A DNA stretch of 64,000 bases from Candidatus Omnitrophota bacterium (lineage in GTDB: Bacteria; Omnitrophota; Gorgyraeia; Gygaellales; Profunditerraquicolaceae): assembly GCA_041650835.1 (NCBI GenBank), contig JBAZKL010000003.1, positions 35,682 through 99,681 of the forward strand. The letters are read 5' to 3'. Of the stretch, positions 1-64,000 are shown piece after piece; positions within the stretch are counted from its first letter, which is position 1, and every line of letters starts with the position of its first letter. Both the position numbers and the translations under genes were made by a program. The notes beneath the pieces are model-generated. The model saw only the letters and a list, made by a program, of their open reading frames with translations, had not been told where the DNA came from and made no database searches.

Positions 1-59
1 CTTAATAGTTCACATTTGAACTATATATTAATATATCATCAGGCTACGCAGAAGTCAAA

Positions 60-360
60 TTATTTTTGCTGCAGAAAGCAGCACACCCGCGCAGTACTGC
101 CGCAGAAAAGCGGTATACCCAGCCATTCCAATGAGGCTGGGTGCGATTAGCGCGGGGTGCAAGCAGAAAGCGGTACACCTGCACAGAAAGTGCGCACTTG
201 CTTTTCCAATAAAGCAAGGTGCGGTGCAACACCGCCGCAGCAAGCGGAGTACCCAGCCACACCAATAAGGCTGGGTGCTATAAACACCGGGTGTTGCGCC
301 AGAAAGGCGCACACCCGCGCAATACCTATAAGCGCGGGGTGTTCGCCAGCACCCCAGCTT
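60..360. repeat. array of ~5 REP-like hairpin units downstream of the oxidoreductase gene
   Basis: units gcagaaagc-(c)acacc-stem-YYCCAATAAG-stem; stems cccagcc/ggctggg, cttgc/gcaag, cgcgc/gcgcg covary. Confidence 0.6.
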
Positions 361-1516
361 AAGAGGAGTGCAGGGAGAATCCTTTCTGGCCGGGAAAGAA
401 ATCAGCAACCATCCCCTTGACCATCAAGGCAATTGCCAGGGATGCAGTCAGCCCCGGAGACTCTATACCGACTAAATTAATGAACCCACAAAGCCCTTTA
501 TCGGATTCATCACGAATAATAAAATCACGGAACCCCTCATTCGGCCCTTGGAGCTTCGGCCTCATTCCCGAGCTATCAACCGTTATATCTTCCAGGCTGA
601 TAAAAGGGAGGAAGGAACGCACACTCTCATAGAAAACTTTGCATTTATCCGCAGGAACATTGTAATCTATGGCGCCGACATATTCCGCGTCCGGCCCTAA
701 CCGCAGAGAACCGGACAGATCGAGCGTCGCATGCACGCCTAAGCAACCGGAATGCTCTTTACGCGGGACCGGATAGACCAAATGGCTGATAAACCTCCCT
801 TTATTGTTATGCACACGGCAATAATCCCCCTTACAATACTTTAATTTATATTCATCGCCCGCTACTCCTGCCATCGCAGAGATCTTATCGGAAAATAATC
901 CTGCCGCATTAATCACAACCCGGGAAAAAAACGTAAAATTACCGTCGGGCTTATCGAGGACAGTGACCGCGAAGCCTTCCCCCTCACCGGCTATAGCCGT
1001 CACTTCGGTATTATACGCGAATTGGACATGCCGCTGGCGCGCGCGCATCTGGAGCTCCTGCATGAACCGGTGAGAATCAATAATACCCGTGGCAGCGGAA
1101 CATATCGCGGCCTCCGCTTTGATATTCGGCTCGGCAGCTTTTACCTGCGCTTGCCCTAACCAACTGAGCCCTTCCACATTATTCGCTAATCCCTGTTTAT
1201 ACAGATTTTCCAGATCCAGCACCTCTTGAGGGCTCACCGCAACGATCAATTTCCCTGTTCTTTTATGAGGGACCGCGTGCTCCCGGCAAAACGCGTAAAG
1301 CAATTCTCTGCCCTCGACACAGGTCTTCGCTTTCAATGAATCTGACGGATAGTACATTCCCCCGTGGATCACTTCGCTATTACGGGAACTGGTCTCCTGG
1401 CCGAACTTCGGATGCCGTTCGACCACAAGAACATTCCGGCCGTCCTTTGAAAGCTCAAAGGCAAGCGCCAAGCCGATCACCCCGGCGCCAATAATGGTAA
1501 TATCGACTTTTTCCAT
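359..1516 (-). CDS. FAD-dependent oxidoreductase (L-2-hydroxyglutarate oxidase LhgO-like / glycerol-3-phosphate dehydrogenase family)
   Basis: N-terminal dinucleotide-binding motif IIGAGVIGLALAFEL, full-length 385 aa ORF. Confidence 0.7.
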   Translation of the reverse strand: MEKVDITIIGAGVIGLALAFELSKDGRNVLVVERHPKFGQETSSRNSEVIHGGMYYPSDSLKAKTCVEGRELLYAFCREHAVPHKRTGKLIVAVSPQEVLDLENLYKQGLANNVEGLSWLGQAQVKAAEPNIKAEAAICSAATGIIDSHRFMQELQMRARQRHVQFAYNTEVTAIAGEGEGFAVTVLDKPDGNFTFFSRVVINAAGLFSDKISAMAGVAGDEYKLKYCKGDYCRVHNNKGRFISHLVYPVPRKEHSGCLGVHATLDLSGSLRLGPDAEYVGAIDYNVPADKCKVFYESVRSFLPFISLEDITVDSSGMRPKLQGPNEGFRDFIIRDESDKGLCGFINLVGIESPGLTASLAIALMVKGMVADFFPGQKGFSLHSS

Positions 1517-1614
1517 ATTTTGATTGTTCGCAGCAACCGCATCCGGGATAAAACAACAGTATTACACAAACACACCGCAAGCGACGCCGCAAGACCCGTA
1601 TTCCCTGTTTTTGA

Positions 1615-2940
1615 TCAGATTAAATGCAGATATGCTTTACCTTCTTTTAAAGGGCTGATAAAACGTTCTATTTTAATAGTATATTTGATCGGCTTTAAAT
1701 CAATCAGCTCCTTTGAAGGTCTGGGGGCGATGATTTCAACCTTAGGATTAAAGATATCATCCTCATTTTCTTCCCTGACAACAGCGATACTTCCGTCACT
1801 TAATGCCACCAGCGTGCCGATCGGCCAAACGCCCATATTTCTATAAAAAGCGTCGAAAAGCTTCGGTTCAAAGCCAAAGCCCCTGTCCTTTTGCATGATC
1901 TCATAGATCACCGGCGGCGGATAATCATTCTTATAGGAACGCCGCTGCATCAACGCGTCATAAACGTCACAGAGCGATACCAAAAGCGAAACGAAATGCG
2001 GCGGCCGCCCGAATGACAATTTAGGATACCCTTTTAAATTATATTTCAAGTGATGTTCGTAAGCGACAATAACGGGAAGGAACCCCAAGGTATCGACATA
2101 TTTCAACAATATCTCGGAACCGACAGTTACATGATTAGTGATCTTACTGAATTCTTCGGAAGTCAATTTATCCGGCTTTTGAATGATCTTGCGGGAGATA
2201 TAGAGCTTACCGATATCGTGGAAAAGAGCGGCGATGCCGATATCCAGAACATCCTCCCGGTCAAAGCCGAGCTTCGTGGAAAAATACATGGAAAGAATAG
2301 AAACATTTAAAACATGACGGAACGTCGTTATATCATAGCGCTTGACCGCGGTCAACTTTAAAAGGTCATGGAATTGGCCCATCAAACCTTCCATCATGTT
2401 CAAAAGGTTGAATTTCAGGTCAAAAGGATCCACTTCCTGGCCGGAAAGTAACGCTTCCATGCTCTGCGTGACATTATCCAAAGAACTATCGTAAGCCTGC
2501 GCCGCGTTAACAGCCCCTCCCAGGAATTCGGGAGTGCCGTGTATTTTACCGACCGAAATATTCTTGACCCCCGCGAGCGATAAATACTCCTGAACGGTTT
2601 TCGTGAATTCCTCTTTCCGTAAAAGCAGGATATCGATAAACGCCATTAATTCCTGCCGGCTCATGAGGTAACGGAAGGCTATTCTTTCGATCTTTCGGTC
2701 TTTAAAATAAGAAATGATGGGTTTGACGCGCTTAGTCAGCTCGAAGAATATTTCCTTCTCAAAAACAAGTTCATCCCCAACGATACCGATGACTATTTCT
2801 TCTTTCTCGCGCAAAACCCCCTGCATGCTCTCAAAAGCGACGTCAAAATATTTCTTGAACCGGGGATGCGCGGTAGCATAAAGCTTTGCCACCTCTACAG
2901 CGGTCAAGAAAGTTGCGAATGCTGCTTCAACATTATTCAC
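1615..2940 (-). CDS. HD-GYP domain c-di-GMP phosphodiesterase
   Basis: HDIGK ... HHLKYNLKGYP motifs (HD and GYP) in the 441 aa ORF. Confidence 0.75.
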   Translation of the reverse strand: MNNVEAAFATFLTAVEVAKLYATAHPRFKKYFDVAFESMQGVLREKEEIVIGIVGDELVFEKEIFFELTKRVKPIISYFKDRKIERIAFRYLMSRQELMAFIDILLLRKEEFTKTVQEYLSLAGVKNISVGKIHGTPEFLGGAVNAAQAYDSSLDNVTQSMEALLSGQEVDPFDLKFNLLNMMEGLMGQFHDLLKLTAVKRYDITTFRHVLNVSILSMYFSTKLGFDREDVLDIGIAALFHDIGKLYISRKIIQKPDKLTSEEFSKITNHVTVGSEILLKYVDTLGFLPVIVAYEHHLKYNLKGYPKLSFGRPPHFVSLLVSLCDVYDALMQRRSYKNDYPPPVIYEIMQKDRGFGFEPKLFDAFYRNMGVWPIGTLVALSDGSIAVVREENEDDIFNPKVEIIAPRPSKELIDLKPIKYTIKIERFISPLKEGKAYLHLI

Positions 2941-4885
2941 GCTGCCACCTTTTTAAAAGCTCCCGGGTTTTTTTCCGGATGCCCGACCCGCCCCAAACCC
3001 AGCGCTTCCCCAAAAAAGCCAAATAACCCTTTGCCTCCCGGATATCAAGCTCCTCGATAAGGATCAGGCTCTCCATAACGGTCTTATTTTCCTTTCCCCA
3101 GAAATGAGGAAAGACAAAAATCTTATCCAGGGCTTTTTTTGCCGTCGCAGGGTCTTTAAGCAATATCTGTAAAGCTTCTTTCTTCAACAGGATATCCTGC
3201 CCCTCAAGGATAGAAAAGAAATATTCTTTATCAAAAACGGGCAGGCGCCCGAGGGCCTGTAATGCTTCAGACTTCATCAGCGCGTTTGATTTTGAAAAAA
3301 TATATTTCAGGATCTCCTGGGCCAAGGGCGATTGGACAAAGACCAATGCTTCAACGACCTTGCCGATCACCTCCAGATCAGCCGCTTTTTTATCCAGCTC
3401 CTCATAAAAATGAGGCAGTTGATCAGGGAAGAATTTCAGGAAAAACCTCAGGACGTACGCGTTGATAAGGCCTTCTTTAAACATCTTATCGAGGTAAAAC
3501 GGAGAATTCATCACGCTTTCCCGGATGAAAGGTATCAAGTAGTCGAAATCAGTCGGGACATTCTCCTGAAAAACGATATTCTCCACGGAATGCATGATAC
3601 GCTTACGCAGCATTTCCGATTCCGGCACCCAAAAAGGGCCTGTCTTTTCCTTTTCAACCAGGACTTCCAGGATAGAGCTGATATACTCCCATTCATTTGC
3701 CTTCACCGAAAGCTCAAATTCATTCGCTATTTTTTCTAAAATAAGCTGCAATTTCTTTACATCGGCCTCGCTGGTAAGCAAATTAAGCAAGATCAACCGG
3801 TAGTGCGTGTTCAACGTATCCTGCTCCAGCCTGAATTCTTTATCCCGCATCGTGTTTTCCAAGACCACAGAAAGCGCGTGGCGGTAGACCTCAGGGATAT
3901 ATTGATTCTCTTCGGTTGAAAAAAGAGCCTTGATCTTATTGCGCAGGCGGACATTCCCCTTTAAAGCATCAACGTTCTTCGCTTTTTGCTCAATCACGGC
4001 CGCGACTTCCGCGTGTTTGGAATTATTGACCAACTGCGAAAACAATTGAAAGCTCATAGCGTCAAAAGAATGGTCGGAAGTCATTTGGTCCCATAACGCG
4101 TCAGCCAGATTGCTTTCGCTTAAATCCTTAAACAACGCTTTTATTTCATCCGCGCTGTACTTCTTAGTAACTTCTTTATCGTTTAAGATCAACTTTAAAA
4201 GCCCCTTCGAGCAACCGGCAAACCGGTTTCCCTCCTTATCATTTTCTTTGATATATCCGAAGAATTCTTTTACGTTCTTATTAAGGGCCGTGTCTTCAAA
4301 TAGATCTTTGACCTTGAATTTACCGACGATCCTTTCAAAATTATTCGCCGCGTTAGCGATCTTCTGCGGGTCACGCTTATTCATCGCGTCGCGGAATAAA
4401 TATATCCAAATATCTTTACATTCTTCTCCCTCGCTTTTAAGCAATTGGGAAAAATCAAGCTCTTCAACAAGCACATGGCTGATCTTTTCCTGGTCAAGTA
4501 TGTTCTGCAATCCGCCTGAACGTATGATATCACGCGCGGACATAGCCATCTTGGAAAGAAAGACGATAAGCTCCTCAAGGGTTACCCCGGGGCGGATCTC
4601 CAGCCCCTGGATCTTACGGGCGTGAAAGACCAAAGTGATCTCGTTCGAAAGGGCCGCGTAGGTAATAATAAGCCCTTCCACGAACACGGAAGTATCGCTA
4701 AAATTGACCTTTATCGGGTTTGCGTAGTTCAAAAGTTCTTCGATCTTGCCTTTAAGAGCCTCTACTGACTTTATATAATAGGGATGCTCTTGAAAATAAG
4801 CTGAGGCGTTATTAAAAGCGACTTTTAAACTTTTAAAGAATTCAAGATAGGCGGTTTCTTTGTCCATAATAATACTTACCCTCAT
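2933..4885 (-). CDS. hypothetical alpha-helical (HEAT-repeat-like) protein, co-transcribed with HD-GYP (8-nt overlap)
   Basis: long ORF, helical-repeat-like composition, no recognisable catalytic motif. Confidence 0.45.
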   Translation of the reverse strand: MRVSIIMDKETAYLEFFKSLKVAFNNASAYFQEHPYYIKSVEALKGKIEELLNYANPIKVNFSDTSVFVEGLIITYAALSNEITLVFHARKIQGLEIRPGVTLEELIVFLSKMAMSARDIIRSGGLQNILDQEKISHVLVEELDFSQLLKSEGEECKDIWIYLFRDAMNKRDPQKIANAANNFERIVGKFKVKDLFEDTALNKNVKEFFGYIKENDKEGNRFAGCSKGLLKLILNDKEVTKKYSADEIKALFKDLSESNLADALWDQMTSDHSFDAMSFQLFSQLVNNSKHAEVAAVIEQKAKNVDALKGNVRLRNKIKALFSTEENQYIPEVYRHALSVVLENTMRDKEFRLEQDTLNTHYRLILLNLLTSEADVKKLQLILEKIANEFELSVKANEWEYISSILEVLVEKEKTGPFWVPESEMLRKRIMHSVENIVFQENVPTDFDYLIPFIRESVMNSPFYLDKMFKEGLINAYVLRFFLKFFPDQLPHFYEELDKKAADLEVIGKVVEALVFVQSPLAQEILKYIFSKSNALMKSEALQALGRLPVFDKEYFFSILEGQDILLKKEALQILLKDPATAKKALDKIFVFPHFWGKENKTVMESLILIEELDIREAKGYLAFLGKRWVWGGSGIRKKTRELLKRWQRE

Positions 4886-5077
4886 ATTTTCAATATTTTA
4901 CAGCGAAAATGCTTTTTATACAATGAGAAAATTATCGAGCATCAGTTCTTAACTTTGCCTGCCGCTCTACAGAAAACCGATAACCGAAGGCACGAAGACA
5001 CGATACTCTTTACTAATTTCTTAAAAATAGTATAATATAGGAATAAACCTTTCAACCTTAATTACATCCGTAAAACA

Positions 5078-6019
5078 ATGTCTAAAAAGATTATTATCGG
5101 CGTAGGGATCCCTTTAGAAACAGTGGAGAACTTAAAAAAACAATTCGATCCCGAAGAATTTGAATTTGTAAACTTTCCCAGCGCCCAGGAACTTATTAAG
5201 AACATTAACACCTATACTGACATAAATCTTATTTTTGTCTATAATCAGCTTCCCGACCTTAAAGACTGCCAGGAGCTCTGCATAGCCCTGCGCTCGGAAA
5301 CGAATACCGAAACGGTCCCCATCATAGTGCTTTCCCATATGGAGAAAAACCAGGAAGAAAAGATAAAAATGCTCAAAAGCGGCCTGGTTGACGGCTACCT
5401 GCATTATCTGGTAAGCCCCGAAGAACTTACCGCCTATGCCAATGTTTTCCTGCAGCGCCAGGCGCTCGAAGATGAACTTGAGGAAAAAAACGAGCTCTTA
5501 AGCACTCTCTCCAACACGGATGAATTAACAAAACTATTTAACCGCCGCTACCTTATTCAACGCCTGGAAGAAGAACTTAAACGGATTCAGAGGTATAACT
5601 ATCCTCTTTCCTGTATTATGCTTGATCTAGACCATTTTAAACAGGTCAATGATAAATTCGGGCATGCTCACGGGGACCTCGTCCTTGAACAATTATCGTT
5701 TTTGACAAAGAAAACAGTCCGCGCCACAGACATAGTATGCCGCTACGGAGGGGAAGAAATTGTTATCGTCCTGCCCTATACCAATTATGACGGCGCCTAT
5801 ATCGTTGCCAGAAGACTGCGTAAGCGCGTTGAAGAATACGCGTTCGGGACCATTGATAAATCTTTGGAGTTGACCATCAGTATCGGACTGATAACCGTCG
5901 ATAATAATGACCGCGTGGATATCGACACGCTCCTGCAAGTCCTGGACCAGCAATTATACGAAGCAAAGAACACCGGGCGCAACAAAACCTGCGGCGGCCT
6001 TTATAAAGACAAGAAATGA
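5078..6019 (+). CDS. diguanylate cyclase (GGDEF) with degenerate N-terminal receiver-like domain
   Basis: RYGGEEIVIVLP (GGEEF) motif; candidate promoter ...TTTACT-N16-TATAAT... at ~5010-5036. Confidence 0.8.
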   Translation: MSKKIIIGVGIPLETVENLKKQFDPEEFEFVNFPSAQELIKNINTYTDINLIFVYNQLPDLKDCQELCIALRSETNTETVPIIVLSHMEKNQEEKIKMLKSGLVDGYLHYLVSPEELTAYANVFLQRQALEDELEEKNELLSTLSNTDELTKLFNRRYLIQRLEEELKRIQRYNYPLSCIMLDLDHFKQVNDKFGHAHGDLVLEQLSFLTKKTVRATDIVCRYGGEEIVIVLPYTNYDGAYIVARRLRKRVEEYAFGTIDKSLELTISIGLITVDNNDRVDIDTLLQVLDQQLYEAKNTGRNKTCGGLYKDKK

Positions 6020-6030
6020 CCCGATGAGAT

Positions 6031-6073
6031 AAAAAAACCCCGTAAGGACTATCTCCTTACGGGGTTTTTTTTA
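6031..6073. terminator. bidirectional intrinsic terminator between GGDEF gene and secreted-protein gene
   Basis: aaaaaaa-ccccgtaaggactatctccttacgggg-tttttttt. Confidence 0.8.
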
Positions 6074-6074
6074 C

Positions 6075-6150
6075 TGCAGAAAGCCTACCTGCCGGTAGGC
6101 AGGCAGCACACACCGCCATCCCTATAAGCGCGGGATGTAAGCAGAAAACC
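6075..6150. repeat. REP-like units including cctacctgccggtaggcagg palindrome
   Basis: ctgcagaaagcctacctgccggtaggcaggcagcacacaccgccatccctataagcgcgggatg. Confidence 0.5.
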
Positions 6151-6159
6151 GTAATGTTT

Positions 6160-6915
6160 TTATGGAGCATACATCTGCATCATATAGAAATCAGGCACCG
6201 GGGAAGGTTCTAAAGGCGGCGAAAAAGCCCCGTATCCTTCCGGTGGATTTTCACGGTCAAACGGATGGGTATTAAGCGCGTCCCACGGCTGCTCTTCGTC
6301 AAAGACAGGGCCGTGCTGTTTACTATCATTAGGCAGCGGGAATGTGACTAAATCAAAAACTCCTGAAATAATCCGGGCTACCGGATAAATAACCGCTTTG
6401 CCGATCCCCTTAACAATCGTTAACGCAGAATTTTGCTGTTCTGCCTTATTAAGCTGACCCGGGATCTCAACTATCCCTGCGAAGGTATTAACAACCCCGC
6501 GGGCTAATTTTTCGCCGACAGGAGCAACTCCCTGCTGATGGATCGAATATGTGGAGCCTTTTTCCCAGGCATACTCGCTATCTAAAGGAATCCCGATACC
6601 CTCGTTATCGGCATGATCGGGTAAAAGACATGTCGCCAACTGATAAACTCCGGAAGCGGTCCGGCCGATACCATGAAAAATACCCCTTAAAATACCCGCT
6701 ACCCCTCCCAAAAGCTTATTATTCCCCTCTTCTGCGATACCGCTTTCAAATCCTTTAATAACTTGAAAAGGTACTTCCAGCCACCCGGTAAACGTATTAA
6801 TCACTCCATGCTTAGCTTTGGACGCGGAAGATGCCAAATACGTTGATCCTTGAGCAAAAACCGGTAAAGAAAACAAAAAACAAAAAAGAACTAAAAAAAC
6901 GGGTATTCTCTTCAT
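6160..6915 (-). CDS. secreted protein with two GxxNTFxGxxExPxQ repeats (tentatively like exosortase-associated TIGR04073-type proteins)
   Basis: signal peptide MKRIPVFLVLFCFLFSLPVFA; internal repeats HGVINTFTGWLEVPFQV / RGVVNTFAGIVEIPGQL. Confidence 0.5.
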   Translation of the reverse strand: MKRIPVFLVLFCFLFSLPVFAQGSTYLASSASKAKHGVINTFTGWLEVPFQVIKGFESGIAEEGNNKLLGGVAGILRGIFHGIGRTASGVYQLATCLLPDHADNEGIGIPLDSEYAWEKGSTYSIHQQGVAPVGEKLARGVVNTFAGIVEIPGQLNKAEQQNSALTIVKGIGKAVIYPVARIISGVFDLVTFPLPNDSKQHGPVFDEEQPWDALNTHPFDRENPPEGYGAFSPPLEPSPVPDFYMMQMYAP

Positions 6916-7069
6916 TTCTGCCTCCTTTGTATATTAGATGAATTCCACTGATAAATCCTGTAAAAACCGATATATTTAAAGTATAACACAATTTGGGGAA
7001 GCTGTAAAGGTAAGGGAACAAACTTAATAAACAGCTGACAAAGCATGTTTTGAACAACACATTAAGAAA

Positions 7070-7192
7070 GTCTAAAGTATAAAGACTCAATAACAAAGGA
7101 AGGTTAAAGAATAAAGGTTTAATTTTAAAATTTAACCTTTATTCTTTGGGTTTCCTTTGTTTTTTAAGCTTTAGACTTTTAAATTAACGTTA
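7070..7192. repeat. AT-rich ~130-bp palindromic element (copy 1 of 4)
   Basis: gtctaaagtataaagactcaataacaaaggaaggttaaagaataaaggtttaatttt | aaaatttaacctttattctttgggtttcctttg... Confidence 0.55.
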
Positions 7193-7220
7193 TATCTACT
7201 TATTAAGGTAAAACAAGATA

Positions 7221-8678
7221 TTACAATACCGGCAGATTTGATCTTCCCATCAGGTAAGTATCGATATGGTAGGCGGCGCGCCTTCCTTCCGCGATAGCCC
7301 AAACTATCAGAGACTGCCCGCGCCGGGCGTCTCCCGCGGCAAATACCCCTTTTGCTGCCGTTTTAAACTGCTGATCCGCCAGGATATTACCCCGCTGATC
7401 AAAAGATACTCCCAATGCCTCTAACAAGGGGTTATATTCCACATGTAAAAAACCTAAAGCCAGAATAACCAGGTCGGCCTCTATCTCAAACTCACTGCCT
7501 TTTATTTCTTGTATAACCGGACACCCCTGGGTATCCTTACCATGGGTAACCCTGACACAGGAAAGTTTTTTTACAGCGCCTTTTTCACCGGTAAATTTCT
7601 TAGTCGAAACTGCCCAGTCGCGCTGCCCGCCCTCTTCATGGCTCGTTGAAGTTTTAAGCAGCAGAGGATACTTTGGCCACGGCATGGAGGCAGTCCGGCA
7701 ATCAGGAGGCATAGGGAACAGCTCTATCTGCACCACACAGGCAGCTTTCTGCCTATGAGCTACACCCACGCAATCAGCCCCGGTATCTCCTCCTCCGATA
7801 ACCACTACCTTCTTACCGCGGGCATCAATGGTTTTTTCTTGAGGAATATCCCCGCCGGCAACCCGCTTATTTGATTGCACCAGGTAATCCATGGCAAAAT
7901 GTATTCCGGTGAGGTTTCTTCCTTCTATTGCTAAATCCCGGGGGGTTCGGCTGCCCATAGTAAGAGAAACCGCGTCAAATTCTTTCTTAATATCCGCAAC
8001 ACAGGCTTTATCAATAAGATCCACGCTTGTCTTAAAAACAACCCCTTCTTTCTTTAAAACGCTGACTCTTCGGCTCATGATCTTTTTATCCAGCTTAAAA
8101 TCCGGGATCCCATAAGTAAGAATGCCTCCGATGGCATCATCCTTCTCGAATACGACCACCCGGTGTCCGGCTTTATTCAATTGGTCAGCGCATGCAAGGC
8201 CGGCAGGTCCTGAACCGATAACCGCGACTTTCTTACCGGTACGCTTTTGAGGAGGCTGCGGCTTGACAAACCCATGAGCAAACGCGTATTCAACGACCGC
8301 TAATTCATTTTCACGGATAGTCACCGGATCATCATTAATACCCAACACGCAGGAAAATTCGCAGAGCGCAGGGCAGATCCTGCCGGTTATTTCAGGAAGG
8401 TTATTCGTCGCCTGCAGCATTTCGTATGCTTTTTTCCATTGCCCGCGATGGATCAGGTCATTCCACTCGGGTATATAATTTCCCACCGGGCAGCCCCAAT
8501 GGCAAAAGGGAATCCCGCAATCCATGCAGCGCGACGCCTGTTCTTTTGAATGAATTTCAGGACGAATAAGCGCTACTTCATCAAAATCATGCACTCGTTC
8601 ACACACCGGCCTGTATGCTGATTTCTGGCGCTTTATTTTTAAAAACCCTTTTATATCACCCATACCTATCCCCCTCAA
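7221..8678 (-). CDS. gltD: glutamate synthase small subunit (NADPH-dependent, beta chain)
   Basis: FeS motif CHWGCPVGNYIPEWN...CPALCEFSC, two Rossmann motifs GSGPAGL / GGGDTG. Confidence 0.9.
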   Translation of the reverse strand: MRGIGMGDIKGFLKIKRQKSAYRPVCERVHDFDEVALIRPEIHSKEQASRCMDCGIPFCHWGCPVGNYIPEWNDLIHRGQWKKAYEMLQATNNLPEITGRICPALCEFSCVLGINDDPVTIRENELAVVEYAFAHGFVKPQPPQKRTGKKVAVIGSGPAGLACADQLNKAGHRVVVFEKDDAIGGILTYGIPDFKLDKKIMSRRVSVLKKEGVVFKTSVDLIDKACVADIKKEFDAVSLTMGSRTPRDLAIEGRNLTGIHFAMDYLVQSNKRVAGGDIPQEKTIDARGKKVVVIGGGDTGADCVGVAHRQKAACVVQIELFPMPPDCRTASMPWPKYPLLLKTSTSHEEGGQRDWAVSTKKFTGEKGAVKKLSCVRVTHGKDTQGCPVIQEIKGSEFEIEADLVILALGFLHVEYNPLLEALGVSFDQRGNILADQQFKTAAKGVFAAGDARRGQSLIVWAIAEGRRAAYHIDTYLMGRSNLPVL

Positions 8679-8707
8679 CCCTCAACGCTCTATGCTAAAC
8701 GCTCGCG

Positions 8708-11700
8708 CTACCCATCCGAAACTTCCTCTTGTTTTAATTTTTTCTGGAGGCCTTTTTCTTCCAGGATCCGCTTATACTCCAGCGGCATGACTTTTACAAA
8801 ATGTTTAACCTTATTCCTAAAATCGCCGAGCAATTGTCCTGCCAAGCGGCTTTGCGTGTATTTATAGTGGTTTGTAACCAGTTGATGAAGCGTTTCTATA
8901 TCTTGCGCGCCGGGCTTTTGCAGCTCTACCATTTCCATATTGCATTTCCGCGGGAATACTCCAAGCGTATCATAAATATAGGCGATCCCGCCTGACATAC
9001 CCGCGGCAAAATTCCTTCCGGTCTTACCCAGCACTACCACTCTTCCGCCGGTCATATATTCGCAGCCGTGGTCTCCTACTCCCTCAACCACCGTATAGAG
9101 CCCGGAATTACGTATGCAAAAGCGCTCTCCCGCGATTCCCCGGACATACGCCTCGCCGGTAATGGCGCCGTAAAATGTGGTATTGCCGATGATAATGTTT
9201 TCTTCCGGATCAAAAACAGCCTTTTTATCGGGATAAACGATTATTTTCCCGCCGGAAATACCTTTGCCCACATAATCATTACACATCCCTTCCAATTCAA
9301 AGGTGACGCCTTTGGCAAGCCACGCGCCGAAGCTCTGTCCCGCGACCCCCTTGAACACGCAATGGATGGTATCTTCAGGCAAGCCCGTTTCTCCATAGCG
9401 CCGGCAAACTTCACCGCTCAGCATTGCCCCTGTCGTCCTGTCGGTATTCCTGATCTCTAAATTCAGGTTAACCGGTTTTGCCTCATCCAGCGAAGGCTTG
9501 GACATCTCAATGAGTTTAAGGTCCAATATCTTATCTATGCCGTGATCCTGCGTTCTCCGGCAATGCGTAGCGACTGACTGAGGGACCTTCGGCTTATAGA
9601 GGATCTTTGAGAAATCGACTTTCCTGGCTTTCCAGGGGAGGATTGCTTCATTGACCTCCAACAGATCAGTACGGCCGATCATCTCATCCATTGTCCGCAC
9701 CCCCAGCTCGCTCATGATCGAACGTAATTCCTCGATCACAAAATTAAAATACCGAGTAATATATTCCGGCCTTCCCTGGAACTTTTTTTCCAATATTTCA
9801 TCCTGGGTAGCTACTCCGACGGAACAATTATTCAAATGGCAGTGGCGTAACATCACACACCCCATAACGATCAAAACCGCGGTGCAAAAACCGAATTCTT
9901 CGGCTCCTAAAAGCGCAGCCATGGCCACATCACGGCCCGTGCGCATCTGTCCGTCAGTTTGTAAACGCACCCGGCTCCTGAGGTCGTTCAATACCAGTGT
10001 CTGATGGGTTTCCGCTATCCCCAATTCCCACGGCAGCCCCGCGTGTTTTATCGAACTTAACGGGGAAGCGCCTGTCCCGCCGTCGCCTCCGGAAACCAAG
10101 ATCATATCCGCGTGTCCTTTGGCAACTCCCGCGGCGATAGTCCCCACACCGATCTCTGAAACCAGCTTCACGCTGATCCTGGCGCGGGGATTGGTATTTT
10201 TCAGGTCAAAAATAAGCTGCGCGAGGTCCTCAATGGAATAAATATCATGATGCGGCGGAGGAGAGATCAAAGTAACCCCGGGAGTCGTGTACCTGGTTTT
10301 AGCGATCGTGACACTGACTTTATGCCCGGGGAGCTGGCCGCCTTCTCCCGGCTTAGCGCCCTGCGAGATCTTGATCTGCAACTCGTCCGCGTTCACCAAA
10401 TAATTCGTCGTTACTCCGAACCTGCCTGATGCCACCTGTTTTATAGCGCTTCGTTTTGAATCACCGTTCGGAAGCGGCGTAAAACGGGCAGGGTCCTCGC
10501 CCCCTTCGCCGGTATTTGATTTACCCTTGAGCCTGTTCATCGCGACAGCTATGGTTTCATGGGCACCGCGGCTTATCGAACCAAAGCTCATTGCGCCGGT
10601 GGCAAAACGCTTCACTATCTCCGATACAGGCTCAACTTCTCCTAAAGGGACGCGAGAAGCGCTTTTCTTGAATTTTAAAAGGCCGCGTAGGGTAGTCGGT
10701 TGCCGCGACTGGTCATTGATGCATTGAGCGAATTCAACATATTTCTTTTGGTCATCTTTTCTTACCGCGTCCTGCAAAGCGGCAATGCTTTCCGGATTCC
10801 ACAAATGGAACTCCCCGTCGCGCCTCCACTGATAAAGCCCGCCGGAAGGAAGAAAAGGCGCGTCTATCGATCTTACCGGGAAAGCTTCCCGGTGCCTTAA
10901 AAGCGTCTCTTGCGCGATCGTGTCGATACCCGCCCCGCCGATCCGGGAGACCGTCCCCGTAAAACACAGGTCGATCACTTCCTGATGCAGCCCTAATGCC
11001 TCAAATATCTGCGACCCGCGGTAACTCTGCAGCGTTGAGATCCCCATTTTAGATAAGATCTTTAAGATCCCCTTATCAATGGCTTTACAGTAATTTTTAA
11101 GAGCAGCCTTGAGATCAAGGGATAGCTCCCCGTCCTTGATCAATTGGGCCACTGCTTCAAAGGCAAGATACGGATTGACACAATCAGCGCCATAGCCGAA
11201 AAGCAGGGCGAAATGATGCACTTCCCGCGGTTCAGCGCTCTCGATGAAAATACCGATCTGCGTCCTTAATGATTTACGCACCAGGTGATGGTGCACTACC
11301 CCTGTCGCCAGCAACGCGGGCAGCCCCGCCTGCTCCTGATCCACGCCGCGGTCGCTTAAAACAATAAAGGTATACCCTTCTTTAATGGCAACTTCGGCGT
11401 CCGCGCAGATCCTTTTAAGCGCCTTGCGAAAACCGTTCTTTTCTGAAACCGCAAACAAGAGCGATATGACCTTGGTCCTAAAACCGTTGATCTTGATCTT
11501 CTTGATCTTCTCTAATTCGGAGTTCGTGAGGATCGGATGCTTAATGAAGAGCCTATGGCAATGCTCAGGAGTCTCCTCCAGCAGGTTCTTCGCGGGGCCG
11601 ATAAAGCTGAACAAGCTCATGACTAACTCTTCCCTGATAGGGTCTATCGCGGGATTAGTGACCTGCGCGAAAAGCTGCTTAAAGTACGTAAAGAGCAATT

Positions 11701-13273
11701 GCGGTTTCGCGGATAACACCGCATGGGGGGAATCATTTCCCATGGAGCCAATAGGCTCCTGGCCGGTCTCAGCCATAGGCTTAATAATGCTTTTAAGGTC
11801 TTCCCGGGTATAGCCGAACGCCTTTAAAGTTACGAGAACATTCTTTGCTTTAACTTCCCTGGGCTTCTTTTCAGGCAAAGCGTCAAAATCAACCAAATGC
11901 TCTTTAAGCCAGTCGCCATAGGGTTTTTGCCCGGCGATCGTCTCTTTAACCTCTTTATCGTCGATCAAGCGGCCCGCGTGAGTGTCGATAAAGAATATTT
12001 TACCCGGCTCAAGCCTTCCGGAGCTGACAATGTCCTCGGGAGCAATATCCAGGACACCGACTTCAGAGGCCATAACCACGGTATCATGCCTGGTAATTAT
12101 ATACCGCGCCGGCCGCAACCCATTACGGTCGAGCACAGCCCCTACTCTTGTGCCGTCGGTAAAAGCGATCGCCGCGGGGCCGTCCCAGGGCTCCATGCAA
12201 CTGATGTGATATTTATAGAAATCTTTTACCCCGGCGTCCATATGGGCATCATGCTCCCACGCGGACGGAATAAGCATCATCATAACGTGCGCGAGGGACC
12301 TGCCTGATAACAAGAGAAGTTCAAAAACATTATCCAGGGTCGCTGAATCGCTGCCGCCGGGGACGACAATAGGCAGGATCTTCTTTAACTCTTTGCCCAA
12401 CAGAGCGCTTTTCATGAGCCCCTGGCGCGCCTGCATCCAATTTATGTTGCCGCGCAGCGTATTGATCTCGCCGTTATGCGCCAGGAAGCGGAACGGCTGC
12501 GCCAAGTCCCAGGTAGGAAAAGTATTCGTGCTGTAGCGTGAATGCACCAGGCCCAGCGCGCTCTTAAGGCGGCTGTCGCGAAGATCAGTAAAGAACGTAT
12601 CCACCTGATGAGGCATTAAAAGGCCTTTATAGGAAAATGTACGGCACGAAAGATTAGTAATATAAAAAAACGATCTTTGTTTTAATGAAGAGGCCCTGAC
12701 GAGATTTTCGACTTTTTTCCTGATGATGTAGAGCGTTCTTTCAAAAGCCAACTCATCCGCGAAAGCAAACTCATCTTTGCCGCGGGAAATATTCTTACCG
12801 ATAAAGACCTGTTCAATAACCGGTTCGCTCTCTTTCGCAGCCTGTCCTATCACGTTATTATCAACCGGCACTTCCCGCCACCCTAAGAGCAATTGACGCT
12901 CTTCTTTGATTGCCGCCGCAAACGCATTTTTACAGAACGCGCGCTCCTTTTTATCCGTCGGCAGAAAAACCAGCCCTGCGCCATAGCCCCCCTGGGCGGG
13001 GAGGCTGATCTTTACTTGCCGGCAGACATCGGTAAAGAATTCATGCGGCATCTGGATCAAAATACCCGCGCCATCCCCGGTCTTCGGATCAGCGCCTGTG
13101 GCGCCGCGATGGGAAAGCCGGTGCAGTACCTCAAGTGCGGACCTGACGATCTCATTGGAACGCTTCCCTTTTATGTTACAGACAAAGCCGACACCGCAGG
13201 AATCATGTTCAAAACGGCTATCATAGAGCCCGTGACGTTCTAATGCTTCTCGATTGTTCATTAACACACTCAT
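8708..13273 (-). CDS. gltB: glutamate synthase large subunit
   Basis: 1521 aa; N-terminal Ntn amidotransferase with Cys-1 (FEHDSCGVGF), FMN and GXGXG domains. Confidence 0.95.
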   Translation of the reverse strand: MSVLMNNREALERHGLYDSRFEHDSCGVGFVCNIKGKRSNEIVRSALEVLHRLSHRGATGADPKTGDGAGILIQMPHEFFTDVCRQVKISLPAQGGYGAGLVFLPTDKKERAFCKNAFAAAIKEERQLLLGWREVPVDNNVIGQAAKESEPVIEQVFIGKNISRGKDEFAFADELAFERTLYIIRKKVENLVRASSLKQRSFFYITNLSCRTFSYKGLLMPHQVDTFFTDLRDSRLKSALGLVHSRYSTNTFPTWDLAQPFRFLAHNGEINTLRGNINWMQARQGLMKSALLGKELKKILPIVVPGGSDSATLDNVFELLLLSGRSLAHVMMMLIPSAWEHDAHMDAGVKDFYKYHISCMEPWDGPAAIAFTDGTRVGAVLDRNGLRPARYIITRHDTVVMASEVGVLDIAPEDIVSSGRLEPGKIFFIDTHAGRLIDDKEVKETIAGQKPYGDWLKEHLVDFDALPEKKPREVKAKNVLVTLKAFGYTREDLKSIIKPMAETGQEPIGSMGNDSPHAVLSAKPQLLFTYFKQLFAQVTNPAIDPIREELVMSLFSFIGPAKNLLEETPEHCHRLFIKHPILTNSELEKIKKIKINGFRTKVISLLFAVSEKNGFRKALKRICADAEVAIKEGYTFIVLSDRGVDQEQAGLPALLATGVVHHHLVRKSLRTQIGIFIESAEPREVHHFALLFGYGADCVNPYLAFEAVAQLIKDGELSLDLKAALKNYCKAIDKGILKILSKMGISTLQSYRGSQIFEALGLHQEVIDLCFTGTVSRIGGAGIDTIAQETLLRHREAFPVRSIDAPFLPSGGLYQWRRDGEFHLWNPESIAALQDAVRKDDQKKYVEFAQCINDQSRQPTTLRGLLKFKKSASRVPLGEVEPVSEIVKRFATGAMSFGSISRGAHETIAVAMNRLKGKSNTGEGGEDPARFTPLPNGDSKRSAIKQVASGRFGVTTNYLVNADELQIKISQGAKPGEGGQLPGHKVSVTIAKTRYTTPGVTLISPPPHHDIYSIEDLAQLIFDLKNTNPRARISVKLVSEIGVGTIAAGVAKGHADMILVSGGDGGTGASPLSSIKHAGLPWELGIAETHQTLVLNDLRSRVRLQTDGQMRTGRDVAMAALLGAEEFGFCTAVLIVMGCVMLRHCHLNNCSVGVATQDEILEKKFQGRPEYITRYFNFVIEELRSIMSELGVRTMDEMIGRTDLLEVNEAILPWKARKVDFSKILYKPKVPQSVATHCRRTQDHGIDKILDLKLIEMSKPSLDEAKPVNLNLEIRNTDRTTGAMLSGEVCRRYGETGLPEDTIHCVFKGVAGQSFGAWLAKGVTFELEGMCNDYVGKGISGGKIIVYPDKKAVFDPEENIIIGNTTFYGAITGEAYVRGIAGERFCIRNSGLYTVVEGVGDHGCEYMTGGRVVVLGKTGRNFAAGMSGGIAYIYDTLGVFPRKCNMEMVELQKPGAQDIETLHQLVTNHYKYTQSRLAGQLLGDFRNKVKHFVKVMPLEYKRILEEKGLQKKLKQEEVSDG

Positions 13274-13285
13274 GCTTTCGGTAAT

Positions 13286-13528
13286 TTATAAATGTTTATA
13301 GTTATTCGGATCGATCCCTAATTTTCTTATTTTTGAGCGCATGGTATTGCGGTTGATGCCTAAAATGCGGGCGGCTTTCAGCTGGTTGCCTGCGGTACGC
13401 TCGAGCGCGCGTTCAAACAAGGGCTTCTCTACCGTTTCAATAATGAGCTTATATAATACACCTTTCTTGTTCTGATACAAGAAATTCTCAAATTCAACGA
13501 CTTTGCCTTTTAACGAATTGATATCCAT
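13286..13528 (-). CDS. Fis-family DNA-binding protein, first gene of fis-gltB-gltD operon
   Basis: C-terminal HTH QLKAARILGINRNTMRSKIRKLGI. Confidence 0.7.
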   Translation of the reverse strand: MDINSLKGKVVEFENFLYQNKKGVLYKLIIETVEKPLFERALERTAGNQLKAARILGINRNTMRSKIRKLGIDPNNYKHL

Positions 13529-13695
13529 TCTTGCGCCTTAAAAGGGCCTATGCCCAAAGTTTAAGCAATAGAGAATAAAAAAAAACGCCCACACAAACGC
13601 TTTACTTCGCGCCTGTAATGAACGTCAATGTTCAATCTTTATTCTTTATTACTGTCGGCACAACAATGTGCCTAAATAATATACAATAGCTTCTT

Positions 13696-13731
13696 ATTAT
13701 ATACAAGTAAAAAAATAATAATCCTGGTAAC
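13696..13731 (-). promoter_or_regulatory. promoter for fis-gltBD: GTTACCAGG-N21-TATAAT (extended -10 TGTATATAAT) reading toward lower coordinates
   Basis: plus strand ATTATAtacaagtaaaaaaataataatCCTGGTAAC; same architecture at four other loci. Confidence 0.5.
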
Positions 13732-13828
13732 ACTTATTTTCATGAAACCAGTGACTTATAAAGAAGCGCCACCATACATCATTTATACCTGAACAACAAT
13801 AGTTATGTTTAAGAAAGGCTTTATTAAT

Positions 13829-14002
13829 GAACGGGTCCTGTCTTGGACTGTTTTCTCGCGGGGACGTTTGCCCCGCCCCGGCGTGGCGGGGCTGCACTCA
13901 GGTCGGCTGCGTCGCTCTGCCCGACTTCGTTTATCGAGGGGCATCCGTGCCCGCTCCTTGCCTTTATGCCCCACTCGTAAACAGTCCAAGCCACCCGTTC
14001 AC
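13829..14002. ncRNA. structured element E1 (~174 nt; long closing stem, internal hairpins), paralog of E2; candidate regulatory RNA/DNA element upstream of fis-gltBD promoter
   Basis: ends gaacgggtcctgtcttggactg ... cagtccaagccacccgttcac pair; compensatory changes against E2 in at least three stems. Confidence 0.5.
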
Positions 14003-14175
14003 TAACAGAATTACCAACCAAACACATAACACAGGTCTCATGACACAAACAACTGATTTATTAGATAACGAATCTGGCGGTTTTTCGAGCGCCCTCCTTC
14101 TCCCTTTTATAGACTTGCAATATCTTTGGCGGACTTCGGAGGATAAATAATGTCGATTTTAAAATTTTAGTTAGC

Positions 14176-14342
14176 GGGTGCCGAGGCGCGATTTGAGCAG
14201 GACGTAAAGGCGACGAGCGGGCATGGTGTCCGAGCGCATAGCGCGAGGACGAGCGAGGAAGCCGATGCGAGCGAGCTTTTCCACGCCGGGGAAAAGCGAG
14301 CGTTCCTGCGAAAACGCGCCTCGGCAGGACCCGCGAAATTCC
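14176..14342. repeat. long-hairpin element F1 (14-bp terminal inverted repeat gggtGCCGAGGCgcg...cgcGCCTCGGCagg, GAGCG-rich interior), immediately 3' of GltB-like gene
   Basis: paralog at 18274-18432 with covarying terminal repeat. Confidence 0.5.
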
Positions 14343-14452
14343 TAAACGAAAAGATTGACAGGGACATTCTAGTTATACGACTGTAAAATAAAAACGGGGT
14401 TTGCCCGGACAACACCGGACAAACCCCGCACAACTTCAAAAAAACCGGCGTA

Positions 14453-16045
14453 TTATTTCCCGTCGATTATTTTTTCCGCTTCTTTACGGTAGGCATCCAT
14501 CACATACGGTATCCCTGAGATCTCCTCCGCTTCTTTGGTCAAGCTCATCAGGTCTTTGCGTGAGATGCTCTTGAGGCTGAAATTCCGCGAGCCAGCCATC
14601 AATTGCTGCAACCCTACCCTTAACCGCTGGCTGAAAGTATAAATTCCCACAGCTCCCAACGGGATATCTTTCATATCCTTACCGTATTTCTCCGCCAATT
14701 CTTCATAGCAGACGAAGATCTCTTCCGGCTTGGTACCGAATTCTGATACCGTCGGAGGCAAGGTGCCGTTCTTGATCCAATCGCCGACATTCTTACCGAC
14801 GAATCCGGGGATCATGAGCGCCCGGCCCATACACACAGCCTTGACATACGGAGACCCCATAGCGATCACTTTAAAGATATGATCCTCAAGGGCAAAACCA
14901 CCGGCGATAGCGATATCCGGGATCCGCATTTTCTTCTTGGACAATCTGTCGCAGAATTCCTGCGTCAACGCCTGCAGATAGAATGTGGGAATACCCCATT
15001 CCTGCATCATTCTCCAGGGGCTCATACCGGTGCCGCCGGGAGCGCCGTCAATGGTCAAAAGGTCGATCTTTGCCATTGAGGAGAACTTTAACGCCTGCGC
15101 TAACTCCACCATAGAATAGGCGCCGGTCTTAAGCGTTATCCTCTTAAATCCGAGGTCTCTTAATCGTTTTATCTCTTTCATGAAGCCTTCTTCAGAGACA
15201 AAACCTAAACGGGAATGGCGTTCGAATTCTTTGATAGCGCCGGCTTTAAAAGCTTCCTGGGTAGCATGCACTGTCGGGTCCGGGGTAACGATATACCCGC
15301 GCTTCTTCAATTCAAGCGCCCGTTCAAGGGACTTGACCTTGATCTCACCGCCGATACACTTGGCGCCCTGGCCCCATTTCAGTTCAATGGTATCCAATTT
15401 ATGTTTCTTACGCACATATTCAGCAACGCCTAAACGGGTATCTTCGACGTTCATCTGAACTAAGATCTCGCCAAATCCGTCATGGAACCTTTTATAAAGC
15501 TCGATCCTTCTATCCATATCAGGAGCGCTGGTGATCTTGCCTTTACCGTCTAATTCCAGCTTCGGGTCAATACCGCAGACGTTCTCGCCGCAGACGATGG
15601 TGACACCCGAGATCGCGGCACCGATAGCAAAATGCTCCCAATTCTTACGGGCGATCTCCGTTGAACCGAGCGCGCCGGTAAAAATAGGCATTTTCATTCG
15701 AACCTTCATATCCCAGCCGTATTCGGTCTGAGTATCGACCGAAGGGAACGTAGCGGTATCCGGACCTCCCTCAACTCCCTTAGGCATACCGTTTGCGCCC
15801 TGGGCATACCCCTGGATATTCAAATGGGAATAATCAACCGGATAATCCTTGTCGCCTCCGGCGGTCATTTCACCGAACGGACCCGGATAGATCACTTCTC
15901 TTCCTCTAAATGATGATTTGAATACTTCGCAATTACCGCGGCAAGACTCAAGACAACGGGAACATAACCCTGAGCAAGGCACTACATTTTTAGAACGATT
16001 GAATGTACGGGTTGCGTCATTCCCCCCCGGAGTTCGTAAATTCAT
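14453..16045 (-). CDS. glutamate synthase domain-2-like FMN-dependent protein (archaeal-type GltB homolog)
   Basis: 530 aa; glutamate synthase FMN domain-like sequence (GAPGGTGMSPW..., IAGGF) preceded by Cys-rich N-terminus. Confidence 0.75.
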   Translation of the reverse strand: MNLRTPGGNDATRTFNRSKNVVPCSGLCSRCLESCRGNCEVFKSSFRGREVIYPGPFGEMTAGGDKDYPVDYSHLNIQGYAQGANGMPKGVEGGPDTATFPSVDTQTEYGWDMKVRMKMPIFTGALGSTEIARKNWEHFAIGAAISGVTIVCGENVCGIDPKLELDGKGKITSAPDMDRRIELYKRFHDGFGEILVQMNVEDTRLGVAEYVRKKHKLDTIELKWGQGAKCIGGEIKVKSLERALELKKRGYIVTPDPTVHATQEAFKAGAIKEFERHSRLGFVSEEGFMKEIKRLRDLGFKRITLKTGAYSMVELAQALKFSSMAKIDLLTIDGAPGGTGMSPWRMMQEWGIPTFYLQALTQEFCDRLSKKKMRIPDIAIAGGFALEDHIFKVIAMGSPYVKAVCMGRALMIPGFVGKNVGDWIKNGTLPPTVSEFGTKPEEIFVCYEELAEKYGKDMKDIPLGAVGIYTFSQRLRVGLQQLMAGSRNFSLKSISRKDLMSLTKEAEEISGIPYVMDAYRKEAEKIIDGK

Positions 16046-16125
16046 AATCCCCCCTTTTTTGTTGAAGAAAGCCTACCTGCTTAATAATTATGCACATTAT
16101 GCTTATCTTTTGGGCACCATTGCTC

Positions 16126-16243
16126 AAAAAAAAAGACGACCTTCTCACGAGAGAATGGACGCCATTGTCCACTGCAAATCATGTAAATTGTATCTTATCA
16201 TAAAAGGTCGTTTTGTCAACTATTGGATTAATTGGGTAACTGG
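16126..16243 (-). promoter_or_regulatory. promoter (TTGACA-N17-TAAGAT with upstream GGTAAC-type motif) and leader with small hairpins followed by U9 run, for GltB-like gene
   Basis: minus strand GTTACCCAAttaatccaatagTTGACAaaacgaccttttatgaTAAGAT; downstream ggtcgtcttttttttt. Confidence 0.4.
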
Positions 16244-16332
16244 CGCGGAATAAATGACTTTCTTTCCTATAAAAATAGTAACCAAACACACGTAAGTCTA
16301 AGACAATGGTCTATGATCGCAGGAGATCGGGT

Positions 16333-16506
16333 GAACGGGTCCTGTCTTGGTTTGTTTTTCGCAGGGACGTTTGTCCTGCCCCAGCGTGGCAGGACTGCAC
16401 TCCCTTTCAGCCCCTCACTCTGCCCGATAATTTTTTAGAGGGGCAACCATGCCCGCTCGGGGCTTCCAGAGGCCCTGCTCAAAACTAAACCAAGCCACCC
16501 GTTCAC
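16333..16506. ncRNA. structured element E2 (paralog of E1), upstream of GltB-like gene promoter
   Basis: same 174-nt length and termini as E1; stems gcaggg/ccctgc, tcctgcc/ggcagga, cttggttt/aaaccaag covary with E1. Confidence 0.5.
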
Positions 16507-16568
16507 AATAAAAATGCTATCAAGACACATAATACAGATTACAGGACACAAGTATTCCATGGTAGATG

Positions 16569-16730
16569 GAAAACTTTACGGTTTTTGCTTTAAGCGCACA
16601 TTTGAAAACTTTCGGCACAAGGGTTTTATCTGCAGTGCGCAAAGATTTACGGCGAGTTGAAGCACGCTCTTTACGTAAGTCTATTGCGTAAACGAGCCGT
16701 AAACTGTAGCGCACGGCGAAAGTTTTTTTG
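16569..16730. repeat. rod-like structured repeat K1 (aaactttacgg...ccgtaaa termini), paralog at 22896-23066
   Basis: shared blocks aaactttacggtt-tgct-aagcgcacatt-gaaaacttt and gttgaagcacg; 5' gaaaactttcg pairs with 3' cgaaagtttt. Confidence 0.45.
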
Positions 16731-16800
16731 CTGCAGAAAGCAGCACACCTGCGCATTTTCCAATAAGCGCAGGGTGAAGCGTAAGCAAAAAGCGGAAAGT
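16730..16800. repeat. REP-like hairpin unit (ctgcagaaagcagcacacc-tgcgca-ttttccaataa-gcgcagggtg)
   Basis: same family as 60-360, 6075-6150, 33735-33790, 60010-60060. Confidence 0.5.
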
Positions 16801-16920
16801 TATATCGCAAAAATAGTGGATAATAGAATATCTATGGCTAGGGAATCAAGGAAACCGGGGATCGTGGTAAAAAAGTCACAAGACGCAACCGCTGTGATTA
16901 AATCGAACCGTCCCCTATTT

Positions 16921-17577
16921 TTAACGAGGATGCAGCTTCTTCCAGCGCTCAGTAAAAAGAAAAAAGACTCCCGGGCCGAAGGAGCACAACATGACTGCCA
17001 GGCCGAAAGCGATCCCCAGGAATGTGCCAAAGCCGGCGCAGCAATAATTCCTGTAGCGCGCCAGGATATGTAACGGGACCGCCACCAGAAGTTCCAGGAT
17101 ACTGCCGCGAAAAAAGCTCAGGCGGATCCTTTCTAAGAAAGATTGCGGTGCCAGCTTCCTGCTCCAGACATAAAAAACGCATCCCCAAACAACCCAAGAC
17201 GCTCCCAACGCAGCAAGCGCCAGCCATTCTTTCATGTTTTTACCCTGGCTCACGGTTTCATTGATCGCCAAGACTATCCCCGCAACAAGTAATGCCATCA
17301 GCAGAGAAGAAAACACAACCACCGGCACAATGCTACGTTGTGAAACCGGCCGGCGATCGGTCAGGTCTACATGAACATCGAGCAACGCTGCCTGGGCAGC
17401 GAGAAACAAGGCAAAGCCCACCCAATAAGGCCAATGAGTAAAAAGCTCCTCGAATGCTTTGAGATTTATATTATTTTTAGGGTCAAGGCTCAAAAAAGAC
17501 AGGATAGTGACAGGAAAGGTAAAAATGATAATGATCAATCCGTACAGCGCCAATACCACCAGAGCCCATTTTTTCAT
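16921..17577 (-). CDS. integral membrane protein, unknown function
   Basis: 218 aa, several hydrophobic helices. Confidence 0.5.
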   Translation of the reverse strand: MKKWALVVLALYGLIIIIFTFPVTILSFLSLDPKNNINLKAFEELFTHWPYWVGFALFLAAQAALLDVHVDLTDRRPVSQRSIVPVVVFSSLLMALLVAGIVLAINETVSQGKNMKEWLALAALGASWVVWGCVFYVWSRKLAPQSFLERIRLSFFRGSILELLVAVPLHILARYRNYCCAGFGTFLGIAFGLAVMLCSFGPGVFFLFTERWKKLHPR

Positions 17578-17620
17578 ACCATCCCCCTTAATAACAACCG
17601 TATATACCGTTAATTTTAAA

Positions 17621-17748
17621 AGCTAAAGGCTAAATAACAAAAGAAGATTAAAGGTATAAGGTTTAATTTTAAAATTTCCTACCTGCCGGTAGGCAGGAAC
17701 CTTTTGCCTTTGAATTTTCTTTGTTATTTATTCTTTAGCCTTTAAACT
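17621..17748. repeat. AT-rich ~130-bp palindromic element (copy 2 of 4)
   Basis: arms aaaggctaaataacaaaagaagattaaaggtataaggtttaatttt / mirror image, central cctacctgccggtaggcagg. Confidence 0.55.
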
Positions 17749-17759
17749 TACATCAGTAC

Positions 17760-17987
17760 CTATACTTCTTTCTTTATCACCTTGAAAAACTGTAGCTTCT
17801 TACACTGAGGGCATAAACCCAGGGTCCTTTTCCCCTTACTCTTGGCGTAAGCGCGCACGCCGCCGGCAGCCCAATATGATATCGAATAACCGCACTGCGG
17901 GCATTCCAGAAACCATTTCTTGGATTCATCCTCGACTTTCTGAAAAACCTTCTTAGGCAGTAACTTTTTGAGAATTTTGCGTAACAT
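17760..17987 (-). CDS. small zinc-ribbon protein (CxxC...CxxC)
   Basis: 75 aa, CPQCGYS...CPQCKK. Confidence 0.4.
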   Translation of the reverse strand: MLRKILKKLLPKKVFQKVEDESKKWFLECPQCGYSISYWAAGGVRAYAKSKGKRTLGLCPQCKKLQFFKVIKKEV

Positions 17988-18273
17988 AGCGCATCCTCCT
18001 TACCTTACCATAATCCCAAACATATAAATCTCCTATTCCTTCGAAGCCCTACCAATGAGAAAAAAAACCTGCCATATCCCCTTAATTCTAACATCGATCG
18101 ATCTTGCATATATTCCCTTTCTTCCGGTTTATAATAACCTCAACTTAATAAACCTTCCGGCAGTATTACAGATAAATTACCCCTTATTGATTTATTGTAC
18201 CGCTCATATACCGCTTGTCAATGTTTTAAGGGGAGTAAAGCGGGGGGAAACTTGGTCAAGATGAGAGTTATGC

Positions 18274-18432
18274 GGCTGCCGAGGCATGTTTTGAGCGGCA
18301 CATAAGGAAACTTGAGCGGGCACGGCTTGCCGCATTCTCAAATAATTACCAAGAGCGAAAGTTTCCGCTGAGCGCAGATTTTTCACGCTGGGAAAAATCA
18401 AGCGATGCCGCGAAAAATATGCCTCGGCAGCC
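18274..18432. repeat. long-hairpin element F2 (ggctGCCGAGGCat...atGCCTCGGCagcc), immediately 3' of amidotransferase gene
   Basis: paralog of F1. Confidence 0.5.
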
Positions 18433-18475
18433 ACAACATTATCTCAGCTCGAAATCTTTCAGTAGTATAAAATGA

Positions 18476-19180
18476 CTAAGCGGAAACCGTAGATCTGATT
18501 ATATTGAGAAAATTACGATAGAGAATATTGGCGTGCGCGTCAAAGGAAGCTTTGTTTTCTCGGAATTCATTGCGGATCTTTGTAAAAACCGGTTGTTGTT
18601 TATTTTTTGCGTAAGCATCGATCCAGGAATCAACGATCGCCGGAGTCACTTCGATATGGAATTGCAGACCATAAGCATTCTTACCCACGCGAAACGCCTG
18701 ATGCGGGCATTTCTCAGACGAAGCTAACAGCACCCCGCCTTTGGGAATTTCGAACATATCCTCATGCCACTGAAAAACCTTTAAATCAAAAGGCAAATCT
18801 TTAAAAAGGGCATCTCGCCTGCCGGCTTCAGTAAACCGCACCTCTGAAAACCCGATTTCTTTTTGCGGCGAATTCCCCACTTTCGCTTCGGCTGCTTTGG
18901 CCAAGAGCTGGCTGCCCAGGCAAATCCCAAGAAAAGGGATACCTTTCTTGAGGATTTCTTTTATGAAAGCATCTTCTCCTTTTAAAAAAGGGAATTTATT
19001 ATCTTCATAAACATTCATCGGCCCGCCCAAAGAAATGACCGCCTCTATTGCGCTCAGGTTGACCGGTAATACTTCCCCCTTGCTCAGGTCAATAACAGAA
19101 AAAGAACGGGCAGTATCGGTCAAGAAACTTCCGATACTGCCCGGCCCTTCGATATCTATATGCTTTACCGCAATGATCAT
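18476..19180 (-). CDS. class I glutamine amidotransferase-like protein
   Basis: GICLGSQLL nucleophile elbow, His/Glu region FHIE. Confidence 0.75.
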   Translation of the reverse strand: MIIAVKHIDIEGPGSIGSFLTDTARSFSVIDLSKGEVLPVNLSAIEAVISLGGPMNVYEDNKFPFLKGEDAFIKEILKKGIPFLGICLGSQLLAKAAEAKVGNSPQKEIGFSEVRFTEAGRRDALFKDLPFDLKVFQWHEDMFEIPKGGVLLASSEKCPHQAFRVGKNAYGLQFHIEVTPAIVDSWIDAYAKNKQQPVFTKIRNEFRENKASFDAHANILYRNFLNIIRSTVSA

Positions 19181-19195
19181 GCGTTACATATTCGC

Positions 19196-21391
19196 TTATT
19201 TAATGAACAACATCTCCCTGTATTTCGGCAGGTCCCAATGTTCGTCGGAAACAACCGACTCCAGCGCATCCACATGCTTTCTGATATGCTCCATCAAAGG
19301 CTTAAGCTCTTCAAAATAAAGCATAGCGCGTTTTTCCCCGTCAAGTTTTCCCGCCTTCTCTAAAAGCTTCATCATAGCCTTGGTATTGCGCCTGACGTAA
19401 TAGATCTTGGAGGTAACCTCGCTTAAATGCTCTTTTTGATCATCAAGGGCAGCTTCCTCAAACTTCACCTTAGCGCTCTTCTTAAGATCAGCCACTTCGC
19501 CGATGGTCTTTGCCAGCATATGCTGATATTCGATGCCCGCGGGCACGACACTGGCGTTTACCATTTCATTGAGCGTCTGCGCTTCGATCTCCAGGACCAA
19601 ATTATAAGTATGGATCCAGATATGATACCGCGCCACCAGCTCTTCCTTGGTAAAAACCTTATATTTCTCAAAAAGGGCGATATTCTTTTCTTCGGTCAAT
19701 GCCTCAAGGGCTTGCGCGGTTGAAGCGACGTTCGGCAAGCCTCTCTTCTTTGCTTCTTTGACCCATTCTTCCGCGTAGTTATTCCCTTCAAAACGGATAT
19801 CCTTGGTATCCTTAACTACTTCGGAGACCACTGAAAGCACTGCCGCGTTGAATTCTTTACCGCCTGATTGCGCTTTCCTGATCTTCTCGGCAACATAATC
19901 AAGGCTCTCGGCAATGATCGTATTAACTACCGCGATCGGCGTGGAGATATTCTGCGAAGAACCTACCGCGCGGAACTCAAACTTTGCGCCGGTGAAAGCA
20001 AACGGGGAAGTCCGGTTCCTGTCAGTCGAATCTTTATTGAACTTTGGCAGGCGCGCAACGCCTAAATCAATAACATCGCGCTTTGAAACGCTTGATTTTG
20101 CCCCCTTCTCAAGCATATTCAAGATCTGGGTAAGCTGTTCACCCAAAAAGACGCTGATGATCGCAGGAGGAGCTTCGTTCGCGCCAAGCCTGTGCTCATT
20201 ACCCGCCATGGCAACGCTTGCGCGTAAAAGATCGGAATGATAATAGACCGCGCGCAACACCGCTGCCAGCACTGCGAGAAACTGCAGGTTATCCTCGGGA
20301 GTATCTCCCGGATTAAGCAAATTATTGCCTTTATCATCGGCTAAGGACCAATTAAGATGTTTGCCGCTTCCATTAATTCCCGCGAATGGTTTTTCATGCA
20401 AGAGGCAGACTAATCCATGGCGAAGCGCCACCTTCTTCATTAAATCCATTAAAAGCTGGTTATGGTCAGCCGCCAGGTTTGACTCTTCGAAGATCGGAGC
20501 GAATTCATACTGGTGCGGAGCGACTTCGTTATGCCGGGTAGTCACCGGTATCGCGAGTTTATAAGCTTCTTCGGCGACCTCAAACATAAAATTAAGCACG
20601 CGGTCTTTAATGGTGCCGAAATACTGGTCTTCCAGCTGTTGCCCCTTAGGAGAAGCAGCGCCGACGAGTGTACGGTTAGCCATGACCAGGTCCTGCCTGA
20701 GATTATAATAATTTTTGTCGATCAGGAAATATTCCTGTTCCGGGCCGCAGGTTGAATATACTTTCTTGACATCTTTATGGCCAAAAAGCTTTACCAGATT
20801 AACCGCCGCTTTATTTAAGGCTTCATCTGAACGCAGCAACGGTAATTTCTGGTCTAAGGCATCTCCATGATAAGAGATAAAAATCGTTGGGATACAAAGA
20901 GTTCGCCCTAATTTGCTCTCCATGATAAAAGCGGGGCTGGTCGGGTCCCATGCGGTATACCCGCGCGCTTCAAAGGTCGCGCGGATGCCGCCTGAAGGAA
21001 AGCTGCTGGCGTCCGGCTCTCCCTGAATAAGCCGCGAACCGGAAAATTTCTCAATGACTTTCCCGGGGGCGGTTATAGAGATAAAGCTATCATGCTTCTC
21101 GGCGGTCAAGCCGGTCATAGGCTGGAACCAATGCGTATAATAGGTAGCCCCTTTACTCATTGCCCAATCCTTCATGGCATTAGCGATCTCATTTGCCTGC
21201 TCAAGAGTAATAGTCTTGCCTTCATTCATCCATATTTTGAACGCTTCCAGGGTATCTTTAGAAATATGCTTTTGCATAGTTTCCAGATTAAAGGTATTCT
21301 CGCCAAAATAGCTGGAAACCTTTTTCGGCGATTCATTCTTTACTAAATCCACACTTTTGATCTTAACAAGCAGCTCCTGACGAATTCCCAT
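19196..21391 (-). CDS. glnN: glutamine synthetase type III
   Basis: ~730 aa, GS motif NGSGKHLNWSL; the ATG at ~21391 follows SD AAGGAGG (track ORF extends to a TTG at 21409). Confidence 0.85.
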   Translation of the reverse strand: MGIRQELLVKIKSVDLVKNESPKKVSSYFGENTFNLETMQKHISKDTLEAFKIWMNEGKTITLEQANEIANAMKDWAMSKGATYYTHWFQPMTGLTAEKHDSFISITAPGKVIEKFSGSRLIQGEPDASSFPSGGIRATFEARGYTAWDPTSPAFIMESKLGRTLCIPTIFISYHGDALDQKLPLLRSDEALNKAAVNLVKLFGHKDVKKVYSTCGPEQEYFLIDKNYYNLRQDLVMANRTLVGAASPKGQQLEDQYFGTIKDRVLNFMFEVAEEAYKLAIPVTTRHNEVAPHQYEFAPIFEESNLAADHNQLLMDLMKKVALRHGLVCLLHEKPFAGINGSGKHLNWSLADDKGNNLLNPGDTPEDNLQFLAVLAAVLRAVYYHSDLLRASVAMAGNEHRLGANEAPPAIISVFLGEQLTQILNMLEKGAKSSVSKRDVIDLGVARLPKFNKDSTDRNRTSPFAFTGAKFEFRAVGSSQNISTPIAVVNTIIAESLDYVAEKIRKAQSGGKEFNAAVLSVVSEVVKDTKDIRFEGNNYAEEWVKEAKKRGLPNVASTAQALEALTEEKNIALFEKYKVFTKEELVARYHIWIHTYNLVLEIEAQTLNEMVNASVVPAGIEYQHMLAKTIGEVADLKKSAKVKFEEAALDDQKEHLSEVTSKIYYVRRNTKAMMKLLEKAGKLDGEKRAMLYFEELKPLMEHIRKHVDALESVVSDEHWDLPKYREMLFIK

Positions 21392-21418
21392 GATCTCCTC
21401 CTTAGTCAACGATGTCTT

Positions 21419-21466
21419 AAAAAAAAAGCGCCCACATTCGGCCTCTTACCCGGCCACAGTGAACGC
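21419..21466 (-). terminator. terminator-like hairpin plus U9 in the glnN 5' leader, ~27 nt upstream of the start codon (candidate attenuator)
   Basis: minus-strand RNA gcguucacugugGCCggguaagaGGCcgaaugugggcgc-UUUUUUUUU; stem needs G-U pairs so it only forms in the minus-strand transcript. Confidence 0.45.
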
Positions 21467-21534
21467 CCCTGTTCTTAGCTGTGACAATCTCATGTGCACT
21501 GCTATGTGCACATTTACTATACAATAAGATATCA

Positions 21535-21569
21535 TTATATACAAGTAAAAAATGCTTGCGCTTGGTAAC
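21535..21569 (-). promoter_or_regulatory. glnN promoter: GTTACCAAG-N21-TATAAT
   Basis: plus strand ATTATAtacaagtaaaaaatgcttgcgCTTGGTAAC. Confidence 0.5.
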
Positions 21570-21608
21570 TTTTTTTACCCTTAAAACGCGGCTTTTCCAC
21601 AGCCGTCT

Positions 21609-22001
21609 TCACGCCGGTAAAGGCCCCTTCCCCGATTCATCAGGATCATGGACCTTAATGAAATCCTCTAGTTTATGGCCGTCAATGCCGTCCATTCTGA
21701 CAAATTGAATACCTGCTTCGGTAACATTTTCTTTTGCCTGCACAAGCCGCGAAACATCCCTTGTCCAGACAACCCGGCTATAGATCGAAAGCGGAATAAA
21801 ATAATCCGGGACTACCAGCCCCATGGTAAAAGTATCCCCCACGTCAACTTTCTTCGACACCACGATATGGGCGCCTTCTTTTGAAATATCCTTTGTGAAA
21901 GAAAGAAAACGCCCGCAGGGCTTGATCTTCTCGGCATTGCCCTGGCAATGAGCAATGACCCTGGTTAACAACCGATTGGATTCTCTTTTTTCTACCATCA
22001 T
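21609..22001 (-). CDS. PilZ domain protein (c-di-GMP binding)
   Basis: RESNRL and DISKEGA motifs. Confidence 0.6.
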   Translation of the reverse strand: MMVEKRESNRLLTRVIAHCQGNAEKIKPCGRFLSFTKDISKEGAHIVVSKKVDVGDTFTMGLVVPDYFIPLSIYSRVVWTRDVSRLVQAKENVTEAGIQFVRMDGIDGHKLEDFIKVHDPDESGKGPLPA

Positions 22002-22399
22002 GAAACATTCCTCTCTTCCCGGGAAAAACTATTCGTAAACAGCCGGTTTACTTCACCGTGCAGCACGGAAAGGGCGTCTAATTTATAATAGTACCCGTCG
22101 GCATTGTTGACTAAGAACCGTTGTTCGTCTTGCGGATAAACACTGGAGATCAATATTTTGATCCCGGGAAATTCCTTCTTTATCATATCAAAAACATCAA
22201 GGCCGCTTGATTCCGGCAACAAGATATCTAAAAGGGCTATTTTTACGTCCTCATTCCTTCTTAACAGATCAATCGCTTCTTTCCCGTCAGAAGCCTGTAA
22301 GACCTTATAGCCCAAACCCGTTAATTCCTGAAAAAAAAGAGCCCGGATCTTAGGTTCGTCATCAATAACCAGGATCTTATTAATTTGTACCATTCTCAA
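21998..22399 (-). CDS. single-domain response regulator (CheY-like receiver)
   Basis: KILVIDDE...LLDILLPESSG. Confidence 0.75.
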   Translation of the reverse strand: MRMVQINKILVIDDEPKIRALFFQELTGLGYKVLQASDGKEAIDLLRRNEDVKIALLDILLPESSGLDVFDMIKKEFPGIKILISSVYPQDEQRFLVNNADGYYYKLDALSVLHGEVNRLFTNSFSREERNVS

Positions 22400-22742
22400 C
22401 TACCCCTTTAATTTTCTTTAATAACACTTCAATCCCCTGCGATTTATCATAATAATCATGCGCCCAGGAGATCATACGCTTCTGCTCTTCCGGATGATAG
22501 ACGCTCGAAACGATCACCTTGGTATTCTTATGGAACATCTGTATCACCTCGGACAATGTCTCCCCGTCAATATCAGGCATTTTAATATCTAAAAGCACTA
22601 AATCGATAGCTTCTTTCTTCAATATTTCATTGGTTTCCGAAGCATTTGAGGCCTCAATTACCTTAAACCCTTCAGAAACAAGCAAACTCGTATACATATC
22701 ACGGATATTCTTTTCATCATCCACTACCAGGATCTTTTTCAT
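22380..22742 (-). CDS. single-domain response regulator (CheY-like receiver)
   Basis: MKKILVVDDE...LLDIKMPDIDG; track ORF extends 15 codons upstream. Confidence 0.75.
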   Translation of the reverse strand: MKKILVVDDEKNIRDMYTSLLVSEGFKVIEASNASETNEILKKEAIDLVLLDIKMPDIDGETLSEVIQMFHKNTKVIVSSVYHPEEQKRMISWAHDYYDKSQGIEVLLKKIKGVVENGTN

Positions 22743-22895
22743 AGCCGGCTCCTTTTTGTTATGATTATTAATAGTATAGTAAAACACAGATTAAAAGAAC
22801 GTTAAAATAACATTAAGTTTCTTTAATGATTGCAAGACACATGACACAAGTCGCAAGTGGTCAGTAGTCCACAGTCCATAGTCGATAGTAATTGA

Positions 22896-23066
22896 TAAAC
22901 TTTACGGTTATGCTGAAGCGCACATTAGAAAACTTTTTCCAAAAGTCTGCGAGGAATTACGAGGTGTTGAAGCACGATGCTCTCCCGTAAATCTACTGGC
23001 GGAAACACCGAGTAAACCGAAGCAGACGGAAAAAGTTTTCAGTGCGCGCAAGCAAAACCGTAAAGT
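22896..23066. repeat. rod-like structured repeat K2 (paralog of K1)
   Basis: aaactttacggtt...aaaccgtaaagtt termini; 5' gaaaactttttcc pairs with 3' ggaaaaagttttc. Confidence 0.45.
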
Positions 23067-23079
23067 TACATCATAAAAG

Positions 23080-23230
23080 TAGAGAAAACGGAATATTCGA
23101 TAAACAAGAAAATCCGGGGAACCGGTAATCGGGGACTAGAGAATCTGGAGATTGGGGAATCCGGGATGATGGTGACAGGGGACATCCGGAGAACCGAAAA
23201 GCCGGGACAGAGACATTAAGAGAATGAGAA
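23080..23230. repeat. GGGGA-periodic repeat (paralog at 51690-51755)
   Basis: tccggggaaccggtaatcggggactagagaatctggagattggggaatccggg vs tccgggaaaactggtaatccgagactaggggatcgggtgatcgggg. Confidence 0.4.
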
Positions 23231-23236
23231 TAATAC

Positions 23237-24718
23237 TCACGCAAGCGGCAGGGTAACGGTAAACGTGGTCCCTTTTCCCGGCTTGCTTTTGACTTGAATA
23301 TCAGCATTATGGATCTTGGCGATAGACTGGACGATATTTAAACCCAGGCCTATGCCTGAATACGAACTTTTTATCTTCATATCTTTCTGGAAGAATTTAT
23401 TAAAGATCTTCGGCAGGTCTTCCTCGGCAATACCGATACCCGTGTCGGAAACGCTCAAGGCGACTTTATTATTGACGCTCTTTACCGCTATATTTATCTT
23501 TCCTTTCGCGGGAGTGAATTTAACCGCGTTATTGATCAAGTTAAAAACAAGCCTGCGCAAATGCAGCTTGTCCGCCTTGACCATGACCGGCCTCCCCGGG
23601 ATATCCCCGGAAACGATAAGTTCTTTTTCAACAGCCAGGACTTTACATTGCTCAAGGATCTCCCTCAAGAGTTCCGCCAGATCTATCTGCTCAAAATGAA
23701 AGACCCCTGTTTTATATTCAAGCCGGGTCAGCAACAATAGATCCTCGATCATTTTTATCATTCTCTGGGCTTCTTCGAGGTTCACATTGAGGACCGTCTT
23801 ATATTCATCGATGCTTCGCTCTTTACGCAAGGCGACTTCAGTCTGCCCCCGGATTATCGCCAGCGGCGTTTTTAACTCATGCGCGGCATGCGAGCTGAAT
23901 TCACTCACATATTGAAATGACTTCTCCAGGCGCGATATCATATCATTAAAAGCTTCGACCAGAGGCTTGATCTCTTCATCGATATGCCCGGGCTTGACCC
24001 GCTCACGAAGGTCTTCATAGGTTATTTTACGCGCTGTCTCCGTGATCCTGACCACAGGCTTTAAAATACGCGTCGTAAGGATGCCTCCGATAAAAAAACC
24101 CAGGATCAGGATGACCGGGACACTCACCCAGCGGTAATACAACATGATATTAATGACATGCTGCAGGGGCTCAAGCGGCGTACAGACCTTTAAGACATAT
24201 AACGTTTTATTATTCAGGAAGAACGGCATACTGATCATGCGAAGATCGACGCCCTTGTACCGCACATCCGTCAGCATTTTTTGTTTATCGGTGATCACAT
24301 CGGAGCTTTTTAATATCAGCGATACCAGATCAGGAGGCATATTCCCGGAAGAAACAACCACTTCTCCCGAAGGATTCGCAAAAACGACGTAATCATTTTT
24401 CAGACCCAGGGTATCGATGTTTTTAAGCCACAACGCGTGCAGCCGCGCTACTTTATCCTGATCACCGTGAACCGCCTCTTCCCCGATCGCCCTTTTAAAT
24501 GAAAAAATAAAAGACCAATGGTCATGGCCCAGGATATTGACATATGAAGCTACCGTATTGACCAGCGCATTGGCTTTCATTTCAAGGCGCTCGTCAAAAT
24601 CACGGTATAAATTATAATAGAGGTTTATATAGATAAAGCTGGTATACACCGCGAGGATCAATCCCAAGATAGCGGTGTACAAAATACTGATCTTAAAACG
24701 CACGGAATTAAATTTCAT
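23237..24718 (-). CDS. sensor histidine kinase (TM-HAMP-HisKA-HATPase)
   Basis: H-box SHELKTPL, G-boxes. Confidence 0.85.
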   Translation of the reverse strand: MKFNSVRFKISILYTAILGLILAVYTSFIYINLYYNLYRDFDERLEMKANALVNTVASYVNILGHDHWSFIFSFKRAIGEEAVHGDQDKVARLHALWLKNIDTLGLKNDYVVFANPSGEVVVSSGNMPPDLVSLILKSSDVITDKQKMLTDVRYKGVDLRMISMPFFLNNKTLYVLKVCTPLEPLQHVINIMLYYRWVSVPVILILGFFIGGILTTRILKPVVRITETARKITYEDLRERVKPGHIDEEIKPLVEAFNDMISRLEKSFQYVSEFSSHAAHELKTPLAIIRGQTEVALRKERSIDEYKTVLNVNLEEAQRMIKMIEDLLLLTRLEYKTGVFHFEQIDLAELLREILEQCKVLAVEKELIVSGDIPGRPVMVKADKLHLRRLVFNLINNAVKFTPAKGKINIAVKSVNNKVALSVSDTGIGIAEEDLPKIFNKFFQKDMKIKSSYSGIGLGLNIVQSIAKIHNADIQVKSKPGKGTTFTVTLPLA

Positions 24719-24725
24719 GAACCCC

Positions 24726-25394
24726 TTACCCTTTTAAAATATAGCCGACACCGCGGACAGTATGGATGAGCTCCTTTTTAAAGCCTTTATCTATTTTTTT
24801 ACGCAGGAAATTAGTATACACATCGATGATATTGGTAAAGCTGTCGAAATCGTCCCCCCAGACATGCTCTGAGATCATCGTCCTGGTCACGACCTGGCCG
24901 GCATGCATCATCAAATATTCCAACAAGGCGTATTCTTTCGCGGAAAGGCCGATCTCCTTTCCGGAGCGCCGGACCTTGCGGGTAAGCTGATCCAGCTCCA
25001 GGTCTTCGACCTTAAGCGAGGTTGTCTTGACCGTCGCATCCCGGCGTAAAAGCGCGCGCACCCTGGCCAAAAGTTCTTCAAACGCAAAAGGCTTGGTAAG
25101 ATAATCATCCGCCCCGGCGTCCAACCCTGAAACTTTTTCTTCGACCGACCCGCGGGCGGTGAGCATTAAAACAGGGACATGGATCTTTTTCCCGCGCAGC
25201 TGCCGGCAGATCCCCCTGCCATCGCCGTCAGGCAACATGACATCAAGGACGATCAGATCATAAGGATTGGTTTCCGCCAGAAAAAGCGCTTTTTCCCCGG
25301 TAGGAGCAAGGTCAACCGTATAATGCTCCTCCCGCAAGCCGCGCTTAATAAAATCAGCGATACGGATTTCATCTTCCACTAAGAGGATCCTCAT
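24726..25394 (-). CDS. OmpR-family response regulator
   Basis: MRILLVEDE receiver plus winged-helix C-terminus. Confidence 0.85.
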
Positions 25395-25542
25395 GGCCTC
25401 AGCCCTTCTTCCTTCCGGAAACGGAAAAAGCAATTCCCTGTCCCGCCCTTAAGGAATTGCCTATAGACTATCTTTCTTTAGCATATCGCCACCTCCGGTG
25501 ACTGATATACGCTCTTATTCCAGCGGCGCTTCAAAAACGGTT

Positions 25543-26031
25543 TTAATACACGCGCCTGCCTTGCGACTGGTCCCAAACTTCCAGTAATTCCAGGCATTCC
25601 TGCCGCAAGAACCCGGGAAAAATATTCAAGGGGCTTTTCCCCAGTTTCTTAAGCCGGGCATTAGAAATATTCAATTCATGAAACCCTCGCTTACTTACAT
25701 CAGCGATAGAAGTCCCATACACAAGCGCGCCGATCCTCGCCCAATGGATAGCTCCAAAACACATAGGGCACGGCTCCGTCGTTGAATAAATATGGCATCC
25801 CGAAAGATCCCATGTCTTGAGCTTCCGTGACGCGGCCCTGATCGCGTTTATTTCCGCGTGAGCGCTTGCGTCACGCTTTAAAACAGTGTTACGCGCTACA
25901 GCCACTACAATCCCCCTACGGGTAATACAAGCGCCGAACGGCCCGCCGGCAACAGACACCGTATTTTTACGGGCCTCTGCCAGGGCTAAACGCATATAAT
26001 GTTCTTTTAATCCGGGCTGAAATTTATCCAT
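25543..26031 (-). CDS. tadA: tRNA-specific adenosine deaminase
   Basis: HAEINAI ... PCPMCFGAI zinc motif. Confidence 0.85.
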   Translation of the reverse strand: MDKFQPGLKEHYMRLALAEARKNTVSVAGGPFGACITRRGIVVAVARNTVLKRDASAHAEINAIRAASRKLKTWDLSGCHIYSTTEPCPMCFGAIHWARIGALVYGTSIADVSKRGFHELNISNARLKKLGKSPLNIFPGFLRQECLELLEVWDQSQGRRVY

Positions 26032-26049
26032 GACGCAATGATGTATAAT

Positions 26050-26526
26050 TTAACGGTCGATCTTGATAACTTTATACCTTAAGACGCCTGCGGGCACCTT
26101 GATTTCCACGATCTCATTTACCTTATGCCCGATTAAGGCTTTACCGACCGGAGAAGTAACGGAGATCTTACTTGCGGCATAATCTGCTTCTAATTCGGAA
26201 ACCAGCGTATATTGAAGTTTTTCTTCTGAATCGAGGTCTTCCAGATCTACAATCGCTCCAATAAGCACTTCATCTTTAGTAATAGATTGATCGTCAAGGA
26301 TACGCGCCCGGCTCATTTTATCTTCCAACTCCGCGACCTTCTTTTCATTAAGCCCCTGCGCATCCTTAGCAGCGTCATATTCGGCATTTTCGCTGATATC
26401 ACCATGGGCCCGGGCCGTAGCGATAGCCCTGGAAATCTCCTGGCGCCGCGTTGTTTTTAAATAGTCTAATTCCTGCATCAATTTTTCAAAACCTTTTTGT
26501 GTTAAATAAATTTCCCCACCGCTCAC
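26050..26526 (-). CDS. greA: transcription elongation factor GreA
   Basis: 158 aa, typical GreA N- and C-domain sequence. Confidence 0.9.
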   Translation of the reverse strand: MSGGEIYLTQKGFEKLMQELDYLKTTRRQEISRAIATARAHGDISENAEYDAAKDAQGLNEKKVAELEDKMSRARILDDQSITKDEVLIGAIVDLEDLDSEEKLQYTLVSELEADYAASKISVTSPVGKALIGHKVNEIVEIKVPAGVLRYKVIKIDR

Positions 26527-26759
26527 CTGTCACCTCCGATAAAAAACCTCATATCCAATATTCATTCGAGAACAACTTCCATTACGTCACACCTATTCTA
26601 CAGCTAAACAAGACATGATTCAATCAAATTCGGCGCAGCAGGCGCGGTATTCATCTATAGAAAAAACCGGATTAAGCGGTTTTCTGCTTACAGCCGGTTT
26701 TTCCCCATGTTTATATTTAATTCTCGATATTTATCCCGGATATCGCGCTTCCGCCGGGA

Positions 26760-27101
26760 TCATCCGATTGCTCCTGGACCTCGTTCTTCGGTACGGATAC
26801 GCACGCATTCCTTAAGGTCTAAGACGAAGATCTTTCCGTCGCCGGTCTCCCCTGTCTTGGCTCCCTTGACGATCGCTTTTATCGTCGGCTCTACATAATT
26901 ATCGTTCACCGCGATCTCAAGGCGGATCTTTCGCAGAAGGTTCCCCGTTTCTTTGGCGCCCCGGTACACCTCCGTAACACCCTTCTGCCTGCCGTGCCCC
27001 AACACTTCGCTTACCGTGATCAGGTTAACTTCCGCTTTATATAACTCCTCTTTTACTTCCTCTAACTTGTATGGTTGTATTATCGCTATTATTAACTTCA
27101 T
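26760..27101 (-). CDS. glnK: nitrogen regulatory protein P-II (copy 1)
   Basis: [17 protein letters not shown]..., T-loop RYRGxxY-like region; >99% nt identity to copy at 28862-29206. Confidence 0.9.
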
Positions 27102-27119
27102 ACATCCTCCTTTTCCAAA

Positions 27120-27225
27120 GTCACCAGACACATGTCACAAGTCACAGGTTACAGATCGCAGATGCAAACTGTTCCAATTGTTCTTGTGTCTTGTGACCTG
27201 CGACTTGTGACTCTATATATTCTTT
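27120..27225. repeat. inverted-repeat element with CAGACACATGTCACAAG motif between amt1 and glnK1
   Basis: gtcacaagtcacaggt ... gacctgcgacttgtgac. Confidence 0.4.
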
Positions 27226-28454
27226 TACTCCAATACCGTATACGCCCTCTCCCGGTGCTGCGTCAGGTCAAGGCCCATCATCTCTTCCTTCTCCGTCACG
27301 CGCATCCTAAAGAATATATCCACAAGTTTATATATAACAACCGTGCCGATAAAAGTATAAACTACAGCAACCCCCAAACCGGCCGCCTGGATCAATAATT
27401 GCTTCGGGTTCCCGAAAAACAATCCGTCAGCGCCAGCCGGGTTGACCGCCTTGGAAGCGAATAACCCGGTCGCGAGAGTCCCCAGGATACCTCCAAGCCC
27501 ATGGACACCGAAGGCATCCAGAGAATCGTCATAGCCGAATTTCGGCTTGATCACTGCTACGCCGATAAAACAAACAATGCTGGCAAATATCCCTATTACG
27601 AGCGCGGAAGACGGGCTGACAAAACCGGAAGCAGGGGTAATGGTCGCAAGTCCTGCGATAGAACCGGTAACAATACCGAATACGGTCGGCTTACCGTTGC
27701 GTATCCATTCCAAAAGCGCCCAGCTTAATCCGGCGCTGGCCGCGGCGGCGTTCGTCGCCACAAAAGTACTGACTGCCAGCCCGTTAGCCGCCAGAGCGCT
27801 GCCCGCGTTAAAACCGAACCACCCGAACCAAAGCAGCGCCGTCCCTAAAACTACCAAAGGAAGGTTATGCGGAGCAGGGACATTATGTTCAAGGTTTTTT
27901 CTCCTGCCGATTATTAAGGTAGTCACGAGCGCTGCTATTCCCGCGCTCGTATGCACAACAATGCCCCCCGCGAAATCAAGCACTCCTAAATTCTTAAGCC
28001 AACCTCCCTCACCCCAGACCCAATGGCAAAGAGGGGCGTAAATAAAGGTGCTCCATAAAAGAGTAAATACCAAAAATGCCGAGAAGCGGATCCTTTCCGC
28101 GAAAGCTCCGATAATAAGCGCAGGAGTAATGATAGCGAACATCGCCTGGAATATCATGAATGCCTGGTGCGGGATCGTCCCGGCATACGCGGCATACGGC
28201 TCTACCCCCACGCCGTTCAATCCAAACCAAAGCGAACCGCCCCAAAAACCCTTCCCCGGAGCAAACGAAAGGCTATAGCCAAAAAGCATCCAATGCACCG
28301 TCAACAAACATAAAACAAAGAAACATTGCATCAAGACGCTCAAAATGTTCTTTCTTCTGACCATCCCTCCATAGAAAAAGGCCAATCCCGGGGTCATTAA
28401 CATAACAAACGCGCTCGAGAATAAGACAAATACCGTATCTCCCGAATTAATCAT
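27225..28454 (-). CDS. amt: ammonium transporter (Amt family), copy 1
   Basis: 409 aa, 11 TM, typical Amt signature. Confidence 0.9.
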   Translation of the reverse strand: MINSGDTVFVLFSSAFVMLMTPGLAFFYGGMVRRKNILSVLMQCFFVLCLLTVHWMLFGYSLSFAPGKGFWGGSLWFGLNGVGVEPYAAYAGTIPHQAFMIFQAMFAIITPALIIGAFAERIRFSAFLVFTLLWSTFIYAPLCHWVWGEGGWLKNLGVLDFAGGIVVHTSAGIAALVTTLIIGRRKNLEHNVPAPHNLPLVVLGTALLWFGWFGFNAGSALAANGLAVSTFVATNAAAASAGLSWALLEWIRNGKPTVFGIVTGSIAGLATITPASGFVSPSSALVIGIFASIVCFIGVAVIKPKFGYDDSLDAFGVHGLGGILGTLATGLFASKAVNPAGADGLFFGNPKQLLIQAAGLGVAVVYTFIGTVVIYKLVDIFFRMRVTEKEEMMGLDLTQHRERAYTVLE

Positions 28455-28547
28455 AACCGCTCCTCTCTGCTGATTTGCTCAACTGTTTACACAATTGAAT
28501 AAAAGAACCCAATAAAAATTCCTCCATAGAAAAACGAAGGATTATTG

Positions 28548-28735
28548 GCACCCCGGCTTAAAGGAGTGCCGGGTATGCGCCTTCTGCGGCAACACCCCGG
28601 CTTAAAGGAGTGCCGGGTATGCGCCTTCTGCGGCAACACCCCGGCTTAAAAGGATGTGCCGGGTGTGTTGCTTTCTGCGTACACCCCGCGCTATTCTGTA
28701 TTGCGCGGGTGTGTTGCTTTCTGCAACAAAGGCGT
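28548..28735. repeat. tandem ~44-bp hairpin repeats (x3) plus REP-like unit in amt1 leader
   Basis: cccggcttaaaggagtgccgggtatgcgccttctgcggcaacac x3, then caccccgcgctattctgtattgcgcgggtg. Confidence 0.6.
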
Positions 28736-28822
28736 TTACACACAACTGTTACTATACAATCGTGCATAAACGCCTCTGTTTTGAAAACACAAGCACTGCA
28801 ATGTGCTATTTTATTCTTCTCT

Positions 28823-28855
28823 CTTTACAAGTAAGATAGCACATCTCCTGGTAAC
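28823..28855 (-). promoter_or_regulatory. amt1 promoter region with CCTGGTAAC motif (weaker -10)
   Basis: plus strand TCTTTAcaagtaagatagcacatctCCTGGTAAC. Confidence 0.35.
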
Positions 28856-28861
28856 TATTAT

Positions 28862-29206
28862 TTATCCGATCGCCATAGCTCCCTTTTCTTCGGTACGGAT
28901 ACGCACGCATTCCTTAAGGTCTAAGACGAAGATCTTTCCATCGCCGGTCTCCCCTGTCTTGGCTCCCTTGACGATCGCTTTTATCGTCGGCTCTACATAA
29001 TTATCGTTCACCGCGATCTCAAGGCGGATCTTTCGCAGAAGGTTCCCCGTTTCTTTGGCGCCCCGGTACACCTCCGTAACACCCTTCTGCCTGCCGTGCC
29101 CCAACACTTCGCTTACCGTGATCAGGTTAACTTCCGCTTTGTATAACTCCTCTTTTACTTCCTCTAACTTGTATGGTTGTATTATCGCTATTATTAACTT
29201 CATCAA
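28862..29206 (-). CDS. glnK: nitrogen regulatory protein P-II (copy 2)
   Basis: 2 nt differences from copy 1 over ~315 nt. Confidence 0.9.
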
Positions 29207-29291
29207 AAACCTCCCTTATTCGGTTTTCGGTACTCGGTGCTCGGTTGTCGGTGACCATGTTAGCCGATAACCGAACACCGATAACCCCTGA

Positions 29292-30521
<1,230 letters not shown>

Positions 30522-30764
30522 CTTTATCCTCCTTATTCATTCACACTCATGGGCCTTACCCATTTATTCAAATTACAAACCTCAAACCCGACGCACCCTT
30601 CTCATCGCTGAAAGAGGCATACTCTGTTTATTATTCCTTATGAAAACCCGCCCGTCATGCTGCTTGCCTGTGTCATTTCAACAGCCTAAACAACACACTT
30701 GAATACCCAGTTGTGCAAAAGAGCACAACAAAACCTTACTCCTCCTTTCGTAAAAAACCCTCTT

Positions 30765-30941
30765 TTAAAGCCCTAATTTTTCTTTCACTAATTTCGCGTA
30801 AAGTTTATTGATGCGCTCCGTCTTAAGCCAGCGCTCCAGAGTCGATATCTGCACATCCATCATCCTTGAAAGGTCAAAAAGAGTATATCCATGCTCGACC
30901 TTATAACTCCTCAATTTTCCGATCAGCTCTTTGTCCAGCAT
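30765..30941 (-). CDS. small HTH protein (58 aa) immediately after third P-II gene (start 3 nt after its stop)
   Basis: own translation MLDKELIGKLRSYKVEHGYTLFDLSRMMDVQISTLERWLKTERINKLYAKLVKEKLGL; below ORF-track size cutoff; coordinates approximate. Confidence 0.35.
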   Translation of the reverse strand: MLDKELIGKLRSYKVEHGYTLFDLSRMMDVQISTLERWLKTERINKLYAKLVKEKLGL

Positions 30942-30944
30942 AGG

Positions 30945-31283
30945 TTAAACAGCCTTTTCGCCCTTTTCTCCGGTACGGATCCTTACCACATCCTCGACCT
31001 GGTAAATAAATATTTTTCCGTCTCCTATTTCCCCGGTCCTGGCGATCGAAGAGATAGCGGTAACGATCTTATCAAGATCCTGGTCCTTAATTACCATCTC
31101 TATCTTTATTTTTGGCAGAAAGTTCACCTTGTATTCCCTGCCCCTGAACTGTTCAATAAGCCCTTTTTGCCTGCCATGGCCTTCGATATGCGTAACCATC
31201 ATCCCCGGATAGCCGTATTTTTCCAACGCTTCGGTTATTTCATCGAGCTTCTCCACCCTTACCACTGCCTCTATCTTTTTCAT
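30945..31283 (-). CDS. nitrogen regulatory protein P-II (divergent third copy)
   Basis: MKKIEAVVRVEKLDEITEAL...GHGRQKG. Confidence 0.85.
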   Translation of the reverse strand: MKKIEAVVRVEKLDEITEALEKYGYPGMMVTHIEGHGRQKGLIEQFRGREYKVNFLPKIKIEMVIKDQDLDKIVTAISSIARTGEIGDGKIFIYQVEDVVRIRTGEKGEKAV

Positions 31284-31340
31284 CGCTTCTATCCTCCTGC
31301 GCCTGTCCCCTGAAAAAGAAGACAGGCGCGAAATTCATAA

Positions 31341-32726
31341 TTAATTATTATATGTATAGAAATTAGGGTACGCGGGAGTCCCATGTTCAGGTATATCCAA
31401 CCCTTTTAATTCCTCCTGAGGAGAGACCCGTATACCAAAGATCTTATCCATCACTTTGAACATGATCAATCCGAGCACAAATGCCCAGGTAACGCACACG
31501 GCTGCCCCGATAACTTGAGCAATAAGCTGTCCTGCTCCGCCGCCGTAGAATAACCCTCTTACCAAAGGCGCCTCAGTGCTGCCGAGGCCGTAGGTCCCGT
31601 CGGCAAAGAGCCCGACGCTGATGAGCCCCCATACGCCATTCATGGCATGCACGCTTACCGCCCCGACGGGATCATCTATTCCCCGCGCTTCCCAGAAATA
31701 AACGCTCATTACCACTATCGCGCCGGCGATCAAACCTATCACAACCGCAGCCCATGCCTCAACCCAGGCGCAGGGAGCGGTAATTGCCACTAACCCGGCC
31801 AAACAGCCGTTGAGCATCATGCCGACATCCCATTTTTTTGTCTTCGCGAAAACAAGCAGCAAAGCGCACGCAGCTCCGGCGGCGGCAGCTAAATTGGTAT
31901 TCACCGCAACGACCGATATCCTTAACTGATGCGCGGAAAATGTCGACCCGGGATTAAACCCGAACCACCCGAACCATAAGATAAAAGTACCCAGCGCCGC
32001 CAAAGTGATACTATGCCCGGGGATAGCTTTGGGTTTACCATCCTTGGCGAACTTACCGAAACGAGGGCCTAAGACGATAGCTCCCGCCAACCCGACAAAG
32101 CCTCCTATAGTATGCACGACTCCGGAACCGGCGAAATCAACGTGGCCGATACCAAAGGGAAGTTTCGCAAGCCATCCTCCTCCCCAAACCCAATGCCCGT
32201 ATATAGGATAAATTATCGCCGTAACAATCAGGCTGTAAAAGAAATACGCGCTGAATTTCATGCGTTCGGCAACCGCCCCTGAAACAATGGTCGCCGCGGT
32301 ACCGGCAAAAACCAGCTGCCAGAAAAACATCAGGTATTTCCCTACATCATAATTCTCGCCGTGGAGAAACCAACCGGACGTCCCGATGAGCCCGTGGGCA
32401 TCCTTGCCCATCATGAACGCGAACCCGAACGCCATAAACACTAAAGACGCAATGACAAAATCAATTGTGTTCTTCGCCATCAAATTGGTGGCGTTCTTCG
32501 CCCTGCAAAATCCCGCTTCAACCATGGCAAAACCCGCTTGCATGAAAAAAACAAGGAACCCGCACACCAATATCCATACATAATCCACTGGAGCCTGTGG
32601 ATTAGCGGCAAGAGTCTGCGCCCCGGAAGGATCCTGCGCCCATACTGCCTGCGCGAGCCCCAGGACCCCTAATAATACTAATACGAACTTTTTAAACATG
32701 GTTAACCTCGCTTTTTTAGAATGCAT
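31341..32726 (-). CDS. amtB: ammonium transporter with signal peptide (AmtB-like), copy 3
   Basis: 461 aa, cleavable N-terminal signal then Amt core. Confidence 0.9.
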   Translation of the reverse strand: MHSKKARLTMFKKFVLVLLGVLGLAQAVWAQDPSGAQTLAANPQAPVDYVWILVCGFLVFFMQAGFAMVEAGFCRAKNATNLMAKNTIDFVIASLVFMAFGFAFMMGKDAHGLIGTSGWFLHGENYDVGKYLMFFWQLVFAGTAATIVSGAVAERMKFSAYFFYSLIVTAIIYPIYGHWVWGGGWLAKLPFGIGHVDFAGSGVVHTIGGFVGLAGAIVLGPRFGKFAKDGKPKAIPGHSITLAALGTFILWFGWFGFNPGSTFSAHQLRISVVAVNTNLAAAAGAACALLLVFAKTKKWDVGMMLNGCLAGLVAITAPCAWVEAWAAVVIGLIAGAIVVMSVYFWEARGIDDPVGAVSVHAMNGVWGLISVGLFADGTYGLGSTEAPLVRGLFYGGGAGQLIAQVIGAAVCVTWAFVLGLIMFKVMDKIFGIRVSPQEELKGLDIPEHGTPAYPNFYTYNN

Positions 32727-33600
32727 AGCTTAAATATACGCCCCCATAAAACCTGCTTTTCTGGTTGCCGTTACCTTTATCGCTTATGTTCCCCCAGGGA
32801 ACGGAATAATTGATATTCGGTTTCATCGACAGGCGCTTGGTAAGGGGCATGGTAATGCCTGCCCCGATCGCGGCATCGCCGCCTTTACTTCTATAATACT
32901 GTTTATTGTTATGTCCTACATGACCCGCAAGATCCAGGCTCATAGAAGTTTTCTTTACGGTGAAGGGAATGCTCTTGGAAAGATTGAGCATCGTATAACT
33001 TCCTTCACCACCGCCATCTTCTTTCTTTCCGTAATCATAATAATACGTTACCGAGGGAGATAAGAAGACTTTTGGGAAAGCCAAGCTACCATACACTTCG
33101 CGGCTGAAACCTTTCGGAGCGCCGTCCGTGGGGAGCGCGTCGGGAAAATCATAGTAGATATGCCCCAGCGAAACATCCACATGCTTGAAGTTATAGGTAT
33201 AATCCAGGATATAATCGGTTTCACTTGATTTCAGAAGATCATTATTCTTAAGGTCATGGCTGACCCAATAACCGAACTTGAGGCGCCCAAACTTCGATTC
33301 AGGGCTCTTAATATAAAAACCCGGCTGGATCACGGGATCGCCGTCAAGCATAATGCCTCGCCATATATAAATAGAACTGTAGTTGAGATCACCGGAAACT
33401 TCAAATCCCAAATCAGAAAGGATCCCTTCCCCCGTCGATTCAGTAGCTGCCGACACGACATGCGCAGAAGGATTACGTACCGCGCTTAAATTCGGATCGA
33501 CCTCCTCAGCGAAAGAAGTAGAGCAAAAAAACAATCCTGCCACTATGGCGAACACACTATAAAACACATACCTCATTTTCTCCTCCTTTGTTATAGTCAC
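32716..33600 (-). CDS. outer-membrane beta-barrel (porin-like) protein, first gene of porin-amt-PII operon
   Basis: signal peptide, alternating amphipathic strands, C-terminal ...SYAF. Confidence 0.55.
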   Translation of the reverse strand: MTITKEEKMRYVFYSVFAIVAGLFFCSTSFAEEVDPNLSAVRNPSAHVVSAATESTGEGILSDLGFEVSGDLNYSSIYIWRGIMLDGDPVIQPGFYIKSPESKFGRLKFGYWVSHDLKNNDLLKSSETDYILDYTYNFKHVDVSLGHIYYDFPDALPTDGAPKGFSREVYGSLAFPKVFLSPSVTYYYDYGKKEDGGGEGSYTMLNLSKSIPFTVKKTSMSLDLAGHVGHNNKQYYRSKGGDAAIGAGITMPLTKRLSMKPNINYSVPWGNISDKGNGNQKSRFYGGVYLSYAF

Positions 33601-33734
33601 GGTTTTCTTACGGCGTACATTTTCTGAAGCACATTGCGTAAAACCGTCTTTTACCGACTTTTTCGTCTTAAAGTAAAAAGGCGCCTTTTAATATTCCCCC
33701 CTGGAATAAAAAAGACGCCTGCGTCTTAACTTCT

Positions 33735-33790
33735 GCTTACACCCGGCGCAGATTGGTATTGCGCCGGTGTGCCGCTTGCTGCGGCAAATA
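33735..33790. repeat. REP-like hairpin unit
   Basis: ctgcttacacccggcgcagattggtattgcgccggtgtgccgcttgctgcggc. Confidence 0.45.
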
Positions 33791-33878
33791 AAAAAGCGTT
33801 CTTTTTCAAGAACGCCCTCGATCTATCTCTATTGCTACTTTGCGAATTGCGACACTTCAACGTGTTTGTAACTTCTTA

Positions 33879-33913
33879 TACTTATACAAGTGTGAAAACC
33901 TTGTTCCTGGTAA
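33879..33913 (-). promoter_or_regulatory. promoter for porin-amt3-PII operon: GTTACCAGG-N21-TATAAG
   Basis: plus strand CTTATAcaagtgtgaaaaccttgttCCTGGTAAC. Confidence 0.45.
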
Positions 33914-33918
33914 CCTCT

Positions 33919-34482
33919 TTAAATCAAATCAATGTATTTCCTGCATTTTTCTCTGACCTTCGCCATACGTTTGATGACCATCACATGCGAGATCCCCAGC
34001 TTCAGGCCGATCTCGCGGGTAGTTAAACCATCCGCATAATAACCGAACATTTCTTTCTCAATAAGGCTGAAGCCGTTATTGCGTATGGTTTCCACTAAAA
34101 GTTTATCGTGCAAATTATCGATATACTCCTTACGATTATCGTTATGATCGGCGATCATGTCCTCCCAGCATATCCCCGACTCCGCGTCGGACGAAAGCGC
34201 TTCAAGGCTTACCAGGCAGCGCCGCGGAGCGGCCTTCCTGATATAATTCTTCAAATAAAAGTAGCACCCCTGTAAAATGTAACTATCCGTCTTATCGGCG
34301 AGCTTCCCCGCGCGAAAATCAGCCAGGAGATGGATCATTGCTTCCTGGAACAGGTCCTCACTGCTTAAAAAACACGAACTCCCCTTTAAACGGTAGGTGA
34401 TCCGTTTTAACACGGGAGTGATCCTTTTTATGACCGTATCAAAATCTGTTTTTTCCATAATTCCACCTTGCTGAAGCATCAT
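33919..34482 (-). CDS. sigma-70 family RNA polymerase sigma factor (ECF-like)
   Basis: region 2 and region 4 HTH (GLTTREIGLKLGISHVMV). Confidence 0.65.
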   Translation of the reverse strand: MMLQQGGIMEKTDFDTVIKRITPVLKRITYRLKGSSCFLSSEDLFQEAMIHLLADFRAGKLADKTDSYILQGCYFYLKNYIRKAAPRRCLVSLEALSSDAESGICWEDMIADHNDNRKEYIDNLHDKLLVETIRNNGFSLIEKEMFGYYADGLTTREIGLKLGISHVMVIKRMAKVREKCRKYIDLI

Positions 34483-36213
34483 CTATCCGCGGTAGCGGTT
34501 AGTGATCGGCATACGCCGGTCCCTGCCGAAGGCCTTTGGGGTTATTTTTATGCCCGGCGGCGACTGGCGCCGCTTATATTCGCTCTTATCGACCATTTGT
34601 AATACCTTCGATACCATAGCGCTATCGAAGCCTAAAGCAACGATCGCGTTAATGTCCTTATTTTCTTCGACATACGCCTTTAAAACCGGGTCTAACTGTT
34701 CATACGGGGCAAGCGTATCCCGGTCCAACTGGTTAGGCCGCAATTCAGCCGTCGGCTCTTTGGTCAAAATACGCTGCGGGATGACGAACGAAATAGAATT
34801 ACGGTAATACGATAATTGATAAACCAGCCCTTTCGGGACATCTTTGATCACGGCAAAACCTCCGGCCATATCGCCGTAGAGCGTGGCATAGCCGGTGCTC
34901 ATTTCCGATTTATTTCCCGTAGTCAATACCAACCAGGAGAATTTATTGGAAAGCGCCATTAAACAAGTGCCCCTGATACGCGCCTGCAGATTTTCTTCAG
35001 TGACATTCTTCTCCAAACCGGCAAAATAGGGCTCAAAGATCAAAAGATACATCTTATAGATCTGTTCGATAGAAATACTCATAAAGGCGATCCCTAAATT
35101 ATCCGCCAATTGCCGGGCATCAGTTTCCGATTCATTGGATGAATAACGGGTCGGCATAAAAACACCCGTTACATTCGAACGGCCTAACGCATCAACCGCC
35201 AATGCCGCCACAAGCGCCGAATCAACCCCTCCGCTTAAACCGATCACCGTTTTCTGAAAGCCGTTTTTCACCACATAATCACGCAGCCCCAGCGTCAATG
35301 CCTTATAAACTTCAGCAGCCGGCTCCAGGGGACTGGCCAGGCTCAGCGGTATTTGCGCCCGCTCAGGGTCACGGGAAGAAAGAGCCGGCAAAGTCAAAAC
35401 AACGGCTTTCTTCTTTGCGTAGGCCTTGACTCGGGAAAGGGCCACATCGGCTATCAAAAGCTCTTCCTCGAATGCCGCTGCCCGCGCGATCACAGCGCCC
35501 TGCCTGTCAACAACCATGCTCTGGCCGTCAAAGACCAATTCATCCTGCCCTCCCACTAAATTGGTATAGGCGATATATACGCGGTTTTTCCTTGCCTGTG
35601 CGCAAATTATCCCTTCCCTCTCTTTTATTTTCCCCGCATGATAGGGAGAAGCGTTAATATTAAGAATGAGCTGGGCGCCTGCCAGGTTTTGAGCTTTGAG
35701 CGGCCCCTCGGCATGCCAGATATCCTCACAAATATTCACTCCGAACACAAAAGGCAACGGCAGCTTCCCGGAAGTCCGGGCTTCCCGGCGCGTTATCGCA
35801 TAAAGATCAGGGGTGTCGCCGGAAGAAAAATACCGCTTTTCATCGAAAACACCGTAATTCGGCAGCAGCATTTTGTGGTATATATGACGGACCTTTTTCT
35901 TATATATGACGGCTGCCGCGTTATAGAGGGCGTTACCCTTGCGGTCCACGAACCCGGCGATCGTAATGATACCAGGGTCAACGCTGCGGGCAAACGCGCG
36001 CAACGCGCAAAGATTATCAGCGATAAACTTCGGTTTAAGCAAAAGGTCCTCGGGAGGATACCCGGTTAATGATAATTCCGGAAAGCAAATAATATCAACA
36101 TTTTTTTGCGCTGCCCGGCTCAAGTATTCGCTCATCTTTTGGCTGTTACCCTCCAGATCGCCGACCGTAGCGTTTATTTGCCCTAATGCTATACGAAAGC
36201 TGTTTTCTCTCAT
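34483..36213 (-). CDS. nadE: glutamine-dependent NAD+ synthetase (nitrilase domain plus NadE domain)
   Basis: MRENSFRIALGQ... CN-hydrolase, GLSGGVDSALVA P-loop; the 22 upstream codons in the track ORF are read from the leader module. Confidence 0.85.
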   Translation of the reverse strand: MRENSFRIALGQINATVGDLEGNSQKMSEYLSRAAQKNVDIICFPELSLTGYPPEDLLLKPKFIADNLCALRAFARSVDPGIITIAGFVDRKGNALYNAAAVIYKKKVRHIYHKMLLPNYGVFDEKRYFSSGDTPDLYAITRREARTSGKLPLPFVFGVNICEDIWHAEGPLKAQNLAGAQLILNINASPYHAGKIKEREGIICAQARKNRVYIAYTNLVGGQDELVFDGQSMVVDRQGAVIARAAAFEEELLIADVALSRVKAYAKKKAVVLTLPALSSRDPERAQIPLSLASPLEPAAEVYKALTLGLRDYVVKNGFQKTVIGLSGGVDSALVAALAVDALGRSNVTGVFMPTRYSSNESETDARQLADNLGIAFMSISIEQIYKMYLLIFEPYFAGLEKNVTEENLQARIRGTCLMALSNKFSWLVLTTGNKSEMSTGYATLYGDMAGGFAVIKDVPKGLVYQLSYYRNSISFVIPQRILTKEPTAELRPNQLDRDTLAPYEQLDPVLKAYVEENKDINAIVALGFDSAMVSKVLQMVDKSEYKRRQSPPGIKITPKAFGRDRRMPITNRYRG

Positions 36214-36224
36214 AAGAATAAAAA

Positions 36225-36425
36225 AAGCGCCCTTCATCCACCACCGGGATAAAGGACGCCTTAGTCCATGCTTTACCACCCGAACATACAGGATTGTTCG
36301 GTGTACCCTCGCGGGTAAAAAAAAAGTCTTTTTGCGTTCTTTGCAAAAAGACTTCTGCGTCTTAATTCTACTTCTCTGTACTTATTATAAATATACCACA
36401 GATTCGGCTTTTGTCAAGCTTTTCC
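36225..36425 (-). promoter_or_regulatory. promoter-leader module copy 1 (TTGACA-N16-TATATT; hairpin+U9; covarying hairpin; hairpin+U7 ending ~8 nt before nadE ATG)
   Basis: ~75-80% identical to 43050-43260. Confidence 0.55.
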
Positions 36426-36432
36426 CTGATCT

Positions 36433-36684
36433 TTATGGCAGAAAAAGCACCGCTTTATTCTCCGTAACCTCCAGGAAACTTTTTCCCTCGGCATTAAAAA
36501 CAACTGATTTTCCAGAAAGCTCCCGCACAGTTATTCTCCCCGTAATAAGGTTAGCGGCAAAAGGGGCATGATCGGCGAGTATTCCTACATAGCCGGTTTC
36601 AGCCGGTACCACCAAAGATACCACCTCCCCCTCATAAAGGGGCCTCTCCGGGCTCAAGATAGCGACATGGAACGGTTTCTCCAT
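36433..36684 (-). CDS. atpC: ATP synthase epsilon subunit (short, beta-sandwich domain only)
   Basis: 83 aa. Confidence 0.8.
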   Translation of the reverse strand: MEKPFHVAILSPERPLYEGEVVSLVVPAETGYVGILADHAPFAANLITGRITVRELSGKSVVFNAEGKSFLEVTENKAVLFLP

Positions 36685-36697
36685 AGAATTCCTTAAC

Positions 36698-38110
<1,413 letters not shown>

Positions 38111-38968
38111 TCATCCTTTCAGCGCTTCCGCGGAGGAAATGATTTCCAGCATATCCTGCGTGATCGTCGCCTGCCTGACTTTATTTCTCGTCAAAACCAG
38201 ATTTTTTAAAAGCTCCCTGGCGTTGTCGGTTGCTGTTTTCATGGCAACCGTCCTTGCCGCATGCTCTGAAGCAAACGCCTCCAGGAGTATGAACCTGCCG
38301 GAGAGCGAGATATACCGGGGAAGCAGCTCCTCAAGGACTCTCACCGCTGCCGGCTCAAAAATATACTCGGATTTAACTCCACCTTCCCCCTGGAGGCCGA
38401 GGAACTTCTTTACTACCGGTTTATGCAATAATGCCGTTTCAAAATGAGCATAGGCGCAATACACTTCTCCAACCTTCCCCGACGAAAAAAGATCGACAAG
38501 ATTTCCCGTGATCTCATCGGATATGTTTTTCGAATACCTGCCGTTGAGGCCGACATAACTCTTGGCTATTGAGACTCCCGGGGCATTCTTGAAATAATTA
38601 AGCCCTTTTCGCCCGACGATAACCAGTTCCACGTTATCTTTCTTTCGCTCATTGATGAACGCCTCCGCGGCGCGTATGATATCATTATTATAAACACCGC
38701 AGAGCCCGCTGTCGGATGTGATCACGCACAAACAGGTTTTCTCTCCAAACGCTTTTTTCTTCAGGTACGGGCTCAGCGGAACCTCTACACTCGCCAGAAG
38801 ATTATTGAGCATTGTTCTTAATTTCAGAAAATACTGCCTCTGGGCAGAAAGTATTTTATTAGTGCTGTTTAACTTAGACACCGAGATCATCTCCAATGCC
38901 CCCGTTACTTTTTTGGCATTTTCAATGCTGCGTATCCTTAGTTTTATCTGTCTGAGAGACTGGATCAT
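38111..38968 (-). CDS. atpG: ATP synthase gamma subunit
   Basis: 285 aa, operon position. Confidence 0.9.
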
Positions 38969-40494
38969 CGCTTAATCCGGGAAATAAATTCTTTTTTGAA
39001 CGATTCGATCGCCTGATCAAGGTCATTCATAAGGCCCTGGCTTAATTCTTTTTCCGTCTGGACCTTATGCTCGATTTCAGGGTACACCTGTTCCATGTAT
39101 TGATAAAAGGCAGGCTCGAATTTCTTGATCGCGGCTACCGGGATATCATCAAGGAAACCGCGTGTCCCGCAATAAATGATCATGACCTGTTTTGCCAGAG
39201 AAAGCGGGTGGTACTGATCCTGTTTTAAGATCTCAACCATCCTCTCTCCGCGGGTCAACTGCGCCTGGGTGGTCTTATCCAATTCCGTCCCGAACTGGGT
39301 AAAAGCGACCAATTCCCGGTACTGGGCCAGATCCAGCCGCAGCTTTGAAGCGACTTGGCGCATTGCCTTTACCTGGGCCTTACCGCCGACGCGCGATACC
39401 GATAACCCCACATTGATAGCCGGACGGATGCCCGCGTAAAAAAGATCGCTCTCCAAATAGATCTGACCGTCGGTGATCGAAATGACGTTGGTCGGGATAT
39501 AGCTGGTAATATCTCCGGCTTGAGTTTCTATGATCGGGATTGCCGTAGAAGACCCTCCCCCTAACTCATCATTAAGTTTGGCGCAACGCTCCAATAATCG
39601 GGAATGAAGATAAAAAATATCCCCGGGATACGCTTCTCTGCCCGGCGGCCGGCGAAGTAAAAGAGAGATCTGGCGGTAAGCTTGCGCGTGCTTTGACAGG
39701 TCATCATAGACCACAAGCGCGTGCTTACCGGAATACATGAATTCTTCCGCGATCGCGCATCCGGAATACGGCGCCAAATATTGCAGCGATGCCGATGCGC
39801 GCGAAGAAGCGCTCACCACCGTCGTATAAGACATCGCGCCGTATTTTTCCAGATGCTGAACAACAGCGACGATACTGGCAAGCTTCTGTCCGATAGCGAC
39901 ATAGATACAATACACCCCTTTGTTCTTTTGATTGATGATCGTATCGATGGCGATAGAGGTCTTGCCGGTCTGCCGGTCGGCGATGATCAATTCCCGCTGG
40001 CCGCGGCCGATAGGCGTCATCGCGTCGATCGCCTTGATCCCTGTTTCCAGCGACTCAAACACCGGTTGGCGCTCGACGACATTCGGAGCCCCTGCTTCAA
40101 GCGGCCTGAATTTATCCGCCGCAACAGGCCCTTTCCCGTCAATAGGCCGGCCAAGCGCATTCACCACGCGGCCGACCAACGCAACTCCCACCGGTACTGA
40201 AACGATCTTACCGGTACGCTTAACGATATCTCCCTCTTTAATGTTCTTATCGGGGGTGTCCGTGCCGAAAACAACTACCCCGACGCTATCTTCTTCAAGG
40301 TTAAAAACCATACCCATGATATTATCGGAGAATTCAACCAGTTCCCCCATCATGACATCGTCAAGGCCGTAAATCCGGGCAATAGTATCGCCTACCTGGA
40401 TCACCGTCCCGATCGATTCGACCCTTAAACGGGAACGGTATTTTTCCAGTTCTTTCTTAATGATCGAGGTTACTTCTTCCGGTTTGAGTGCCAT
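38965..40494 (-). CDS. atpA: ATP synthase alpha subunit
   Basis: GDRQTGKT P-loop. Confidence 0.95.
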
Positions 40495-40495
40495 A

Positions 40496-41050
40496 TTATA
40501 CCTTTACCGCCATGAGCTTCTCACGAAGTTCATCAAGGCGCCTGCGTACTGAACCGTCAATAACGGTATTTCCGATAATTATCTGCACACCGCCGAGCAG
40601 AGTCGAGTCAAGATCGATATAAAACTTAAACCTTCGCGCGTACTTCTCTTCTAATTTCTTCTCAATGCTCTTGATAAGATCTAAATCCAACAAATAACTC
40701 GTCCGCAAGAGCACCTCGGATTCTCCGTAATGCGAATATTTCACCCTGACATATTCGATAATATCAGCGATCTTATCGATGCGTCCTTTCTCTAAAAGAA
40801 GTTTCAAGAATTGCTTTGTTTCAGGCAGGAATGCATCACCCAATACAGCGTCGATAAAACCGTATTTCTCACTGAGGGTGATCTCCAGGCTGCACAGAAA
40901 TTCAAAAAAATCAGGATTATTATTCATAAGGGCCTTAAGGCCCTTTAAATCATCGACAGCCTGCAGGCGATGGGCCCCTTCCTTGGCATAACCCAGGAAC
41001 GCTTCCGCGTACCTGTTAACGACAATCCTGTCTTTAAAATTAGCTTTCAT
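40496..41050 (-). CDS. atpH: ATP synthase delta subunit
   Basis: 184 aa, operon position. Confidence 0.8.
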
Positions 41051-41545
41051 CTAAAGATCATCCATTCGCTTAAGAAAATCTTCCACGATCTTTTTATCTT
41101 CTTCCGCGGTCAACTTCTCTTGAATGACACTTTCCGCCGCGCTCATAGCCAGGTCGACAATTTCTTTCTTTAATTCCTGTTTTGCCTTTGAAAGCTCATA
41201 TTTAACGCTCGCCTGGGCATTGGTAATGATCTCCTGCGCTTGCTCGAAGGCTTTTTTCCTGGAATCTTCCACGATCTTTCTACCGTCGACGATCGCTTCC
41301 TGGAGGCGCAGCTTGGCGATAGCTTCAATCCCGTTCACCTTTGCTTCATATTCAGCTTTGATGCGCGCCATGTCGACCTTAGTGTCCTCTATATTCTTGA
41401 ATTCCGCGGCGATACGCTCCTTACGCTGGTCTAAAAGCGCTAATATCTTCTTCCAGGCAAAGCTGCGCAAGACAAAAAGCAGAAGCAGGAAACTTAAGAC
41501 CTGCGCGACAATTTCACTGCCGCTTAATAATTTTAGCAGTTCCAT
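41051..41545 (-). CDS. atpF: ATP synthase subunit b
   Basis: N-terminal TM then long coiled coil. Confidence 0.8.
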   Translation of the reverse strand: MELLKLLSGSEIVAQVLSFLLLLFVLRSFAWKKILALLDQRKERIAAEFKNIEDTKVDMARIKAEYEAKVNGIEAIAKLRLQEAIVDGRKIVEDSRKKAFEQAQEIITNAQASVKYELSKAKQELKKEIVDLAMSAAESVIQEKLTAEEDKKIVEDFLKRMDDL

Positions 41546-41560
41546 AGTTTATAAGAATGT

Positions 41561-41791
41561 TTAAAATTTCCCCGATAATACAAATGAAAAAACCAGGGCA
41601 TAAATAGTGATCGCCTCGATAAAGGCGCATCCGATGGTCATGTTGATCAATATTTTCGTTGAAGCTTCCGGCTGGCGGGCAATCGCATCCATCGCGGAAG
41701 AAACAGCTTTTCCTAATCCTATCGCAGACCCAAACGCAGCTACCCCTAATCCTAAGGGAAGGCTCAATGCAAGTGCGAATTTCAGATCCAT
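41561..41791 (-). CDS. atpE: ATP synthase subunit c
   Basis: 76 aa two-helix hairpin with carboxylate in helix 2 (FIEAITIYALV). Confidence 0.85.
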   Translation of the reverse strand: MDLKFALALSLPLGLGVAAFGSAIGLGKAVSSAMDAIARQPEASTKILINMTIGCAFIEAITIYALVFSFVLSGKF

Positions 41792-41809
41792 ACTTCCTCC
41801 TTTTTTTTC

Positions 41810-42556
41810 TTACTCTTCATGGGTTAAAACAACAGCAAAATAAATCGTGCTTAAAAGGCAAAAAACCACTGCCTGGACAACCGCCGCTAAGAGCGATGAA
41901 AACATATTAAAGAACAACAAGGGAAACCCTTTCATGCCGAAATTCGTCAAAACCGATAACAAAACATCGTCACCCCAGATATTACTGCGCAGACGAAGCG
42001 ATAAACTGAGAGGTTTAATCAACTCTCCCGCCAGATGCAGAAAAAACATTAATAAGGGAATAACGATCGAGAACGCGATGGCGCCGCGCGGTCTTCCTGC
42101 CAGGTGGTCGAGATATCCCCGTACCCCTAACTCTTTAAGCGCGGAATATTGAACGTAAAAGAAAACACACAGCGCCAGCGCCAGGGTCGTTGACCAGCTT
42201 GACGTCGAAGGCTTCAGGAACGGCACCAAACCGGAAAGATTCATAAAAAGTATATAGATAAAGAGCGTCCCGATAAAAGGGGTGTACTTTCTTCCTTTCG
42301 GCCCCAGGATCCCGCAGACAAAATCATCTAAGCCTCCCGCTAAAACCTCAACGGCATTCTGCAGCCTCCCCGGGATCAAAGAATTCTTTCTCGCGCCATA
42401 AAAGGCGATTGCCGAGATCACTGCCATAATAAAGAGCGAATAAACAACGTGTTCCCAGACATACAGATTTTCAAAAAATGGATTACCCTTGAACCTTTCC
42501 GCAAGCAACGCCAACAAATCGGGTAATTCATGCTGTACAACAGCACCTTCTACCAT
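41810..42556 (-). CDS. atpB: ATP synthase subunit a
   Basis: 248 aa polytopic, conserved Arg helix. Confidence 0.85.
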   Translation of the reverse strand: MVEGAVVQHELPDLLALLAERFKGNPFFENLYVWEHVVYSLFIMAVISAIAFYGARKNSLIPGRLQNAVEVLAGGLDDFVCGILGPKGRKYTPFIGTLFIYILFMNLSGLVPFLKPSTSSWSTTLALALCVFFYVQYSALKELGVRGYLDHLAGRPRGAIAFSIVIPLLMFFLHLAGELIKPLSLSLRLRSNIWGDDVLLSVLTNFGMKGFPLLFFNMFSSLLAAVVQAVVFCLLSTIYFAVVLTHEE

Positions 42557-42559
42557 ATT

Positions 42560-42810
42560 AATTTCCCCTGCTATTCTGATTATTTCTATAAATGGGGTAT
42601 GGGTAAAGGTAAGGCGGTTAGTTTAGTAGTTAGGAAAGGTAGTTTGGGTTCAAGATCTAACTACCTTTCCCAACAACCAAACAAATATCCTAACCTTAAC
42701 CATAATCTAACACTATAGGTCATAGACCATCAACCGTGGACTAACGCCTACCTGTTTACCCCGAGCTTGTCGAGGGGTGTCTTGTGTCATGCGACATGTG
42801 CCTACAACCT
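42560..42810. repeat. mosaic repeat region between atpZ-like gene and atpB
   Basis: shares gttagtttagtagttaggaaagg, ccccgagcttgtcgagggg and cttgtgtcatgcgacatgtg modules with 51590-52130. Confidence 0.5.
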
Positions 42811-42813
42811 GCT

Positions 42814-43050
42814 TCAAGGCTTCTTGTCCACCAACAGCACAAATTTAACAAGCCTGATTATTTCTATTAAACTGGCTAAAAAACCCGTGCCGATACAAAT
42901 ATAATACACCCACGCACCTGCGTTAAATTGCTTTACGAAATATTCACCTGCCAGATATCCGGCCACCGGGCCAGAGGCCAACAAGAGCGGGATAAAAGCG
43001 GCAACGCCGGCGATCTTAATTAATTTATAGGGTCCTTCTTTTTCAGCCAT
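42814..43050 (-). CDS. small two-TM membrane protein upstream of atpB (AtpZ/AtpI-like)
   Basis: 78 aa, position as first gene of atp operon. Confidence 0.45.
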   Translation of the reverse strand: MAEKEGPYKLIKIAGVAAFIPLLLASGPVAGYLAGEYFVKQFNAGAWVYYICIGTGFLASLIEIIRLVKFVLLVDKKP

Positions 43051-43260
43051 AAAGAAAAAAGGCGCCCTTCATCCAATCATTGGAGGAAAAAACGCCTTAG
43101 TTTTTGTTTCAACACCCAAACATATCTGATTGTTTGGTGGCCTCGTGGGCAAAAAAAAATCTTTTTGCGAAGCTGCAAAAAGACTTCTATGTCTTACCTG
43201 TCAACTCTGTACAAGACTATTATAATAAACAAGCTGTTTTTGTCAAGCCTTTATTGCTTA
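43050..43260 (-). promoter_or_regulatory. promoter-leader module copy 2 (TTGACA-N16-TATAAT; hairpin+U9; covarying hairpin; hairpin+U6 ~4 nt before ATG) driving atp operon
   Basis: near-consensus sigma70 hexamers. Confidence 0.55.
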
Positions 43261-43998
43261 ATCTCTTTTACCTCTGATATCTTTTGCCAAAATGATCGCC
43301 TCAGCGATCTCTCGCATGCCCTTACGCATATCCATACTTTGCTTCTGGATCAGCCGGAATGCTTCCGCGGAAGAAATATTGGCTTCCTGGGACAAAATAT
43401 CCTTCGCGCGTTCAACGAGCTTCCTGGTAGTCAAAGCTTCTTCTGCGGTGCGGGCGCGAACATCCAGTTCAGCATTCTCGATCGCCACGGCAGCCTGATT
43501 AGCAAGCGCGGTCAGAATATCCACTTCGTGTTTGGTAAAGACGTGCTTTTTGGAAGTATAACAGTTCAAGACCCCGATAACCCTCCCCTTGACTGTTAAC
43601 GGCACGCTCGCCAGGGAGCAAAGGCCTTCTTTAACCGCGATATCGCCATTAAGGTACCGGGGGTCTTCTTTGACATCCAGGACAAACACCGCTTTATTCT
43701 CCTGTGCGGCTATACCGGCGATGCCTTCTCCCAGCTTAACATTCGGCTTCTTATTATAGGCCTCCGATATAGACTGCGTTGCCCGCACTACTAATTCTTT
43801 TTTTTCCGGGTCAAGCAGCATAAGCGAAGAAATTTTAGAATTCATGATCTCGGCGGTTACCTGCACGATCAAACGAAGCAACTCATCCATATATAAGCCG
43901 CTGGTGAGCAGATTGGCCACCTTTGAAAGCGCCTCGATCTGTTTAACATATACCTGGTAATTCTCTTTCTTTTTTACAATTTTAACCGCTTTAGCCAT
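43258..43998 (-). CDS. GAF-ANTAR RNA-binding antitermination regulator
   Basis: GAF domain then C-terminal ANTAR (ERAKDILSQEANISSAEAFRLIQKQSMDMRKGMREIAEAII); ATG overlaps stop of the upstream aminotransferase (ATGGCTAA). Confidence 0.75.
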   Translation of the reverse strand: MAKAVKIVKKKENYQVYVKQIEALSKVANLLTSGLYMDELLRLIVQVTAEIMNSKISSLMLLDPEKKELVVRATQSISEAYNKKPNVKLGEGIAGIAAQENKAVFVLDVKEDPRYLNGDIAVKEGLCSLASVPLTVKGRVIGVLNCYTSKKHVFTKHEVDILTALANQAAVAIENAELDVRARTAEEALTTRKLVERAKDILSQEANISSAEAFRLIQKQSMDMRKGMREIAEAIILAKDIRGKRD

Positions 43999-45157
43999 GT
44001 TTGGTTTCCCTTCGCAAGAATAACGAGATCCTGTTAACCGCTTCTTTGAGATTATCCAGGCTTGAAGCATAAGACATCCTGACGTATCCTTCGCCCGATT
44101 TTCCGAAAGCGTTACCGGGGACAACCGCGACTTTCTGGTTTTTTAACAATGCTTGCGCGAAATCAATTGAACTCATGCCTGTTTTCTTAATAGATGCAAA
44201 GGCGTAAAAGGCCCCCTGAGGCATCATGCACGGCAGGCCTAATTGATTGAGCGCATCCACAATAAATTCCCTTCTCCTGCGGTACTCCCGCTTCATCTCC
44301 TCTACCGGCTTCCTGCCGCTTTGCAAAGCCTCATACGCCGCCATCTGGGAAGTGATCGGCACGCACATGATCGTATATTGATGTATTTTGGTCATCGCGG
44401 CGATGATCTCTTTCGGGCCGCAGGCAAAGCCGACCCTCCAGCCGGTCATCGCGTAGCTTTTCGAGAATCCGTCGAGATAAACCGTATTATCTTTCGCGCG
44501 GGGGAGGCTCGCAAAAGACGTATGCTCGAAATCATAGGTCAAATCGCCGTATATTTCATCCGAAATGCACAAAACATTATGCTTTAAGAGGACCTTATTG
44601 ATCTCTGAGAGCTCTTTATGCGTATAAGAAACACCGGTCGGGTTTGCGGGATAATTAAAAATGATCGCTTTAGTCTTACGGTCGATATTCTTCTCTAAAT
44701 CAGCCGGCGTTAATTTAAACTTTTGTTTTTCAGTATCGATATAAACCGGGATGCCTCCTGCCAACTCGGTCATCGGCCCGTAAGAGACATAACTGGGGAT
44801 CGGGACCAAAACCTTATCCCCGGGGTTAGTGATCGCCCGCAAGATCAGGTCCATTCCTTCGCTGACTCCCACCGTGATCAAGATCTCTTCATCAGGGCAA
44901 TAGTCCAGATGAAACTTATTTTTTAAATACCGGCTGATACCCAAACGCAGCTTATATAACCCTTTGTTAGAGGTATACGATGTAAACCCCTGTTCAAGAG
45001 AATAAATACCCGCCTCCCGTATCGGCCAGGGAGTGACAAAATCAGGCTCACCCACTCCCAGGGAGATCACATCTTTCATCCCCAGAACCAGGTCAAAAAA
45101 AACCCGTATTCCCGAAGGCTGCATTTCCTTGACTATGTGAGCGATCCTATCGTTCAT
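43991..45157 (-). CDS. class I/II pyridoxal-phosphate aminotransferase (aspartate/alanine aminotransferase-like)
   Basis: 388 aa, SFSKSYAMTGWRVG lysine region. Confidence 0.8.
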   Translation of the reverse strand: MNDRIAHIVKEMQPSGIRVFFDLVLGMKDVISLGVGEPDFVTPWPIREAGIYSLEQGFTSYTSNKGLYKLRLGISRYLKNKFHLDYCPDEEILITVGVSEGMDLILRAITNPGDKVLVPIPSYVSYGPMTELAGGIPVYIDTEKQKFKLTPADLEKNIDRKTKAIIFNYPANPTGVSYTHKELSEINKVLLKHNVLCISDEIYGDLTYDFEHTSFASLPRAKDNTVYLDGFSKSYAMTGWRVGFACGPKEIIAAMTKIHQYTIMCVPITSQMAAYEALQSGRKPVEEMKREYRRRREFIVDALNQLGLPCMMPQGAFYAFASIKKTGMSSIDFAQALLKNQKVAVVPGNAFGKSGEGYVRMSYASSLDNLKEAVNRISLFLRRETKHG

Positions 45158-45182
45158 GACTCTTCTCTCTTGCCCGTTATGA

Positions 45183-45668
45183 TCAATACGATATTGCTAT
45201 CCGCGCATGATCTTCTTTATGTTTTAGAATTACCCCGTCTTCTTTGTATTTCTTCATTAAAAAGTGGGTCGATGTGCCTTTCACATTTACCATCGGCGCC
45301 AACTTCTCCGCCACAAAATTAGAGACGGTATGCATATCTTTGCCCTCAACGATCAACAGCAGGTCATACGTACCTGAGACCAAATAACAGCTGGAGACTT
45401 CAGGGAAGGAATATATCCGTTCGGCGATCTTATCAAAACCCACGTCCTTCTGAGGAGTAATATCCACCTCGATCAAAGCGCGGACCGTTGTATCGGGGTC
45501 CCTGACCAATTCCTTATTAATGATAGTCTTATACCTCAGGATAATGCCTTCTTTTTCATACTTTAAGACCGCCTTCTTAACGTCAGCCGGTTTCTTCCTA
45601 AGCATGGTAGCGATCTCATTGACGCTTAAACGCGCGTCTTTTTCTAATATTTCCAATATCTCATCCAT
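45183..45668 (-). CDS. Lrp/AsnC family transcriptional regulator
   Basis: N-terminal HTH LSVNEIATMLR and C-terminal RAM domain. Confidence 0.8.
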   Translation of the reverse strand: MDEILEILEKDARLSVNEIATMLRKKPADVKKAVLKYEKEGIILRYKTIINKELVRDPDTTVRALIEVDITPQKDVGFDKIAERIYSFPEVSSCYLVSGTYDLLLIVEGKDMHTVSNFVAEKLAPMVNVKGTSTHFLMKKYKEDGVILKHKEDHARIAISY

Positions 45669-45669
45669 A

Positions 45670-46401
45670 CTATATCCCTCCGTTTCGTCGATAACAGATC
45701 TTCGGCCCCTGCCTCTTATGCTCAGAGCGAGCGATCATCTTTTTGATCTTGTCGACTTTCTTCTTTGCAACAACCGGGACCTGTTTCTTTTCCAAACGCT
45801 CTAATATCTCATCCAATTCAGAATAAGTGACCCCCATCTCGTCTTCATCGGTCTGGCCGGGCCAGAGGCCAGCAGTCGGAGGTTTGGTAATCACCCGTTC
45901 GGGGATATCTAACGCGCGCGCAAGTACGCGGACATCTTTTTTCAATAGATCACCAAGGGGAAGGATATCGGTAGCTCCATCGCCATGTTTGGTAAAATAC
46001 CCGATCATAAGCTCACTTTTATTACCCGTGCCGCAGACCAGATAATTCAAGGTGTTGGCATAATAATAAAAAACAACCATACGCAGCCGGGATTTCAAAT
46101 TTGCCAAAGCCAGCTTATTCCCCCTGGGCAAGGACTTCAGGAACATATCGTATAAACCGGACAAATCGACGACTTTCGTCTTTATACCCAGCTGCCGGGC
46201 GACCAGGAGCGCATCCGCCCTGTCTTCTTTCTGGCTATGGCAGGGTAAGACCAAAGCTAAAAGCCGCTTTGCCCCAACAGCTTGTTTGGCTAAAGCGGCA
46301 ATTACACTGGAATCGATCCCGCCGCTTAACCCCATCACAATGCCTTTTACCCGTGCAAGACGTACTTGTTTCTTGATCCAGGCAACAATTCTCTCTTTCA
46401 T
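45670..46401 (-). CDS. nadE: NH3-dependent NAD+ synthetase
   Basis: GLSGGIDSSV P-loop, 243 aa. Confidence 0.85.
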   Translation of the reverse strand: MKERIVAWIKKQVRLARVKGIVMGLSGGIDSSVIAALAKQAVGAKRLLALVLPCHSQKEDRADALLVARQLGIKTKVVDLSGLYDMFLKSLPRGNKLALANLKSRLRMVVFYYYANTLNYLVCGTGNKSELMIGYFTKHGDGATDILPLGDLLKKDVRVLARALDIPERVITKPPTAGLWPGQTDEDEMGVTYSELDEILERLEKKQVPVVAKKKVDKIKKMIARSEHKRQGPKICYRRNGGI

Positions 46402-46547
46402 ACGGTAATTGGATAGAAAAATTATGCGAAAGGAAAGCGCCTTACCAGCTTTATGCCTTATTCTGAGAAAAGCACATCTTTTGGAGTTTTCTAAATATTA
46501 ATCATAGCATAATTTCAAAGAGGGTCAAGGAGATAATCGCCTGCTTG

Positions 46548-47213
46548 CTACAGCGCTTCGGGATGGTGTTTTACCACTCTTGCTTCAACCAGATAGACCA
46601 CATCTTCGGAGATATTGGTCGCGTGGTCGCAGATACGCTCAAGATGCCGGGCTATCAATAGAAGAGGAACCGCCCGGTCAGCGGTTTTCGCATCACGCGC
46701 CATATAATCATTGATCAATTCATCCTGGACCAGGTTACGCAGCTTATCCGCTTCTGAATCAGACAAAACCACTTTTTTCGCCAAATCAACATTCTTGTTA
46801 ACAAACGCCTCGATCGAATCATGCACCATATTCTGGGCAATGACCGACAATTTCGGGATATCAACTAATGGTTTCAATAAAGGCTTATCGACCAATTCAA
46901 GCACTCGTTCTGCGATATCAACTGACAGATCGGCAATACGTTCAAGCTCGGAATTGATCTTCATGGCGGTAGCAATAAACCGTAAATCACCTGCCATCGG
47001 CTGATACCGCGCGATCAGGTCGATACAACGTTCATCGATCGCCAGCTCCAGTTCATCGATAGAATTATCGTGGCCGATGATCTCCCGGGCTGCCTGCTGA
47101 TCGCGGTTTTTTAACGCCTCAATGGATTTATAGATAGATTCCTGCGTCAACGCGGCCATTTTTAGAATATCCTTATGTAACTCCTTTAACTCGTCGTCAA
47201 AATGCCTCTGCAT
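46548..47213 (-). CDS. phoU: phosphate transport system regulator PhoU
   Basis: 221 aa, two PhoU repeats. Confidence 0.85.
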   Translation of the reverse strand: MQRHFDDELKELHKDILKMAALTQESIYKSIEALKNRDQQAAREIIGHDNSIDELELAIDERCIDLIARYQPMAGDLRFIATAMKINSELERIADLSVDIAERVLELVDKPLLKPLVDIPKLSVIAQNMVHDSIEAFVNKNVDLAKKVVLSDSEADKLRNLVQDELINDYMARDAKTADRAVPLLLIARHLERICDHATNISEDVVYLVEARVVKHHPEAL

Positions 47214-47229
47214 AACTCCTCCTGAATAT

Positions 47230-47500
47230 ATATTAGTTTAGCATAAATCGCCTGATAAAACGAATTTTATATTTAATACCCCCTATGGACTATCGAATAC
47301 TTGTGTCATGTGTCTGGATTCCCTTATCCCTTAGTCCCGGCTCCGGGTGCCCCAGTCGCCAGTGCCCCAGCATCCCAGTATTTTTACGATGTAACTTTCC
47401 AGTCTCTCATGGACCGTGGATCATGGACTATGGACCATCGACTACTTGTGTCTTGTGTCATGTGACCTGCGACCAAATCCCCTCATCACCTGAGGAAGCT
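47230..47500. repeat. mosaic repeats (GGACTATGGACCATCGACTACTTGTGTCATGTG-type) between pstB and phoU
   Basis: two internal copies; related to 22840-22890 and 51760-51800. Confidence 0.45.
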
Positions 47501-48256
47501 CTACCCGTATCTTCCCGTAATATACTCTTCCGTCCGCTTATCCTGCGGGGAGGTAAAAACACTTTCAGTCTTGCCGAACTCCACCAACTCCCCTAAAAGC
47601 ATAAAACCCGTATCGTCAGAAACACGCGCAGCCTGCTGCATATTATGCGTAACAATAACAATAGTATACTTATCTTTAAGTTCACGCATGAGCTCTTCGA
47701 TCCGCGCGGTTGCCTGCGGGTCAAGCGTAGAACACGGCTCATCCATCAACAAAAGATCAGACTTTACGGCAATAAGCCGGGCGATACAAAGCCGCTGTTT
47801 TTGTTCCAGAGAAAGGCTTAAAGCTGATGCGCGCAGCCTGTCCTTTAACTCATCCCATAAAAGCACCGAACGCAAGCTCTGCTCGACCGCTTCGTACAAA
47901 TTTTCTTTTGTTTGCTTAAGGCCGTGTATCCTTAAACCAAACACCACATTCTCGAAAATGCTCAAAGGAAAAGGATTGGGTCTTTGAAAAACCATCCCAA
48001 CGTTCTTACGCAGCTCCACTAAATCAGTTTTTTGATCTAAGATATCCTTCCCGTCGATCAAAACGCGCCCCTCCATCCGAACGCCTTCCACGAGGTCGTT
48101 CATCCGGTTAAAGACCCGTAAGAGCGTAGACTTACCGCAGCCTGACGGCCCGATAATAGCGGTGATCTTTTTTTCCTGAAGGCTGACGCAAACGCTTTTT
48201 AAGGCCTGGAAACCGCTGTACCACAAATTGAGATCATGAGTGATTATTTTAGCCAT
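47501..48256 (-). CDS. pstB: phosphate ABC transporter ATP-binding protein
   Basis: Walker [10 protein letters not shown]. Confidence 0.9.
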
Positions 48257-48263
48257 AGATCCA

Positions 48264-49010
48264 TTATCCGAATTTACCGCTGATATAATCTTCCGTCCGT
48301 TTATCCTTGGGCGCGGTAAAGATCTTATCTGTCTTATCTATTTCAATCAGCTCACCCGAAAGGAAAAAAGCGGTCCTATCCCCCACCCGCGCGGCCTGCT
48401 TCACATTATTCGTCACCAAAACGATGGCGTATTGCTCTTTAAGCTTAAGCATTGTTTCTTCCACTTTCGCCGTTGATATCGGATCCAGCCCGGAACAAGG
48501 CTCATCGAACAAAATGACTTCGGGCCCGACTGCCAGGGTGCGGGCGATACAAAGGCGTTGCTGCTGTCCCCCGGACAACTTAAATGCTGAAAGAGAAAGC
48601 CTGTCTTTAACTTCATCCCAAATATAGGCCTGCCGCAAAGCCCCTTCCACAAGCCCGTCTAATTTCTTTTTTTCCCGTATGTTATGCATCCGCGCACCGT
48701 ACGCCACATTATCATATATCGATAACGGCAGCGGCATAGGCATCGCGAAAACCATTCCGACCTTCTTGCGTAAAAGCTCCAGATCCATGTCCCGAATATT
48801 CTTTTTATCGAAAGAAACCGTCCCTTCCATGCGGAAATGCGCCTGCAATTCATTGAGCCGGTTAAGCATGCGTAAAAATGTGGTCTTACCGCTGTTAGCA
48901 GGGCCGATCACGCTTAAAATCTCCCTGGTCTGTATATCCATGCGGACATTATTGATCGCTTGCACTTCCCCGAACCAGATATGGAGCCCCTCAATATTGA
49001 ATTTTACCAT
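48264..49010 (-). CDS. pstB: phosphate ABC transporter ATP-binding protein (second copy)
   Basis: Walker [10 protein letters not shown]. Confidence 0.9.
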
Positions 49011-49855
49011 TTCTTTTTCTTTCTGAACTGATACCGTATAACGATAGCTACTAAATTCATAAATAACACCAGCGTCAACAAGACCAGCGCGGTGCCATAG
49101 CGGGTCTTTTCATCGACGTTAGGCACCTGCGTTGAGATTACGTAAAGATGATACGGCAATGCCATTGCCTGGTCAAAGACCGATCCCGGCAGTCGCGGCA
49201 GATAAAAAGCCGCGACCGTAAAAAGAATAGGCGCTGTTTCACCGGCAGCTCTCCCTAACCCCAGGATCGTACCCGTTAAAATACCGGGGATCGCGTTCGG
49301 CAGGACAATATGACGAATGGTCTGCCATTTACTGGCGCCTAAAGAAAGGCTTACTTCGCGAAACGAATACGGGACGCTCTCCAAAGCTTCGCGCGAAGTC
49401 GTGATAATGATCGGCAGGATCATGATCCCCAGCGTCAATGACCCGGAAAGAATAGATGCCCCGAATTTCAGGAAAACGACAAAAAGCGCCAGGCCAAAAA
49501 GCCCATACACAACTGAAGGGACCCCTGCCAGGTTCACAATTGCCAATTTGATCATCCTGGTCAAAAGAGTATCTTTGGAATATTCGCTTAAATAGACAGC
49601 CGCCAAAAGCCCTATCGGAAGGGCAAAAATAATCGCTCCTGACACTAAATATAAAGTACCGACAATCGCGGGGAATATCCCTCCGGCGCGCATCCCTTGC
49701 CGAGGGATATCGCTCAAGAATTGCCAATTGATCGCCGGTAAGCCCTTTTGGATAATAACTAAAACGATCAAACCGACAGGCAGAACGACTAAAAAAGTAG
49801 CCAGGAATAAAAAGAAAAACGCGATACTCTGGGTTTTTTGAGGGTTTCGTCTCAT
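49004..49855 (-). CDS. pstA: phosphate ABC transporter permease PstA
   Basis: 283 aa ABC permease. Confidence 0.85.
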   Translation of the reverse strand: MRRNPQKTQSIAFFFLFLATFLVVLPVGLIVLVIIQKGLPAINWQFLSDIPRQGMRAGGIFPAIVGTLYLVSGAIIFALPIGLLAAVYLSEYSKDTLLTRMIKLAIVNLAGVPSVVYGLFGLALFVVFLKFGASILSGSLTLGIMILPIIITTSREALESVPYSFREVSLSLGASKWQTIRHIVLPNAIPGILTGTILGLGRAAGETAPILFTVAAFYLPRLPGSVFDQAMALPYHLYVISTQVPNVDEKTRYGTALVLLTLVLFMNLVAIVIRYQFRKKKKW

Positions 49856-50721
49856 CGCTTCTTATGCAAGAATATATCCGCGGTGACATTGACCGCAAAG
49901 CTGATCAAAAATAATACGATACCTATGGCGAATAAAGCGAAATAATGCTCGCTGCCGACAACCGCTTCGCCCATTTCCGCGGCAATGGTCGCGGTCAAGG
50001 TGCGCACCGGCTGCAGGATCGAAGACGGAATAACCGCGGAATTACCGGTGATCATCATCACGGCCATTGTTTCACCGATCACTCGTCCTATCCCCAGCAT
50101 GACCGCCGCCAGGATACCGGAAGACGCCGCAGGCAGGATAACGCGATAAATAGCCTGCCAATGCGTGGCACCCAGCGCCAAGGCGCCTTCTTTATATGCC
50201 CGGGGCACTGAATAAAGCGCATCTTCCGCGATAGAAACAATCGTCGGCATAGCCATAAAAGCAAGGATGATCGATCCTGAAACGGCTGTCAACCCGGTAG
50301 GCAAACCAAAGGCGTGCTTGACCCAGGGGACCAGGGTCACCATACCGATAAAACCAAGGACAACGCTGGGAATTGCCGCCAAAAGCTCAATCCCTGATTT
50401 TAAGAGCTCTTTAATATTCTGAGGCGCGACTTCCGCGATATAAACGGCGCAGGCAACGCCGATGGGGATGGAAATGATCGCAGCGCCCACGGTAACATAG
50501 AGCGACCCCAGGATCAAAGGCAGGATACCTAATTGGGGCGGCTCAGAAATCGGGTACCAGTTCTTGCCGAACAAAAACGATGGAATGCTGACTATTTTAA
50601 ATAACGCCAGCCCCTCTTTCAGCAAAAACAAGAAGATAAGCGCGACAAAGAAGATCACCGCGATCCCGCAGCAAAAGATCAACTTCTCAATGATGAATTC
50701 TTTGAATTTACGCATGATCAT
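49852..50721 (-). CDS. pstC: phosphate ABC transporter permease PstC
   Basis: 289 aa ABC permease. Confidence 0.85.
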   Translation of the reverse strand: MIMRKFKEFIIEKLIFCCGIAVIFFVALIFLFLLKEGLALFKIVSIPSFLFGKNWYPISEPPQLGILPLILGSLYVTVGAAIISIPIGVACAVYIAEVAPQNIKELLKSGIELLAAIPSVVLGFIGMVTLVPWVKHAFGLPTGLTAVSGSIILAFMAMPTIVSIAEDALYSVPRAYKEGALALGATHWQAIYRVILPAASSGILAAVMLGIGRVIGETMAVMMITGNSAVIPSSILQPVRTLTATIAAEMGEAVVGSEHYFALFAIGIVLFLISFAVNVTADIFLHKKR

Positions 50722-51569
50722 TGAACCGGCACAAAATCAGTCTCCTTAACGATAGACTGCCCTTCCTGAGAGAGTATAAAATCAACAAAGCTCTTAACCG
50801 GCCCCTGAGGCGCGGCATTGGTATATAAAAATAACGGGCGCGAAATAGGATATGCCCCCGTCATTACGTTTTCAATGGTGGGAGAGAAAAAAGCTGCCGA
50901 ACCATCTTTGGCTACCGCGATGGGTTTTTGCTTTGAAGAAATATACCCCATGCCATAATAACCGATCGCGGAAAGGTTCTGAGTTACTTCATCGGCAATC
51001 GCCTGAGAAGAAGAAAGCATGAGCGCGGAAGGCGCGAATTCTTCTTTGGAGCCGGGATCATTCTTACGCAACACATGCTCTTTAAAATAAACATGGGTGC
51101 CGGAATTTACTTCCCGGGACAGGAGCACGATCTTCTGGTCAATCCCTCCCAATTCCTTCCAATTAGTTATTTTACCGGTAAAGATCTGCGCGAGCTGCTC
51201 AAGCGTCAAATTACAAACCGGATTCCCCGGATTTACTACCACTGCCAGCCCATCCAACGCGGCCTTAATTTCATACGGAGCAATTCCTTTTTTAGCCGCA
51301 AGGTCTATTTCTTTATTTTTAATATTGCGCGAACTCATCGCGATATCACAAGAATTACTCAGAAGACTGGCGATCCCCGTGCCTGAACCTCCGCCGGTAA
51401 CCGCGATAAACTCTTCCGGATGATTCTCCATGAATCTTTCCGCCCAAGCCTGACCCAAATTCACCATGGTATCCGAACCTTTAATCTGTAGTGAATTCTT
51501 TCCTGAAGCGGCGAAAACAGGCGTTACTCCCAAGAACAATGCTACTACAAACAAGAATTTCTTGATCAT
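50718..51569 (-). CDS. pstS: phosphate-binding protein PstS
   Basis: signal peptide, periplasmic binding fold. Confidence 0.85.
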   Translation of the reverse strand: MIKKFLFVVALFLGVTPVFAASGKNSLQIKGSDTMVNLGQAWAERFMENHPEEFIAVTGGGSGTGIASLLSNSCDIAMSSRNIKNKEIDLAAKKGIAPYEIKAALDGLAVVVNPGNPVCNLTLEQLAQIFTGKITNWKELGGIDQKIVLLSREVNSGTHVYFKEHVLRKNDPGSKEEFAPSALMLSSSQAIADEVTQNLSAIGYYGMGYISSKQKPIAVAKDGSAAFFSPTIENVMTGAYPISRPLFLYTNAAPQGPVKSFVDFILSQEGQSIVKETDFVPVQ

Positions 51570-51589
51570 ATTTCCTCCTTTTCCTTATA

Positions 51590-51885
51590 GAGAATACTAT
51601 ACACTTCCCATATTATATCCATGTGAGGGCCATGTTAAATCTATGTAAAGTTTTGGAGTATTATCGAGGGGGTGTTCACAAGAAATTCAGTACAGGGATA
51701 TCCGGGAAAACTGGTAATCCGAGACTAGGGGATCGGGTGATCGGGGAATACAGACACATGACACAAGACACAGGACACACGTAGTCCATGGTCCACGGTC
51801 GATGGTCCACAGTTATAGGGTGTGGTTAAGGTTAAGATGTTAGTTTGGTTGTTAGGTTAAGGAGATGGGTTATTGAACGTTAATG
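51590..51885. repeat. mosaic of dispersed repeat modules
   Basis: ccgggaaaactggtaatccgagactaggggatcgggtgatcgggg, cagacacatgacacaagacacaggacac, tggaccatcgac, ggttaaggtta modules. Confidence 0.5.
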
Positions 51886-52020
51886 ATAAAGGTTAAAGTC
51901 TAAATAACAAAGGAAATTCAAAGAATAAAGGTTAAATTTTAAAATTACCTGACTGCAGGCAGGAATCTTGAACCTTAGACCTTTAATCTTCCTTTGTTAT
52001 TTATCCTTTAGACTTTAGAC
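51886..52020. repeat. AT-rich ~130-bp palindromic element (copy 3 of 4)
   Basis: ggttaaagtctaaataacaaaggaaattcaaagaataaaggttaaatttt ... mirror; centre acctgactgcaggcagg. Confidence 0.55.
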
Positions 52021-52130
52021 TTATCTTACTATTTATTGTTTTAAACCAAACTCCTTTACCCAACTACTAAACTAACTTCTTTACCCTTTCCTAACTACCA
52101 ATATTAAAGTAGCAGGTCCCCCCTCGACAA

Positions 52131-52379
52131 GCTCAGGGTAAACCCTTCGACTTAATTGACACGTAAGACTATCAGGCGCTCAGGGTAAACCCTTCGACTT
52201 AATGAACAGGTAATGTTATAAGACGCTCAGGGTAAACCCTTCGACTTAATTGACACGTAAGACTATAAGGCGCTCAGGGTAAACCCTTCGACTTAATTGA
52301 CACGTAAGACTATAAGGCGCTCAGGGTAAACCCTTCGACTTAATGAACAGGTAATGTTATAAGACGCTCAGGGTAAACC
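52131..52379. repeat. 47-bp tandem repeat x5.3 (units A-B-A-A-B-partial); last units encode the C-terminal codons of PhoR
   Basis: gctcagggtaaacccttcgacttaattgacacgtaagactatcaggc / gctcagggtaaacccttcgacttaatgaacaggtaatgttataagac. Confidence 0.85.
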
Positions 52380-53559
52380 AGAACTCTGAACCCAGGCCTT
52401 CAGTGCTTTCGACGCCTACACTACCGCCATGCAATTCAACAATATGCTTAACGATAGAAAGGCCAAGGCCGGTTCCACCGAGCTCCCGGGAACGCCCTTT
52501 ATCAACGCGGTAAAAACGTTCAAAGATACGGGAGATGTCTTTTTCAGGGATACCGCTGCCGGTATCCTTAACGAGGAACTTCACAAACCCATTCAGGGCT
52601 AACGAGGAAACCACAACTAAACCGCTTTCACGGTTAAATTTAATAGCATTATCGATAAGATTGGTAAACACCTGTTCAACCTTGTTTTTATCCGCATAGA
52701 CAAGTTGCTCATGCGGCACTTTATTCTCCAACCGTAAAAACCTCTTTTTTATCTGGACGCTGAACCCGGAAGCTATCTGTTCTATGAGCTTTCTTACCTC
52801 GATCTTTTCTTTCTTGATTTCTACCGGGTGAGACTCCAGATTTGAGAGGCTCAACAGGTCGCTGGTCAGCCTGTCTAAACGGTCCGCGTGCTCCTGAACG
52901 ATCTTTAAGAAATTCCGGCTTTCTTCTTTGTCATCGATTGCCCCCTCTAAAAGCGTCTCCACAAAACCCTTGATCGAGGTAAGCGGGGTCTTTAATTCAT
53001 GCGAAACATTTGCCACAAAATCAGAACGGATCTTCTCCAATTTCCTCATCTCGGTGATATCGTGAATGACCAATACACAGCCGCTTACCGAGTTATTCTC
53101 AAATAACGGCGTCGCGTTCACCTGAAATATCTTTTGCAGGGGCCAGATGACGCTCAGCTCTTTGGAAAGGAATTTTCCGTTTCTTAAGGCAGCCGTTACG
53201 ATCTCAGCGACATCATTATTGGAAAAGGCCTCAAGGAATAATTTCCCCTCGATCTCCCGGCGGGGGATATTCAATATCCTCTCTGCCGAAGGATTAACCG
53301 AAATGACCCGGGTATCTTTATCAACCGCGATCACCGCTTCTGCCATATTCCCCAAAATAGCCTGATGCTGAGCGTTCTCTTTTTCAAGCGAGTTGATCCG
53401 GAATTCTATCTTTTGAAGAAGCTCGTTTAAAACACTCACTAATTGCTTTATCGAAACAGAGGCGTAATACGCGGGGATCCGGACATGATGATCTCCGGCT
53501 AAGACTTTTTGCAAGATACTGACAATTTCTTTAATTTGACTGCCGGCGAAAAATATCAA
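52357..53559 (-). CDS. phoR: PhoR-like sensor histidine kinase (PAS-HisKA-HATPase)
   Basis: H-box SHELKTPL; paired with PhoB-like regulator. Confidence 0.8.
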   Translation of the reverse strand: MIFFAGSQIKEIVSILQKVLAGDHHVRIPAYYASVSIKQLVSVLNELLQKIEFRINSLEKENAQHQAILGNMAEAVIAVDKDTRVISVNPSAERILNIPRREIEGKLFLEAFSNNDVAEIVTAALRNGKFLSKELSVIWPLQKIFQVNATPLFENNSVSGCVLVIHDITEMRKLEKIRSDFVANVSHELKTPLTSIKGFVETLLEGAIDDKEESRNFLKIVQEHADRLDRLTSDLLSLSNLESHPVEIKKEKIEVRKLIEQIASGFSVQIKKRFLRLENKVPHEQLVYADKNKVEQVFTNLIDNAIKFNRESGLVVVSSLALNGFVKFLVKDTGSGIPEKDISRIFERFYRVDKGRSRELGGTGLGLSIVKHIVELHGGSVGVESTEGLGSEFWFTLSVL

Positions 53560-53562
53560 GAT

Positions 53563-54258
53563 TTATTCCTCATCGAAAAGGAAACGGTACCCGTAATTCT
53601 TCACGGTAACGATCCTTTGTGCCTGTTTCTTGAGTTTCTTGCGCAATGTCCTGATATGCACGTCAACAGTGCGCGTTTGTATAAGAGAGGCATGGTTAAA
53701 CCCCCAAATAGCATCTAAAAGGTACTCCCGCGATAAAACCCTTCCCTGCGCGCCAACGAGAGTTTTAAGCAGCTCGAATTCCTTTGAAGTAAGCTCAACC
53801 GGCTTACCGTCAGCCTCTACCTTGATCCGTGAAAAATCCATGCTGAGACCTTTGACCGTAACCAACGACAGAGAAGATGCTTTTTCTTTCACGCGGCGTA
53901 ATACCGCTTTAATGCGGGCGGTCAATTCTCTCAGGCTGAAAGGCTTAGTGACATAATCGTCGGCGCCGAGCTCTAAACCGACGATCTTATCGGTTTCCTG
54001 GCCTTTCGCGGTCACCATAACAAGCGGGATCGCCGCGGTAGCGTCTTTTTTCTTAAGCTGACGGCAGACTTCAAACCCGTCTATTCCCGGCAGCATTAAA
54101 TCCAAAATGATAAGATCGGGATGCTCCTGGCAGGCCAGGCTCAATGCTGATTCCCCATCAAAAGTAGAGAGGACCCTGAATCCCTCTTTTTTCAGGTTGT
54201 ACTCGAGCATGCGAACGATATCTTTTTCATCGTCGACAATAAGGATCTTTTCTTTCAT
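53563..54258 (-). CDS. phoB: phosphate regulon response regulator PhoB (OmpR family)
   Basis: 231 aa REC plus winged helix. Confidence 0.85.
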   Translation of the reverse strand: MKEKILIVDDEKDIVRMLEYNLKKEGFRVLSTFDGESALSLACQEHPDLIILDLMLPGIDGFEVCRQLKKKDATAAIPLVMVTAKGQETDKIVGLELGADDYVTKPFSLRELTARIKAVLRRVKEKASSLSLVTVKGLSMDFSRIKVEADGKPVELTSKEFELLKTLVGAQGRVLSREYLLDAIWGFNHASLIQTRTVDVHIRTLRKKLKKQAQRIVTVKNYGYRFLFDEE

Positions 54259-54305
54259 AATGCTTTAACGGCGCAAGAAACACGCCCATAAAATATTACA
54301 CGCGC

Positions 54306-54980
54306 CTATTTTGATTTTATCGCGACGACTTTAATGAAATCAGCGGCATCCTCGATCTTATCCGTTACGCCTTCAAGATATTCCGCCAGCTGATAGGTAA
54401 GCAATAATGTCGCCGGCTCAAGCTGGGTATGAATGATCGACTCGATCAAAGTCTTCTTTTTGTCATCTGCTTCATGCTCAAAACGGTCGACATCCGCGCA
54501 ATCAAGCAACGTCTTCTTCAAGTCGTTCTTTATGACCGCCTGAATAGCGTCTTTAAGCTTCGTTATCGAAAAAACAATCGATTCAGTGCTGGAAGCTATA
54601 TTTTTCAGGATATTATCGGGGAGCTTTTGTTCAATAAAACCCAAGAGGCGCGCTGAGCCGTTAGTCCAATCAGCGATCTTATCCAATGATTTCACAAAAT
54701 GCATCAGGTCTTCCCGGTCAGGGGCCAAAAGCAGGCTTTCGGAAAGTTCGCTGACCATTTTTGTGCGCAGCAGGTCAGCCTGATGCTCGCTCTCCCTGAC
54801 TTTTTCGATTGCGATTGTTTTTGCCTCCAGATCAGCTTTGATGAACGCGCTGACCGCGTCGGCAAAATACGTCACGCATTTAAAAGTCTCATCAACGTGT
54901 TTTTGAGCGTCTTGTAGAATAGACTGCTCCTCTGCCATACCTAACCACCCGAGGATATTACGGACTTCTTTCATGTTCAA
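54306..54980 (-). CDS. DUF47 (PhoU-like) protein associated with Pit transporter
   Basis: 224 aa helical, upstream of pit. Confidence 0.7.
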   Translation of the reverse strand: MNMKEVRNILGWLGMAEEQSILQDAQKHVDETFKCVTYFADAVSAFIKADLEAKTIAIEKVRESEHQADLLRTKMVSELSESLLLAPDREDLMHFVKSLDKIADWTNGSARLLGFIEQKLPDNILKNIASSTESIVFSITKLKDAIQAVIKNDLKKTLLDCADVDRFEHEADDKKKTLIESIIHTQLEPATLLLTYQLAEYLEGVTDKIEDAADFIKVVAIKSK

Positions 54981-54986
54981 CCTCCT

Positions 54987-55967
54987 TTAAGCTTTTACGC
55001 ACATTACAATTATTTTTAAGACGATAAAGCCGACAATCCCGGAAATAAACGGTGTCGCCAGCCAACAGATGATAATCTCACGCATGATCCGTAGATTCAT
55101 CACCTTAACTCCCTTAACCAGGCCCACGCCGAATATCGCACCGACGATAGAATGGCTCGTTGATACGGGGATACCAAACAAGGTATACACATGGACATTA
55201 ATAGCGCTGGCTAATTGCGTCGCGAAGGCCATAAGCGGCAGGAGATGCGTAATATCGGAACCTATGGTTTCAATGACCTTGTAACCCCAGGTCATGATAC
55301 CGAGGACGATTGCCAGGCCGCCGAAAACAACGCTCATTTGAGGGGAAAGTATCCCCGCTCCCGCGATAACACCGGTAGCATTAGCAACATCATTGGCGCC
55401 CCAGGTATAGGCGACATAACAACCGCTCAAAATGACCAGGACCGCGACGCTCACGCGAAAATAACGCGCAGGAATAATCCGATGAGCGATTTGTTTAAGA
55501 ATAAGGTAAAACACATACCCTAAAATAGCGGCACCGAGAGGCGTAAAGATCCAGCACATAAATATATCCAGCATTATCTTCCATTTAACCGGCGCATGGA
55601 TCGCTAACCCCGCCCCTGCCACCGCTCCGACAATGGAATGGCTTGTTGAAATCGGTATTTTCCGGTAAGTCGCTAATACCACCCAGAAGCAGGCAGAAAA
55701 CATAGCAACCATCGCCACATATAAAGACATGGTTTTATCTAATTTATCGATGGGCACGATCCCTTTTCCAATGGTATGCGTTACGTATGAGCCCTGCAGG
55801 GAAGCTCCAAGGAAGCCAAAAAGCACGATTAAAATGATCGCTTGTCTTAAACTTAAAACCCGTGAACCGACTGCGGTTCCCAGGGAATTCGCCGCGTCAT
55901 TAGCTCCGATCGACCAGCCAACCGCCACTCCCATCAACAAAACCAGAAAAACAAGAAATAAATACAT
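54987..55967 (-). CDS. pit: inorganic phosphate transporter, PiT family
   Basis: GANDVANA repeats in both halves. Confidence 0.85.
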   Translation of the reverse strand: MYLFLVFLVLLMGVAVGWSIGANDAANSLGTAVGSRVLSLRQAIILIVLFGFLGASLQGSYVTHTIGKGIVPIDKLDKTMSLYVAMVAMFSACFWVVLATYRKIPISTSHSIVGAVAGAGLAIHAPVKWKIMLDIFMCWIFTPLGAAILGYVFYLILKQIAHRIIPARYFRVSVAVLVILSGCYVAYTWGANDVANATGVIAGAGILSPQMSVVFGGLAIVLGIMTWGYKVIETIGSDITHLLPLMAFATQLASAINVHVYTLFGIPVSTSHSIVGAIFGVGLVKGVKVMNLRIMREIIICWLATPFISGIVGFIVLKIIVMCVKA

Positions 55968-55970
55968 CAG

Positions 55971-56642
55971 CTATTTTCCTTTACAGTGAGTGACACAAAC
56001 CCCGCAAATAAACTGGTCCACTAATCTTTGTTTCTGGAAATCCTTTAATTTCTCAAAACATCTCAAATGCTCAAAATCAATGACCTCTTCTTTGATCGCC
56101 CCGGCAGGGCAGGCCGCGACGCAACTCCTGCAGCTCCCGCAGGTATCCGTCAAAGGTTTATCGGCCTTAAGCGGCATATCGGTCAAAATAGTCGCCAGCC
56201 GTAATTGAGCCCCCAGCTTTTTATTGACTACCAGGTTATTTCTCCCCAACCAGCCTAAACCGGCCAGGAGCGCAACTTTTTTATGCGAGAGGTGCGCAGA
56301 TTGCTTCTGCCAATCGACTATTTGTGAGGCGGGGATCGGCAGCGCCCTATAGCCTTTTCTTTGGATATACTGGCTCAGCTGAAATGCCGATTGATCAAGA
56401 AAATTATTGGCGCAGCGATAATGATGAAAATACAGCCGCGTGGGAGCATCGACGATCTCTTCCAAGACCCCTGAAGAAAGCCTGACCGCGACACTTACCG
56501 CCCGGTCCATTCCCTTGATCACTTCCTGAGAAAGAGCGAATTCGCGCTTTGCCTGAGTAATATCGGCAACGCCGAAGAGATCGAAGCCTTTCTCTAAAGA
56601 GAATTTCTTAAGCTGGGAATAATGATCCTTTATTTTCTTCAT
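55971..56642 (-). CDS. 4Fe-4S cluster protein, epoxyqueuosine reductase QueG-like (short)
   Basis: CGSCRSCVAACPAGAI and CGVCVTHC motifs. Confidence 0.4.
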   Translation of the reverse strand: MKKIKDHYSQLKKFSLEKGFDLFGVADITQAKREFALSQEVIKGMDRAVSVAVRLSSGVLEEIVDAPTRLYFHHYRCANNFLDQSAFQLSQYIQRKGYRALPIPASQIVDWQKQSAHLSHKKVALLAGLGWLGRNNLVVNKKLGAQLRLATILTDMPLKADKPLTDTCGSCRSCVAACPAGAIKEEVIDFEHLRCFEKLKDFQKQRLVDQFICGVCVTHCKGK

Positions 56643-58528
56643 GGGTTATTTTTCTCCCCCCTGAATTTCTTCAAGTAGACCATCAAAAGGGAGATCGCCG
56701 CCGGAGTCACGCCGGAAATACGGGAAGCCTGTCCCAGATTCAAAGGTTTAAATCCGGCAAGCTTTTCTCTGATCTCCCGCGACAAGCCGGGAATACTCGT
56801 AAAAACCAGGTCTTGCGGCAGAAGTATTTTTTCCAAATGTTTGAATTTCTCTACTTCCGATATCTGACGTTCAATAAAACCACTATATTTTACCTCAATT
56901 TCTATTTGTTTTAAAGCATTCTCTGGTATTTCTAATTTATCAAGCCCGAAGCTTTTAAGCTTTTCTGTATCTATTTGCGGCCGCTTGAGCAGCGCTTCCA
57001 ACGTAAAAACCTTCTTGATCGCGGGTATCTTCAAACGCTCCAAGTGAGCATTGATCTCTAAGGAAGGCTTGACGTTAGTAGCTTTCAAAAGTTTATACCC
57101 CCTGCTGATCGCCGCGGCCTTCTCTTGCGTCTTCTCCCGCAGCTCTTTCGATACCAAGCCTGCCCGGTAACCGGCCTCACAAAGCCGCAGGTCAGCATTA
57201 TCTTCACGCACAATAAGGCGGTATTCAACGCGCGAGGTAAACATACGGTAAGGCTCCAGGGTCCCTTTAGTAGTTAAATCGTCAAGCAATACTCCGATGT
57301 AACTGGTAGAACGGTCAAGTGCCAACGGCTCTTTATTTTTTATCCGTAACGCCGCGTTTATTCCGGCGATCAACCCCTGCGCGGCCGCTTCCTCATAACC
57401 GGTAGTACCGTTTATCTGGCCGGCAAGATAGAGGTTCTTGACCAATTTCGTCTCCAGGCTTGGATAAAGCTGCGTGGCTTCGATGACCGAATGCTCTATC
57501 CCGTAACCGAAACGGATAACTTCCGCTTTTTCCAAACCTTCGATAGAATGTACGATCTTTTGCTGCACATCCTGCGGTAAACTGGTAGATAATCCGTTAG
57601 GATAAACCGCATCGCTTTCATATCCTTGCGGTTCCAGGAAAACCTGATGGCGCAGGCGGTCCTCGAATTTAACGACCTTATCCTCGATCGAAGGACAATA
57701 GCGCACGCCGGTTGCTTTAATGATCCCGGCATATAACGGCGATTTATCCAGGTTATCCCTGATAATCTGGTGGGTTTTCTTATTGGTATAAGTAATATAA
57801 CAGGGGACCTGCCTTTGCGTTATTGCCGCGGTAGAAAATGAAAATGGCCTTGGCAGCTCATCCCCGCGCTGGATCGTTAACTTGGAAAAATCAATCGAAC
57901 GCTTATCCAACCGGGGACAGGTGCCGGTTTTAAAGCGTAATATCTTAAAACCTAATTCTTGAAAATGCGCCGCCAGCTCAACACTTGCCTTTTCATCGAC
58001 CCTGCCGCCGCGAACATGCGTTAAGCCCACGTGGATCAGTCCATTGAGGAACGTCCCGGGACAAATAATAACCGCCCGCGCGGAGATAGGCCCATGCGGC
58101 TCCAGAAGGACTCCTTTAACAACCGCGTCCTCGACCAATAAGCGGACAACCTCTCCCTCTATAACAGTCAAACGCTCCTGTCCCTTAACAAGCGAACACA
58201 TGTAGTTATTATAAAGTCCCATATCGATCTGCGCGCGCGAAGACTGCACCGCGGGGCCTTTGGAAGCATTCAGTATCCTGAATTGGATCCCGCAGGCATC
58301 GGCAGCTTTTCCCATTGCGCCGCCTAAAGCGTCGATTTCCTTCACTAACTGGCCTTTTCCCACTCCGCCGATAGCAGGATTACAGCTCATCAGGCCGATG
58401 GTGCGGGCATTCAATGAAACCATAAGCGTCTTTGCCCGCATTCGCGCGCAGGCAAGCGCGGCTTCAATACCCGCATGCCCGGCTCCAACAACAATAATAT
58501 CGTAATTATCCATTGCTCTTACCTTCAT
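56639..58528 (-). CDS. mnmG: tRNA uridine 5-carboxymethylaminomethyl modification enzyme MnmG
   Basis: FAD motif IVVGAGHAGIEAA, 629 aa. Confidence 0.9.
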   Translation of the reverse strand: MKVRAMDNYDIIVVGAGHAGIEAALACARMRAKTLMVSLNARTIGLMSCNPAIGGVGKGQLVKEIDALGGAMGKAADACGIQFRILNASKGPAVQSSRAQIDMGLYNNYMCSLVKGQERLTVIEGEVVRLLVEDAVVKGVLLEPHGPISARAVIICPGTFLNGLIHVGLTHVRGGRVDEKASVELAAHFQELGFKILRFKTGTCPRLDKRSIDFSKLTIQRGDELPRPFSFSTAAITQRQVPCYITYTNKKTHQIIRDNLDKSPLYAGIIKATGVRYCPSIEDKVVKFEDRLRHQVFLEPQGYESDAVYPNGLSTSLPQDVQQKIVHSIEGLEKAEVIRFGYGIEHSVIEATQLYPSLETKLVKNLYLAGQINGTTGYEEAAAQGLIAGINAALRIKNKEPLALDRSTSYIGVLLDDLTTKGTLEPYRMFTSRVEYRLIVREDNADLRLCEAGYRAGLVSKELREKTQEKAAAISRGYKLLKATNVKPSLEINAHLERLKIPAIKKVFTLEALLKRPQIDTEKLKSFGLDKLEIPENALKQIEIEVKYSGFIERQISEVEKFKHLEKILLPQDLVFTSIPGLSREIREKLAGFKPLNLGQASRISGVTPAAISLLMVYLKKFRGEKNNP

Positions 58529-58551
58529 TCAAAAAATGGTAGTTAGATTAC

Positions 58552-58680
58552 GGTAAAGTTTAAAGGATAAAGACTAAATAACAAAGGAAATTCAAAGATT
58601 AAAGTATCAATTTTAGAATTTATTATTTAAACTTTAACCTTCCTTTGATATTTGATATTTAATCTTTAACCTTTATCATT
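58552..58680. repeat. AT-rich ~130-bp palindromic element (copy 4 of 4)
   Basis: ggtaaagtttaaaggataaagactaaataacaaaggaaattcaaagattaaag ... mirror. Confidence 0.55.
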
Positions 58681-58686
58681 AACGCG

Positions 58687-59970
58687 CTATTTCTGAGCGT
58701 ACTTCACCAGGAGAGAAATTATATCCATGCCCATCATTTCTCCGCAAGACCCCAGGAGCGCGGCTTTCTCGGAGAAGCTCATCACCCCGTCAGGCTTGAT
58801 CTTTGCTCCTGAGATCAAGATCGGCACAGGGTCATCCGAGTGAGCCCGGCGGGAACAAAGCGTCGCGTGATCTGCGGTGACCGCGACAATACAATCTTTG
58901 AGATTAAGGTGGGGAATAAGGTTAGAGAAAAAGAATTTATCAATCAACTCAATAATTTCTTTTTTCCTTACGTGATCTCCGTCGTGGCCTGCTTCATCCG
59001 GCCCTTTAATATGAATATATATCCCGTCATAACGCTGGAGCGCATCGAGGGCTATTTTTGCCCAGATCTGATAATCCACATCCAAATGGCCGGTAGAAGA
59101 AGGCATCGCGATGATCTGCATTCCCGTCAAAAGGGCGATCCCCCGCTCAACCGGCATTTGAACAAAACAACCGAATTTCATTTTATACTTGCTATTAATA
59201 TCGGGGAACCGGGGGAGGCAATCGCCGGCATCCCGGGATAAAATAATATTCGCAGGCAGCATATTGGCGTTCGTTCTTTTTTTATTGATCGCCGATTCAA
59301 TCAGGACCTTCTGCGATTCTCGCGTAAATTCATTCAAAAGGCTTGCTGCTTCTTGAGCTTCCAAAGAACCCTCATGCCCTGCCATGGGGACGGCATCAGT
59401 GACCGCAAGGAGCGCTTTTTCCCGGGGACGGCTAAAGCTGCCGACGCGCTCATAGGCAGGATCGGTATTCGTGATCCATCCCGATAACTTTGAATGCATT
59501 CCGCGGATCACCAGGACGCCCCAACGGCCGACCGTATGTTTAAATTCAAATGTCGCGTTCGATAAAGAAACTTTACTATTGATCTCCTGAGCAAGAGCGC
59601 CGGCTTCGTCAACCGTCAAGTTCCTGCCGACCCGGCGGTCTTTTAACGTCCGGCCATCCGGGTCAACGCAGGCAAAGGTCATCCGTAACGCTAAATTGCC
59701 CTCACTCATCGGTACACCTTCCGCAAAAGCTTCCAAAGGCCCCCTGCCGGTATAATAGCGCTCGTGATCATAACCTAAAATACTGATCACCGCGGTATCA
59801 GATTGCGGGACAATATTCTTACCCATAGGGTAAACCATGCCCGTTACTCCCTTTTGGGCAAGGCGGTCCATCTGCGGAGTGAGCGCCGCTTCAAGCGGAG
59901 TTTTATTTTCTAATTCTTTAAGCGCCTGGTCAGCGATGCCGTCGAGAATGATGTAGATGATCTTTTTCAT
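58687..59970 (-). CDS. apgM: 2,3-bisphosphoglycerate-independent phosphoglycerate mutase, archaeal-type (ApgM family)
   Basis: MKKIIYIILDGIADQ metal-binding N-terminus, 427 aa. Confidence 0.75.
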   Translation of the reverse strand: MKKIIYIILDGIADQALKELENKTPLEAALTPQMDRLAQKGVTGMVYPMGKNIVPQSDTAVISILGYDHERYYTGRGPLEAFAEGVPMSEGNLALRMTFACVDPDGRTLKDRRVGRNLTVDEAGALAQEINSKVSLSNATFEFKHTVGRWGVLVIRGMHSKLSGWITNTDPAYERVGSFSRPREKALLAVTDAVPMAGHEGSLEAQEAASLLNEFTRESQKVLIESAINKKRTNANMLPANIILSRDAGDCLPRFPDINSKYKMKFGCFVQMPVERGIALLTGMQIIAMPSSTGHLDVDYQIWAKIALDALQRYDGIYIHIKGPDEAGHDGDHVRKKEIIELIDKFFFSNLIPHLNLKDCIVAVTADHATLCSRRAHSDDPVPILISGAKIKPDGVMSFSEKAALLGSCGEMMGMDIISLLVKYAQK

Positions 59971-60009
59971 AGGGGATACGTATTAGATATTAGGTTATCG
60001 GTGATCGGC

Positions 60010-60060
60010 TGCGCAGAAAGCGCGCACCGGCCTTTCCAATAAGGCCGGGTGTTATCGGCC
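60010..60060. repeat. REP-like hairpin unit (gcgcagaaagcgcgcaccggcctttccaataaggccgggtg)
   Basis: family member with YYCCAATAAG loop. Confidence 0.5.
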
Positions 60061-60170
60061 AAGTATAATTACCGCTAACCTACAATCGAGTACCGATAAT
60101 ATACTCAAAAGCACAAAGGACAAGGCATCTGTCGCCTTGTCCTTTGTGCTCATTTAACATCAAAGTTTAT

Positions 60171-62462
60171 TTAACATTTGGAAAAACCGCACGCCTGGCA
60201 TTTCACGCAACCTTCTTCATGACGTAACGCCCCTCCGCAATCAGGACAGACGCCAACGATATCTCCGCGCGATTTCGTATCAACATGGGATTCTTCAGTA
60301 TAGGAATGCTTCATAGCCTTGCTTTCGATCTCCATGGGAGTTGAATGAACATGAAGGTGGCCGTTCACCAGCCTTCGTTCAACTACGCGGGCAATAGCAT
60401 CGGAACAGGAAAATATCCTTTGGCCTTTCTCCCAGGAAGGAGAAGGACAGCGGATATTACGCAACTGCTCAATAATCGATTTAACCTCTATTCCTGAACG
60501 AAACGCAAGCGACACCAGCCTCCCGAGCGCCTCAAGTTGAGACGCAGCGCACCCGCCGGCTTTACCCATCTGAGTAAAAAGCTCGAAAGGCTTACCTTCT
60601 TCATCAATATTGATCGTCACATATAAATTACCGCAGCCGGTAGATACTTTTGTAGTCGTACCGGTGATCACCTCCGGACGGGGCCGGGGAGCGATCTTGC
60701 CCACCTCCAGCTTTGATTCCTGGACAACAACCGCCGGCTGTTTATATGAAATATTCAGGACCTGCTCTTCCCTGCTTCTGTCACGGTAGACCGTGATCCC
60801 TTTACAGTCTAACGTATAGGCCAACAAGTAAGCTTTACGCACATCATCAAGTGAAGCCTCATGAGGAAAATTAATGGTCTTTGAGACCGCGTTATGGGTA
60901 TATTTCTGGAATGCCGCCTGCATCTTAACATGCCATTCAGGAGCGATATCATGCGCGGTGACAAATAATTCTTTAACATCTTCCGGGACGCCTTCGATAT
61001 TATGCAAAGAACCGGTCTCAGCGATCTTTTCCATCAATTCCCGGCTGTAAAACCCTCTTTGACGGGCAACTTCTTCGAACAAAGGCTCTACTTCAACCAG
61101 CTTATCGTTATCCATAACATTTCGGTAATAGACGATCGCAAAAAGCGGTTCTACCCCTGATGAACAAGGTCCGGCGATAATACTGATCGTTCCCGTCGGA
61201 GCGATAGTGGTCAATGTCGCGTTACGGATAGAAATACCTTCTTTTTCCCAGGTACTTCCTTTATACGCGGGGAAAACGCCTTTTTCACGGGCTAATTCCT
61301 GCGATTTCTTAACCGACTCGGCAAGGATAAACGCCATCAATTTCTCCGCAAGCCCGACTGCTTCATCGCTATTATACGGAATACCCAGGCGGATAAGCAG
61401 GCTTGCCCAGCCCATAACCCCTAAACCGATCTTACGGGTCAATTTAGTCGCTTTCTCGATCTGCGGCAGGGGGAATTTATTGACATCGATAAGGTTATCA
61501 AGAAAATACACCGCAAGCCGGGTAACGTCTCTTAATTTAGCCCAATCGACCTCATAGCCGGTATTTTTCTTTTTATACATACGGTCCAGGTTAATAGAAC
61601 CCAGATCGCAGCTTTCATACGGCAGGAGCGGCTGTTCACCGCAGGGGTTAGTACTTTCGATCTTCCCTAATTTCGGCGTCGGATTATATTCATTAATACG
61701 GTCAATAAAGATAATACCCGGCTCTCCGTTCTTATGCGCCTGTTTTACGATCAAATCGAACACCTCTTTGGCGAGCACTTTCTGGACCGGCTTATTGGTA
61801 TGCGGGTCCATAAGGTCAAAGGGTTTGCCGGCTTCCAGGCTTTCCATAAACTCATCGGTGATAGCGACGGAGATATTGAAATTCGTAATAAGCTTGTTAT
61901 TTTCTTTGCAGGTTATAAACTCGAGGATATCAGGATGGTCGACCCGTAAAATACCCATATTTGCGCCCCGGCGCGTGCCTCCCTGCTTTACGGCTTCAGT
62001 CGCCGCGTCATAAACTTTCATAAACGATATCGGCCCTGAAGCCACGCCTCCGGTTGTTTTTACCACGGCATTCTTCGGGCGAAGGCGGGAAAAAGAAAAA
62101 CCGGTTCCCCCGCCTGATTTATGGATGAGGCTGGTAGATTTAAGCGTTTCAAAGATCGACTCCATCGCATCTTCGATAGGAAGCGTAAAACAGGCGCTCA
62201 ACTGCCCCAGGTCCTTTCCGGCATTCATAAGACAGGGGGAATTCGGAACAAATTCCAAAGAAGACATGATCGCATAGAAATCATTTTCCAATTTCGCGAT
62301 TTCTTTCTCATCCTGGCCATAATCCTTATCGGCAGAAGCGATCGCCTTGGCCACGCGGTGAAACATTTCCTCTGGAGTTTCAACGACTTTTCCTGACGGG
62401 TCTCTTTTCAGATATCTTCTTTCTAATACCTTTAAGGCATTCTCGGAAAGCTTTATCCCCAT
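60171..62462 (-). CDS. nrdJ: adenosylcobalamin-dependent (class II) ribonucleotide reductase
   Basis: 763 aa, MGIKLSENALKVLERRYL N-terminus; C-terminal Cys pairs. Confidence 0.85.
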   Translation of the reverse strand: MGIKLSENALKVLERRYLKRDPSGKVVETPEEMFHRVAKAIASADKDYGQDEKEIAKLENDFYAIMSSLEFVPNSPCLMNAGKDLGQLSACFTLPIEDAMESIFETLKSTSLIHKSGGGTGFSFSRLRPKNAVVKTTGGVASGPISFMKVYDAATEAVKQGGTRRGANMGILRVDHPDILEFITCKENNKLITNFNISVAITDEFMESLEAGKPFDLMDPHTNKPVQKVLAKEVFDLIVKQAHKNGEPGIIFIDRINEYNPTPKLGKIESTNPCGEQPLLPYESCDLGSINLDRMYKKKNTGYEVDWAKLRDVTRLAVYFLDNLIDVNKFPLPQIEKATKLTRKIGLGVMGWASLLIRLGIPYNSDEAVGLAEKLMAFILAESVKKSQELAREKGVFPAYKGSTWEKEGISIRNATLTTIAPTGTISIIAGPCSSGVEPLFAIVYYRNVMDNDKLVEVEPLFEEVARQRGFYSRELMEKIAETGSLHNIEGVPEDVKELFVTAHDIAPEWHVKMQAAFQKYTHNAVSKTINFPHEASLDDVRKAYLLAYTLDCKGITVYRDRSREEQVLNISYKQPAVVVQESKLEVGKIAPRPRPEVITGTTTKVSTGCGNLYVTINIDEEGKPFELFTQMGKAGGCAASQLEALGRLVSLAFRSGIEVKSIIEQLRNIRCPSPSWEKGQRIFSCSDAIARVVERRLVNGHLHVHSTPMEIESKAMKHSYTEESHVDTKSRGDIVGVCPDCGGALRHEEGCVKCQACGFSKC

Positions 62463-62537
62463 GTTCCCTCCGGCTTTAATAGGATATCTTTTCCTATCTC
62501 TTGCGATTATTAAATAATACCGCTTCCTTCAAAAATC

Positions 62538-62620
62538 AGTATAACACCGCCACGTATCTTGTCAAGAGAAAAAATACAATATGTAGTATACAGCGAGCGA
62601 TAGAACACAATATGTAGTAT
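62538..62620 (-). promoter_or_regulatory. nrdJ promoter (TTGACA-N16-TATACT) with two upstream NrdR-box-like repeats 30 bp apart
   Basis: plus strand tacaatatgtagtata (62575-62590) and acacaatatgtagtat (62605-62620). Confidence 0.5.
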
Positions 62621-62684
62621 TATATTACCGGACTTACAATTATCCGTTCGCGATCGGGTGATCGGATGACAAAATTACGAGGGT

Positions 62685-63707
62685 TTAAAGAGGCTGGCAA
62701 GAATCCCTGACAACCAATTCTGCGGGAAGCACGAGCTTTTCTATCTTAGTCTTCTTTTTTGACATGATCTGATCAAGGCGCTTGACGCTTTCTTCAGCCA
62801 TTTTGATCAAAGGCTGCCGCACGGTAGTTAACGCGACCGGACCGTAAAGCCCGGAAGGATTATCATCAAAGCCTACGATCGAAACATCAGCAGGCACATG
62901 TTTACCCGATTCTTTAACGACCGTCATTACTTCAAGGGCCATGGAATCAGACGAGATGAAGATCGCGGTCGGAGGCTCCTCCATTTTAAGCAGTTTTTCC
63001 GCCGCCAGGCGCGCCTGCCCGCGGGAATAGTCTGTCTTAATACAATAGCTTTCATTGAAGGCGATATCGTTTTTCTTAAGGGAGCGCTTATATCCTTCCA
63101 GGCGCTGAATAGCGGCCTGCGTAATCAGGTCTCCGCTGATATGAGCGATCTTACGATGGCCTAAGCCTACCAGATAATCAACAGCGTCCTCCGCTCCTTT
63201 TACATTATCGACGGAAATACTGCTCACCTCCAGGTCCTCAACGCGGTTATTGATAACGATAGTGGGGATAGAAGCAAGGATCGCTTCTTCCAATTGATTC
63301 CGGTTACCGATCACATCGGCAAAGATGACCCCGCCGATACCTTTCAGGTTCAAGGGAGAACGCGCGTCGGTCAAATGCAGCAAAAGGTCCAGTTTTAATA
63401 TACTGCAGAGCGTACCGATACCGCGGATCAATTCCAAAGCGTAGAATGAATAAAAGATGCCTTCATAGCGGGGCATGACCAGGGCAACGACATTGCTTTT
63501 GCCTGAAGCCAGCCGTTGCGCGTAGACCGAAGGCTGAAATTTAAATTTTTTAACGGCTTCTTTGACTTTAATGCGGTTTCTTTCTTTAACGCAGGGGGCG
63601 TTATTGATCACCCGGGAGACAGTACTGATCGATACTCCCGCTGCCCGAGCGACATCGGTGATGGAAACAACTTGATTAGAAGAAGGTGCTTTTTTTCCGC
63701 GTACCAT
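62685..63707 (-). CDS. LacI-family transcriptional regulator
   Basis: N-terminal HTH VSITDVARAAGVSISTVSRV plus periplasmic-binding-like core. Confidence 0.8.
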   Translation of the reverse strand: MVRGKKAPSSNQVVSITDVARAAGVSISTVSRVINNAPCVKERNRIKVKEAVKKFKFQPSVYAQRLASGKSNVVALVMPRYEGIFYSFYALELIRGIGTLCSILKLDLLLHLTDARSPLNLKGIGGVIFADVIGNRNQLEEAILASIPTIVINNRVEDLEVSSISVDNVKGAEDAVDYLVGLGHRKIAHISGDLITQAAIQRLEGYKRSLKKNDIAFNESYCIKTDYSRGQARLAAEKLLKMEEPPTAIFISSDSMALEVMTVVKESGKHVPADVSIVGFDDNPSGLYGPVALTTVRQPLIKMAEESVKRLDQIMSKKKTKIEKLVLPAELVVRDSCQPL

Positions 63708-63737
63708 GTATAGTAAAGATTTTTCCGGATAAACAGA

Positions 63738-63986
63738 TTATTTGACTCTATCGCCTACTTTAACCGACGAACTTTCCTGCTTTATGTCGCAAGCGGAGAA
63801 ATTCTTGCGTATCTGGATAGCTTCCAGCACGGCAACCGCGTTGTCTTCCCGATACACGCTCAAGATATCTCCGACCTTGATGCCTGAATCTTCCCCTAAA
63901 TTAACAATGACGAAATTATTTTCCCTATTCACCAGCAAGACTTCGCCTTTTTGGGAAACGGCAGACGCGGAAGGCATCGATTCCAA
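63738..63986 (-). CDS. hypothetical small protein
   Basis: 82 aa ORF only. Confidence 0.3.
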   Translation of the reverse strand: MESMPSASAVSQKGEVLLVNRENNFVIVNLGEDSGIKVGDILSVYREDNAVAVLEAIQIRKNFSACDIKQESSSVKVGDRVK

Positions 63987-64000
63987 CGCTGATTGAGGCC

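Follow-up and report, generated by a model that had tools for sequence, protein, structure and literature searches.

The motif GTTACC-N17-ACTTGTA marks ammonium-assimilation operons throughout the uncultured phylum Omnitrophota. In the window, that is, the whole 64-kb stretch of DNA analyzed here, which comes from a Candidatus Omnitrophota MAG, it is present in four exact copies, all on the minus strand, and we consider it likely (probability of about 0.7) that these are promoters of a dedicated nitrogen sigma factor, which would be coupled to ANTAR antitermination in a feed-forward circuit. The genes 3' of the four copies are nitrogen-assimilation genes according to Pfam and NCBIfam, as the first-pass annotation had proposed. 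The exact 13-base pattern is expected ~0.002 times per 128 kb (computed); the window held no copies with 1 or 2 mismatches, and copies with 3 mismatches occurred at chance level. The sites, and the gene which precedes gltBD across Omnitrophota, are as follows.

13702-13731, minus strand: promoter copy 1, recognized from exact motif, sequence and genes (GTTACC 13726-13731, ACTTGTA 13702-13708; predicted start ~13694/13695), upstream of the HTH_8 (fis-like)-gltB-gltD operon
21540-21569, minus strand: promoter copy 2, exact motif (GTTACC 21564-21569, ACTTGTA 21540-21546; predicted start ~21532/21533), upstream of glnN (GSIII) and a GATase gene
28826-28855, minus strand: promoter copy 3, exact motif (predicted start ~28818/28819), ahead of amt (27225-28454) and glnK/PII (26760-27131)
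33885-33914, minus strand: promoter copy 4, exact motif (predicted start ~33877/33878), ahead of TorF-like porin-amt-PII-amt-PII (28862-33600)
13286-13528, minus strand: gene for an 80-aa HTH_8 (Fis/NtrC C-terminal type) protein, at the head of the gltBD operon

The repeated motif in front of four nitrogen operons had been recognized in the first-pass annotation and is real, but its anatomy had to be redrawn. The 9-mer GTTACCAGG, described as common to all four sites, is replaced by GTTACCAAG at the glnN site (21540-21569), and the gap given as ~21 nt measured 14 nt from the 9-mer to ACTTGTA and 17 nt from GTTACC to ACTTGTA. The AAGAAG end ascribed to every site was found at three window sites; it is absent from the glnN site and does not extend phylum-wide (5/136 sites). 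The porin site is present, with its 5' end previously placed one base short (33914). Allowing up to one mismatch, the 9-mer CCTGGTAAC gave 22 matches, compared with 7.5 expected.

The suggestion that the four sites represent one cis-regulatory class defining a nitrogen regulon was borne out beyond the window. The Omnitrophota genome loci that we analyzed were mostly selected for containing the sigma gene described below, a choice that favors the nitrogen cluster; within this set, the 13 specified bases did not vary among the 136 non-redundant sites of ~80 genomes, and at 134 sites nitrogen genes (amt, glnK, porin, glnN, glnA or gltB) were present within 30-650 nt 3' of the motif. The exact motif occurred in 140 copies in 1.14 Mb of Omnitrophota loci, every one on the strand of the sigma gene. 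A metagenome scan with the pattern alone, free of the sigma-gene selection bias, yielded 138 sites, of which 107 were ahead of nitrogen genes (107/127 callable sites), 11 were too short to call and ~16 appeared random. At one locus (L084), a motif copy precedes a c-di-AMP riboswitch (RF00379, 81 bits), which starts 15 nt past the predicted transcription start, and kdpAB comes next; thus, the motif appears to behave as a portable promoter.

Across the 136 sites, the conserved boxes have the geometry of sigma-70-family promoters (TTACCA-N17-CTTGTA). Both boxes are invariant and 9 spacer positions show no conservation; offsets -8 to -4 form an A-tract and offsets 17-22 a T-tract. A reaches 77% at offset 37, a purine 7-8 nt 3' of the ACTTGTA box. 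The earliest conserved leader hairpins start at offset 36 (from the first G), more than 40 begin at 36-42, and none of them precedes the predicted start purine. The 9-mer had been judged too distant to serve as a -35 element; however, ACTTGTA lies exactly 17 nt from GTTACC, and the 5' box is therefore at canonical -35 distance from it. To our knowledge, CTTGTA resembles no characterized -10 element, and we know of no ECF promoter motif matching -10 CTTGTA and -35 GTTACC. In the sigma-adjacent class, the segment after the box (GUAAUGUAAG) could pair with CUUGUA, a hint that part of the box may act as RNA or as a single strand.

Promoter copy 4 begins 4 nt past the stop codon of the sigma gene:

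33919-34458, minus strand: gene for a divergent ECF-like sigma-70-family factor, 179 aa from the third ATG (the ORF reaches 34482)

The protein matched TIGR02937 over its full length with 42.1 bits (residues 14-183 aligned to positions 3-164 in a model of 165), just under the NCBIfam cut-off of 42.9. It has at least 1322 homologues, those with a name being from Omnitrophota, and several carry precomputed Pfam matches to GerE, a LuxR-type HTH. When its AlphaFold model was compared with the PDB, sigma factors were the sole matches, with weak E-values (best 1.6e-3). Invariant residues cluster at two places, one being a predicted sigma-2 helix (K63-R81) and the other the beginning of the final predicted helix (S164-K170), the putative sigma-4 recognition helix; this pattern parallels the invariant DNA boxes. 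The stop codon of the sigma gene and the -35 box overlap in 25/72 genomes and are no more than 8 nt apart in 56/72; in pattern-selected contigs, the sigma gene is immediately upstream of 26 of the 31 porin- or PII-first operons. Judging from adjacency and geometry, the protein encoded at 33919-34458 is a candidate cognate sigma of the four promoters and, with its stop codon abutting or overlapping the -35 box, a better candidate than the Lrp/AsnC protein suggested earlier. ECF sigmas are usually autoregulated. The motif is absent upstream of the sigma gene itself, so this usual autoregulation is missing here, and no anti-sigma gene was seen adjacent to it.

The nadE-sigma, ATP-synthase and gltB-like operons have canonical TTGACA/TATAAT-type promoters without GTTACC/ACTTGTA:

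36221-36417, minus strand: nadE-sigma operon control region, TTGACA (36412-36417)-N16-TATATT (36390-36395) with TG at 36397-36398, then two ANTAR-type modules with terminators (36318-36383, 36221-36299)
43056-43246, minus strand: ATP-synthase operon control region, TTGACA (43241-43246)-N16-TATAAT (43219-43224), then ANTAR-like hairpins with terminators (R1, 26.7 bits)
16130-16219, minus strand: control region of a GltB-like 530-aa gene, sigma-70-type TTGACA-N16-TAAGAT, then GGAC-AAUGGC-GUCC and a terminator in the leader (R1, weak, 9 bits)

The last of these promoters (~16192-16219) had been regarded as a related arrangement, but it lacks the ACTTGTA box and therefore falls outside the GTTACC/ACTTGTA family.

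Every motif leader in the window contains an ANTAR-type dual hexaloop hairpin (P1, P2) overlapping an intrinsic terminator, a feature overlooked in the first-pass annotation, and a gene for a candidate antiterminator is also present:

13576-13672, minus strand: leader 1 antiterminator/terminator (R1, 15.2 bits; fold z = -4.9), P1 GGCAC-AUUGUU-GUGCC (13657-13672), P2 GAAC-AUUGAC-GUUC (13620-13633), terminator stem sharing the P2 3' arm, U-run at ~13576
21419-21512, minus strand: leader 2 (fold z = -5.5), P1 UGUGCAC-AUAGCA-GUGCACA (21493-21512), P2 GAAC-AGGGGC-GUUC (21461-21474), terminator 21419-21470
28725-28807, minus strand: leader 3 (R1, 21.7 bits; fold z = -8.2), P1 AGCAC-AUUGCA-GUGCU (28792-28807), P2 AAAC-AGAGGC-GUUU (28768-28781), long hairpin 28725-28780 with a weak U-run
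33675-33865, minus strand: leader 4, two modules (R1, 34.0 and 23.3 bits); module 1 with P1 ACAC-GUUGAA-GUGU (33852-33865), P2 GAUC-GAGGGC-GUUC (33810-33823) and terminator 33790-33817; module 2 with GAC-GCAGGC-GUC and terminator, 33675-33725
43258-44124, minus strand: gene for a GAF-ANTAR regulator (Pfam GAF, GAF_2, ANTAR), start codon uncertain, the listed ORF overlapping the upstream aminotransferase gene

Terminators were found in 105/136 leaders, compared with 13% in shuffles, and a hexaloop hairpin with G at position 4 overlapping the terminator in 86/136, compared with 3%. Compensatory changes were observed in P1 and in the terminator. The leaders in the hairpin and terminator alignment were chosen by a hairpin finder, so that its percentage-paired figures are partly circular. 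The covariance model matched all four window leaders, and 108 of its 109 matches were on the sense strand. The GAF-ANTAR gene is kept in the clusters and lies directly upstream of the sigma gene in 20/80 loci; the ANTAR device in the sigma-gene leader recurs in 53/59 other genomes.

We propose that RNA polymerase carrying the ECF-like sigma factor reads (G/A)GTTACCA as -35 and ACTTGTA as -10 (hexamers TTACCA/CTTGTA, 17 bp apart, with the A-tract upstream and the T-tract abutting the -10) and would initiate transcription at the conserved purine, 7-8 nt past the -10 box. The sigma factor would thereby turn on core ammonium assimilation, namely, porin-amtB-glnK, amtB-glnK, glnN or glnA, and fis-like-gltBD. 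Each transcript would then run into the intrinsic terminator within its leader and, because the P2 3' arm doubles as the terminator 5' arm, bypass it only with the GAF-ANTAR protein bound to the two hexaloop hairpins. The sigma gene, with its canonical sigma-70-type promoter, appears to be gated by the same kind of terminator; thus, the antiterminator would control both sigma synthesis and completion of the target transcripts. What the GAF domain senses as the signal is probably a metabolite reflecting nitrogen status.

Nitrogen regulons of other phyla use activator-dependent promoters (NtcA, NtrC). The first-pass annotation had read GTTACCAGG at the four sites as a class II activator site (NtcA/CRP-like or other) centered near -40, with housekeeping sigma acting on a downstream extended -10 (TATAAT, or TGTAAG) without a -35 element. 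TATAAT does directly follow ACTTGTA at the fis-gltBD and glnN sites, though not at the other two, the Lrp/AsnC and HTH_8 genes are conserved in the cluster, and, like the motif, cyanobacterial NtcA promoters mark glnN, glnA and amt and lack canonical TTGACA. However, a TAnnnT hexamer occupies the proposed position in just 8/136 sites, and a -10-like hexamer is not conserved at any one offset; what is invariant downstream is ACTTGTA, always 17 nt from GTTACC, a box without a counterpart in NtcA promoters. Furthermore, the motif is asymmetric, unlike the GTA-N8-TAC palindrome, the cluster showed no gene of the CRP family, and the -35 boxes of housekeeping promoters in this window are normal. The conserved hairpins of more than 40 leaders begin at offsets 36-40 and would be truncated if transcription started near offset 42, as set by TATAAT. 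We therefore regard this explanation as quite unlikely.

It is also unlikely that the 179-aa protein is an ordinary activator or repressor rather than a polymerase subunit, or that HTH_8 or AsnC binds a two-box operator overlapping an unrecognized promoter. Gene-site adjacency would suit any DNA-binding protein, and the GerE matches and borderline sigma-family scores are compatible with this possibility; yet the match to the sigma70-ECF model is full-length, the top structural neighbors are all sigma factors, two unlike boxes 17 bp apart, with a purine 7-8 nt further on, are the typical target of a sigma factor, and no other promoter-like conserved element is present within 60 nt around the sites. 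Far less probable still is a function of the motif as RNA, as a processing site or structure in transcripts arriving from upstream, such as sigma-gene read-through. The sigma-adjacent copy sits directly behind a gene, and its CUUGUA and the conserved UGUAAG could pair over 6 bp around a GUAA loop (68-96% of bases per position are compatible with pairing). However, the glnN, glnA and gltB classes have no complementary segment and ACTTGTA is nonetheless invariant there; no conserved partner exists for GTTACC, and neither sequence nor pairing is conserved in the 17-nt spacer. Copies behind PII or glnN genes follow those genes' own terminators, and a different leader follows the copy that lies ahead of the kdp riboswitch.

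The dedicated-sigma reading invites comparison with ECF (group 4) regulons, such as those of Escherichia coli sigmaE and Bacillus subtilis sigmaW (ECF properties are summarized in PMC7826278), which share a small two-domain sigma of ~180 aa, a conserved bipartite -35/-10 with fixed spacing and 'AC' in the -35 box, co-encoding with controlled genes, and a regulon recognizable from the motif alone. In contrast, the Omnitrophota sigma, whose score is borderline for the ECF superfamily model, lacks its own motif and an adjacent anti-sigma gene, its synthesis is apparently gated by an ANTAR terminator, and its proposed regulon is core nitrogen assimilation rather than an envelope or stress response. 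In Proteobacteria, sigma-54 (RpoN)/NtrC is likewise an alternative sigma system for glnA, amtB-glnK and related genes, marked by a non-housekeeping promoter consensus; the Omnitrophota protein, however, is of the sigma-70 type, with -35/-10 instead of -24/-12 (GG-N10-GC) elements, and a stand-alone NtrC-like HTH_8 protein was seen but no AAA+ enhancer-binding protein.

The leaders match the definition of ANTAR RNAs (PMC3369931) in having two short hexaloop hairpins whose loops carry A at position 1 and G at position 4, a P2 that overlaps the terminator and an ANTAR protein encoded nearby, and in lying ahead of genes for PII, Amt, glutamine synthetase and glutamate synthase. ANTAR nitrogen regulons include those of EutV, NasR and AmiR and were predicted in Desulfotomaculum and Pelobacter (PMC3369931). 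Unlike in these, the Omnitrophota sensor domain is GAF, a combination uncharacterized with ANTAR (PMC3369931), some leaders have tandem modules or P2 only, both loops at the porin site (leader 4, GUUGAA/GAGGGC) have G at position 1, and the device is likewise found ahead of the sigma gene, nadE, the ATP-synthase operon and the GltB-like gene. Initiation and antitermination are similarly layered in Geobacter sulfurreducens, where the master GnfL/GnfM system activates both nitrogen genes and the genes of the GnfK/GnfR antitermination system, a subset of target promoters having terminators relieved by an ANTAR-type regulator (PMC2995071). The wiring in Omnitrophota appears reversed, because antitermination would gate synthesis of the initiation factor, which is a sigma-70-family protein rather than a two-component enhancer-binding protein, and the targets are ammonium assimilation rather than nitrogen fixation genes.

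The bipartite pattern GTTACC-N17-ACTTGTA is present as four exact copies in the 64-kb window, exclusively on the minus strand, each followed by the genes listed here, which lie on the same strand:

13702-13731, minus strand: site 1, before a gene for an 80-aa HTH_8 (Fis/NtrC-type) protein, gltB and gltD
21540-21569, minus strand: site 2, before glnN (type III glutamine synthetase) and a GATase gene
28826-28855, minus strand: site 4, before amt, then PII
33885-33914, minus strand: site 3, before a TorF-like porin gene, amt, PII, amt and PII

Gene annotation bears out the first-pass annotation, which had placed nitrogen genes downstream of all four sites. Copies with 1 or 2 mismatches were not found in the window and those with 3 mismatches occur there at chance level, while the 9-mer on which that annotation was built gave 22 matches with at most one mismatch, against 7.5 expected. 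Its sequence for site 2 has to be corrected to GTTACCAAG, and the AAGAAG with which every site was said to end is missing from site 2.

The pattern was then followed across the phylum in 80 loci around homologues of the protein encoded directly upstream of site 3 (33919-34458, minus strand), a divergent sigma-70-family candidate; these homologues are only 41-60% identical, apart from one at 95%. Together the loci amount to 1.14 Mb of Omnitrophota sequence and contain 140 exact copies of the 13-base pattern, in every case on the strand of the sigma gene. Among the 136 non-redundant copies, all of which run in the same direction as the genes downstream, 134 precede a porin, amt, PII, glnN, glnA, HTH_8-gltB or amino-acid permease gene located 30-650 nt downstream. 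As these loci had been picked via the sigma gene, metagenome contigs were scanned in a second search by the pattern alone. This search returned 138 sites, of which 107 stand before the same gene classes, 11 lie on sequences too short to call and 20 are without a recognised gene (among these, 4 have a typical leader and about 16 resemble chance matches). Since the pattern-only scan favours nitrogen gene classes, the motif is not found equally often before unrelated genes, the outcome that had been named as speaking against a nitrogen regulon. The gene contexts of three sigma homologues repeat the same arrangement, with nadE or GAF-ANTAR followed by sigma, porin-amt-PII, glutamine synthetase (GS) and HTH_8-gltBD. 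We regard the status of the motif as a genuine cis-element of the nitrogen regulon, shared throughout the phylum, as practically certain.

A logo of the 136 sites reads (G/A)GTTACCA(G/A), nine unconserved positions, TTTTTT and ACTTGTA. Written as hexamers, TTACCA-N17-CTTGTA, the two boxes are separated by 17 bp in all 136 sites. Seventeen bp is the canonical spacing of the sigma-70 family, and promoters of alternative sigma factors consist of two boxes in one orientation with a spacer of about 16-18 bp. Further upstream, at -8 to -4, the logo shows an A-tract, and copies that do not adjoin the sigma gene have it in even stronger form. Counting offsets in nucleotides after the first G of GTTACC, a purine is conserved at offset 37 (A in 77% of the 136 sites), and no conserved leader hairpin starts before offset 36, with more than 40 starting at offsets 36-42. 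Because no hairpin starts earlier, the predicted start of transcription lies about 7-8 nt past ACTTGTA, at offset 36-37 (window positions about 13694/5, 21532/3, 28818/9 and 33877/8); promoters of the sigma-70 family place the start about 6-8 nt beyond their -10 box. This predicted position in turn identifies ACTTGTA as the -10 region, and the motif is quite probably a promoter of this structure. The element behaves as a portable promoter, since one copy, in the Omnitrophota locus L084, fronts a different leader:

L084 2603-7012: nitrogen-type promoter, c-di-AMP riboswitch (RF00379, 81 bits) beginning 15 nt past the predicted start, then kdpA and kdpB

To judge from its sequence, this arrangement would link potassium uptake to the candidate nitrogen sigma in that genome.

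The first-pass annotation had interpreted the 9-mer and a following TATAAT as an NtcA-like class II activator promoter. A class II site of the NtcA/CRP type is a GTA-N8-TAC dyad near -41.5, with a -10 element TAN3T about 22 nt downstream. TATAAT does follow the motif at sites 1 and 2, and it is absent at the other two sites; phylum-wide, TAnnnT occupies the proposed position (offsets 30-35) in only 8 of the 136 sites, and the best single offset reaches 40 of 136. Furthermore, the boxes GTTACCA and ACTTGTA do not form an inverted repeat, nor do the sites share a conserved GTA-N8-TAC. A sigma-54 promoter, the other candidate examined for a nitrogen regulon, is defined by GG-N10-GC (TGGCAC-N5-TTGC, -24/-12), which does not appear in the conserved logo positions; the GCAC-N6-GUGC element that lies downstream of the motif is an RNA hairpin. 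Thus, the NtcA-type and sigma-54-type readings both fail their own defining features. A third possibility, that ACTTGTA serves as a general -35 box for a downstream sigma-70 -10 element, was also rejected, with TTGTAN-N16-18-TAnnnT present in only 6 of the 136 sites.

In the gltB and glnN leaders of the window and in the GS leaders of three other loci, TTGTAT, overlapping ACTTGTA, is followed after 17 nt by TATATT or TATAGT, a plausible second promoter of the sigma-70 type (the 6 of 136 sites come from a looser form of this pattern):

13677-13706, minus strand: candidate second promoter, gltB leader
21515-21544, minus strand: candidate second promoter, glnN leader
L002:13271, L005:16670 and L082:15950: candidate second promoters in GS leaders of three other Omnitrophota loci

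Here the -35 element would be the -10 box of the alternative sigma, and the second promoter might provide basal GS/GOGAT expression. The copies adjoining the sigma gene share a different feature, a common initial region GTAATGTAAG at offsets 30-39 (33875-33884 in the window; T34 92%, G35 96%, A37 93%), which is missing from the other promoter classes. This region is complementary, with G-U pairs, to CUUGUA, and the two could form a 6-bp stem with a GUAA loop.

The candidate reader of the motif is the 179-187-aa protein encoded directly upstream of site 3 (the deposited version, P0001, has 186 aa, one residue short of the 187-aa ORF). It scores 42.1 bits with TIGR02937, the sigma70-ECF superfamily model (cut-off 42.9), in a match that spans the full length, and has at least 1322 homologues, assigned to Candidatus Omnitrophota wherever a name is given. 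Sequence search of the PDB returned distant FliA and SigH matches only, and the structural neighbours of the AlphaFold model (mean pLDDT 75) are solely sigma factors (SigH, SigB and sigma-28, and the ECF factors SigL, SigW and SigE), although with weak E-values. Residues invariant in the family form two clusters, one in a helix predicted to belong to sigma-2 (K63-R81) and one where the last predicted helix, the putative sigma-4 recognition helix, begins (S164-K170); we infer that their invariance parallels that of the two DNA boxes. Gene and motif are closely coupled: in 25 of 72 genomes the sigma stop codon extends into the G of GTTACC, in 56 of 72 it is at most 8 nt away, and in the pattern-selected metagenome contigs the sigma gene is immediately upstream of 26 of the 31 porin- or PII-first operons. 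In an attempt to pair promoter variants with sigma variants, one locus (L026) was found to carry ATTACC at both of its sites and a sigma that also differs at many positions.

Housekeeping-type promoters are present in the same window, namely TTGACA-N16-TATAAT before the ATP-synthase operon, TTGACA-N16-TATATT with an upstream TG before nadE-sigma, and TTGACA-N16-TAAGAT before the GltB-like gene. The last of these, near 16200, had been described as a related arrangement and is a plain promoter without the ACTTGTA box. Similar canonical promoters lie 170-280 nt upstream of the sigma genes in 12 other loci. Because canonical promoters coexist with it in the window, GTTACC/ACTTGTA constitutes a separate promoter class, and the comparative evidence makes the neighbouring sigma its likely reader. 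ECF sigma factors are usually autoregulated from their own target promoter (PMC7826278); in our set of loci, no copy of the motif lies directly upstream of any sigma gene, and the sigma leaders contain sigma-70-type promoters and ANTAR terminators in its place. Nor is an anti-sigma gene recognisable among the neighbours of sigma (nadE, GAF-ANTAR and GltB-like upstream; porin, amt and PII downstream). We file the element as a putative alternative-sigma promoter, ECF-like, with a predicted start site, predicted sigma binding and no sign of the usual autoregulation.

The leaders of the transcripts predicted to start at these promoters contain two hexaloop hairpins, P1 and then P2. Target RNAs of ANTAR proteins consist of two such hairpins, with A at loop position 1, G at loop position 4 and P2 overlapping a terminator, and elements of this kind have been predicted in other phyla ahead of genes for PII, Amt, glutamine synthetase and glutamate synthase (PMC3369931).

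Leader hairpins at the four window sites (5' arm-loop-3' arm)
Site 1: P1 GGCAC-AUUGUU-GUGCC; P2 GAAC-AUUGAC-GUUC
Site 2: P1 UGUGCAC-AUAGCA-GUGCACA; P2 GAAC-AGGGGC-GUUC
Site 4: P1 AGCAC-AUUGCA-GUGCU; P2 AAAC-AGAGGC-GUUU
Site 3: P1 ACAC-GUUGAA-GUGU; P2 GAUC-GAGGGC-GUUC (G at loop position 1 in both)

At all four sites the 3' arm of P2 doubles as the 5' arm of a strong hairpin, which is followed by a U-run at sites 1-3 and by a weak one at site 4. P2 and the terminator are thus mutually exclusive folds, as in ANTAR targets. Across the phylum, loop position 1 is A in 42 of 63 first loops and 63 of 86 second loops. Terminators were detected in 105 of the 136 leaders versus 13% of shuffles, and a hexaloop hairpin overlapping a terminator in 86 of 136 versus 3% of shuffles, G at loop position 4 being a requirement of the hairpin finder. 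Among 43 aligned leaders, pairing reaches 98.8% in P1, whose stem shows compensatory AU-to-GC changes, and 94.7% in the terminator, where there are 33 double changes; P2 does not vary. The percentages are partly circular because the aligned leaders came from the hairpin finder. A covariance model built from this alignment recognises each of the four leaders in the window, those of sites 3 and 4 strongly and those of sites 1 and 2 weakly. Of its 109 matches in the loci, 108 lie on the sense strand. Rfam has no family for these leaders, whether the whole window was searched at gathering thresholds or 13200-34000 at E <= 5; only chance miRNA-like matches were returned. The ANTAR protein of such RNAs is encoded in the same genome, typically nearby; here, a gene for a GAF-ANTAR protein lies at 43258-44124 and is kept in related clusters, and in 20 of the 80 loci it is directly upstream of sigma. 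Taken together, the pairing patterns and gene neighbourhood indicate that the leaders are very probably ANTAR-controlled attenuators; this layer adds a new case to a type already known.

The GCAC-N6-GTGC palindrome (3 matches versus 0.32 expected) had also been considered as an NtrC-like operator for the HTH_8 protein. This was dropped in favour of ANTAR P1 hairpins, to which the A-x-x-G hexaloops, the compensatory changes in the stems and the overlap with terminators point. The HTH_8 protein itself (80 aa; 13286-13528, minus strand) is a stand-alone domain resembling the DNA-binding C-terminus of NtrC or Fis, and in practically all Omnitrophota loci that extend to gltB its gene is the first of the gltBD operon.

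The covariance model also matches two leaders in the window that lack the motif, those of the nadE-sigma operon (36318-36383 and 36221-36299) and of the ATP-synthase operon (43056-43131), and an AAGAC-AnAGAA-GUCUU hairpin overlapping a terminator was found in 53 of the 59 genomes in which the sigma gene has an upstream region of its own. Because ANTAR-type hairpins and terminators occur in the sigma leaders, the ANTAR device would gate sigma synthesis, and GAF-ANTAR may be its regulator. The control region of the ATP-synthase operon (43056-43246, minus strand), directly after the GAF-ANTAR gene, combines a canonical promoter, ANTAR-like hairpins and two terminators, which would couple ATP-synthase expression to the same antiterminator. 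In the nadE leader, the ORF as listed starts at a GTG (36279) inside the second terminator module (region 36211-36279, minus strand); the true start is probably the ATG at 36211-36213.

The ANTAR device thus appears to gate both the synthesis of sigma and the completion of sigma-target transcripts, that is, to form a feed-forward loop. In the most far-reaching reading, at somewhat better than even odds (probability about 0.55), a phylum-specific sigma-70-family 'nitrogen sigma' with a 13-base invariant code would have replaced sigma-54/NtrC, NtcA and GlnR/TnrA, and would act in a coherent feed-forward with GAF-ANTAR, which would gate sigma, all target leaders, nadE and ATP synthase. The closest described analogue of this two-layer wiring is the GnfL/M-GnfK/R cascade of Geobacter (PMC2995071), in which the initiation layer activates the antitermination layer, whereas the order in Omnitrophota is apparently reversed.

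We found no description of the promoter class or its sigma in the literature searched (Omnitrophota with sigma or nitrogen, ECF with Omnitrophica, ECF or alternative sigma with amt and GS, and the motif strings), and neither Omnitrophica nor nitrogen comes up in the main text of the ECF reclassification paper. The Omnitrophota are widespread and mostly uncultured, and we know of no experimental work on their gene regulation. If the reading holds, the nitrogen sigma and the GAF-ANTAR loop would be a previously undescribed form of global nitrogen control, readable from sequence in an uncultured phylum. What emerges is a complete, testable regulon: its promoter code is invariant, its antiterminator RNA is defined, and there are candidates both for the dedicated sigma and for the protein that would act on the RNA. 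All of it is amenable to heterologous or in vitro study. Confirmation would reveal a new solution for switching on ammonium assimilation, with a sigma-70-family factor in the usual role of sigma-54, and would yield an orthogonal pair of sigma and promoter. The motif is also a simple marker for nitrogen-regulated operons in Omnitrophota MAGs, as exemplified by the kdp operon behind the c-di-AMP riboswitch.

Two further features of the window were recorded. Upstream of the glnN promoter, 21609-25433 (minus strand) encodes a PilZ-domain protein, two single-domain response regulators, a HAMP histidine kinase and an OmpR-type regulator; no link between these genes and the nitrogen motif was found. 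The other feature is a two-hairpin element kept across Omnitrophota, composed of a short hairpin (e.g. GCCC-AGUAA-GGGC), ACACC, a variable stem with an AAUCC-type loop, the return stem and GGGUG(U):

28550-28727, minus strand: about 4 tandem copies
33737-33786, 36257-36305 and 43110-43155, minus strand: further copies
near 3950-3976, 47225-47255 and 63660-63689, plus strand: further copies
L002 10641-10690: a copy in another Omnitrophota locus, with more in many other loci

It has no match in Rfam, and a riboswitch was rejected for this ACACC...GGGUG element because copies turn up on either strand and in a large number of unrelated intergenic regions. The element often lies right after terminators or right before Shine-Dalgarno sequences, and carries a conserved bulged G, with stems that vary between copies yet stay paired. 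It is a REP-like element, though conserved unusually well across a phylum.

Follow-up and report, generated by a model that had tools for sequence, protein, structure and literature searches.

The two related elements at 13829-14002 and 16333-16506 of the window (the whole stretch of DNA analysed, 64,000 nucleotides long) belong to a hitherto undescribed family of intergenic repeats of about 175 nt in Omnitrophota, here called family A, which is almost certainly a dispersed repeat family and not a regulator of nitrogen genes. All members have a five-helix fold (P1-P5) in common, with invariant unpaired blocks, and it is nearly beyond doubt that this fold is under selection.

Four copies in a nitrogen-assimilation gene cluster

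Where the original prediction had recognised two elements, a covariance model (CM R1) finds exactly four copies of family A in the window: E1 (13829-14002, plus strand, 187.7 bits), E2 (16333-16506, plus strand, 178.7 bits), E3 (14167-14340, minus strand, 167.1 bits; inverted-repeat pairs I3-I5, I8 and I9) and E4 (18268-18438, minus strand, 157.2 bits; repeat D4 and inverted repeat I2). They lie within 4.6 kb, inside a gene cluster that encodes GS-III, GATase, a GltB-like protein and GltB. E1 and E2 are, as claimed, equal in length (174 nt each), share their termini and are 74-76% identical, in agreement with the predicted ∼75%; a three-block pattern taken from the elements matches four times in the window and not once in 100 shuffles, so that their likeness is far above chance. 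The compensatory changes quoted for the pair are present as well, with GCCCCGC/GCGGGGC in the P3 stem of one copy and GUCCUGC/GCAGGAC in that of the other, and CUUGGACU/AGUCCAAG compared with CUUGGUUU/AAACCAAG in the closing stem. In E1, on the plus strand, P1 spans 13829-13836/13993-14000 plus 13842-13853/13979-13990, P2 spans 13858-13863/13969-13974, the P3 hairpin occupies 13870-13892 with its loop (CCCGGCGTG) at 13877-13885, P5 lies at about 13918-13943, and the invariant blocks TCGCTC and CCGTGCCCGCTC are found at 13912-13917 and 13945-13956. The folding z-score is about -5 for E1 and likewise for E3, whose MFE fold contains P1, P2, P3 and P5.

The position of the copies relative to the neighbouring genes does not fit the role of upstream regulators that had been proposed for them. 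When read on their conserved-loop strand, E1 and E2 run antisense to fis-gltB and the GltB-like gene, and E2 is antisense to the minus-strand genes that flank it. The promoter-like site of the GltB-like gene (16192-16219, minus strand, TTGACA-16-TAAGAT) falls between that gene and E2; E2 is located upstream of this site, which argues against it as a control element of the gene. The stretch is conserved at locus L126 of a close relative despite the missing E2. E3 and E1 are convergent, with a gap of 164 nt. Because the strong intrinsic terminator of the GltB-like gene (14394-14429, minus strand, a 15-pair stem followed by TTTTATTTTA), which is also conserved in L126, separates E3 from that gene, E3 is no ordinary 3'-UTR element at this site. 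The GATase gene (18476-19180) ends the GS-III/GATase gene pair; E4 starts about 35 nt past its stop codon and is followed by a promoter-like site at 18194-18221 on the minus strand.

A conserved five-helix fold

The long closing stem P1 carries a conserved internal loop; P2, P3 and P4 meet in a three-way junction, and P5 stacks on P4 over a further, highly conserved internal loop. The invariant unpaired positions, about 25 nt in all, comprise the P3 loop CCCRGCGUG and the blocks UCGCUC and CCRUGCCCGCUC, while the helices are free to vary in sequence as long as complementarity is kept. In a MAFFT alignment, which was fitted to no structure, 86.7% of the pairing cells hold complementary bases, whereas shuffles reach 66% and slid partners 35-49%; of the 47 pairs, 44 vary on both sides, and the covariation score is 0.49 against 0.16. 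The CM alignment agrees. The compensatory evolution first suggested by E1 and E2 is real, and the family shows very strong covariation. P4 is supported by the pairs 81:168, 82:167, 88:159 and 94:154, and its native X-Y duplexes are more stable than non-native ones (-9.7 vs. -7.2 kcal/mol, p=1e-7). Median pairwise identity is 58% among 99 copies (of the matches listed), with only 8 pairs at ≥93%.

Two structural details had been read differently. The inner hairpins of E1 and E2, proposed to be mutually exclusive, lack conservation: GCRGGR forms P2 by long-range pairing with YCCYGC near the 3' end in E3, E4 and the family at large, and the local inner hairpin of E1 and E2 is a by-product of the G/C-rich P3 stem. 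CTCTGCCCGA and GAGGGGCA, taken for conserved blocks, are in fact opposite strands of the variable hairpin P5, and only TCGCTC and CCRTGCCCGCTC among these blocks are invariant family-wide. The unit is discrete, with sharp ends, a terminal stem of 20-25 bp and termini GCGGG.../...CCCGC with variable extensions; these ends are inverted repeats (P1) that covary like a helix and differ in length between copies. There are also short variants of about 78 nt, which consist of P1 and a small hairpin only.

Distribution and gene neighbourhood

A scan of public genomes gave at least 117 loci, with at least ∼105 full-length copies by CM among the matches listed, scoring 60-179 bits and all in Omnitrophota-type MAGs. 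Those labelled 'Planctomycetales' encode proteins that share up to 93% identity with proteins from Omnitrophota-labelled MAGs, and a 530-aa protein of the window is 90-92% identical to Omnitrophota proteins. All counts were taken copy by copy, ignoring phylogenetic kinship. Single MAGs hold at least 6-7 copies (e.g., CAZPNW01, CAYHBB01, JAPLLR01), and the number per genome seems to range from a handful to a few tens. As anticipated, the elements are absent from Rfam: family A has no match in Rfam 15, cmscan of the window at the gathering threshold returned no matches, and the search of 13400-19000 at E≤10 gave nothing relevant; the likeness to 6S RNA (RF00013) and the glutamine riboswitch (RF01739) found no support either, with no match to either model. 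We found no description of the family in the literature that could be searched.

In 8-kb genome slices around the copies, the strand of the copy is also that of the upstream gene in 64 of 98 cases (among the matches listed), and the stop codon of this gene lies at a median distance of 24 nt, typically 0-60 and often 0-5 nt. The 192 neighbouring proteins form 137 clusters (among the matches listed) and belong to housekeeping families such as LeuRS, GroEL, RuvB, QueA, MurJ, DapA, LpxB, IlvC and Band 7, encoded in conserved synteny. Among the matches listed, no protein family recurs beside the copies and no partner protein was found, no mobile-element protein recurs among 594 ORFs at ∼100 loci, no transposase-like cluster appears among the neighbouring ORFs of the slices and no RAYT gene came to light there, and no conserved promoter or terminator accompanies the copies. 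The flanks are A-rich on the 3' side (CCCGCUAAAA) and U-rich on the 5' side, on both strands. An intrinsic (Rho-independent) terminator, a reading considered and rejected, would have a U tract behind its GC-rich stem, where family A has an A-rich 3' flank.

Gain, loss and exchange of copies

Copies come and go between close relatives. At L126 (97% protein identity), E2 is absent from the orthologous position and an orthologous E1 is present; at L127 (91% identity), the whole E3-E1 block is absent, and the relatives L001-L007, with the same genes, have no elements. Copies that are 96-97% identical occur at unrelated loci of other genomes (among the matches listed), as between E1 and those at L115 and L083 (96-97%), E2 and those at L019 and L098 (96%), and E3 and the two at L032 (97%). 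Those retained at orthologous sites have diverged about as much as the flanking genes, with their helices intact. Truncated 5' fragments adjoin full copies, and the P5 module has been exchanged between the orthologous copies L016 and L124. Neighbouring copies are convergent in 15 cases, divergent in 3 and in tandem in 5 (window and matches listed together), and form inverted doublets with gaps of 9-64 nt at L070, L016 and L088. Neither a target-site duplication (∼85 copies) nor a fixed flanking tetranucleotide was found at the copy ends among the matches listed. Since family A consists of dispersed repeats, the alternative first offered for E1 and E2, direct repeats flanking a gene cassette, came nearer the truth, but it is still wrong, as E1/E2 and E3/E4 are interleaved and inverted.

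RNA or DNA

The folded species is probably the RNA of the sense strand. Tetraloops of the type cUNCGg (UUCG, UACG, UCCG, UGCG) cap seven P5 hairpins and one hairpin at the 3' end of L010, compared with a single case on the opposite strand; P5 holds 20 G-U against 1 A-C; and, relative to co-directional flanking genes, 52 copies are sense and 24 antisense (among the matches listed). These caps, wobbles and 2:1 sense bias favour a fold at the RNA level, on the given strand. On the other hand, P2 and P3 together have only 6 G-U and 6 A-C in ∼1,400 cells, and in P1 the two are equally common (41 and 48); this near absence of wobble in P2 and P3, with parity in P1, looks more like DNA than like a typical RNA. 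In 93 of 99 copies (of the matches listed), it is the reverse strand that folds with the lower MFE, which is probably an effect of G-richness and lends no support to the sense strand either. The antisense copies, one third of the total, are preserved as well as the sense ones (among the matches listed), which a purely cis-acting mRNA element does not readily explain.

Comparison with known repeats and RNAs

In its truncated fragments and mosaic clusters, family A resembles REP/BIME, ERIC or MITE-type repeats. REP elements consist of one palindrome (20-40 nt) and number in the hundreds; they and BIMEs are extragenic hairpins located within or at the ends of operons, often only a few nucleotides from a stop codon, with an orientation that alternates between neighbours, mosaics with other motifs and variation between strains. 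Family A shares with REP/BIME and REPINs the extragenic, multi-copy, hairpin-forming character and the location at gene 3' ends, and with REP/BIME the alternating orientation in clusters, the mosaics and the varying presence between relatives. However, where REPs have one palindrome of 20-40 nt and a conserved 5' tetranucleotide, a unit of family A has ∼175 nt, five helices with a three-way junction and some 25 unpaired nucleotides that are invariant, and it seems to occur in fewer copies. ERIC/IRU, Correia (NEMIS), BOX and RUP elements come close in size (100-200 nt), in their imperfect terminal inverted repeats that yield a long RNA stem and in their occurrence in either orientation in transcribed intergenic regions, and they also have internally deleted short variants that keep their ends, like those of 78 nt here. 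Family A differs from them in that it shows no TA or other target-site duplication among the matches listed, is deeply diverged (median 58%) and yet compensated in all helices, conserves loops and not termini, and has orthologous copies that persist across species. Of the features expected from a MITE, family A shows polymorphic insertion and, at unrelated loci, near-identical copies, but neither a target-site duplication (∼85 copies) nor a related autonomous transposase element (∼100 loci) was found among the matches listed.

Integron attC sites and CALINs likewise preserve structure over sequence, lie directly 3' of an ORF and end in a paired stem that includes unpaired bases; the family-A termini, however, do not fit RYYYAAC...GTTRRRY, its length exceeds 141 nt, its internal loops are invariant, its orientation is mixed and mostly convergent, unlike the uniform one of attC cassette arrays near intI, and its flanking genes are syntenic housekeeping genes and not cassettes. 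6S RNA is similar in size (∼180 nt) and in its long closing stem, but has a central bubble in place of a branched, three-way-junction interior and one or two copies per genome instead of many, and the glutamine riboswitch (glnA RNA), expected in 5' leaders of nitrogen genes, is set apart by the antisense orientation of E1 and E2 to their neighbouring genes and by the absence of any family-wide association with glutamine genes. HEARO/IscB and TnpB omega RNAs and IS110 bridge RNAs are also dispersed, multi-copy, covarying RNAs of 150-300 nt, but the family-A loci among the matches listed hold no nuclease or recombinase ORF, no match to the corresponding Rfam families was obtained, and the pattern of variable stems and fixed loops is the opposite of that of a guide-carrying RNA.

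Possible roles

Taken as a whole, the account that we favour on balance is one of dispersed structured repeats that serve as RNA modules in cis, and our best guess from sequence comparison is a module recognised by a protein within operon transcripts. Each copy folds, most likely as RNA on the given strand, into the conserved five-helix structure, with the invariant unpaired nucleotides as the likely recognition surface of a putative factor. Copies are placed between co-directional genes, typically just past a stop codon, without gene-specific regulation, and are gained, lost, truncated and recombined in the manner of REP/BIME, ERIC or MITE-type repeats. Those of the window owe their place in a nitrogen-assimilation cluster to an accident of insertion. 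Inside operon transcripts they may act in cis, through the factor that reads the loops, on 3'-end protection, processing, or translation termination or coupling at the preceding stop codon. We hold this cis-acting role only tentatively, and the position of E3 behind a strong terminator speaks against it. That family A might be a new class of large structured RNA, protein-binding or catalytic (self-processing), which has spread to intercistronic sites all over Omnitrophota genomes and punctuates or tunes operon transcripts, is an unlikely extension; the accompanying families B and C would then be more of an unexplored Omnitrophota RNA repertoire.

An essentially selfish element that folds as single-stranded DNA, on the lagging-strand template or during transfer, and is a substrate of an HUH/Y1 transposase or a tyrosine recombinase would have models in REP/REPIN with RAYT, in the PATEs of IS200/IS605 and in integron attC with its tyrosine recombinase. 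Helices that are nearly pure Watson-Crick and show no excess of G-U over A-C in P1, P2 and P3, equally intact copies in both orientations, REPIN-like inverted doublets, presence/absence polymorphism among close relatives, near-identical copies at unrelated loci, and nested or truncated copies in mosaics with other repeat families would all suit it. We nevertheless give it only an outside chance, for cUNCGg is a feature of RNA stability and is biased 8:1 to one strand, the P5 wobble is strand-specific at 20:1, and neither target-site duplications and fixed tetranucleotides nor a recurring transposase or recombinase (∼100 loci) were found among the matches listed; moreover, the low copy number and deep divergence are not those of recent bursts, copies persist at orthologous sites with their helices intact, and the mixed orientation within 5 kb of the window leaves no simple replication-strand rule. 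Rather improbable is a family of stable, trans-acting RNAs of ∼175 nt, excised from host transcripts and closed at both ends by P1, which would jointly bind or sequester a protein, for instance by way of the invariant loops, as CsrB, 6S or Y RNAs do. The discrete unit with its terminal stem, loops invariant in all paralogues over drifting stems, the short P1 variants, the sense bias relative to host genes and sub-families 96-97% identical across genomes are in its favour, but the only obvious transcription runs antisense to one third of the copies, and the matches listed have no conserved promoter or terminator; that copies are dispensable locus by locus fits dosage redundancy without giving support.

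For the reading that polycistronic transcripts are punctuated by a self-cleaving ribozyme, or by an RNA with another catalytic or processing role, one may point to the multi-helix junction with its many invariant junction and loop nucleotides, to a possible pseudoknot in which the P3 loop (R-G-C-G) could pair with UCGCUC, and to multi-copy, intercistronic placement in clusters with other structured families, as is also known from bacterial twister, hammerhead and RAGATH motifs. With no Rfam ribozyme match even at E≤10, a size (∼175 nt) large for the class and a putative pseudoknot that lacks covariation because both of its sides are invariant, we consider this very unlikely on sequence grounds. 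Least of all do we credit the original prediction of a 6S- or riboswitch-like RNA, or a DNA upstream activating element, for the fis-gltB-gltD and GltB-like nitrogen operons. All four window copies do lie inside the GS-III, GATase, GltB-like and GltB cluster, but at least ∼105 members among the matches listed adjoin unrelated housekeeping genes, and repeats that lie among genes of every sort are no nitrogen-gene switches. Further GltB-like and gltB loci are devoid of family A, the 97% relative conserves the promoter region without E2, no 6S or glutamine riboswitch model in Rfam matches, and four or more copies per genome region are un-6S-like. Absence from homologous loci, named beforehand as evidence against the claim, is what L127, L126 (for E2) and L001-L007 display.

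Wider relevance and associated repeats

The uncultivated Omnitrophota are bacteria of very small size whose genomes are compact, and to our knowledge almost nothing is known of their non-coding DNA; family A gives them a well-defined non-coding element with several copies per genome in many species. Should it be no more than a selfish repeat, it still marks genome rearrangement and causes assembly breaks, warns against local 'regulatory' readings of repeats, and would be an unusually complex case of structure-dependent propagation. If a host factor reads the invariant loops in RNA, operons would be punctuated by an RNA module of a new kind, which may even represent a new class of large non-coding RNA or ribozyme.

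Family A forms mosaic clusters with two other repeat families, B and C. In the window, a structured member of family B (16572-16802, plus strand) directly follows E2, and the order A-then-B is seen at many further loci; in the sequence beside A copies, 145 similar pairs are found downstream and 29 upstream. At L126, a B copy is inverted and adjoins the gene-proximal flank that lacks E2. A short CA-rich flank motif (ACACATAACACAGGTCTCATGACACAA), which is a small repeat module of its own, follows E1 at 14022-14050 (plus strand) and E2 at 16524-16552, and the related motif TGTGTCATGCGACCTGAGACTTGTGTCC occurs at L083 in the opposite orientation, upstream of an E1-type copy.

Four copies of a structured repeat in the window

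The two elements of the original prediction, E1 (13829-14002, forward strand) and E2 (16333-16506, forward strand), do form a pair of equal length, each being 174 nt long with a common start (GAACGGGTCCTGTCTTGG), a common end (CCAAGCCACCCGTTCAC) and 74-76% identity, and the compensatory differences quoted for them are found in the sequence. A repeat search (pairs I3-I5, I8, I9 and D4) adds diverged partners on the opposite strand, E3 (14167-14340) and E4 (18268-18438). E2 lies upstream of the promoter-like site of the GltB-like gene and on the other strand, E3 beyond the intrinsic terminator of the same gene, and E4 about 35 nt past the GATase gene, with a strong promoter-like site coming after it. 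The GltB-like gene encodes a 530-aa FMN-binding GltS-family protein, whose 90-92% identity to proteins from Omnitrophota metagenome-assembled genomes (MAGs) ties the source genome to this group. RNAalifold finds 42 pairs on the four sequences, with double changes in 22, and a covariance model (CM) built from them, R1, recovers only E1-E4 from the 64-kb window, at 157-188 bits, the rest scoring ≤10 bits apart from reverse-strand echoes.

A five-helix fold

The family represented by E1-E4, family A, was aligned with MAFFT from 84 non-redundant copies (alignment A5), fitted to no structure, and a hand-specified 47-pair structure was scored on the result. Standard pairs occupy 86.7% of the cells in A5, against 66.3% after shuffling and 35-49% with the partners slid; 44 of the 47 pairs are changed on both sides (shuffled mean 37.2), and the covariation score is 0.49, against 0.16 when shuffled and 0.07-0.14 when slid. 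A CM-based alignment is 91.4% paired and contains 785 doubly changed cells, compared with 195 in shuffles. On this comparative evidence, strong selection on a single-strand fold is shown for family A.

A conserved internal loop, with ...UCCUG... opposite ...CCA..., divides the closing stem, P1, into two segments. P2 pairs GCRGGR with a distal YCCYGC in E3, E4 and the family at large; the mutually exclusive inner hairpins that had been proposed can be drawn in E1 and E2 only. P3 is a hairpin whose stem is hypervariable and whose 9-nt loop, CCCRGCGUG, is constant. P4 is a long-range helix. Canonical pairing reaches 96-98% at 81:168 and 82:167, where three Watson-Crick types occur, and its native 5'/3' strand combinations form more stable duplexes than mismatched ones (p=1e-7). 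P5, a variable hairpin, is split from P4 by an internal loop with the nearly invariant strands UCGCUC and (A)CCRUGCCCGCUC. RNAalifold further proposes a possible pseudoknot between the P3 loop (RGCG) and the CGCU of UCGCUC, both sides of which are invariant and so offer no covariation to judge it by. Shortened variants, about 78 nt long, retain P1 and a small hairpin.

Family size, hosts and databases

A scan of one genome per species with the pattern TCGCRG-N12-18-CCCRGCGTG-N45-75-TGCCCGCTC, which is strict and thus skews the sample toward conserved copies, returned at least 117 loci; genomes were examined as 8-kb slices, and the counts ignore phylogeny. R1 confirms at least about 105 full-length copies, at 60-179 bits, with at least 4-7 in single MAGs. 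Every confirmed copy among the matches listed comes from a MAG whose label is Omnitrophota/Omnitrophica, 'bacterium' or 'uncultured Planctomycetales/Planctomycetia'. MAGs with the Planctomycetales/Planctomycetia label encode proteins as much as 93% identical to ones from Omnitrophota-labelled MAGs, and we therefore treat them as the same lineage. Across 99 copies the median pairwise identity stands at 58%, with 93% or more reached by only 8 pairs among the matches listed.

Matches in actinomycete and other high-GC genomes, which are unconfirmed by the CM, were regarded as chance, as was the single match in a scan of viral contigs, located within a 1,233-aa ORF on a contig judged high-GC by its ORF pattern. 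The 72% GC MAG JACQWT01, labelled Deltaproteobacteria, has at least 10 pattern matches and no CM match, and seemingly carries a different, high-copy repeat (loci L039, L044, L046, L051, L064, L077, L089, L108 and L110) in which the three blocks recur in unchanged order (TCGCGG...CCCAGCGTG...TGCCCGCTC). The resemblance is either fortuitous and magnified by the number of copies, or a sign of very remote kinship.

Scanning the whole window against Rfam 15 at the gathering threshold, as the original prediction had suggested, gave no match, and nothing relevant appeared in 13400-19000 at E≤10. In eight related loci the gathering threshold returned only unrelated riboswitches elsewhere, an ordinary FMN riboswitch (L088, 5123-5247) and an ordinary c-di-GMP-I riboswitch (L032, 3760-3847), so that Rfam detection works in these genomes. 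Literature searches on Omnitrophota/Omnitrophica RNA motifs, repeats, structured RNA and the motif strings yielded no relevant description. Family A thus appears to lack a description in Rfam 15 or the searchable literature.

Genomic context

The neighbourhood of the copies is diverse: the flanking proteins, 192 among the matches listed, fall into 137 clusters, and the 58 upstream same-strand genes include those for LeuRS, GroEL, RuvB, QueA, MurJ, DapA, LpxB, IlvC, FolD and Band 7 proteins. No protein family consistently adjoins the copies in the fetched loci, for which reason links to a nitrogen regulon, TnpB/IscB omega-RNAs, retrons or CRISPR were all dropped; nor is there a recurrent mobile-element protein among 594 ORFs. 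What recurs is position. Of 98 cases, 64 have an upstream gene on the same strand, the median distance being 24 nt, and in many cases its stop codon abuts or overlaps the first nucleotides of P1. A copy often fills the whole intergenic gap of an operon (e.g., L015, 4139-4308, which is 4 and 10 nt from its two neighbours). Adjacent copies are convergent in 15 cases, divergent in 3 and tandem in 5, and doublets with 9-64 nt spacing occur in L070, L016 and L088.

The flanks, U-rich 5' and A-rich 3', simply extend P1. Neither a shared promoter upstream nor a U tract downstream of the copies was found, so that the idea of an independent gene is left unsupported and that of a terminator was rejected; a search for target-site duplications around the copies found none. 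ORFs bracketed by convergent copies (L085, L094, L017 and the window) encode small membrane proteins 3' of a Band 7 gene or are ordinary, with no homology or mobility evident, and the idea of cassettes with mobile cargo was set aside.

Turnover, mosaics and two further families

E1, E2 and E3 each have 96-97% identical copies at unrelated loci in other genomes, the match being confined to the element. For roughly one copy in three, another species has a counterpart at the orthologous site. Such counterparts have diverged to about the same extent as their flanking genes (mean identity 0.69 vs 0.63, a rough measure) with the helices kept, which points to maintenance in situ or to frequent conversion between copies. 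Mosaicism is seen in the orthologous copies L016:3905 and L124:1693, identical but for a swapped P5 module, and in truncated 5' fragments ending in GUUUCUCGC that abut full copies in L041, L061, L101 and L038.

The DNA downstream of A copies is repetitive in its own right (145 similar pairs, vs 29 upstream) and defines a structured family B as well as a third family, C. Family B (about 190 nt) often follows an A copy in the same orientation, as in the window (16572-16802, forward strand), in L083 (about 4825-5000) and in L008, L087, L026, L063, L106 and L075; its closing stem UUUUGCCGAGGG.../...CCCGAGAGCAAAA carries a symmetric tandem G-A/A-G mismatch, and it has no Rfam match. Family C (AAUGAAUCUG...GAUUUUAGCCA...) is found in L017 (2760-2990, reverse strand) and downstream of A in L019, L062, L098, L073, L068, L038 and L034, and occupies the same kinds of intergenic slots as A: the slot that follows the Band 7 gene is taken by A in four species and, in L017, by C with part of B.

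The proposed nitrogen link

E1 and E2 had been read as regulators of nitrogen-assimilation operons, and relatives of the locus speak against this. In L126 (97% protein identity) E3 and E1 are present at their sites and E2 is missing, with an inverted family B repeat at the position of the window's E2 and B. In L127 (91% identity) the intergenic region measures 207 nt, vs about 925 nt in the window, the terminator, E3, the spacer and E1 being gone all together. Seven further loci with homologues of the 530-aa protein contain no family A copy. The four copies lie inside the GS-III/GATase/GltB-like/GltB cluster because copies cluster locally, as they do elsewhere (four in 5.5 kb in L032, three in 2.4 kb in L016). 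Given such absences from homologous loci, and neighbours that are diverse housekeeping genes with no gene-specific association, the nitrogen-regulator reading is essentially excluded and has only the slimmest chance of being right.

One of the seven loci, L007, gives a weak 22.6-bit CM match (7406-7509). It belongs to a 104-nt element beside two tRNA genes (7400-7510) that has only the P1-like closing stem (GGGGGCCUGCCGUCGUUUUG...CUCAAAACGACGUCACCCCUCCC) in common with family A and a different interior; the P1 module may thus be shared with other elements. In L126, the E3 orthologue carries a 34-nt perfect hairpin (2255-2290, region GCCCCGUUAGAAA-CCACG-UUUUCUAACGGGGC) inserted inside the invariant CCAUGCCCGCUC, with GCCCG duplicated on each side; the hairpin represents either a very small mobile palindrome or an expansion that the loop tolerates.

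RNA or DNA, and mode of action

Together, these observations show family A to be a phylum-wide, multi-copy, sharply bounded intergenic repeat that is gained, lost and recombined, with no gene-specific association. Nearest in behaviour are REP/BIME and ERIC/Correia/BOX-type repeats, with which it shares position, orientation pattern, mosaicism, strain variability and short derivatives. It differs from REPs in size and in not being a single palindrome, from MITEs and ERIC in lacking target-site duplications, and from attC in lacking core sites and array orientation; it fits no Rfam model, and the five-helix fold, three-way junction, invariant loops and deep compensatory divergence are its own.

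The evidence on strand, and on RNA versus DNA, is mixed. By direct motif listing, C(UNCG)G caps, whose extra stability is a property of RNA, close seven P5 hairpins of different sub-families and one hairpin at the L010 3' end, in every N variant (UUCG, UACG, UCCG and UGCG); the reverse strand has only one. P5 contains 20 G-U pairs vs 1 A-C, and of the copies between co-directional genes 52 are sense and 24 antisense, about 3.2 sd off 1:1 on raw counts that ignore phylogeny; replication strand was rejected as the cause of this 2:1 bias, as the window copies alternate + - + - within 5 kb. On the opposing side, P2 and P3 are >98% Watson-Crick and essentially wobble-free, P1 has 48 A-C and 41 G-U, and antisense copies are as intact as sense ones. 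The minimum free energy is lower on the reverse strand in 93 of 99 copies, a comparison that we judge uninformative, probably because that strand is G-rich, and still enter as evidence against RNA on the given strand. On balance, we lean towards RNA from the sense, loop-bearing strand, as given here, being the folded species; its main rival, a DNA-level selfish element mobilised via a folded single strand, seems unlikely.

If sense-strand RNA is what folds, a trans-acting factor would read its invariant unpaired nucleotides, and the module would act on its host transcript, as suggested by the many copies that start at an intra-operon stop codon. The effect might be 3'-end protection or processing; alternatively, a ribosome that has to open P1 before arriving at the stop codon might be disturbed in termination or coupling. 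Such interference is reported for E. coli REPs located no more than 15 nt from a stop codon. We put forward this factor-read module at stop codons tentatively. A stable RNA acting in trans after release from many transcripts strikes us as rather improbable, and a self-processing RNA as very improbable.

Other repeats in and around the window

A short CA/GT-rich motif (TGTGTCATGMGACCTG...) at 14022-14050 and 16524-16552 accompanies E1-type copies in either orientation, and is also present in L083, upstream of 4575, and in L018, upstream of both copies, which have 55 nt of upstream flank in common at 98% identity. At 17611-17750, between the gene for a 218-aa membrane protein and a 76-aa ORF, lies a large AT-rich inverted repeat with 53-nt arms, 79% complementary, for which the sole Rfam hint is IMES-5 at chance level (E=5). 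BLASTN against the fetched Omnitrophota loci gives matches for six other intergenic stretches of the window (22833-23068, 41568-41806, 42595-42701, 47319-47477, 51752-51806 and 60013-60052), which may be either additional repeat families or non-coding elements that are conserved.

Follow-up and report, generated by a model that had tools for sequence, protein, structure and literature searches.

Two long inverted repeats annotated immediately 3' of nitrogen genes in a 64-kb stretch of Candidatus Omnitrophota DNA (hereafter, the window) raise the question of whether they serve those genes or are there for reasons of their own. The initial annotation offered 3'-UTR stability or termination elements, a small RNA, or a MITE as candidate identities; the results below place the last two in the right general area and argue against a special tie to nitrogen genes.

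Results

Four copies of a folded repeat in the window

The window contains four copies of a folded repeat of ~160 nt, two on each strand: a covariance model (R1) run across all 64 kb returned exactly four matches at 110-122 bits, with the next best at 14.7 bits. Two of these are the plus-strand copies recorded originally, both full elements: wA (14174-14334, 161 nt; 122.5 bits, E 9e-38) and wB (18272-18434, 163 nt; 116.8 bits, versus only 14.7 bits on the reverse strand). The positions given for them were essentially right, apart from an end for wA at 14342 that lies 8 nt too far. The other two, on the minus strand and opposite in orientation to wA and wB, had been missed: wC (16331-16506; 120.4 bits) and wD (13828-14002; 109.6 bits), the latter standing head-to-head with wA across the 172 nt that separate the outer ends of their closing stems (P1).

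The arms of P1 occupy 14174-14194 and 14311-14334 in wA (GCGGGTGCCGAGGCGCGATTT and AAAACGCGCCTCGGCAGGACCCGC) and 18272-18292 and 18413-18434 in wB, and read GTGAACGGGTGGCTTGG...CCAAGACAGGACCCGTTCAC in wC. The motif GAGCGGGCA lies at 14215-14223 (wA) and 18314-18322 (wB) on the plus strand and at 16450-16458 (wC) and 13948-13956 (wD) on the minus strand; wA also carries the P5 loop CACGCCGGG at 14282-14290, and wB carries CACGCTGGG at 18384-18392, both on the plus strand. Copies wA and wB are 77% identical and share GCCGAGGC/GCCTCGGC, at 14180/14318 and 18278/18421, respectively. The covariation claimed for their outer stem bases was borne out (GGGT..ACCC in wA, GGCT..AGCC in wB) and extends to the inner stems, as in GCAGGA/TCCTGC versus GCGGCA/TGCCGC and CTTTTCC/GGAAAAG versus ATTTTTC/GAAAAAT. 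Folded as plus-strand RNA, wA and wB reached minimum free energies of -87.9 and -77.4 kcal/mol, far better than dinucleotide shuffles (z of -5.1 and -7.2), none of 200 of which folded as well.

A conserved, strand-specific fold

Across the family, the element is ~150-180 nt long and comprises five covarying helices and a branch point. We denote the strand bearing GAGCGGGCA as M (plus for wA and wB, minus for wC and wD) and its complement as R. In the M orientation the outermost helix is the long, variable P1, whose arms of 20-25 bp close every copy and amount to the terminal inverted repeats of a MITE. Inside P1 lie a GAGC/GCGA module, which would form tandem G.A pairs beside two G-C pairs, then stem P2, and then the branch point with its two arms. 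One arm runs from stem P3 through an internal loop, in which GAGCGGGCAnGGU faces GAGCGA, into hairpin P4 of variable length; the other runs from GAGCG through hairpin P5, with the loop CCACGCYGGGG, to RAGCG.

Covariation demonstrates conservation of the fold, which is strand-specific. Compensatory changes were present in 37 of 39 base pairs across 115 copies, in which 89.8% of cells were paired, versus 57.9% in shuffles and 38-46% with slid partners. Hardly any variation is seen in the junction motifs GAGCGGGCA, GAGCGA and CCACGCYGGGG, and a scan that did not require GAGCGGGCA found it exact in 70 of ~83 true matches. M gave a better fold than R in 112 of 119 copies (mean advantage, 10.4 kcal/mol), and G.U pairs numbered 149 versus 72 A.C positions. 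The overlapping small ORFs are incidental, as had been suspected: those in the window have no Pfam match, no frame is conserved or open in more than half of 110 copies (the best, in only 55), and the spacing of conserved anchors in these copies is spread evenly over the three classes modulo 3 (40/36/34). A protein-coding small ORF was rejected for this lack of a conserved frame.

Distribution and novelty

Other genomic copies were found in at least 118 species-representative MAGs, and the element is common in metagenomes too. Carriers include Omnitrophota, CPR/Patescibacteria, Aminicenantes, Margulisiibacteriota, Bipolaricaulota and others, by phylum labels that are approximate for third-party (TPA) MAG records (one "Planctomycetales" MAG is an Omnitrophota relative). 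R1 gave 115 and 26 matches in genome loci and 86 in 100 metagenome loci; seven of the matches in genome loci are cut off at contig ends. Single MAGs carry at least 5-8 copies, with at least eight in an Aminicenantes MAG and at least six in the L003/L104 MAG. CPR genomes apparently hold few copies each, among the matches listed.

Searches against Rfam 15 returned no match in the whole 64-kb window; over 13200-19300 at E up to 10 there was noise only (15-18 bits against thresholds of 60-97), and no family covered the element in 18 diverse element loci. The 130 kb of loci that carry the element contained no known ribozyme, and no phage or plasmid match was obtained. The element is apparently a large family of structured repeats that has not been described before.

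Gene context

All four window copies, and those of the related loci L003 and L007, lie inside an amtB-glnB-glnA-GATase-gltBD cluster (context ORF calls are crude). Both wA and wB are 3' of minus-strand genes. Copy wA lies 119 nt past a 530-aa Glu_synthase-domain gene and beyond the intrinsic terminator of that gene (14394-14429, minus strand; a 15-bp stem with 10 GC pairs and a T-run), which sits between the two, is kept in L003 and L007, and is the hairpin that a terminator scan selects in place of the elements; wD is cut off from the same gene by this terminator and by wA. Copy wB lies 42 nt past the GATase stop codon with no other terminator in between. A promoter-like site of a 75-aa zinc-ribbon gene, TTGACA-16-TACAAT (18194-18221, minus strand; 11/12 matches), which relatives retain whether or not they have the element, is downstream of wB in the sense of the genes; wB therefore has a gene end on one side and the next promoter on the other. 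Copy wC begins 415 nt past the upstream stop codon, and the promoter-like TTGACA-16-TAAGAT of the 530-aa gene (16192-16219, minus strand) is downstream of it in the gene sense, which places wC outside that gene's 5' UTR. Copies are located between a gene end or terminator and the next promoter, and a different conserved motif, GTTACC...TACTTGTATA, marks the regions upstream of nitrogen genes.

The proposed tie to nitrogen genes did not extend beyond these loci. No flanking gene was enriched around ~120 copies in other genomes, where the flanks fall into 149 and 136 Pfam families with 3-4 members in the largest, and relatives at ~65% GATase identity share the nitrogen cluster without any copy. 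Among the Pfam families of flanking proteins, transposases, reverse transcriptases and integrases were not enriched; no transposase family was among the top families of 224 flanking proteins, and flanking proteins in slices of 8-20 kb around matches gave no pointer to RAYT (a Y1 HUH transposase). Relative to flanking genes, 46 copies were antisense, 30 sense, 13 convergent and 12 divergent, and the best-folding strand of wA and wB is antisense to the upstream gene, at odds with a dedicated 3'-UTR element. The suggested role in termination fared no better: in neither orientation does a U-tract come after the hairpin, and T accounts for 0.30 of the next 14 nt both ways, the same as A.

Antisense copies lie a median of 66 nt from the end of the upstream gene, as measured from the conserved core, and the spacer is longer 5' of the element than 3' of it. 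No sigma-70-type -35/-10 signal beside the element exceeded the control, and TAnnnT hexamers just 5' of P1 on the M side were in weak excess (46% versus 27% in the control).

Occupancy in relatives

Occupancy varies between close relatives. At site B a copy is present in the window and in L003 but absent from L007 and L009. The window has a complete copy at site C, where L003 retains a truncated remnant in inverted orientation and L007 is empty; site D is occupied in the window only. A copy between amtB and glnB in L007 is absent from the window. Copy wA matches a copy at an unrelated locus (L104) at 97.6% identity, and wC matches one beside ruvB in another Omnitrophota MAG (L058) at 96.3%; over coding DNA, L003 and L007 share 83-89% identity with the window. 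The homology between genomes stops precisely where P1 ends and takes in no promoter.

In seven of seven cases, pairs separated by under 200 nt were head-to-head, some with only ~15-40 nt between them, and all adjacent pairs comprised 19 divergent, 5 convergent and 13 tandem arrangements. At ~250 nt, the insert at site B exceeds the element in length, and an imperfect ~14-nt repeat (GTTTCC..GCTTTA) flanks it; the flanks of Aminicenantes copies are further inverted repeats, not direct ones. A check for target-site duplication at site B, at the other sites in relatives and at Aminicenantes copies found no consistent duplication.

Discussion

Comparison of these copies suggests, with a probability of roughly 55%, that the element is a non-autonomous, mobile-like intergenic repeat that is structured as a single strand and stands beside nitrogen genes by chance. 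It would behave as a mobile or duplicative unit that inserts, in either orientation, into the spacer separating a gene end from the following promoter and is inclined to form head-to-head pairs; from one close relative to another, it would be gained or lost, truncated or replaced. Such behaviour in either orientation would point to a folded single strand as the working form, either RNA or, as in REP/REPIN and IS200/IS605-type elements, single-stranded DNA, with its invariant purine-rich junctions potentially read by a factor encoded elsewhere in the genome. The position beside glnA, GATase and gltB genes would then be incidental, and the stable hairpin that the 20-25-bp P1 would still form upon read-through transcription would be a side effect and not a selected function.

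Some observations count against a mobile repeat, namely that no transposase, reverse transcriptase or integrase is enriched beside copies, that no consistent target-site duplication was found and that CPR genomes appear to hold few copies each, among the matches listed. The conservation of unpaired nucleotides across phyla and the 96-98% identity of sub-types between species count against decaying selfish DNA and appear more typical of a selected RNA gene. With ~39 covarying base pairs, three GAGC/GCGA tandem-GA modules and two invariant loops, the element could tentatively be viewed as an unrecognized, cross-phylum class of structured RNA, either catalytic or the partner of an unknown protein, that spreads through Omnitrophota, CPR and Aminicenantes as a mobile unit in its own right. 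Such a selfish or domesticated "RNA gene without a neighbour" would have a standing comparable to that of twister or HEARO at first discovery.

A family of independently transcribed, trans-acting small RNA genes, paralogues with their own promoters whose M-strand RNA binds protein or other RNAs, would account for the strongly strand-specific fold, for junction nucleotides that are invariant across phyla, and for sub-types that keep 96-98% identity across species with 83-89% identity in coding DNA. The modest TAnnnT excess and longer 5' spacer are a hint that the element may have its own promoter, and one divergent promoter region could serve both members of a head-to-head pair. However, such genes seem rather doubtful given that no sigma-70-type signal exceeds the control, no terminator follows P1, homology stops at P1 without a promoter, pairs ~15-40 nt apart leave too little room for two promoters, and close relatives differ in occupancy and carry truncated or inverted remnants. 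It is less probable still that the element is a new catalytic RNA, self-cleaving or of another kind, scattered in the manner of bacterial hammerhead and twister ribozymes. A P1-clamped multi-helix junction with few near-invariant junction and loop nucleotides and freely covarying stems would suit a ribozyme, as would several copies per genome, inconsistent gene neighbourhoods and a mainly environmental origin, and the invariant bases permit a possible contact between GGGCAnGGU and the P5 loop. Yet this contact has no covariation support, because the bases are invariant, and there is no known ribozyme nearby; models of the known classes (hammerhead, twister, twister-sister, pistol, hatchet and HDV-like) found no Rfam match even at E up to 10.

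The originally suggested 3'-UTR stabilizer or terminator for upstream nitrogen genes is very unlikely. It fits the closeness of wB to the GATase stop codon without an intervening terminator, the short median distance of antisense copies from upstream gene ends, and a P1 that would stop 3' exonucleases in either orientation, but not a hairpin without a U-tract (which also argues against an intrinsic terminator), the placement of wA beyond a canonical terminator, or the distance of wC and wD from their gene ends. Moreover, the upstream transcript would carry the poorly folding strand of wA and wB, relatives keep the same operons without the element, and the conserved multi-helix core would be left unexplained. 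A nitrogen-responsive riboswitch or cis-regulator of glnA/gltB-type genes is already contradicted: the shared cluster location of the window, L003 and L007 copies is the one point in its favour, and it reflects ascertainment, because those loci were retrieved for being that cluster. Neighbours elsewhere are unrelated housekeeping genes, copies are found in both orientations, wB and wC precede the next gene's promoter and lie outside its 5' UTR, relatives have the same cluster without the element, and upstream regions of nitrogen genes are marked by another motif. The glutamine riboswitch (glnA RNA) was rejected in particular, on its lack of a model match, the mixed orientation, the lack of nitrogen-gene enrichment and the placement of wB and wC upstream of promoters. 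Integron attC sites were also rejected: orientation alternates (- + - + in the window, - + + - in L104), the flanked genes are syntenic core genes without integrase enrichment, and the ends TTAGCGG..CCGCTAA do not fit R''/R' boxes (RYYYAAC/GTTRRRY).

The single-strand-structured mobile repeat that we favour recalls several known systems. Like REP/BIME sequences and RAYT-mobilized REPINs, it is a multicopy, non-coding intergenic hairpin found in either orientation to genes, with frequent inverted doublets, variable occupancy between relatives and no transposase beside copies, and strand-specific recognition of single-stranded DNA would explain its strand-specific fold. REPs are simple 20-40-nt palindromes and REPINs measure ~100 nt, both restricted to species or genera, whereas this element is 150-180 nt long, folds into a branched structure of five helices and keeps its junction motifs across phyla. 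ERIC/IRU, Correia (NEMIS), RUP, BOX and MITE sequences are likewise imperfect intergenic palindromes of 100-200 bp in both orientations that form long RNA hairpins when co-transcribed and break assemblies. Unlike the present element, these families have no conserved asymmetric core backed by covariation, and to our knowledge they are each confined to one genus or family; for the present element, neither a consistent target-site duplication nor a parent IS was found in the flanks of copies.

Dispersed ribozymes (hammerhead, twister, twister-sister, pistol and hatchet) share the P1-closed multi-helix architecture, the few invariant junction nucleotides, covarying stems, several copies per genome, loose gene context and abundance in metagenomes, but the element is larger than most of them and has no similarity to their Rfam models. 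HEARO (the IscB/IsrB omega RNA) and IS605-orfB (TnpB RNA) are also structured RNAs that travel with mobile DNA and can stand alone, whereas our element adjoins no nuclease or transposase ORF, has no Rfam match and is a homologous unit bounded by its own closing stem. The glutamine riboswitch and the Downstream-peptide motif are similarly found near nitrogen-assimilation genes, sometimes in several copies; as far as we know, both are ~60 nt long, always 5' of and sense to the genes they regulate, and in Rfam, while here there is no model match, the orientation is mixed and the gene association is not general.

In practical terms, the element breaks MAG assemblies, is labelled by gene callers as hypothetical proteins (e.g., a 131-aa "gene" in L003), and could mislead predictions of nitrogen-gene regulons, as it nearly did here. 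If truly undescribed, it would be a well-supported structured element for CPR/Patescibacteria, Omnitrophota and Aminicenantes, groups with almost no characterized non-coding biology. It is an unusual mix of REP- or MITE-like behaviour with a riboswitch- or ribozyme-grade core common to several phyla, which makes its questions directly testable: whether it cleaves or ligates, which protein reads the GAGCGGGCA and CCACGCYGGGG loops, and whether it moves as RNA or as single-stranded DNA.

Four copies of a folded intergenic element

Both of the long-hairpin elements described in the initial annotation are present, essentially at the positions given there, as copy A (14174-14334) and copy B (18272-18434), which lie on the plus strand and are 77% identical. 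The observation is genuine and larger than that description had it, since the window holds four copies: a profile built from copies A and B added two on the opposite strand, copy C at 16331-16506 and copy D at 13828-14002. All four score 110-122 bits against a covariance model, which found no fifth copy when run over the whole 64 kb with filters off (the next score, 14.7 bits, was the reverse strand of copy B), and the nonamer GAGCGGGCA occurs four times in the window, once per copy. The GCCGAGGC/GCCTCGGC core is conserved and its outer bases compensate, as had been claimed, and the inner helices of copies A and B also vary by compensatory changes. Long hairpins were likewise predicted for plus-strand RNA, with minimum free energies of -87.9 kcal/mol for copy A and -77.4 kcal/mol for copy B (z scores against dinucleotide shuffles of -5.1 and -7.2).

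Nearly all genes in the window, as judged from crude ORF calls, lie on the minus strand. Those around the element putatively encode a type III glutamine synthetase (21409-19196), a class-I glutamine amidotransferase (GATase; 19180-18476), a 75-aa zinc-ribbon ORF (17987-17760), a 218-aa ORF (17577-16921), a 530-aa protein with a Glu_synthase domain (16045-14453), a Fis-type HTH protein (13528-13286), GltB (13273-8708) and GltD (8678-7221), all on the minus strand. Copies A and B are on the 3' side of minus-strand genes. A canonical terminator (14394-14429) separates the 530-aa gene from copy A, which lies beyond it, while copies B and C are upstream of promoter-like sites of the next gene (TTGACA-16-TACAAT at 18221-18194 and TTGACA-16-TAAGAT at 16219-16192, respectively).

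The small ORFs overlapping the element had been considered incidental, and our data agree: they have no Pfam match, each reading frame is interrupted in at least half of 110 copies, and the spacing of conserved anchors in those copies is even over the three residues modulo 3, which together rule out a coding role. In the genome of the close relative L003, a 131-aa public gene call (1225-1620) lies wholly over an element copy and its flanks and has no Pfam match; the call is probably false and owed to a G+C-rich sequence with few stops.

The window holds other repeats as well. A second family comprises intergenic, AT-rich imperfect palindromes of ~120-160 bp (7067-7190, 17601-17763, 51871-52036 and 58545-58694). 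TGTGTC/GACACA-rich repeats occur at 14019-14060, 16522-16563, 22834-22889, 27125-27218, 42777-42809, 47448-47480 and 51751-51820, two of them directly 5' of copies D and C; such repeats are also found without an element. A family around TTTGCTGCAGAAAGCAGCACACCCGCGCA is found in both orientations (57-346, 6114-6146, 16719-16755, 28662-28730 and 33731-33787), and a 47-nt unit is repeated in tandem ~7 times at 52084-52426. Finally, a REP-like palindrome of ~20 nt, CCTGCC(N4-6)GGCAGG, is nested in or adjoins element copies (L003 1366-1506; L097 3689-3855; L104, a further locus of the L003 genome, ~3603-3625; window 17680-17693 and ~51950), and it is present in MAGs labelled Omnitrophota-like and Parcubacteria alike.

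Consensus structure and strand polarity

Read on the M strand, which carries GAGCGGGCA (plus for copies A and B, minus for C and D), the consensus opens with a long, variable closing stem (P1), followed by GAGC and stem P2. Stem P3 closes an internal loop in which GAGCGGGCAnGGU faces GAGCGA, and P4 is a hairpin of variable length; GAGCG, hairpin P5 with the loop CCACGCYGGGG, RAGCG, and the return strands of P2 and P1 complete the element. The recurrent 5'-GAGC/5'-GCGA pairing would form tandem G.A pairs beside two G-C pairs. In an alignment of 115 copies, itself fitted to the covariance model, 89.8% of cells were paired, versus 57.9% after shuffling and 38-46% with partners slid; both sides changed in 37 of 39 pairs, and the covariation score exceeded that of every shuffle. 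An independent, earlier MAFFT/RNAalifold run gave the same helices, with compensatory changes. GGGCAnGGU is complementary to the P5 loop and could form a pseudoknot with it, but every position is invariant, so covariation speaks neither for nor against this pairing. Three copies carry an A..U to U..A double change within the P5 loop, which looks like an intra-loop interaction.

The M strand is purine-rich, and its fold is more stable than that of the complement in 112 of 119 copies (mean difference 10.4 kcal/mol, p = 3e-20). G.U pairs number 149 versus 72 A.C positions, and P4 opens with a conserved U.G pair. Together, this fold bias, the G.U excess and the conserved U.G pair suggest that the functional form is a single strand of defined polarity, either RNA or DNA. 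We found no sigma-70 -35/-10 promoter or intrinsic terminator belonging to the element above an opposite-orientation control and rejected both; the one signal was a modest, local excess of TAnnnT hexamers directly 5' of P1 (46% versus 27% in the control). The spacer on the 5' side of the element is longer than that on the 3' side.

Distribution across phyla

Three motifs common to the first eight copies (four from the window and two each from the close relatives L003 and L007), namely GAGCGGGCAYGG, GAGYGA and CACGCYGGG, were used to scan one genome per GTDB species, and the covariance model confirmed 118 of 120 genome loci among the matches listed. It rejected the other two, in Actinoplanes and Pirellulales, as chance matches in G+C-rich DNA. 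By record title, with MAG labels being approximate (at least one 'Planctomycetales' assembly is an Omnitrophota relative), the loci among the matches listed belong to Omnitrophota (42), 'uncultured Planctomycetales/Planctomycetia' (20), CPR/Patescibacteria (19, labelled Saccharibacteria, Parcubacteria, Uhrbacteria, Liptonbacteria, Paceibacterota or Minisyncoccia), Aminicenantes/Acidobacteriota (12), Margulisiibacteriota (2), Bipolaricaulota (2), Auribacterota (1) and other, loosely labelled MAGs (20). Several of the contigs that carry it are long, among them a 4.4-Mb Aminicenantes chromosome and Uhrbacteria contigs that measure 58-62 kb. In metagenomes, a pattern that did not require GAGCGGGCA gave 86 model hits in the first 100 loci among the matches listed, and GAGCGGGCA was exact in 70 of ~83 true copies; ~25-35 of the pattern matches listed were chance occurrences in G+C-rich DNA. 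Collecting copies by motif pattern biases their apparent conservation. A shorter relative (41-49 bits) on metagenome contigs L148, L152, L157, L176, L183 and L234 keeps GAGCGA...GAGCG-P5(CCACGCYGGGG)-RAGCG and is missing the GAGCGGGCA/P4 arm.

No family of Rfam 15 matched the element in searches of the window, at the gathering threshold and with E values relaxed to 10, or of 18 diverse loci. A phage or plasmid origin was rejected, as a pattern search of IMG/VR gave 0 matches and blastn against phage and plasmid collections gave none. The element was not found in a full-text literature search, whose incomplete coverage makes an earlier description possible, nor did a targeted check of the 224-motif paper (PMC5737381) turn it up. 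The only other RNAs seen in element neighbourhoods were tmRNA, tRNAs and one c-di-GMP-I riboswitch, and an association with other RNAs or ribozymes was therefore rejected. That riboswitch (L104 3760-3847; 81 bits) is flanked by two element copies.

Occupancy, dispersal and pairing

Several observations resemble the behaviour of a mobile repeat. Among genomes with 83-89% identical coding DNA, the site of copy B is occupied in the window and L003 but not in L007 or L009, and the conserved promoter of L007 comes almost directly after the GATase stop codon. At the site of copy C, the window has a complete copy, L003 an inverted and truncated remnant that contains a nested palindrome, and L007 nothing. 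The site of copy D is occupied in the window only, and the TGTGTC/GACACA-rich repeat is present at the empty sites in L003 and L007. Conversely, a copy without counterpart in the window lies between amtB and glnB in L007. Copy A shares 97.6% identity with a copy at L104, an unrelated locus with four copies within 5.5 kb, and copy C is 96.3% identical to one that adjoins ruvB in a different MAG; the similarity within either pair ends at the ends of P1. One Aminicenantes MAG contains eight or more near-identical copies.

Seven pairs are separated by less than 200 nt, and all seven are head-to-head, with 5' ends facing, against a chance expectation of 0.25 per pair (window 13828-14334; L046 5917-6260; L033 134-511; L120 6848-7132; L167 3326-3665; L196 732-1121; L073 2595-2868). 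Their gaps are 14-186 nt, and the spacers share no common sequence. All adjacent pairs comprise 19 divergent, 5 convergent and 13 tandem arrangements; contig ends cut seven hits.

Possible roles of the element

The element has no general tie to nitrogen genes. Genes facing ~120 copies with their 5' or 3' ends represent 149 and 136 Pfam families, respectively, the largest with 3-4 members, and orientation is mixed: 46 copies are antisense and 30 sense to co-directional neighbours, 13 lie between convergent and 12 between divergent genes. Relatives at ~65% GATase identity have the same nitrogen cluster and zero copies; the cluster in the relatives L009-L012 lacks the element. A nitrogen riboswitch or cis-regulator was rejected on account of unrelated neighbours, mixed orientation, location upstream of promoters and absence from L009-L012, and any nitrogen-regulating role is unlikely. 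A 3'-UTR or terminator role, which had been suggested initially, is unlikely. A better candidate than the element for nitrogen control appears to be a separate motif, GTTACC...TACTTGTATA, shared by the upstream regions of gltB, glnA and amtB. The form GTTACC-N~16-TTTTTACTTGTATA(TAAT), a candidate nitrogen-regulon promoter or operator, occurs on the minus strand at 13700-13739, 21538-21577, 28824-28863 and 33883-33914, upstream of HTH_8-gltBD, GSIII glnA, amtB and one more operon, and is kept in L003 and L007. The amtB/P-II region itself is covered by a ~2.1-kb duplication (26762-29982; blocks 78-96% identical) in which both amtB ORFs are 409 aa.

Several features speak against simple selfish DNA: neither transposases nor reverse transcriptases are enriched near copies, no consistent target-site duplication was seen at the examined flanks, the 5'-side spacer exceeds the 3'-side spacer, TAnnnT is modestly enriched 5' of P1 (though the full -35/-10 search showed no excess), and loop nucleotides are conserved across phyla. 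This last feature suggests specific recognition or catalysis. A new ribozyme class is a candidate reading, though an improbable one. An autonomous family of sRNA genes, ranked second, would fit a strand of defined polarity and is somewhat more plausible, though still doubtful. We consider it most likely, with a probability of roughly 0.55 judged from sequence comparison, that this is a mobile-like structured element that works as a folded single strand and is read by a factor encoded elsewhere. The copies in the window are members of an uncatalogued, phylum-spanning intergenic repeat that folds strand-specifically.

Follow-up and report, generated by a model that had tools for sequence, protein, structure and literature searches.

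Concerted evolution of amt 3′ ends and glnK, probably by gene conversion, in an old tandem duplication of Omnitrophota

How two copies of a gene can stay almost identical while their neighbours have drifted far apart is the question raised by a cluster of ammonium transporter (amt) and PII (glnK) genes in an uncultivated Candidatus Omnitrophota bacterium. The window, i.e., the whole 64,000-nucleotide stretch of DNA that was analysed, carries on its minus strand, in this order, a porin-like gene, amtC, PII_C, a 58-aa ORF, amtB, glnK_B, amtA and glnK_A (Table 1). The three amt-PII pairs described in the initial annotation were confirmed by ORFs and Pfam/NCBIfam matches, and the start of glnK_A, the ATG at 27101, is backed by an upstream GGAGG motif and by homologues.

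Table 1. Coordinates of the amt-PII cluster and its subdivisions in the window.
Feature	Position	Strand	Description
glnK_A	26760..27101	-	PII protein, 113 aa; Pfam P-II E = 1.1e-26; tail ERGPGAIG
glnK_A last 7 codons incl. stop, paralog-specific	26760-26783	-	alignment to glnK_B
glnK_A homogenised tract, nt 1-318	26784-27101	-	alignment to glnK_B
amtA-glnK_A spacer	27102..27224	-	TRF period-7 arrays; hairpin
amtA	27225..28454	-	ammonium transporter, 409 aa; Pfam Ammonium_transp E = 5e-128; TIGR00836 above cut-off; AmtA clade
glnK_B-amtA intergenic leader	28455..28861	-	terminator-like hairpin, hairpin array, conserved 3′ segment
glnK_B	28862..29203	-	PII protein, 113 aa; Pfam P-II E = 1.1e-26; tail EKGAMAIG
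glnK_B homogenised tract, nt 1-318	28886-29203	-	alignment to glnK_A
amtB-glnK_B spacer	29204..29291	-	TRF heptads; hairpin
amtB	29292..30521	-	ammonium transporter, 409 aa; Pfam E = 1.2e-135; AmtB clade
58-aa ORF	30765..30941	-	between PII_C and amtB; conserved gene call
PII_C	30945..31283	-	divergent third PII, 112 aa, Tyr51; Pfam P-II E = 1.7e-29
amtC	31341..32726	-	divergent ammonium transporter, 461 aa; Pfam E = 2.4e-132
porin-like Gcw_chp-family gene	32716..33600	-	head of cluster; Pfam PF09694 31 bits (cut-off 24)

Between the ATG and codon 106 (318 nt), glnK_A and glnK_B differ at only 2 sites, the number initially reported, and both differences, at nt 63 (TAT/TAC) and nt 264 (GAC/GAT), are synonymous. 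The identity had been described as covering exactly the CDS, which holds for codons 1-106; however, the last 7 codons have diverged (RGPGAIG in glnK_A, KGAMAIG in glnK_B), and the amt 3′ ends are identical as well. These ends (amtA 27225-27304, amtB 29292-29371), overlooked in the earlier reading of the sequence, match at 100% over 80 nt, with 0 synonymous differences in amt tail codons 384-409. Overall, amtA and amtB share 75.6% of nucleotides when aligned by codon (78% over the stretch aligned by BLAST) and 77% of residues, diverged as claimed and slightly below the ~80% first estimated. Per-gene dS, proposed at the outset as a check, was 0.028 for glnK nt 1-318 against about 1.1-1.3 for amt (1.09 in the codon alignment, 1.26 for the amt body alone). 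When up to 2 mismatches are allowed, the longest run reaches 395 nt, compared with a maximum of 87 nt in 10,000 permutations; the identity of the tract may be slightly overstated here and in the relative L168, since near-identical repeats can be merged by assemblers. Third-codon-position mismatches amount to 2/132 inside the tract and 47% outside (binomial P = 1.5e-33), and mismatch leaps abruptly to about 30-40% at the tract ends. Homogenisation covers the amt 3′ end together with glnK codons 1-106.

The glnK copies group by genome in 4/5 genomes with both copies complete, a pairing recovered in 297-300 of 300 bootstrap resamples for the window, L168, L170 and L085. The comparison with L168, which spans both copies at about 94% nucleotide identity to the window, separates genome-specific from paralog-specific sites: the respective counts are 14 and 0 in glnK nt 1-318, 0 and 7 in nt 319-342, 1 and 15 in the amt stretch 132-81 nt upstream of the stop, and 2 and 0 in the last 80 nt of amt. 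In L168 the tract is unbroken, running through 80 nt of amt, a 95-nt spacer identical in both copies and 318 nt of glnK, and a B-type spacer, homologous to the amtB-glnK_B spacer of the window, stands at both positions; this continuous tract with identical spacers shows an overwriting of the spacer from B to A. In the window, the tracts are parted by mutually unrelated spacers of 123 nt (A) and 88 nt (B), the former resembling at its 3′ end the A spacer of L083, and such interrupted tracts need either two events or the later replacement of one spacer.

The duplication itself is shown to be old, predating the divergence of several Omnitrophota species. The amtB-glnK-amtA-glnK order also occurs in L084, L085/L086, L087, L168 and L170, all Omnitrophota, and in gene calls of four ENA contigs. 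AmtA and AmtB form separate orthologous clades in at least 5 related Omnitrophota genomes with the tandem, amtB of the window falling with L002, L084B, L085B, L087B and L170B. Fifteen differences between AmtA and AmtB are clade-fixed, the last of them at residue 383 in 13/13 Amt sequences, and the tail EE[M/L/A][M/I] is the same in A and B within a genome in 4/5 genomes. The glnK sequence differs from lineage to lineage, and the amt pairs remain 71-76% identical. In L083 the glnK copies agree at 99.3% over the last 141 nt, in L087 at 100% over the first 105 nt, and in L170 at 94.7%; the far lower identity in L084 (76%) and L085 (82%) shows that the glnK body there was homogenised little, or only long ago, and that the process is not constant across the clade. 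Partial homogenisation is also found in tandem pairs of other phyla, with a glnK dS of 0.26 and saturated amt in L008, and 0.14 for glnK vs 0.43 for amt in L024, where the two glnK genes match fully over their first 185 nt.

The concerted evolution of glnK by gene conversion put forward in the initial annotation is thus supported by by-genome pairing, site patterns, dS and the age of the duplication. Very probably, recurrent gene conversion homogenises the amt 3′ end and glnK codons 1-106 of these old duplicates. The sequence patterns, the homogenisation in several lineages and the support from independent assembly have been established directly; the recombination mechanism we infer by analogy. 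Gene conversion, a non-reciprocal homologous recombination, would act between the two direct repeats and overwrite about 400-500 bp, from amt codon 384/385 across the amt-glnK junction to glnK codon 106. Repeated overwriting would make this segment evolve in concert within each genome, while the remainder of amt, the final 7 codons of glnK and all the non-coding DNA around them would evolve independently. Extension of the heteroduplex would presumably be blocked where mismatch jumps at the tract ends, and purifying selection against conversion of functionally diverged transporter bodies may help to fix the boundaries.

Other explanations must be weighed against this one. An assembly artefact, in which the assembler made the near-identity by misjoining, collapsing or duplicating a repeat (the glnK copies or the whole amtA unit), had been named from the start as what could refute the finding. 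Short-read contigs L081, L082, L083 and L087 do break inside glnK, L168 starts only 54 nt upstream of its own repeat, and phasing the 200-nt core is beyond a k=141 graph alone, an X-R-Z arrangement with a separate R-Y element being formally possible. However, both SNPs and both tails recur in contigs L081 and L082 of the independent k=141 assembly ERZ27247363, L082 stopping at glnK_B nt 204 and L081 spanning glnK_B nt 123 to glnK_A nt 204; an identical core of 200 nt flanked by two SNPs predicts these breakpoints. Real DNA underlies the amtA unit, which is bounded by a B-tail glnK 3′ end and a glnK 5′ end, and the tandem is unbroken in L084, L085 and L170, whose copies are less alike. Collapse, moreover, presupposes shared stretches longer than k, and identity cannot arise from 76%-identical sequence. 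The objection is largely answered by the independent assemblies that support the tandem, with copy number and SNP phasing resting on assemblies, and an artefact is considered very improbable. It is hardly conceivable that no conversion occurred and that very strong purifying selection, acting through codon usage or RNA structure on synonymous sites too, kept old duplicates identical: PII is short and highly conserved, with low dN in all comparisons, but the dS of window glnK is 0.22-0.26 against L168 (amtA 0.235), reaches 1.2-1.4 against L083 and is saturated against other species, so that glnK synonymous sites are under no special constraint between genomes. In addition, 14/14 fixed differences between the window and L168 are common to both copies within each genome.

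One recent event, either duplication of glnK alone beside an amtB-amtA pair already in place or transfer of the amtA unit with a crossover within glnK, would agree with the existence of amt-amt-glnK and amtB-glnK-amtA arrangements without a second glnK (L006, L048, L055, L064; P0023 contig) and of single-unit relatives (L001-L004, L169). It is nonetheless judged quite unlikely: in both the paralog-specific glnK tails (7 sites) and the downstream flanks, the window and L168 have orthologous sequence, the four-gene tandem persists in species that share just 82-88% identity between Amt orthologues, and a single event is insufficient for near-identical pairs of differing sequence in several lineages. 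A doubtful but less remote reading, drawn from sequence patterns, is that homogenisation is adaptive, selection keeping a module of GlnK and the Amt docking tail common to two transporters whose pores differ, and shielding the paralog-specific parts from overwriting. [quoted passage not shown] Of the 15 A/B differences fixed by clade, 5 are found no more than 6 residues from the twin-His H168/H318 (Fisher P = 0.0014), and GlnK residue 110, the sole difference within the last 141 nt of the L083 copies, is M/L in 7/8 B-linked copies and G/V in 7/7 A-linked copies. Yet the amt tail and glnK are physically adjacent, so one tract spans both without selection, the boundary can be frozen by heterology alone, L170 copies share identical tails, and GlnK pairs have been allowed to diverge in L084 and L085.

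The homogenisation leaves out PII_C, which shares 42% aa and 55% nt identity with glnK_A/B; AmtC, which has an N-terminal extension, is 35% identical (aa) to AmtA and AmtB. A third, divergent porin-amtB-PII-HTH operon had been described, and the porin-like gene, amtC and PII_C stand, but the sole HTH_26 match of the 58-aa ORF is sub-threshold (E = 0.025). Gene calls of 58-59 aa occupy the same position in L082, L084, L085, L087 and L169 (62% identity to the L085 homologue), and the product may be a small HTH protein. Relatives carry a gene of similar size (265-313 aa) at the porin-like position, matched by size and position.

The non-coding DNA around the tracts is highly structured. The amtA-glnK_A spacer forms a long hairpin of GTCACAAG-type heptad repeats (MFE -42.5 kcal/mol, z = -3.9) and the amtB-glnK_B spacer one of GGTTATC/GGTGTTC heptads (MFE -39.3 kcal/mol, z = -5.9). 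The glnK_B-amtA leader (z = -5.4) contains a terminator-like hairpin at 28792-28807, downstream of glnK_B, an array of four GC-rich hairpins at about 28549-28712, within which a 44-bp unit recurs 2.9 times (28549-28679), and, ahead of the amtA RBS, a conserved 3′ segment. Hairpin number differs among related assemblies, with one unit fewer in L081 and almost none in L168. Of the initial description of the leaders, their unrelatedness and the 44-bp array held, the array lying upstream of amtA, but the ACACATG-type inverted repeat sits in the amtA-glnK_A spacer rather than in the leader of amtB. Different regulation of AmtA and AmtB is plausible, given their unrelated leaders and the terminator-like hairpin downstream of glnK_B. 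Both transporters share the C-terminal tail and, in effect, one GlnK protein: GlnK_A and GlnK_B are identical at 106/113 residues, with the same T-loop, Arg47 and no Tyr51. Therefore, AmtA and AmtB would be expected to draw interchangeably on one GlnK pool, with trimers forming whichever gene supplied each subunit.

Several known systems resemble this locus in part. Archaeoglobus fulgidus also has several Amt transporters in one genome, each with a GlnK partner whose T-loop plugs the Amt channel; however, these GlnK proteins were studied as structurally and kinetically distinct, and no report of homogenisation was found for them (PMC3198391). Haloferax mediterranei has two linked pairs, amtB1-glnK1 and amtB2-glnK2, in which glnK (84% DNA and protein) is likewise far more alike than amtB (73% DNA, 52% protein), and co-immunoprecipitation suggests that both GlnK proteins bind AmtB1, i.e., that the paralogs cross-react; the identity is far lower than in Omnitrophota, and the authors read a recent duplication with specialisation, with no conversion analysis reported (PMC3831643). 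Gene conversion is known for tufA/tufB in Salmonella and E. coli and for rRNA operons, where intrachromosomal non-reciprocal recombination also leaves near-identical duplicates, differing flanks and discrete tract ends (PMC5485169, PMC8022953). Those repeats are dispersed, exceed 1 kb and are under dosage selection, whereas the Omnitrophota repeats are direct, about 2.1 kb apart, and share a tract of about 0.4-0.5 kb over parts of two adjacent genes. The same protein family, the PII gene (glnB family), shows long-lasting concerted evolution in Methanococcales (Wang & Chen 2018, Commun Biol, PMC6053082). According to the part of that paper drawn on here, PII paralogs of one genome resemble each other more than they do their orthologues in other genomes, synonymous sites included, which was attributed to recurrent gene conversion, and homogenisation of this homo-oligomer leaves stoichiometry undisturbed. 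That case is archaeal, and amt context and tract anatomy fall outside the same part of its account; the Omnitrophota case is bacterial, its tract is mapped, and the linked amt genes are old clades that escape conversion. With PII concerted evolution already reported, the Omnitrophota tandem is a new example of a known process.

The amt cluster is transcribed from the minus strand in the order ECF-like sigma-factor gene, porin-like gene, amtC, PII_C, a 58-aa ORF, amtB, glnK_B, amtA, glnK_A and greA, with the glnK genes 88–123 nt downstream of their amt. The A unit (amtA and glnK_A) and the B unit (amtB and glnK_B) are tandem duplicates, and the third pair is distant from both (35% protein identity for Amt and 42% for PII). 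This third group had been described in the initial annotation as a porin-amt-PII-HTH cluster; the porin-like gene, amtC and PII_C were recovered, and the HTH gene corresponds to the 58-aa ORF, whose match to a Cro/C1-type HTH is sub-threshold (E = 0.025).

Coordinates of the amt cluster and associated features in the window
Feature	Position	Strand	Remark
GAF-ANTAR regulator gene	43264-43965	-	~9.5 kb upstream of the cluster
ECF-like sigma-factor gene	33919-34482	-	TIGR02937, 42.1 bits against a cut-off of 42.9
Porin-like Gcw_chp gene	32716-33600	-	
amtC	31341-32726	-	
amtC to PII_C spacer	31284-31340	-	hairpin, z = -4.6
PII_C	30945-31283	-	
58-aa ORF	30765-30941	-	
amtB	29292-30521	-	
Last 80 nt of amtB	29292-29371	-	
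amtB to glnK_B spacer	29204-29291	-	hairpin, z = -5.9
glnK_B	28862-29203	-	
Hairpin array upstream of amtA	28549-28712	-	
amtA	27225-28454	-	
Last 80 nt of amtA	27225-27304	-	
amtA to glnK_A spacer	27102-27224	-	hairpin, z = -3.9
glnK_A	26760-27101	-	
greA		-	last in transcription order, after glnK_A

AmtA and AmtB belong to the Amt/Mep/Rh family (Pfam PF00909, E = 5e-128 and 1.2e-135, respectively), and AmtA and AmtC, the two proteins searched, exceed the TIGR00836 cut-off. Residues D160, H168, F215, S219 and H318 were located in AmtA, and the D160, H168 and H318 motifs in AmtB too; their roles are presumably those of the E. coli AmtB residues, from which they were assigned. The best PDB match was A. 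fulgidus Amt-1 (2B2F, E = 5e-108). Across the clade, AmtA and AmtB show fixed differences at 15 positions, five of which (165, 169, 170, 319 and 324) lie within 6 residues of the twin-His pair H168/H318 (Fisher P = 0.0014), a clustering which hints that the two transporters may differ in pore or conduction properties. The glnK products are PII proteins (Pfam PF00543) with a T-loop. In other bacteria, PII is uridylylated or adenylylated on Tyr51; position 51 of the T-loop is Tyr in PII_C and Glu in GlnK_A and GlnK_B, and Arg47 is present in all three. By analogy with described systems, GlnK would bind and block Amt according to nitrogen status (PMC10433425, PMC3198391).

The two glnK copies are indeed near-identical, as had been claimed: from the ATG through codon 106 (318 nt) they differ by two synonymous substitutions (nt 63 and nt 264), with a dS of 0.028. 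The further claim, that the identity covers exactly the coding sequence, needs correction. Identity stops at codon 106, the last seven codons differing at ~10 of 21 nt (RGPGAIG versus KGAMAIG; different C-termini had been noted initially) and the DNA further downstream being unrelated; the last 80 nt of amtA and amtB, which the initial annotation did not mention, are 100% identical. The homogenised unit is therefore the 3' end of amt together with most of glnK, and not the glnK CDS alone. In the window, a spacer lies between the identical amt and glnK stretches, 123 nt long in the A unit and 88 nt in the B unit, and the two spacers are unrelated. The amt genes have diverged as stated, and the values computed per gene were 75.6% nucleotide and 77% protein identity, dS 1.09 and dN 0.157. 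The longest run with two mismatches at most measures 395 nt, and permuting the mismatch positions 10,000 times never gave a run above 87 nt. Of the third codon positions, 2/132 are mismatched in the tract and 47% in the body of amt (P = 1.5e-33).

Assembly error was weighed as a source of this identity. Merging by the assemblers may have hidden a few real differences, but it cannot make identity out of 76%-identical sequence. In the independent ENA assembly ERZ27247363 (k=141), which covers the same locus, the 370-kb contig L082 is identical to window positions 40521..29000 and ends at nt 204 of glnK_B, and the 2,140-bp contig L081 runs from nt 123 of glnK_B through the leader and amtA to nt 204 of glnK_A. 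These ends match the expectation of a de Bruijn graph for a 200-nt identical core between two SNPs, and both glnK SNPs and the B tail were recovered. The amtA unit is therefore real DNA with a glnK end at either side, and only the phasing over the 200-nt core is indirect. Such loci fragment short-read metagenome assemblies, and the contigs of several relatives end within glnK.

A recent origin of the duplication does not account for the likeness of the copies either. The amtB-glnK-amtA-glnK order is also present in the related Omnitrophota contigs L084, L085/L086, L087, L168 and L170, and, according to gene tables, in four ENA contigs. In the Amt tree, AmtA from eight contigs forms one clade and AmtB from five another, which L002 joins, with identities of 82–88% for A-A and B-B comparisons and 72–77% for A-B. 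The glnK tails of the window are orthologous to those of L168. Since the four-gene order is conserved and AmtA and AmtB form separate clades with their fixed differences, the duplication predates the divergence of these species, and independent duplications are excluded. The content of the array varies: L169 has the A-type unit only, directly after the 58-aa ORF, a JGI contig (P0023) has amtB-glnK-amtA and lacks the second glnK, and L001–L004 hold a single B-type unit. This variation is consistent with occasional deletion through recombination between repeats.

The most stringent comparison is with L168, a contig of 5.5 kb that was assembled from a different sample, is ~94% identical to the window and covers both copies. 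In glnK nt 1-318 there are 14 genome-specific and 0 paralog-specific sites, versus 0 and 7 in nt 319-342; in amt, the interval from 132 to 81 nt before the stop has 1 genome-specific and 15 paralog-specific sites, versus 2 and 0 in the last 80 nt. The site patterns flip at both tract ends, and the tract boundaries therefore coincide in the window and L168 lineages; within the tract, both copies carry each substitution fixed since these lineages split. Purifying selection does not explain the similarity: dS between the two genomes is 0.22–0.26 for glnK, which equals the 0.235 of amtA, so that unusual synonymous constraint on glnK is absent, and within genomes glnK dS is 0.028 (window) and 0.000 (L168). 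In the neighbour-joining tree of glnK, whose topology is opposite to that of the Amt tree, each copy has the other as its nearest neighbour in the window, L168, L170 and L085 (297–300 of 300 resamples), and pairing by genome fails in L084 (39/300). Because copies pair by genome, glnK trees can mislead on duplication history where several amt-glnK pairs exist. With genome pairing, an old duplication, similarity at synonymous sites and a discrete tract all found, the initial proposal of concerted evolution by gene conversion between the tandem glnK copies is supported at the sequence level.

The extent of homogenisation differs among relatives, and each homogenised lineage has its own glnK sequence. 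The tract in L168 is unbroken: it takes in 80 nt of amt, a 95-nt spacer that is the same in the two units, and 318 nt of glnK. The B type of the window recurs in both L168 spacers, and the window's A spacer has a 3' end like the one in L083, a pattern indicating that B overwrote A in the lineage of L168. The glnK copies are 99.3% identical over the last 141 nt in L083, tail included, 100% identical over the first 105 nt in L087, and 94.7% identical in L170, with differences mostly in the 5' half. The glnK body has diverged in L085 (82%) and L084 (76%), and in both loci the spacers of the two units are identical save for repeat-unit indels. On the transporter side, the C-terminal residues EE[M/L/A][M/I] covary by genome, and residue 383 is the last clade-fixed A/B difference in all 13 Amt sequences.

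Taken together, the comparisons show an old tandem duplication in which a 0.4–0.5 kb segment centred on the amt-glnK junction has been homogenised repeatedly. The cause would be homologous, non-reciprocal recombination between direct repeats. The tract halts where mismatch density jumps to ~30–40%, and extension of the heteroduplex may be blocked there, a limit that would reinforce itself; a probable further factor is selection against replacement of the diverged transporter bodies. AmtA and AmtB have the same C-terminal tail and what amounts to one GlnK, and it is predicted that in these Omnitrophota one such GlnK serves two transporters with diverged pores. [quoted passage not shown] This coincidence is no evidence of selection, because the two elements are simply adjacent on the DNA. 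We consider it unlikely that the segment is a selected regulatory module, in which two transporters with different pores are kept compatible with one GlnK plug through joint conversion of the GlnK body and the Amt docking tail, selection halting conversion at Amt residue 383/384 and protecting a paralog-specific residue near the GlnK C-terminus. At that residue, position 110, M or L occurs in 7/8 copies linked to B-type amt and G or V in 7/7 A-linked copies (window, L083, L084, L085, L087, L168, L002, L169 and L170), and in L083 it is the sole difference within the last 141 nt. A paralog-specific state in every genome was rejected: the rule is true in most genomes, and the two copies of L170 do not differ in their tails, both having V at this position.

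The leaders of amtA and amtB are unrelated, as noted initially, and a terminator-like hairpin after glnK_B is kept in L168 and L083; on these grounds, separate transcription of the amtA unit is plausible. Upstream of amtA lies an array of four GC-rich hairpins (a 44-bp unit in 2.9 copies plus one diverged copy), with three in L081, a contig otherwise identical, and almost none in L168. Several identities for this array were rejected. The unit was found in this leader alone across the window, unlike a dispersed REP-like element, and by eye its GG to GC spacing is wrong for a sigma-54 promoter. ANTAR sites are hexaloops, and the loops here have 10–12 nt. Rfam gave no family at gathering score anywhere in the window, and only chance-level miRNA/sRNA matches (E up to 1) at 26.4–34.7 kb, so that the leader hairpins do not belong to described riboswitches such as the glutamine (glnA) RNA. 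Scans yielded 16 sigma-70 promoter sites versus 10.7 expected from shuffles, and 18 terminator sites versus 9.8. In each of the three amt-to-PII spacers, a strong hairpin closely precedes the ribosome-binding site of the PII gene; the spacer sequences are mutually unrelated, and 7-nt repeats build the glnK_A and glnK_B hairpins. These spacers are wholly replaced between strains 94% identical, and L085 and L049 too have spacers rich in repeats.

Candidate regulators lie nearby. The 58-aa ORF occupies the same position in L082, L084, L085, L087 and L169 (62% identity to the L085 copy) and may encode a small DNA-binding regulator of the cluster. The borderline ECF-type gene at the head of the cluster is 50% identical to its L085 counterpart, and L087 and L170 have similar-sized genes there with weak GerE/Sigma70_r4 matches. 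The GAF-ANTAR gene (81% identity to that of L085) adjoins the cluster in L085 and L170; either this gene or the sigma-factor gene could regulate the amt genes. At the amtC position, L084 (2231-4099) and L087 (3286-5163) encode a ~622–625 aa fusion of an amino-acid permease domain and a C-terminal PII domain, the latter 40% identical to PII_C.

A cross-phylum survey of 167 fetched loci drew on an AmtA metagenome scan with generic peptide patterns (best match 70% identical among the matches listed), and tandem pairs in some other phyla show the same tendency. In the Sedimentisphaerales locus L008, glnK dS is 0.26 and amt synonymous sites are saturated; L024 has a glnK dS of 0.14 versus 0.43 for amt, its glnK copies being identical over their first 185 nt, and L049 has 1.0 versus 1.78. 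The contrast is modest in L092 (glnK 84% versus amt 78% nt) and small in L141 and L158. If the pattern is general in the tandem amt-glnK arrays of several phyla, gene conversion would, on the unlikely reading of a selected module, preserve the cross-talk of duplicated transporter-regulator pairs.

A search that covered few subscription journals found no paper that describes glnK conversion, or maps a tract of this kind, in tandem amt-glnK arrays of bacteria. The locus is a new, well-documented example of a known process and does not reveal a new mechanism. As a natural case of partial gene conversion in bacteria it is well resolved, with a ~0.4–0.5 kb tract across a two-gene junction and boundaries common to lineages with 14 later substitutions, all copied to both paralogs. 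The non-reciprocal homologous recombination proposed here is established for tufA/tufB and rRNA operons (PMC5485169, PMC8022953). A PII gene of Methanococcales is already listed among 26 long-lasting prokaryotic cases of concerted evolution (PMC6053082). In Haloferax mediterranei, which likewise has two amt-glnK pairs, the glnK genes are much closer to each other than the amt genes are, and the GlnK paralogs seem to cross-react with AmtB1 (PMC3831643).
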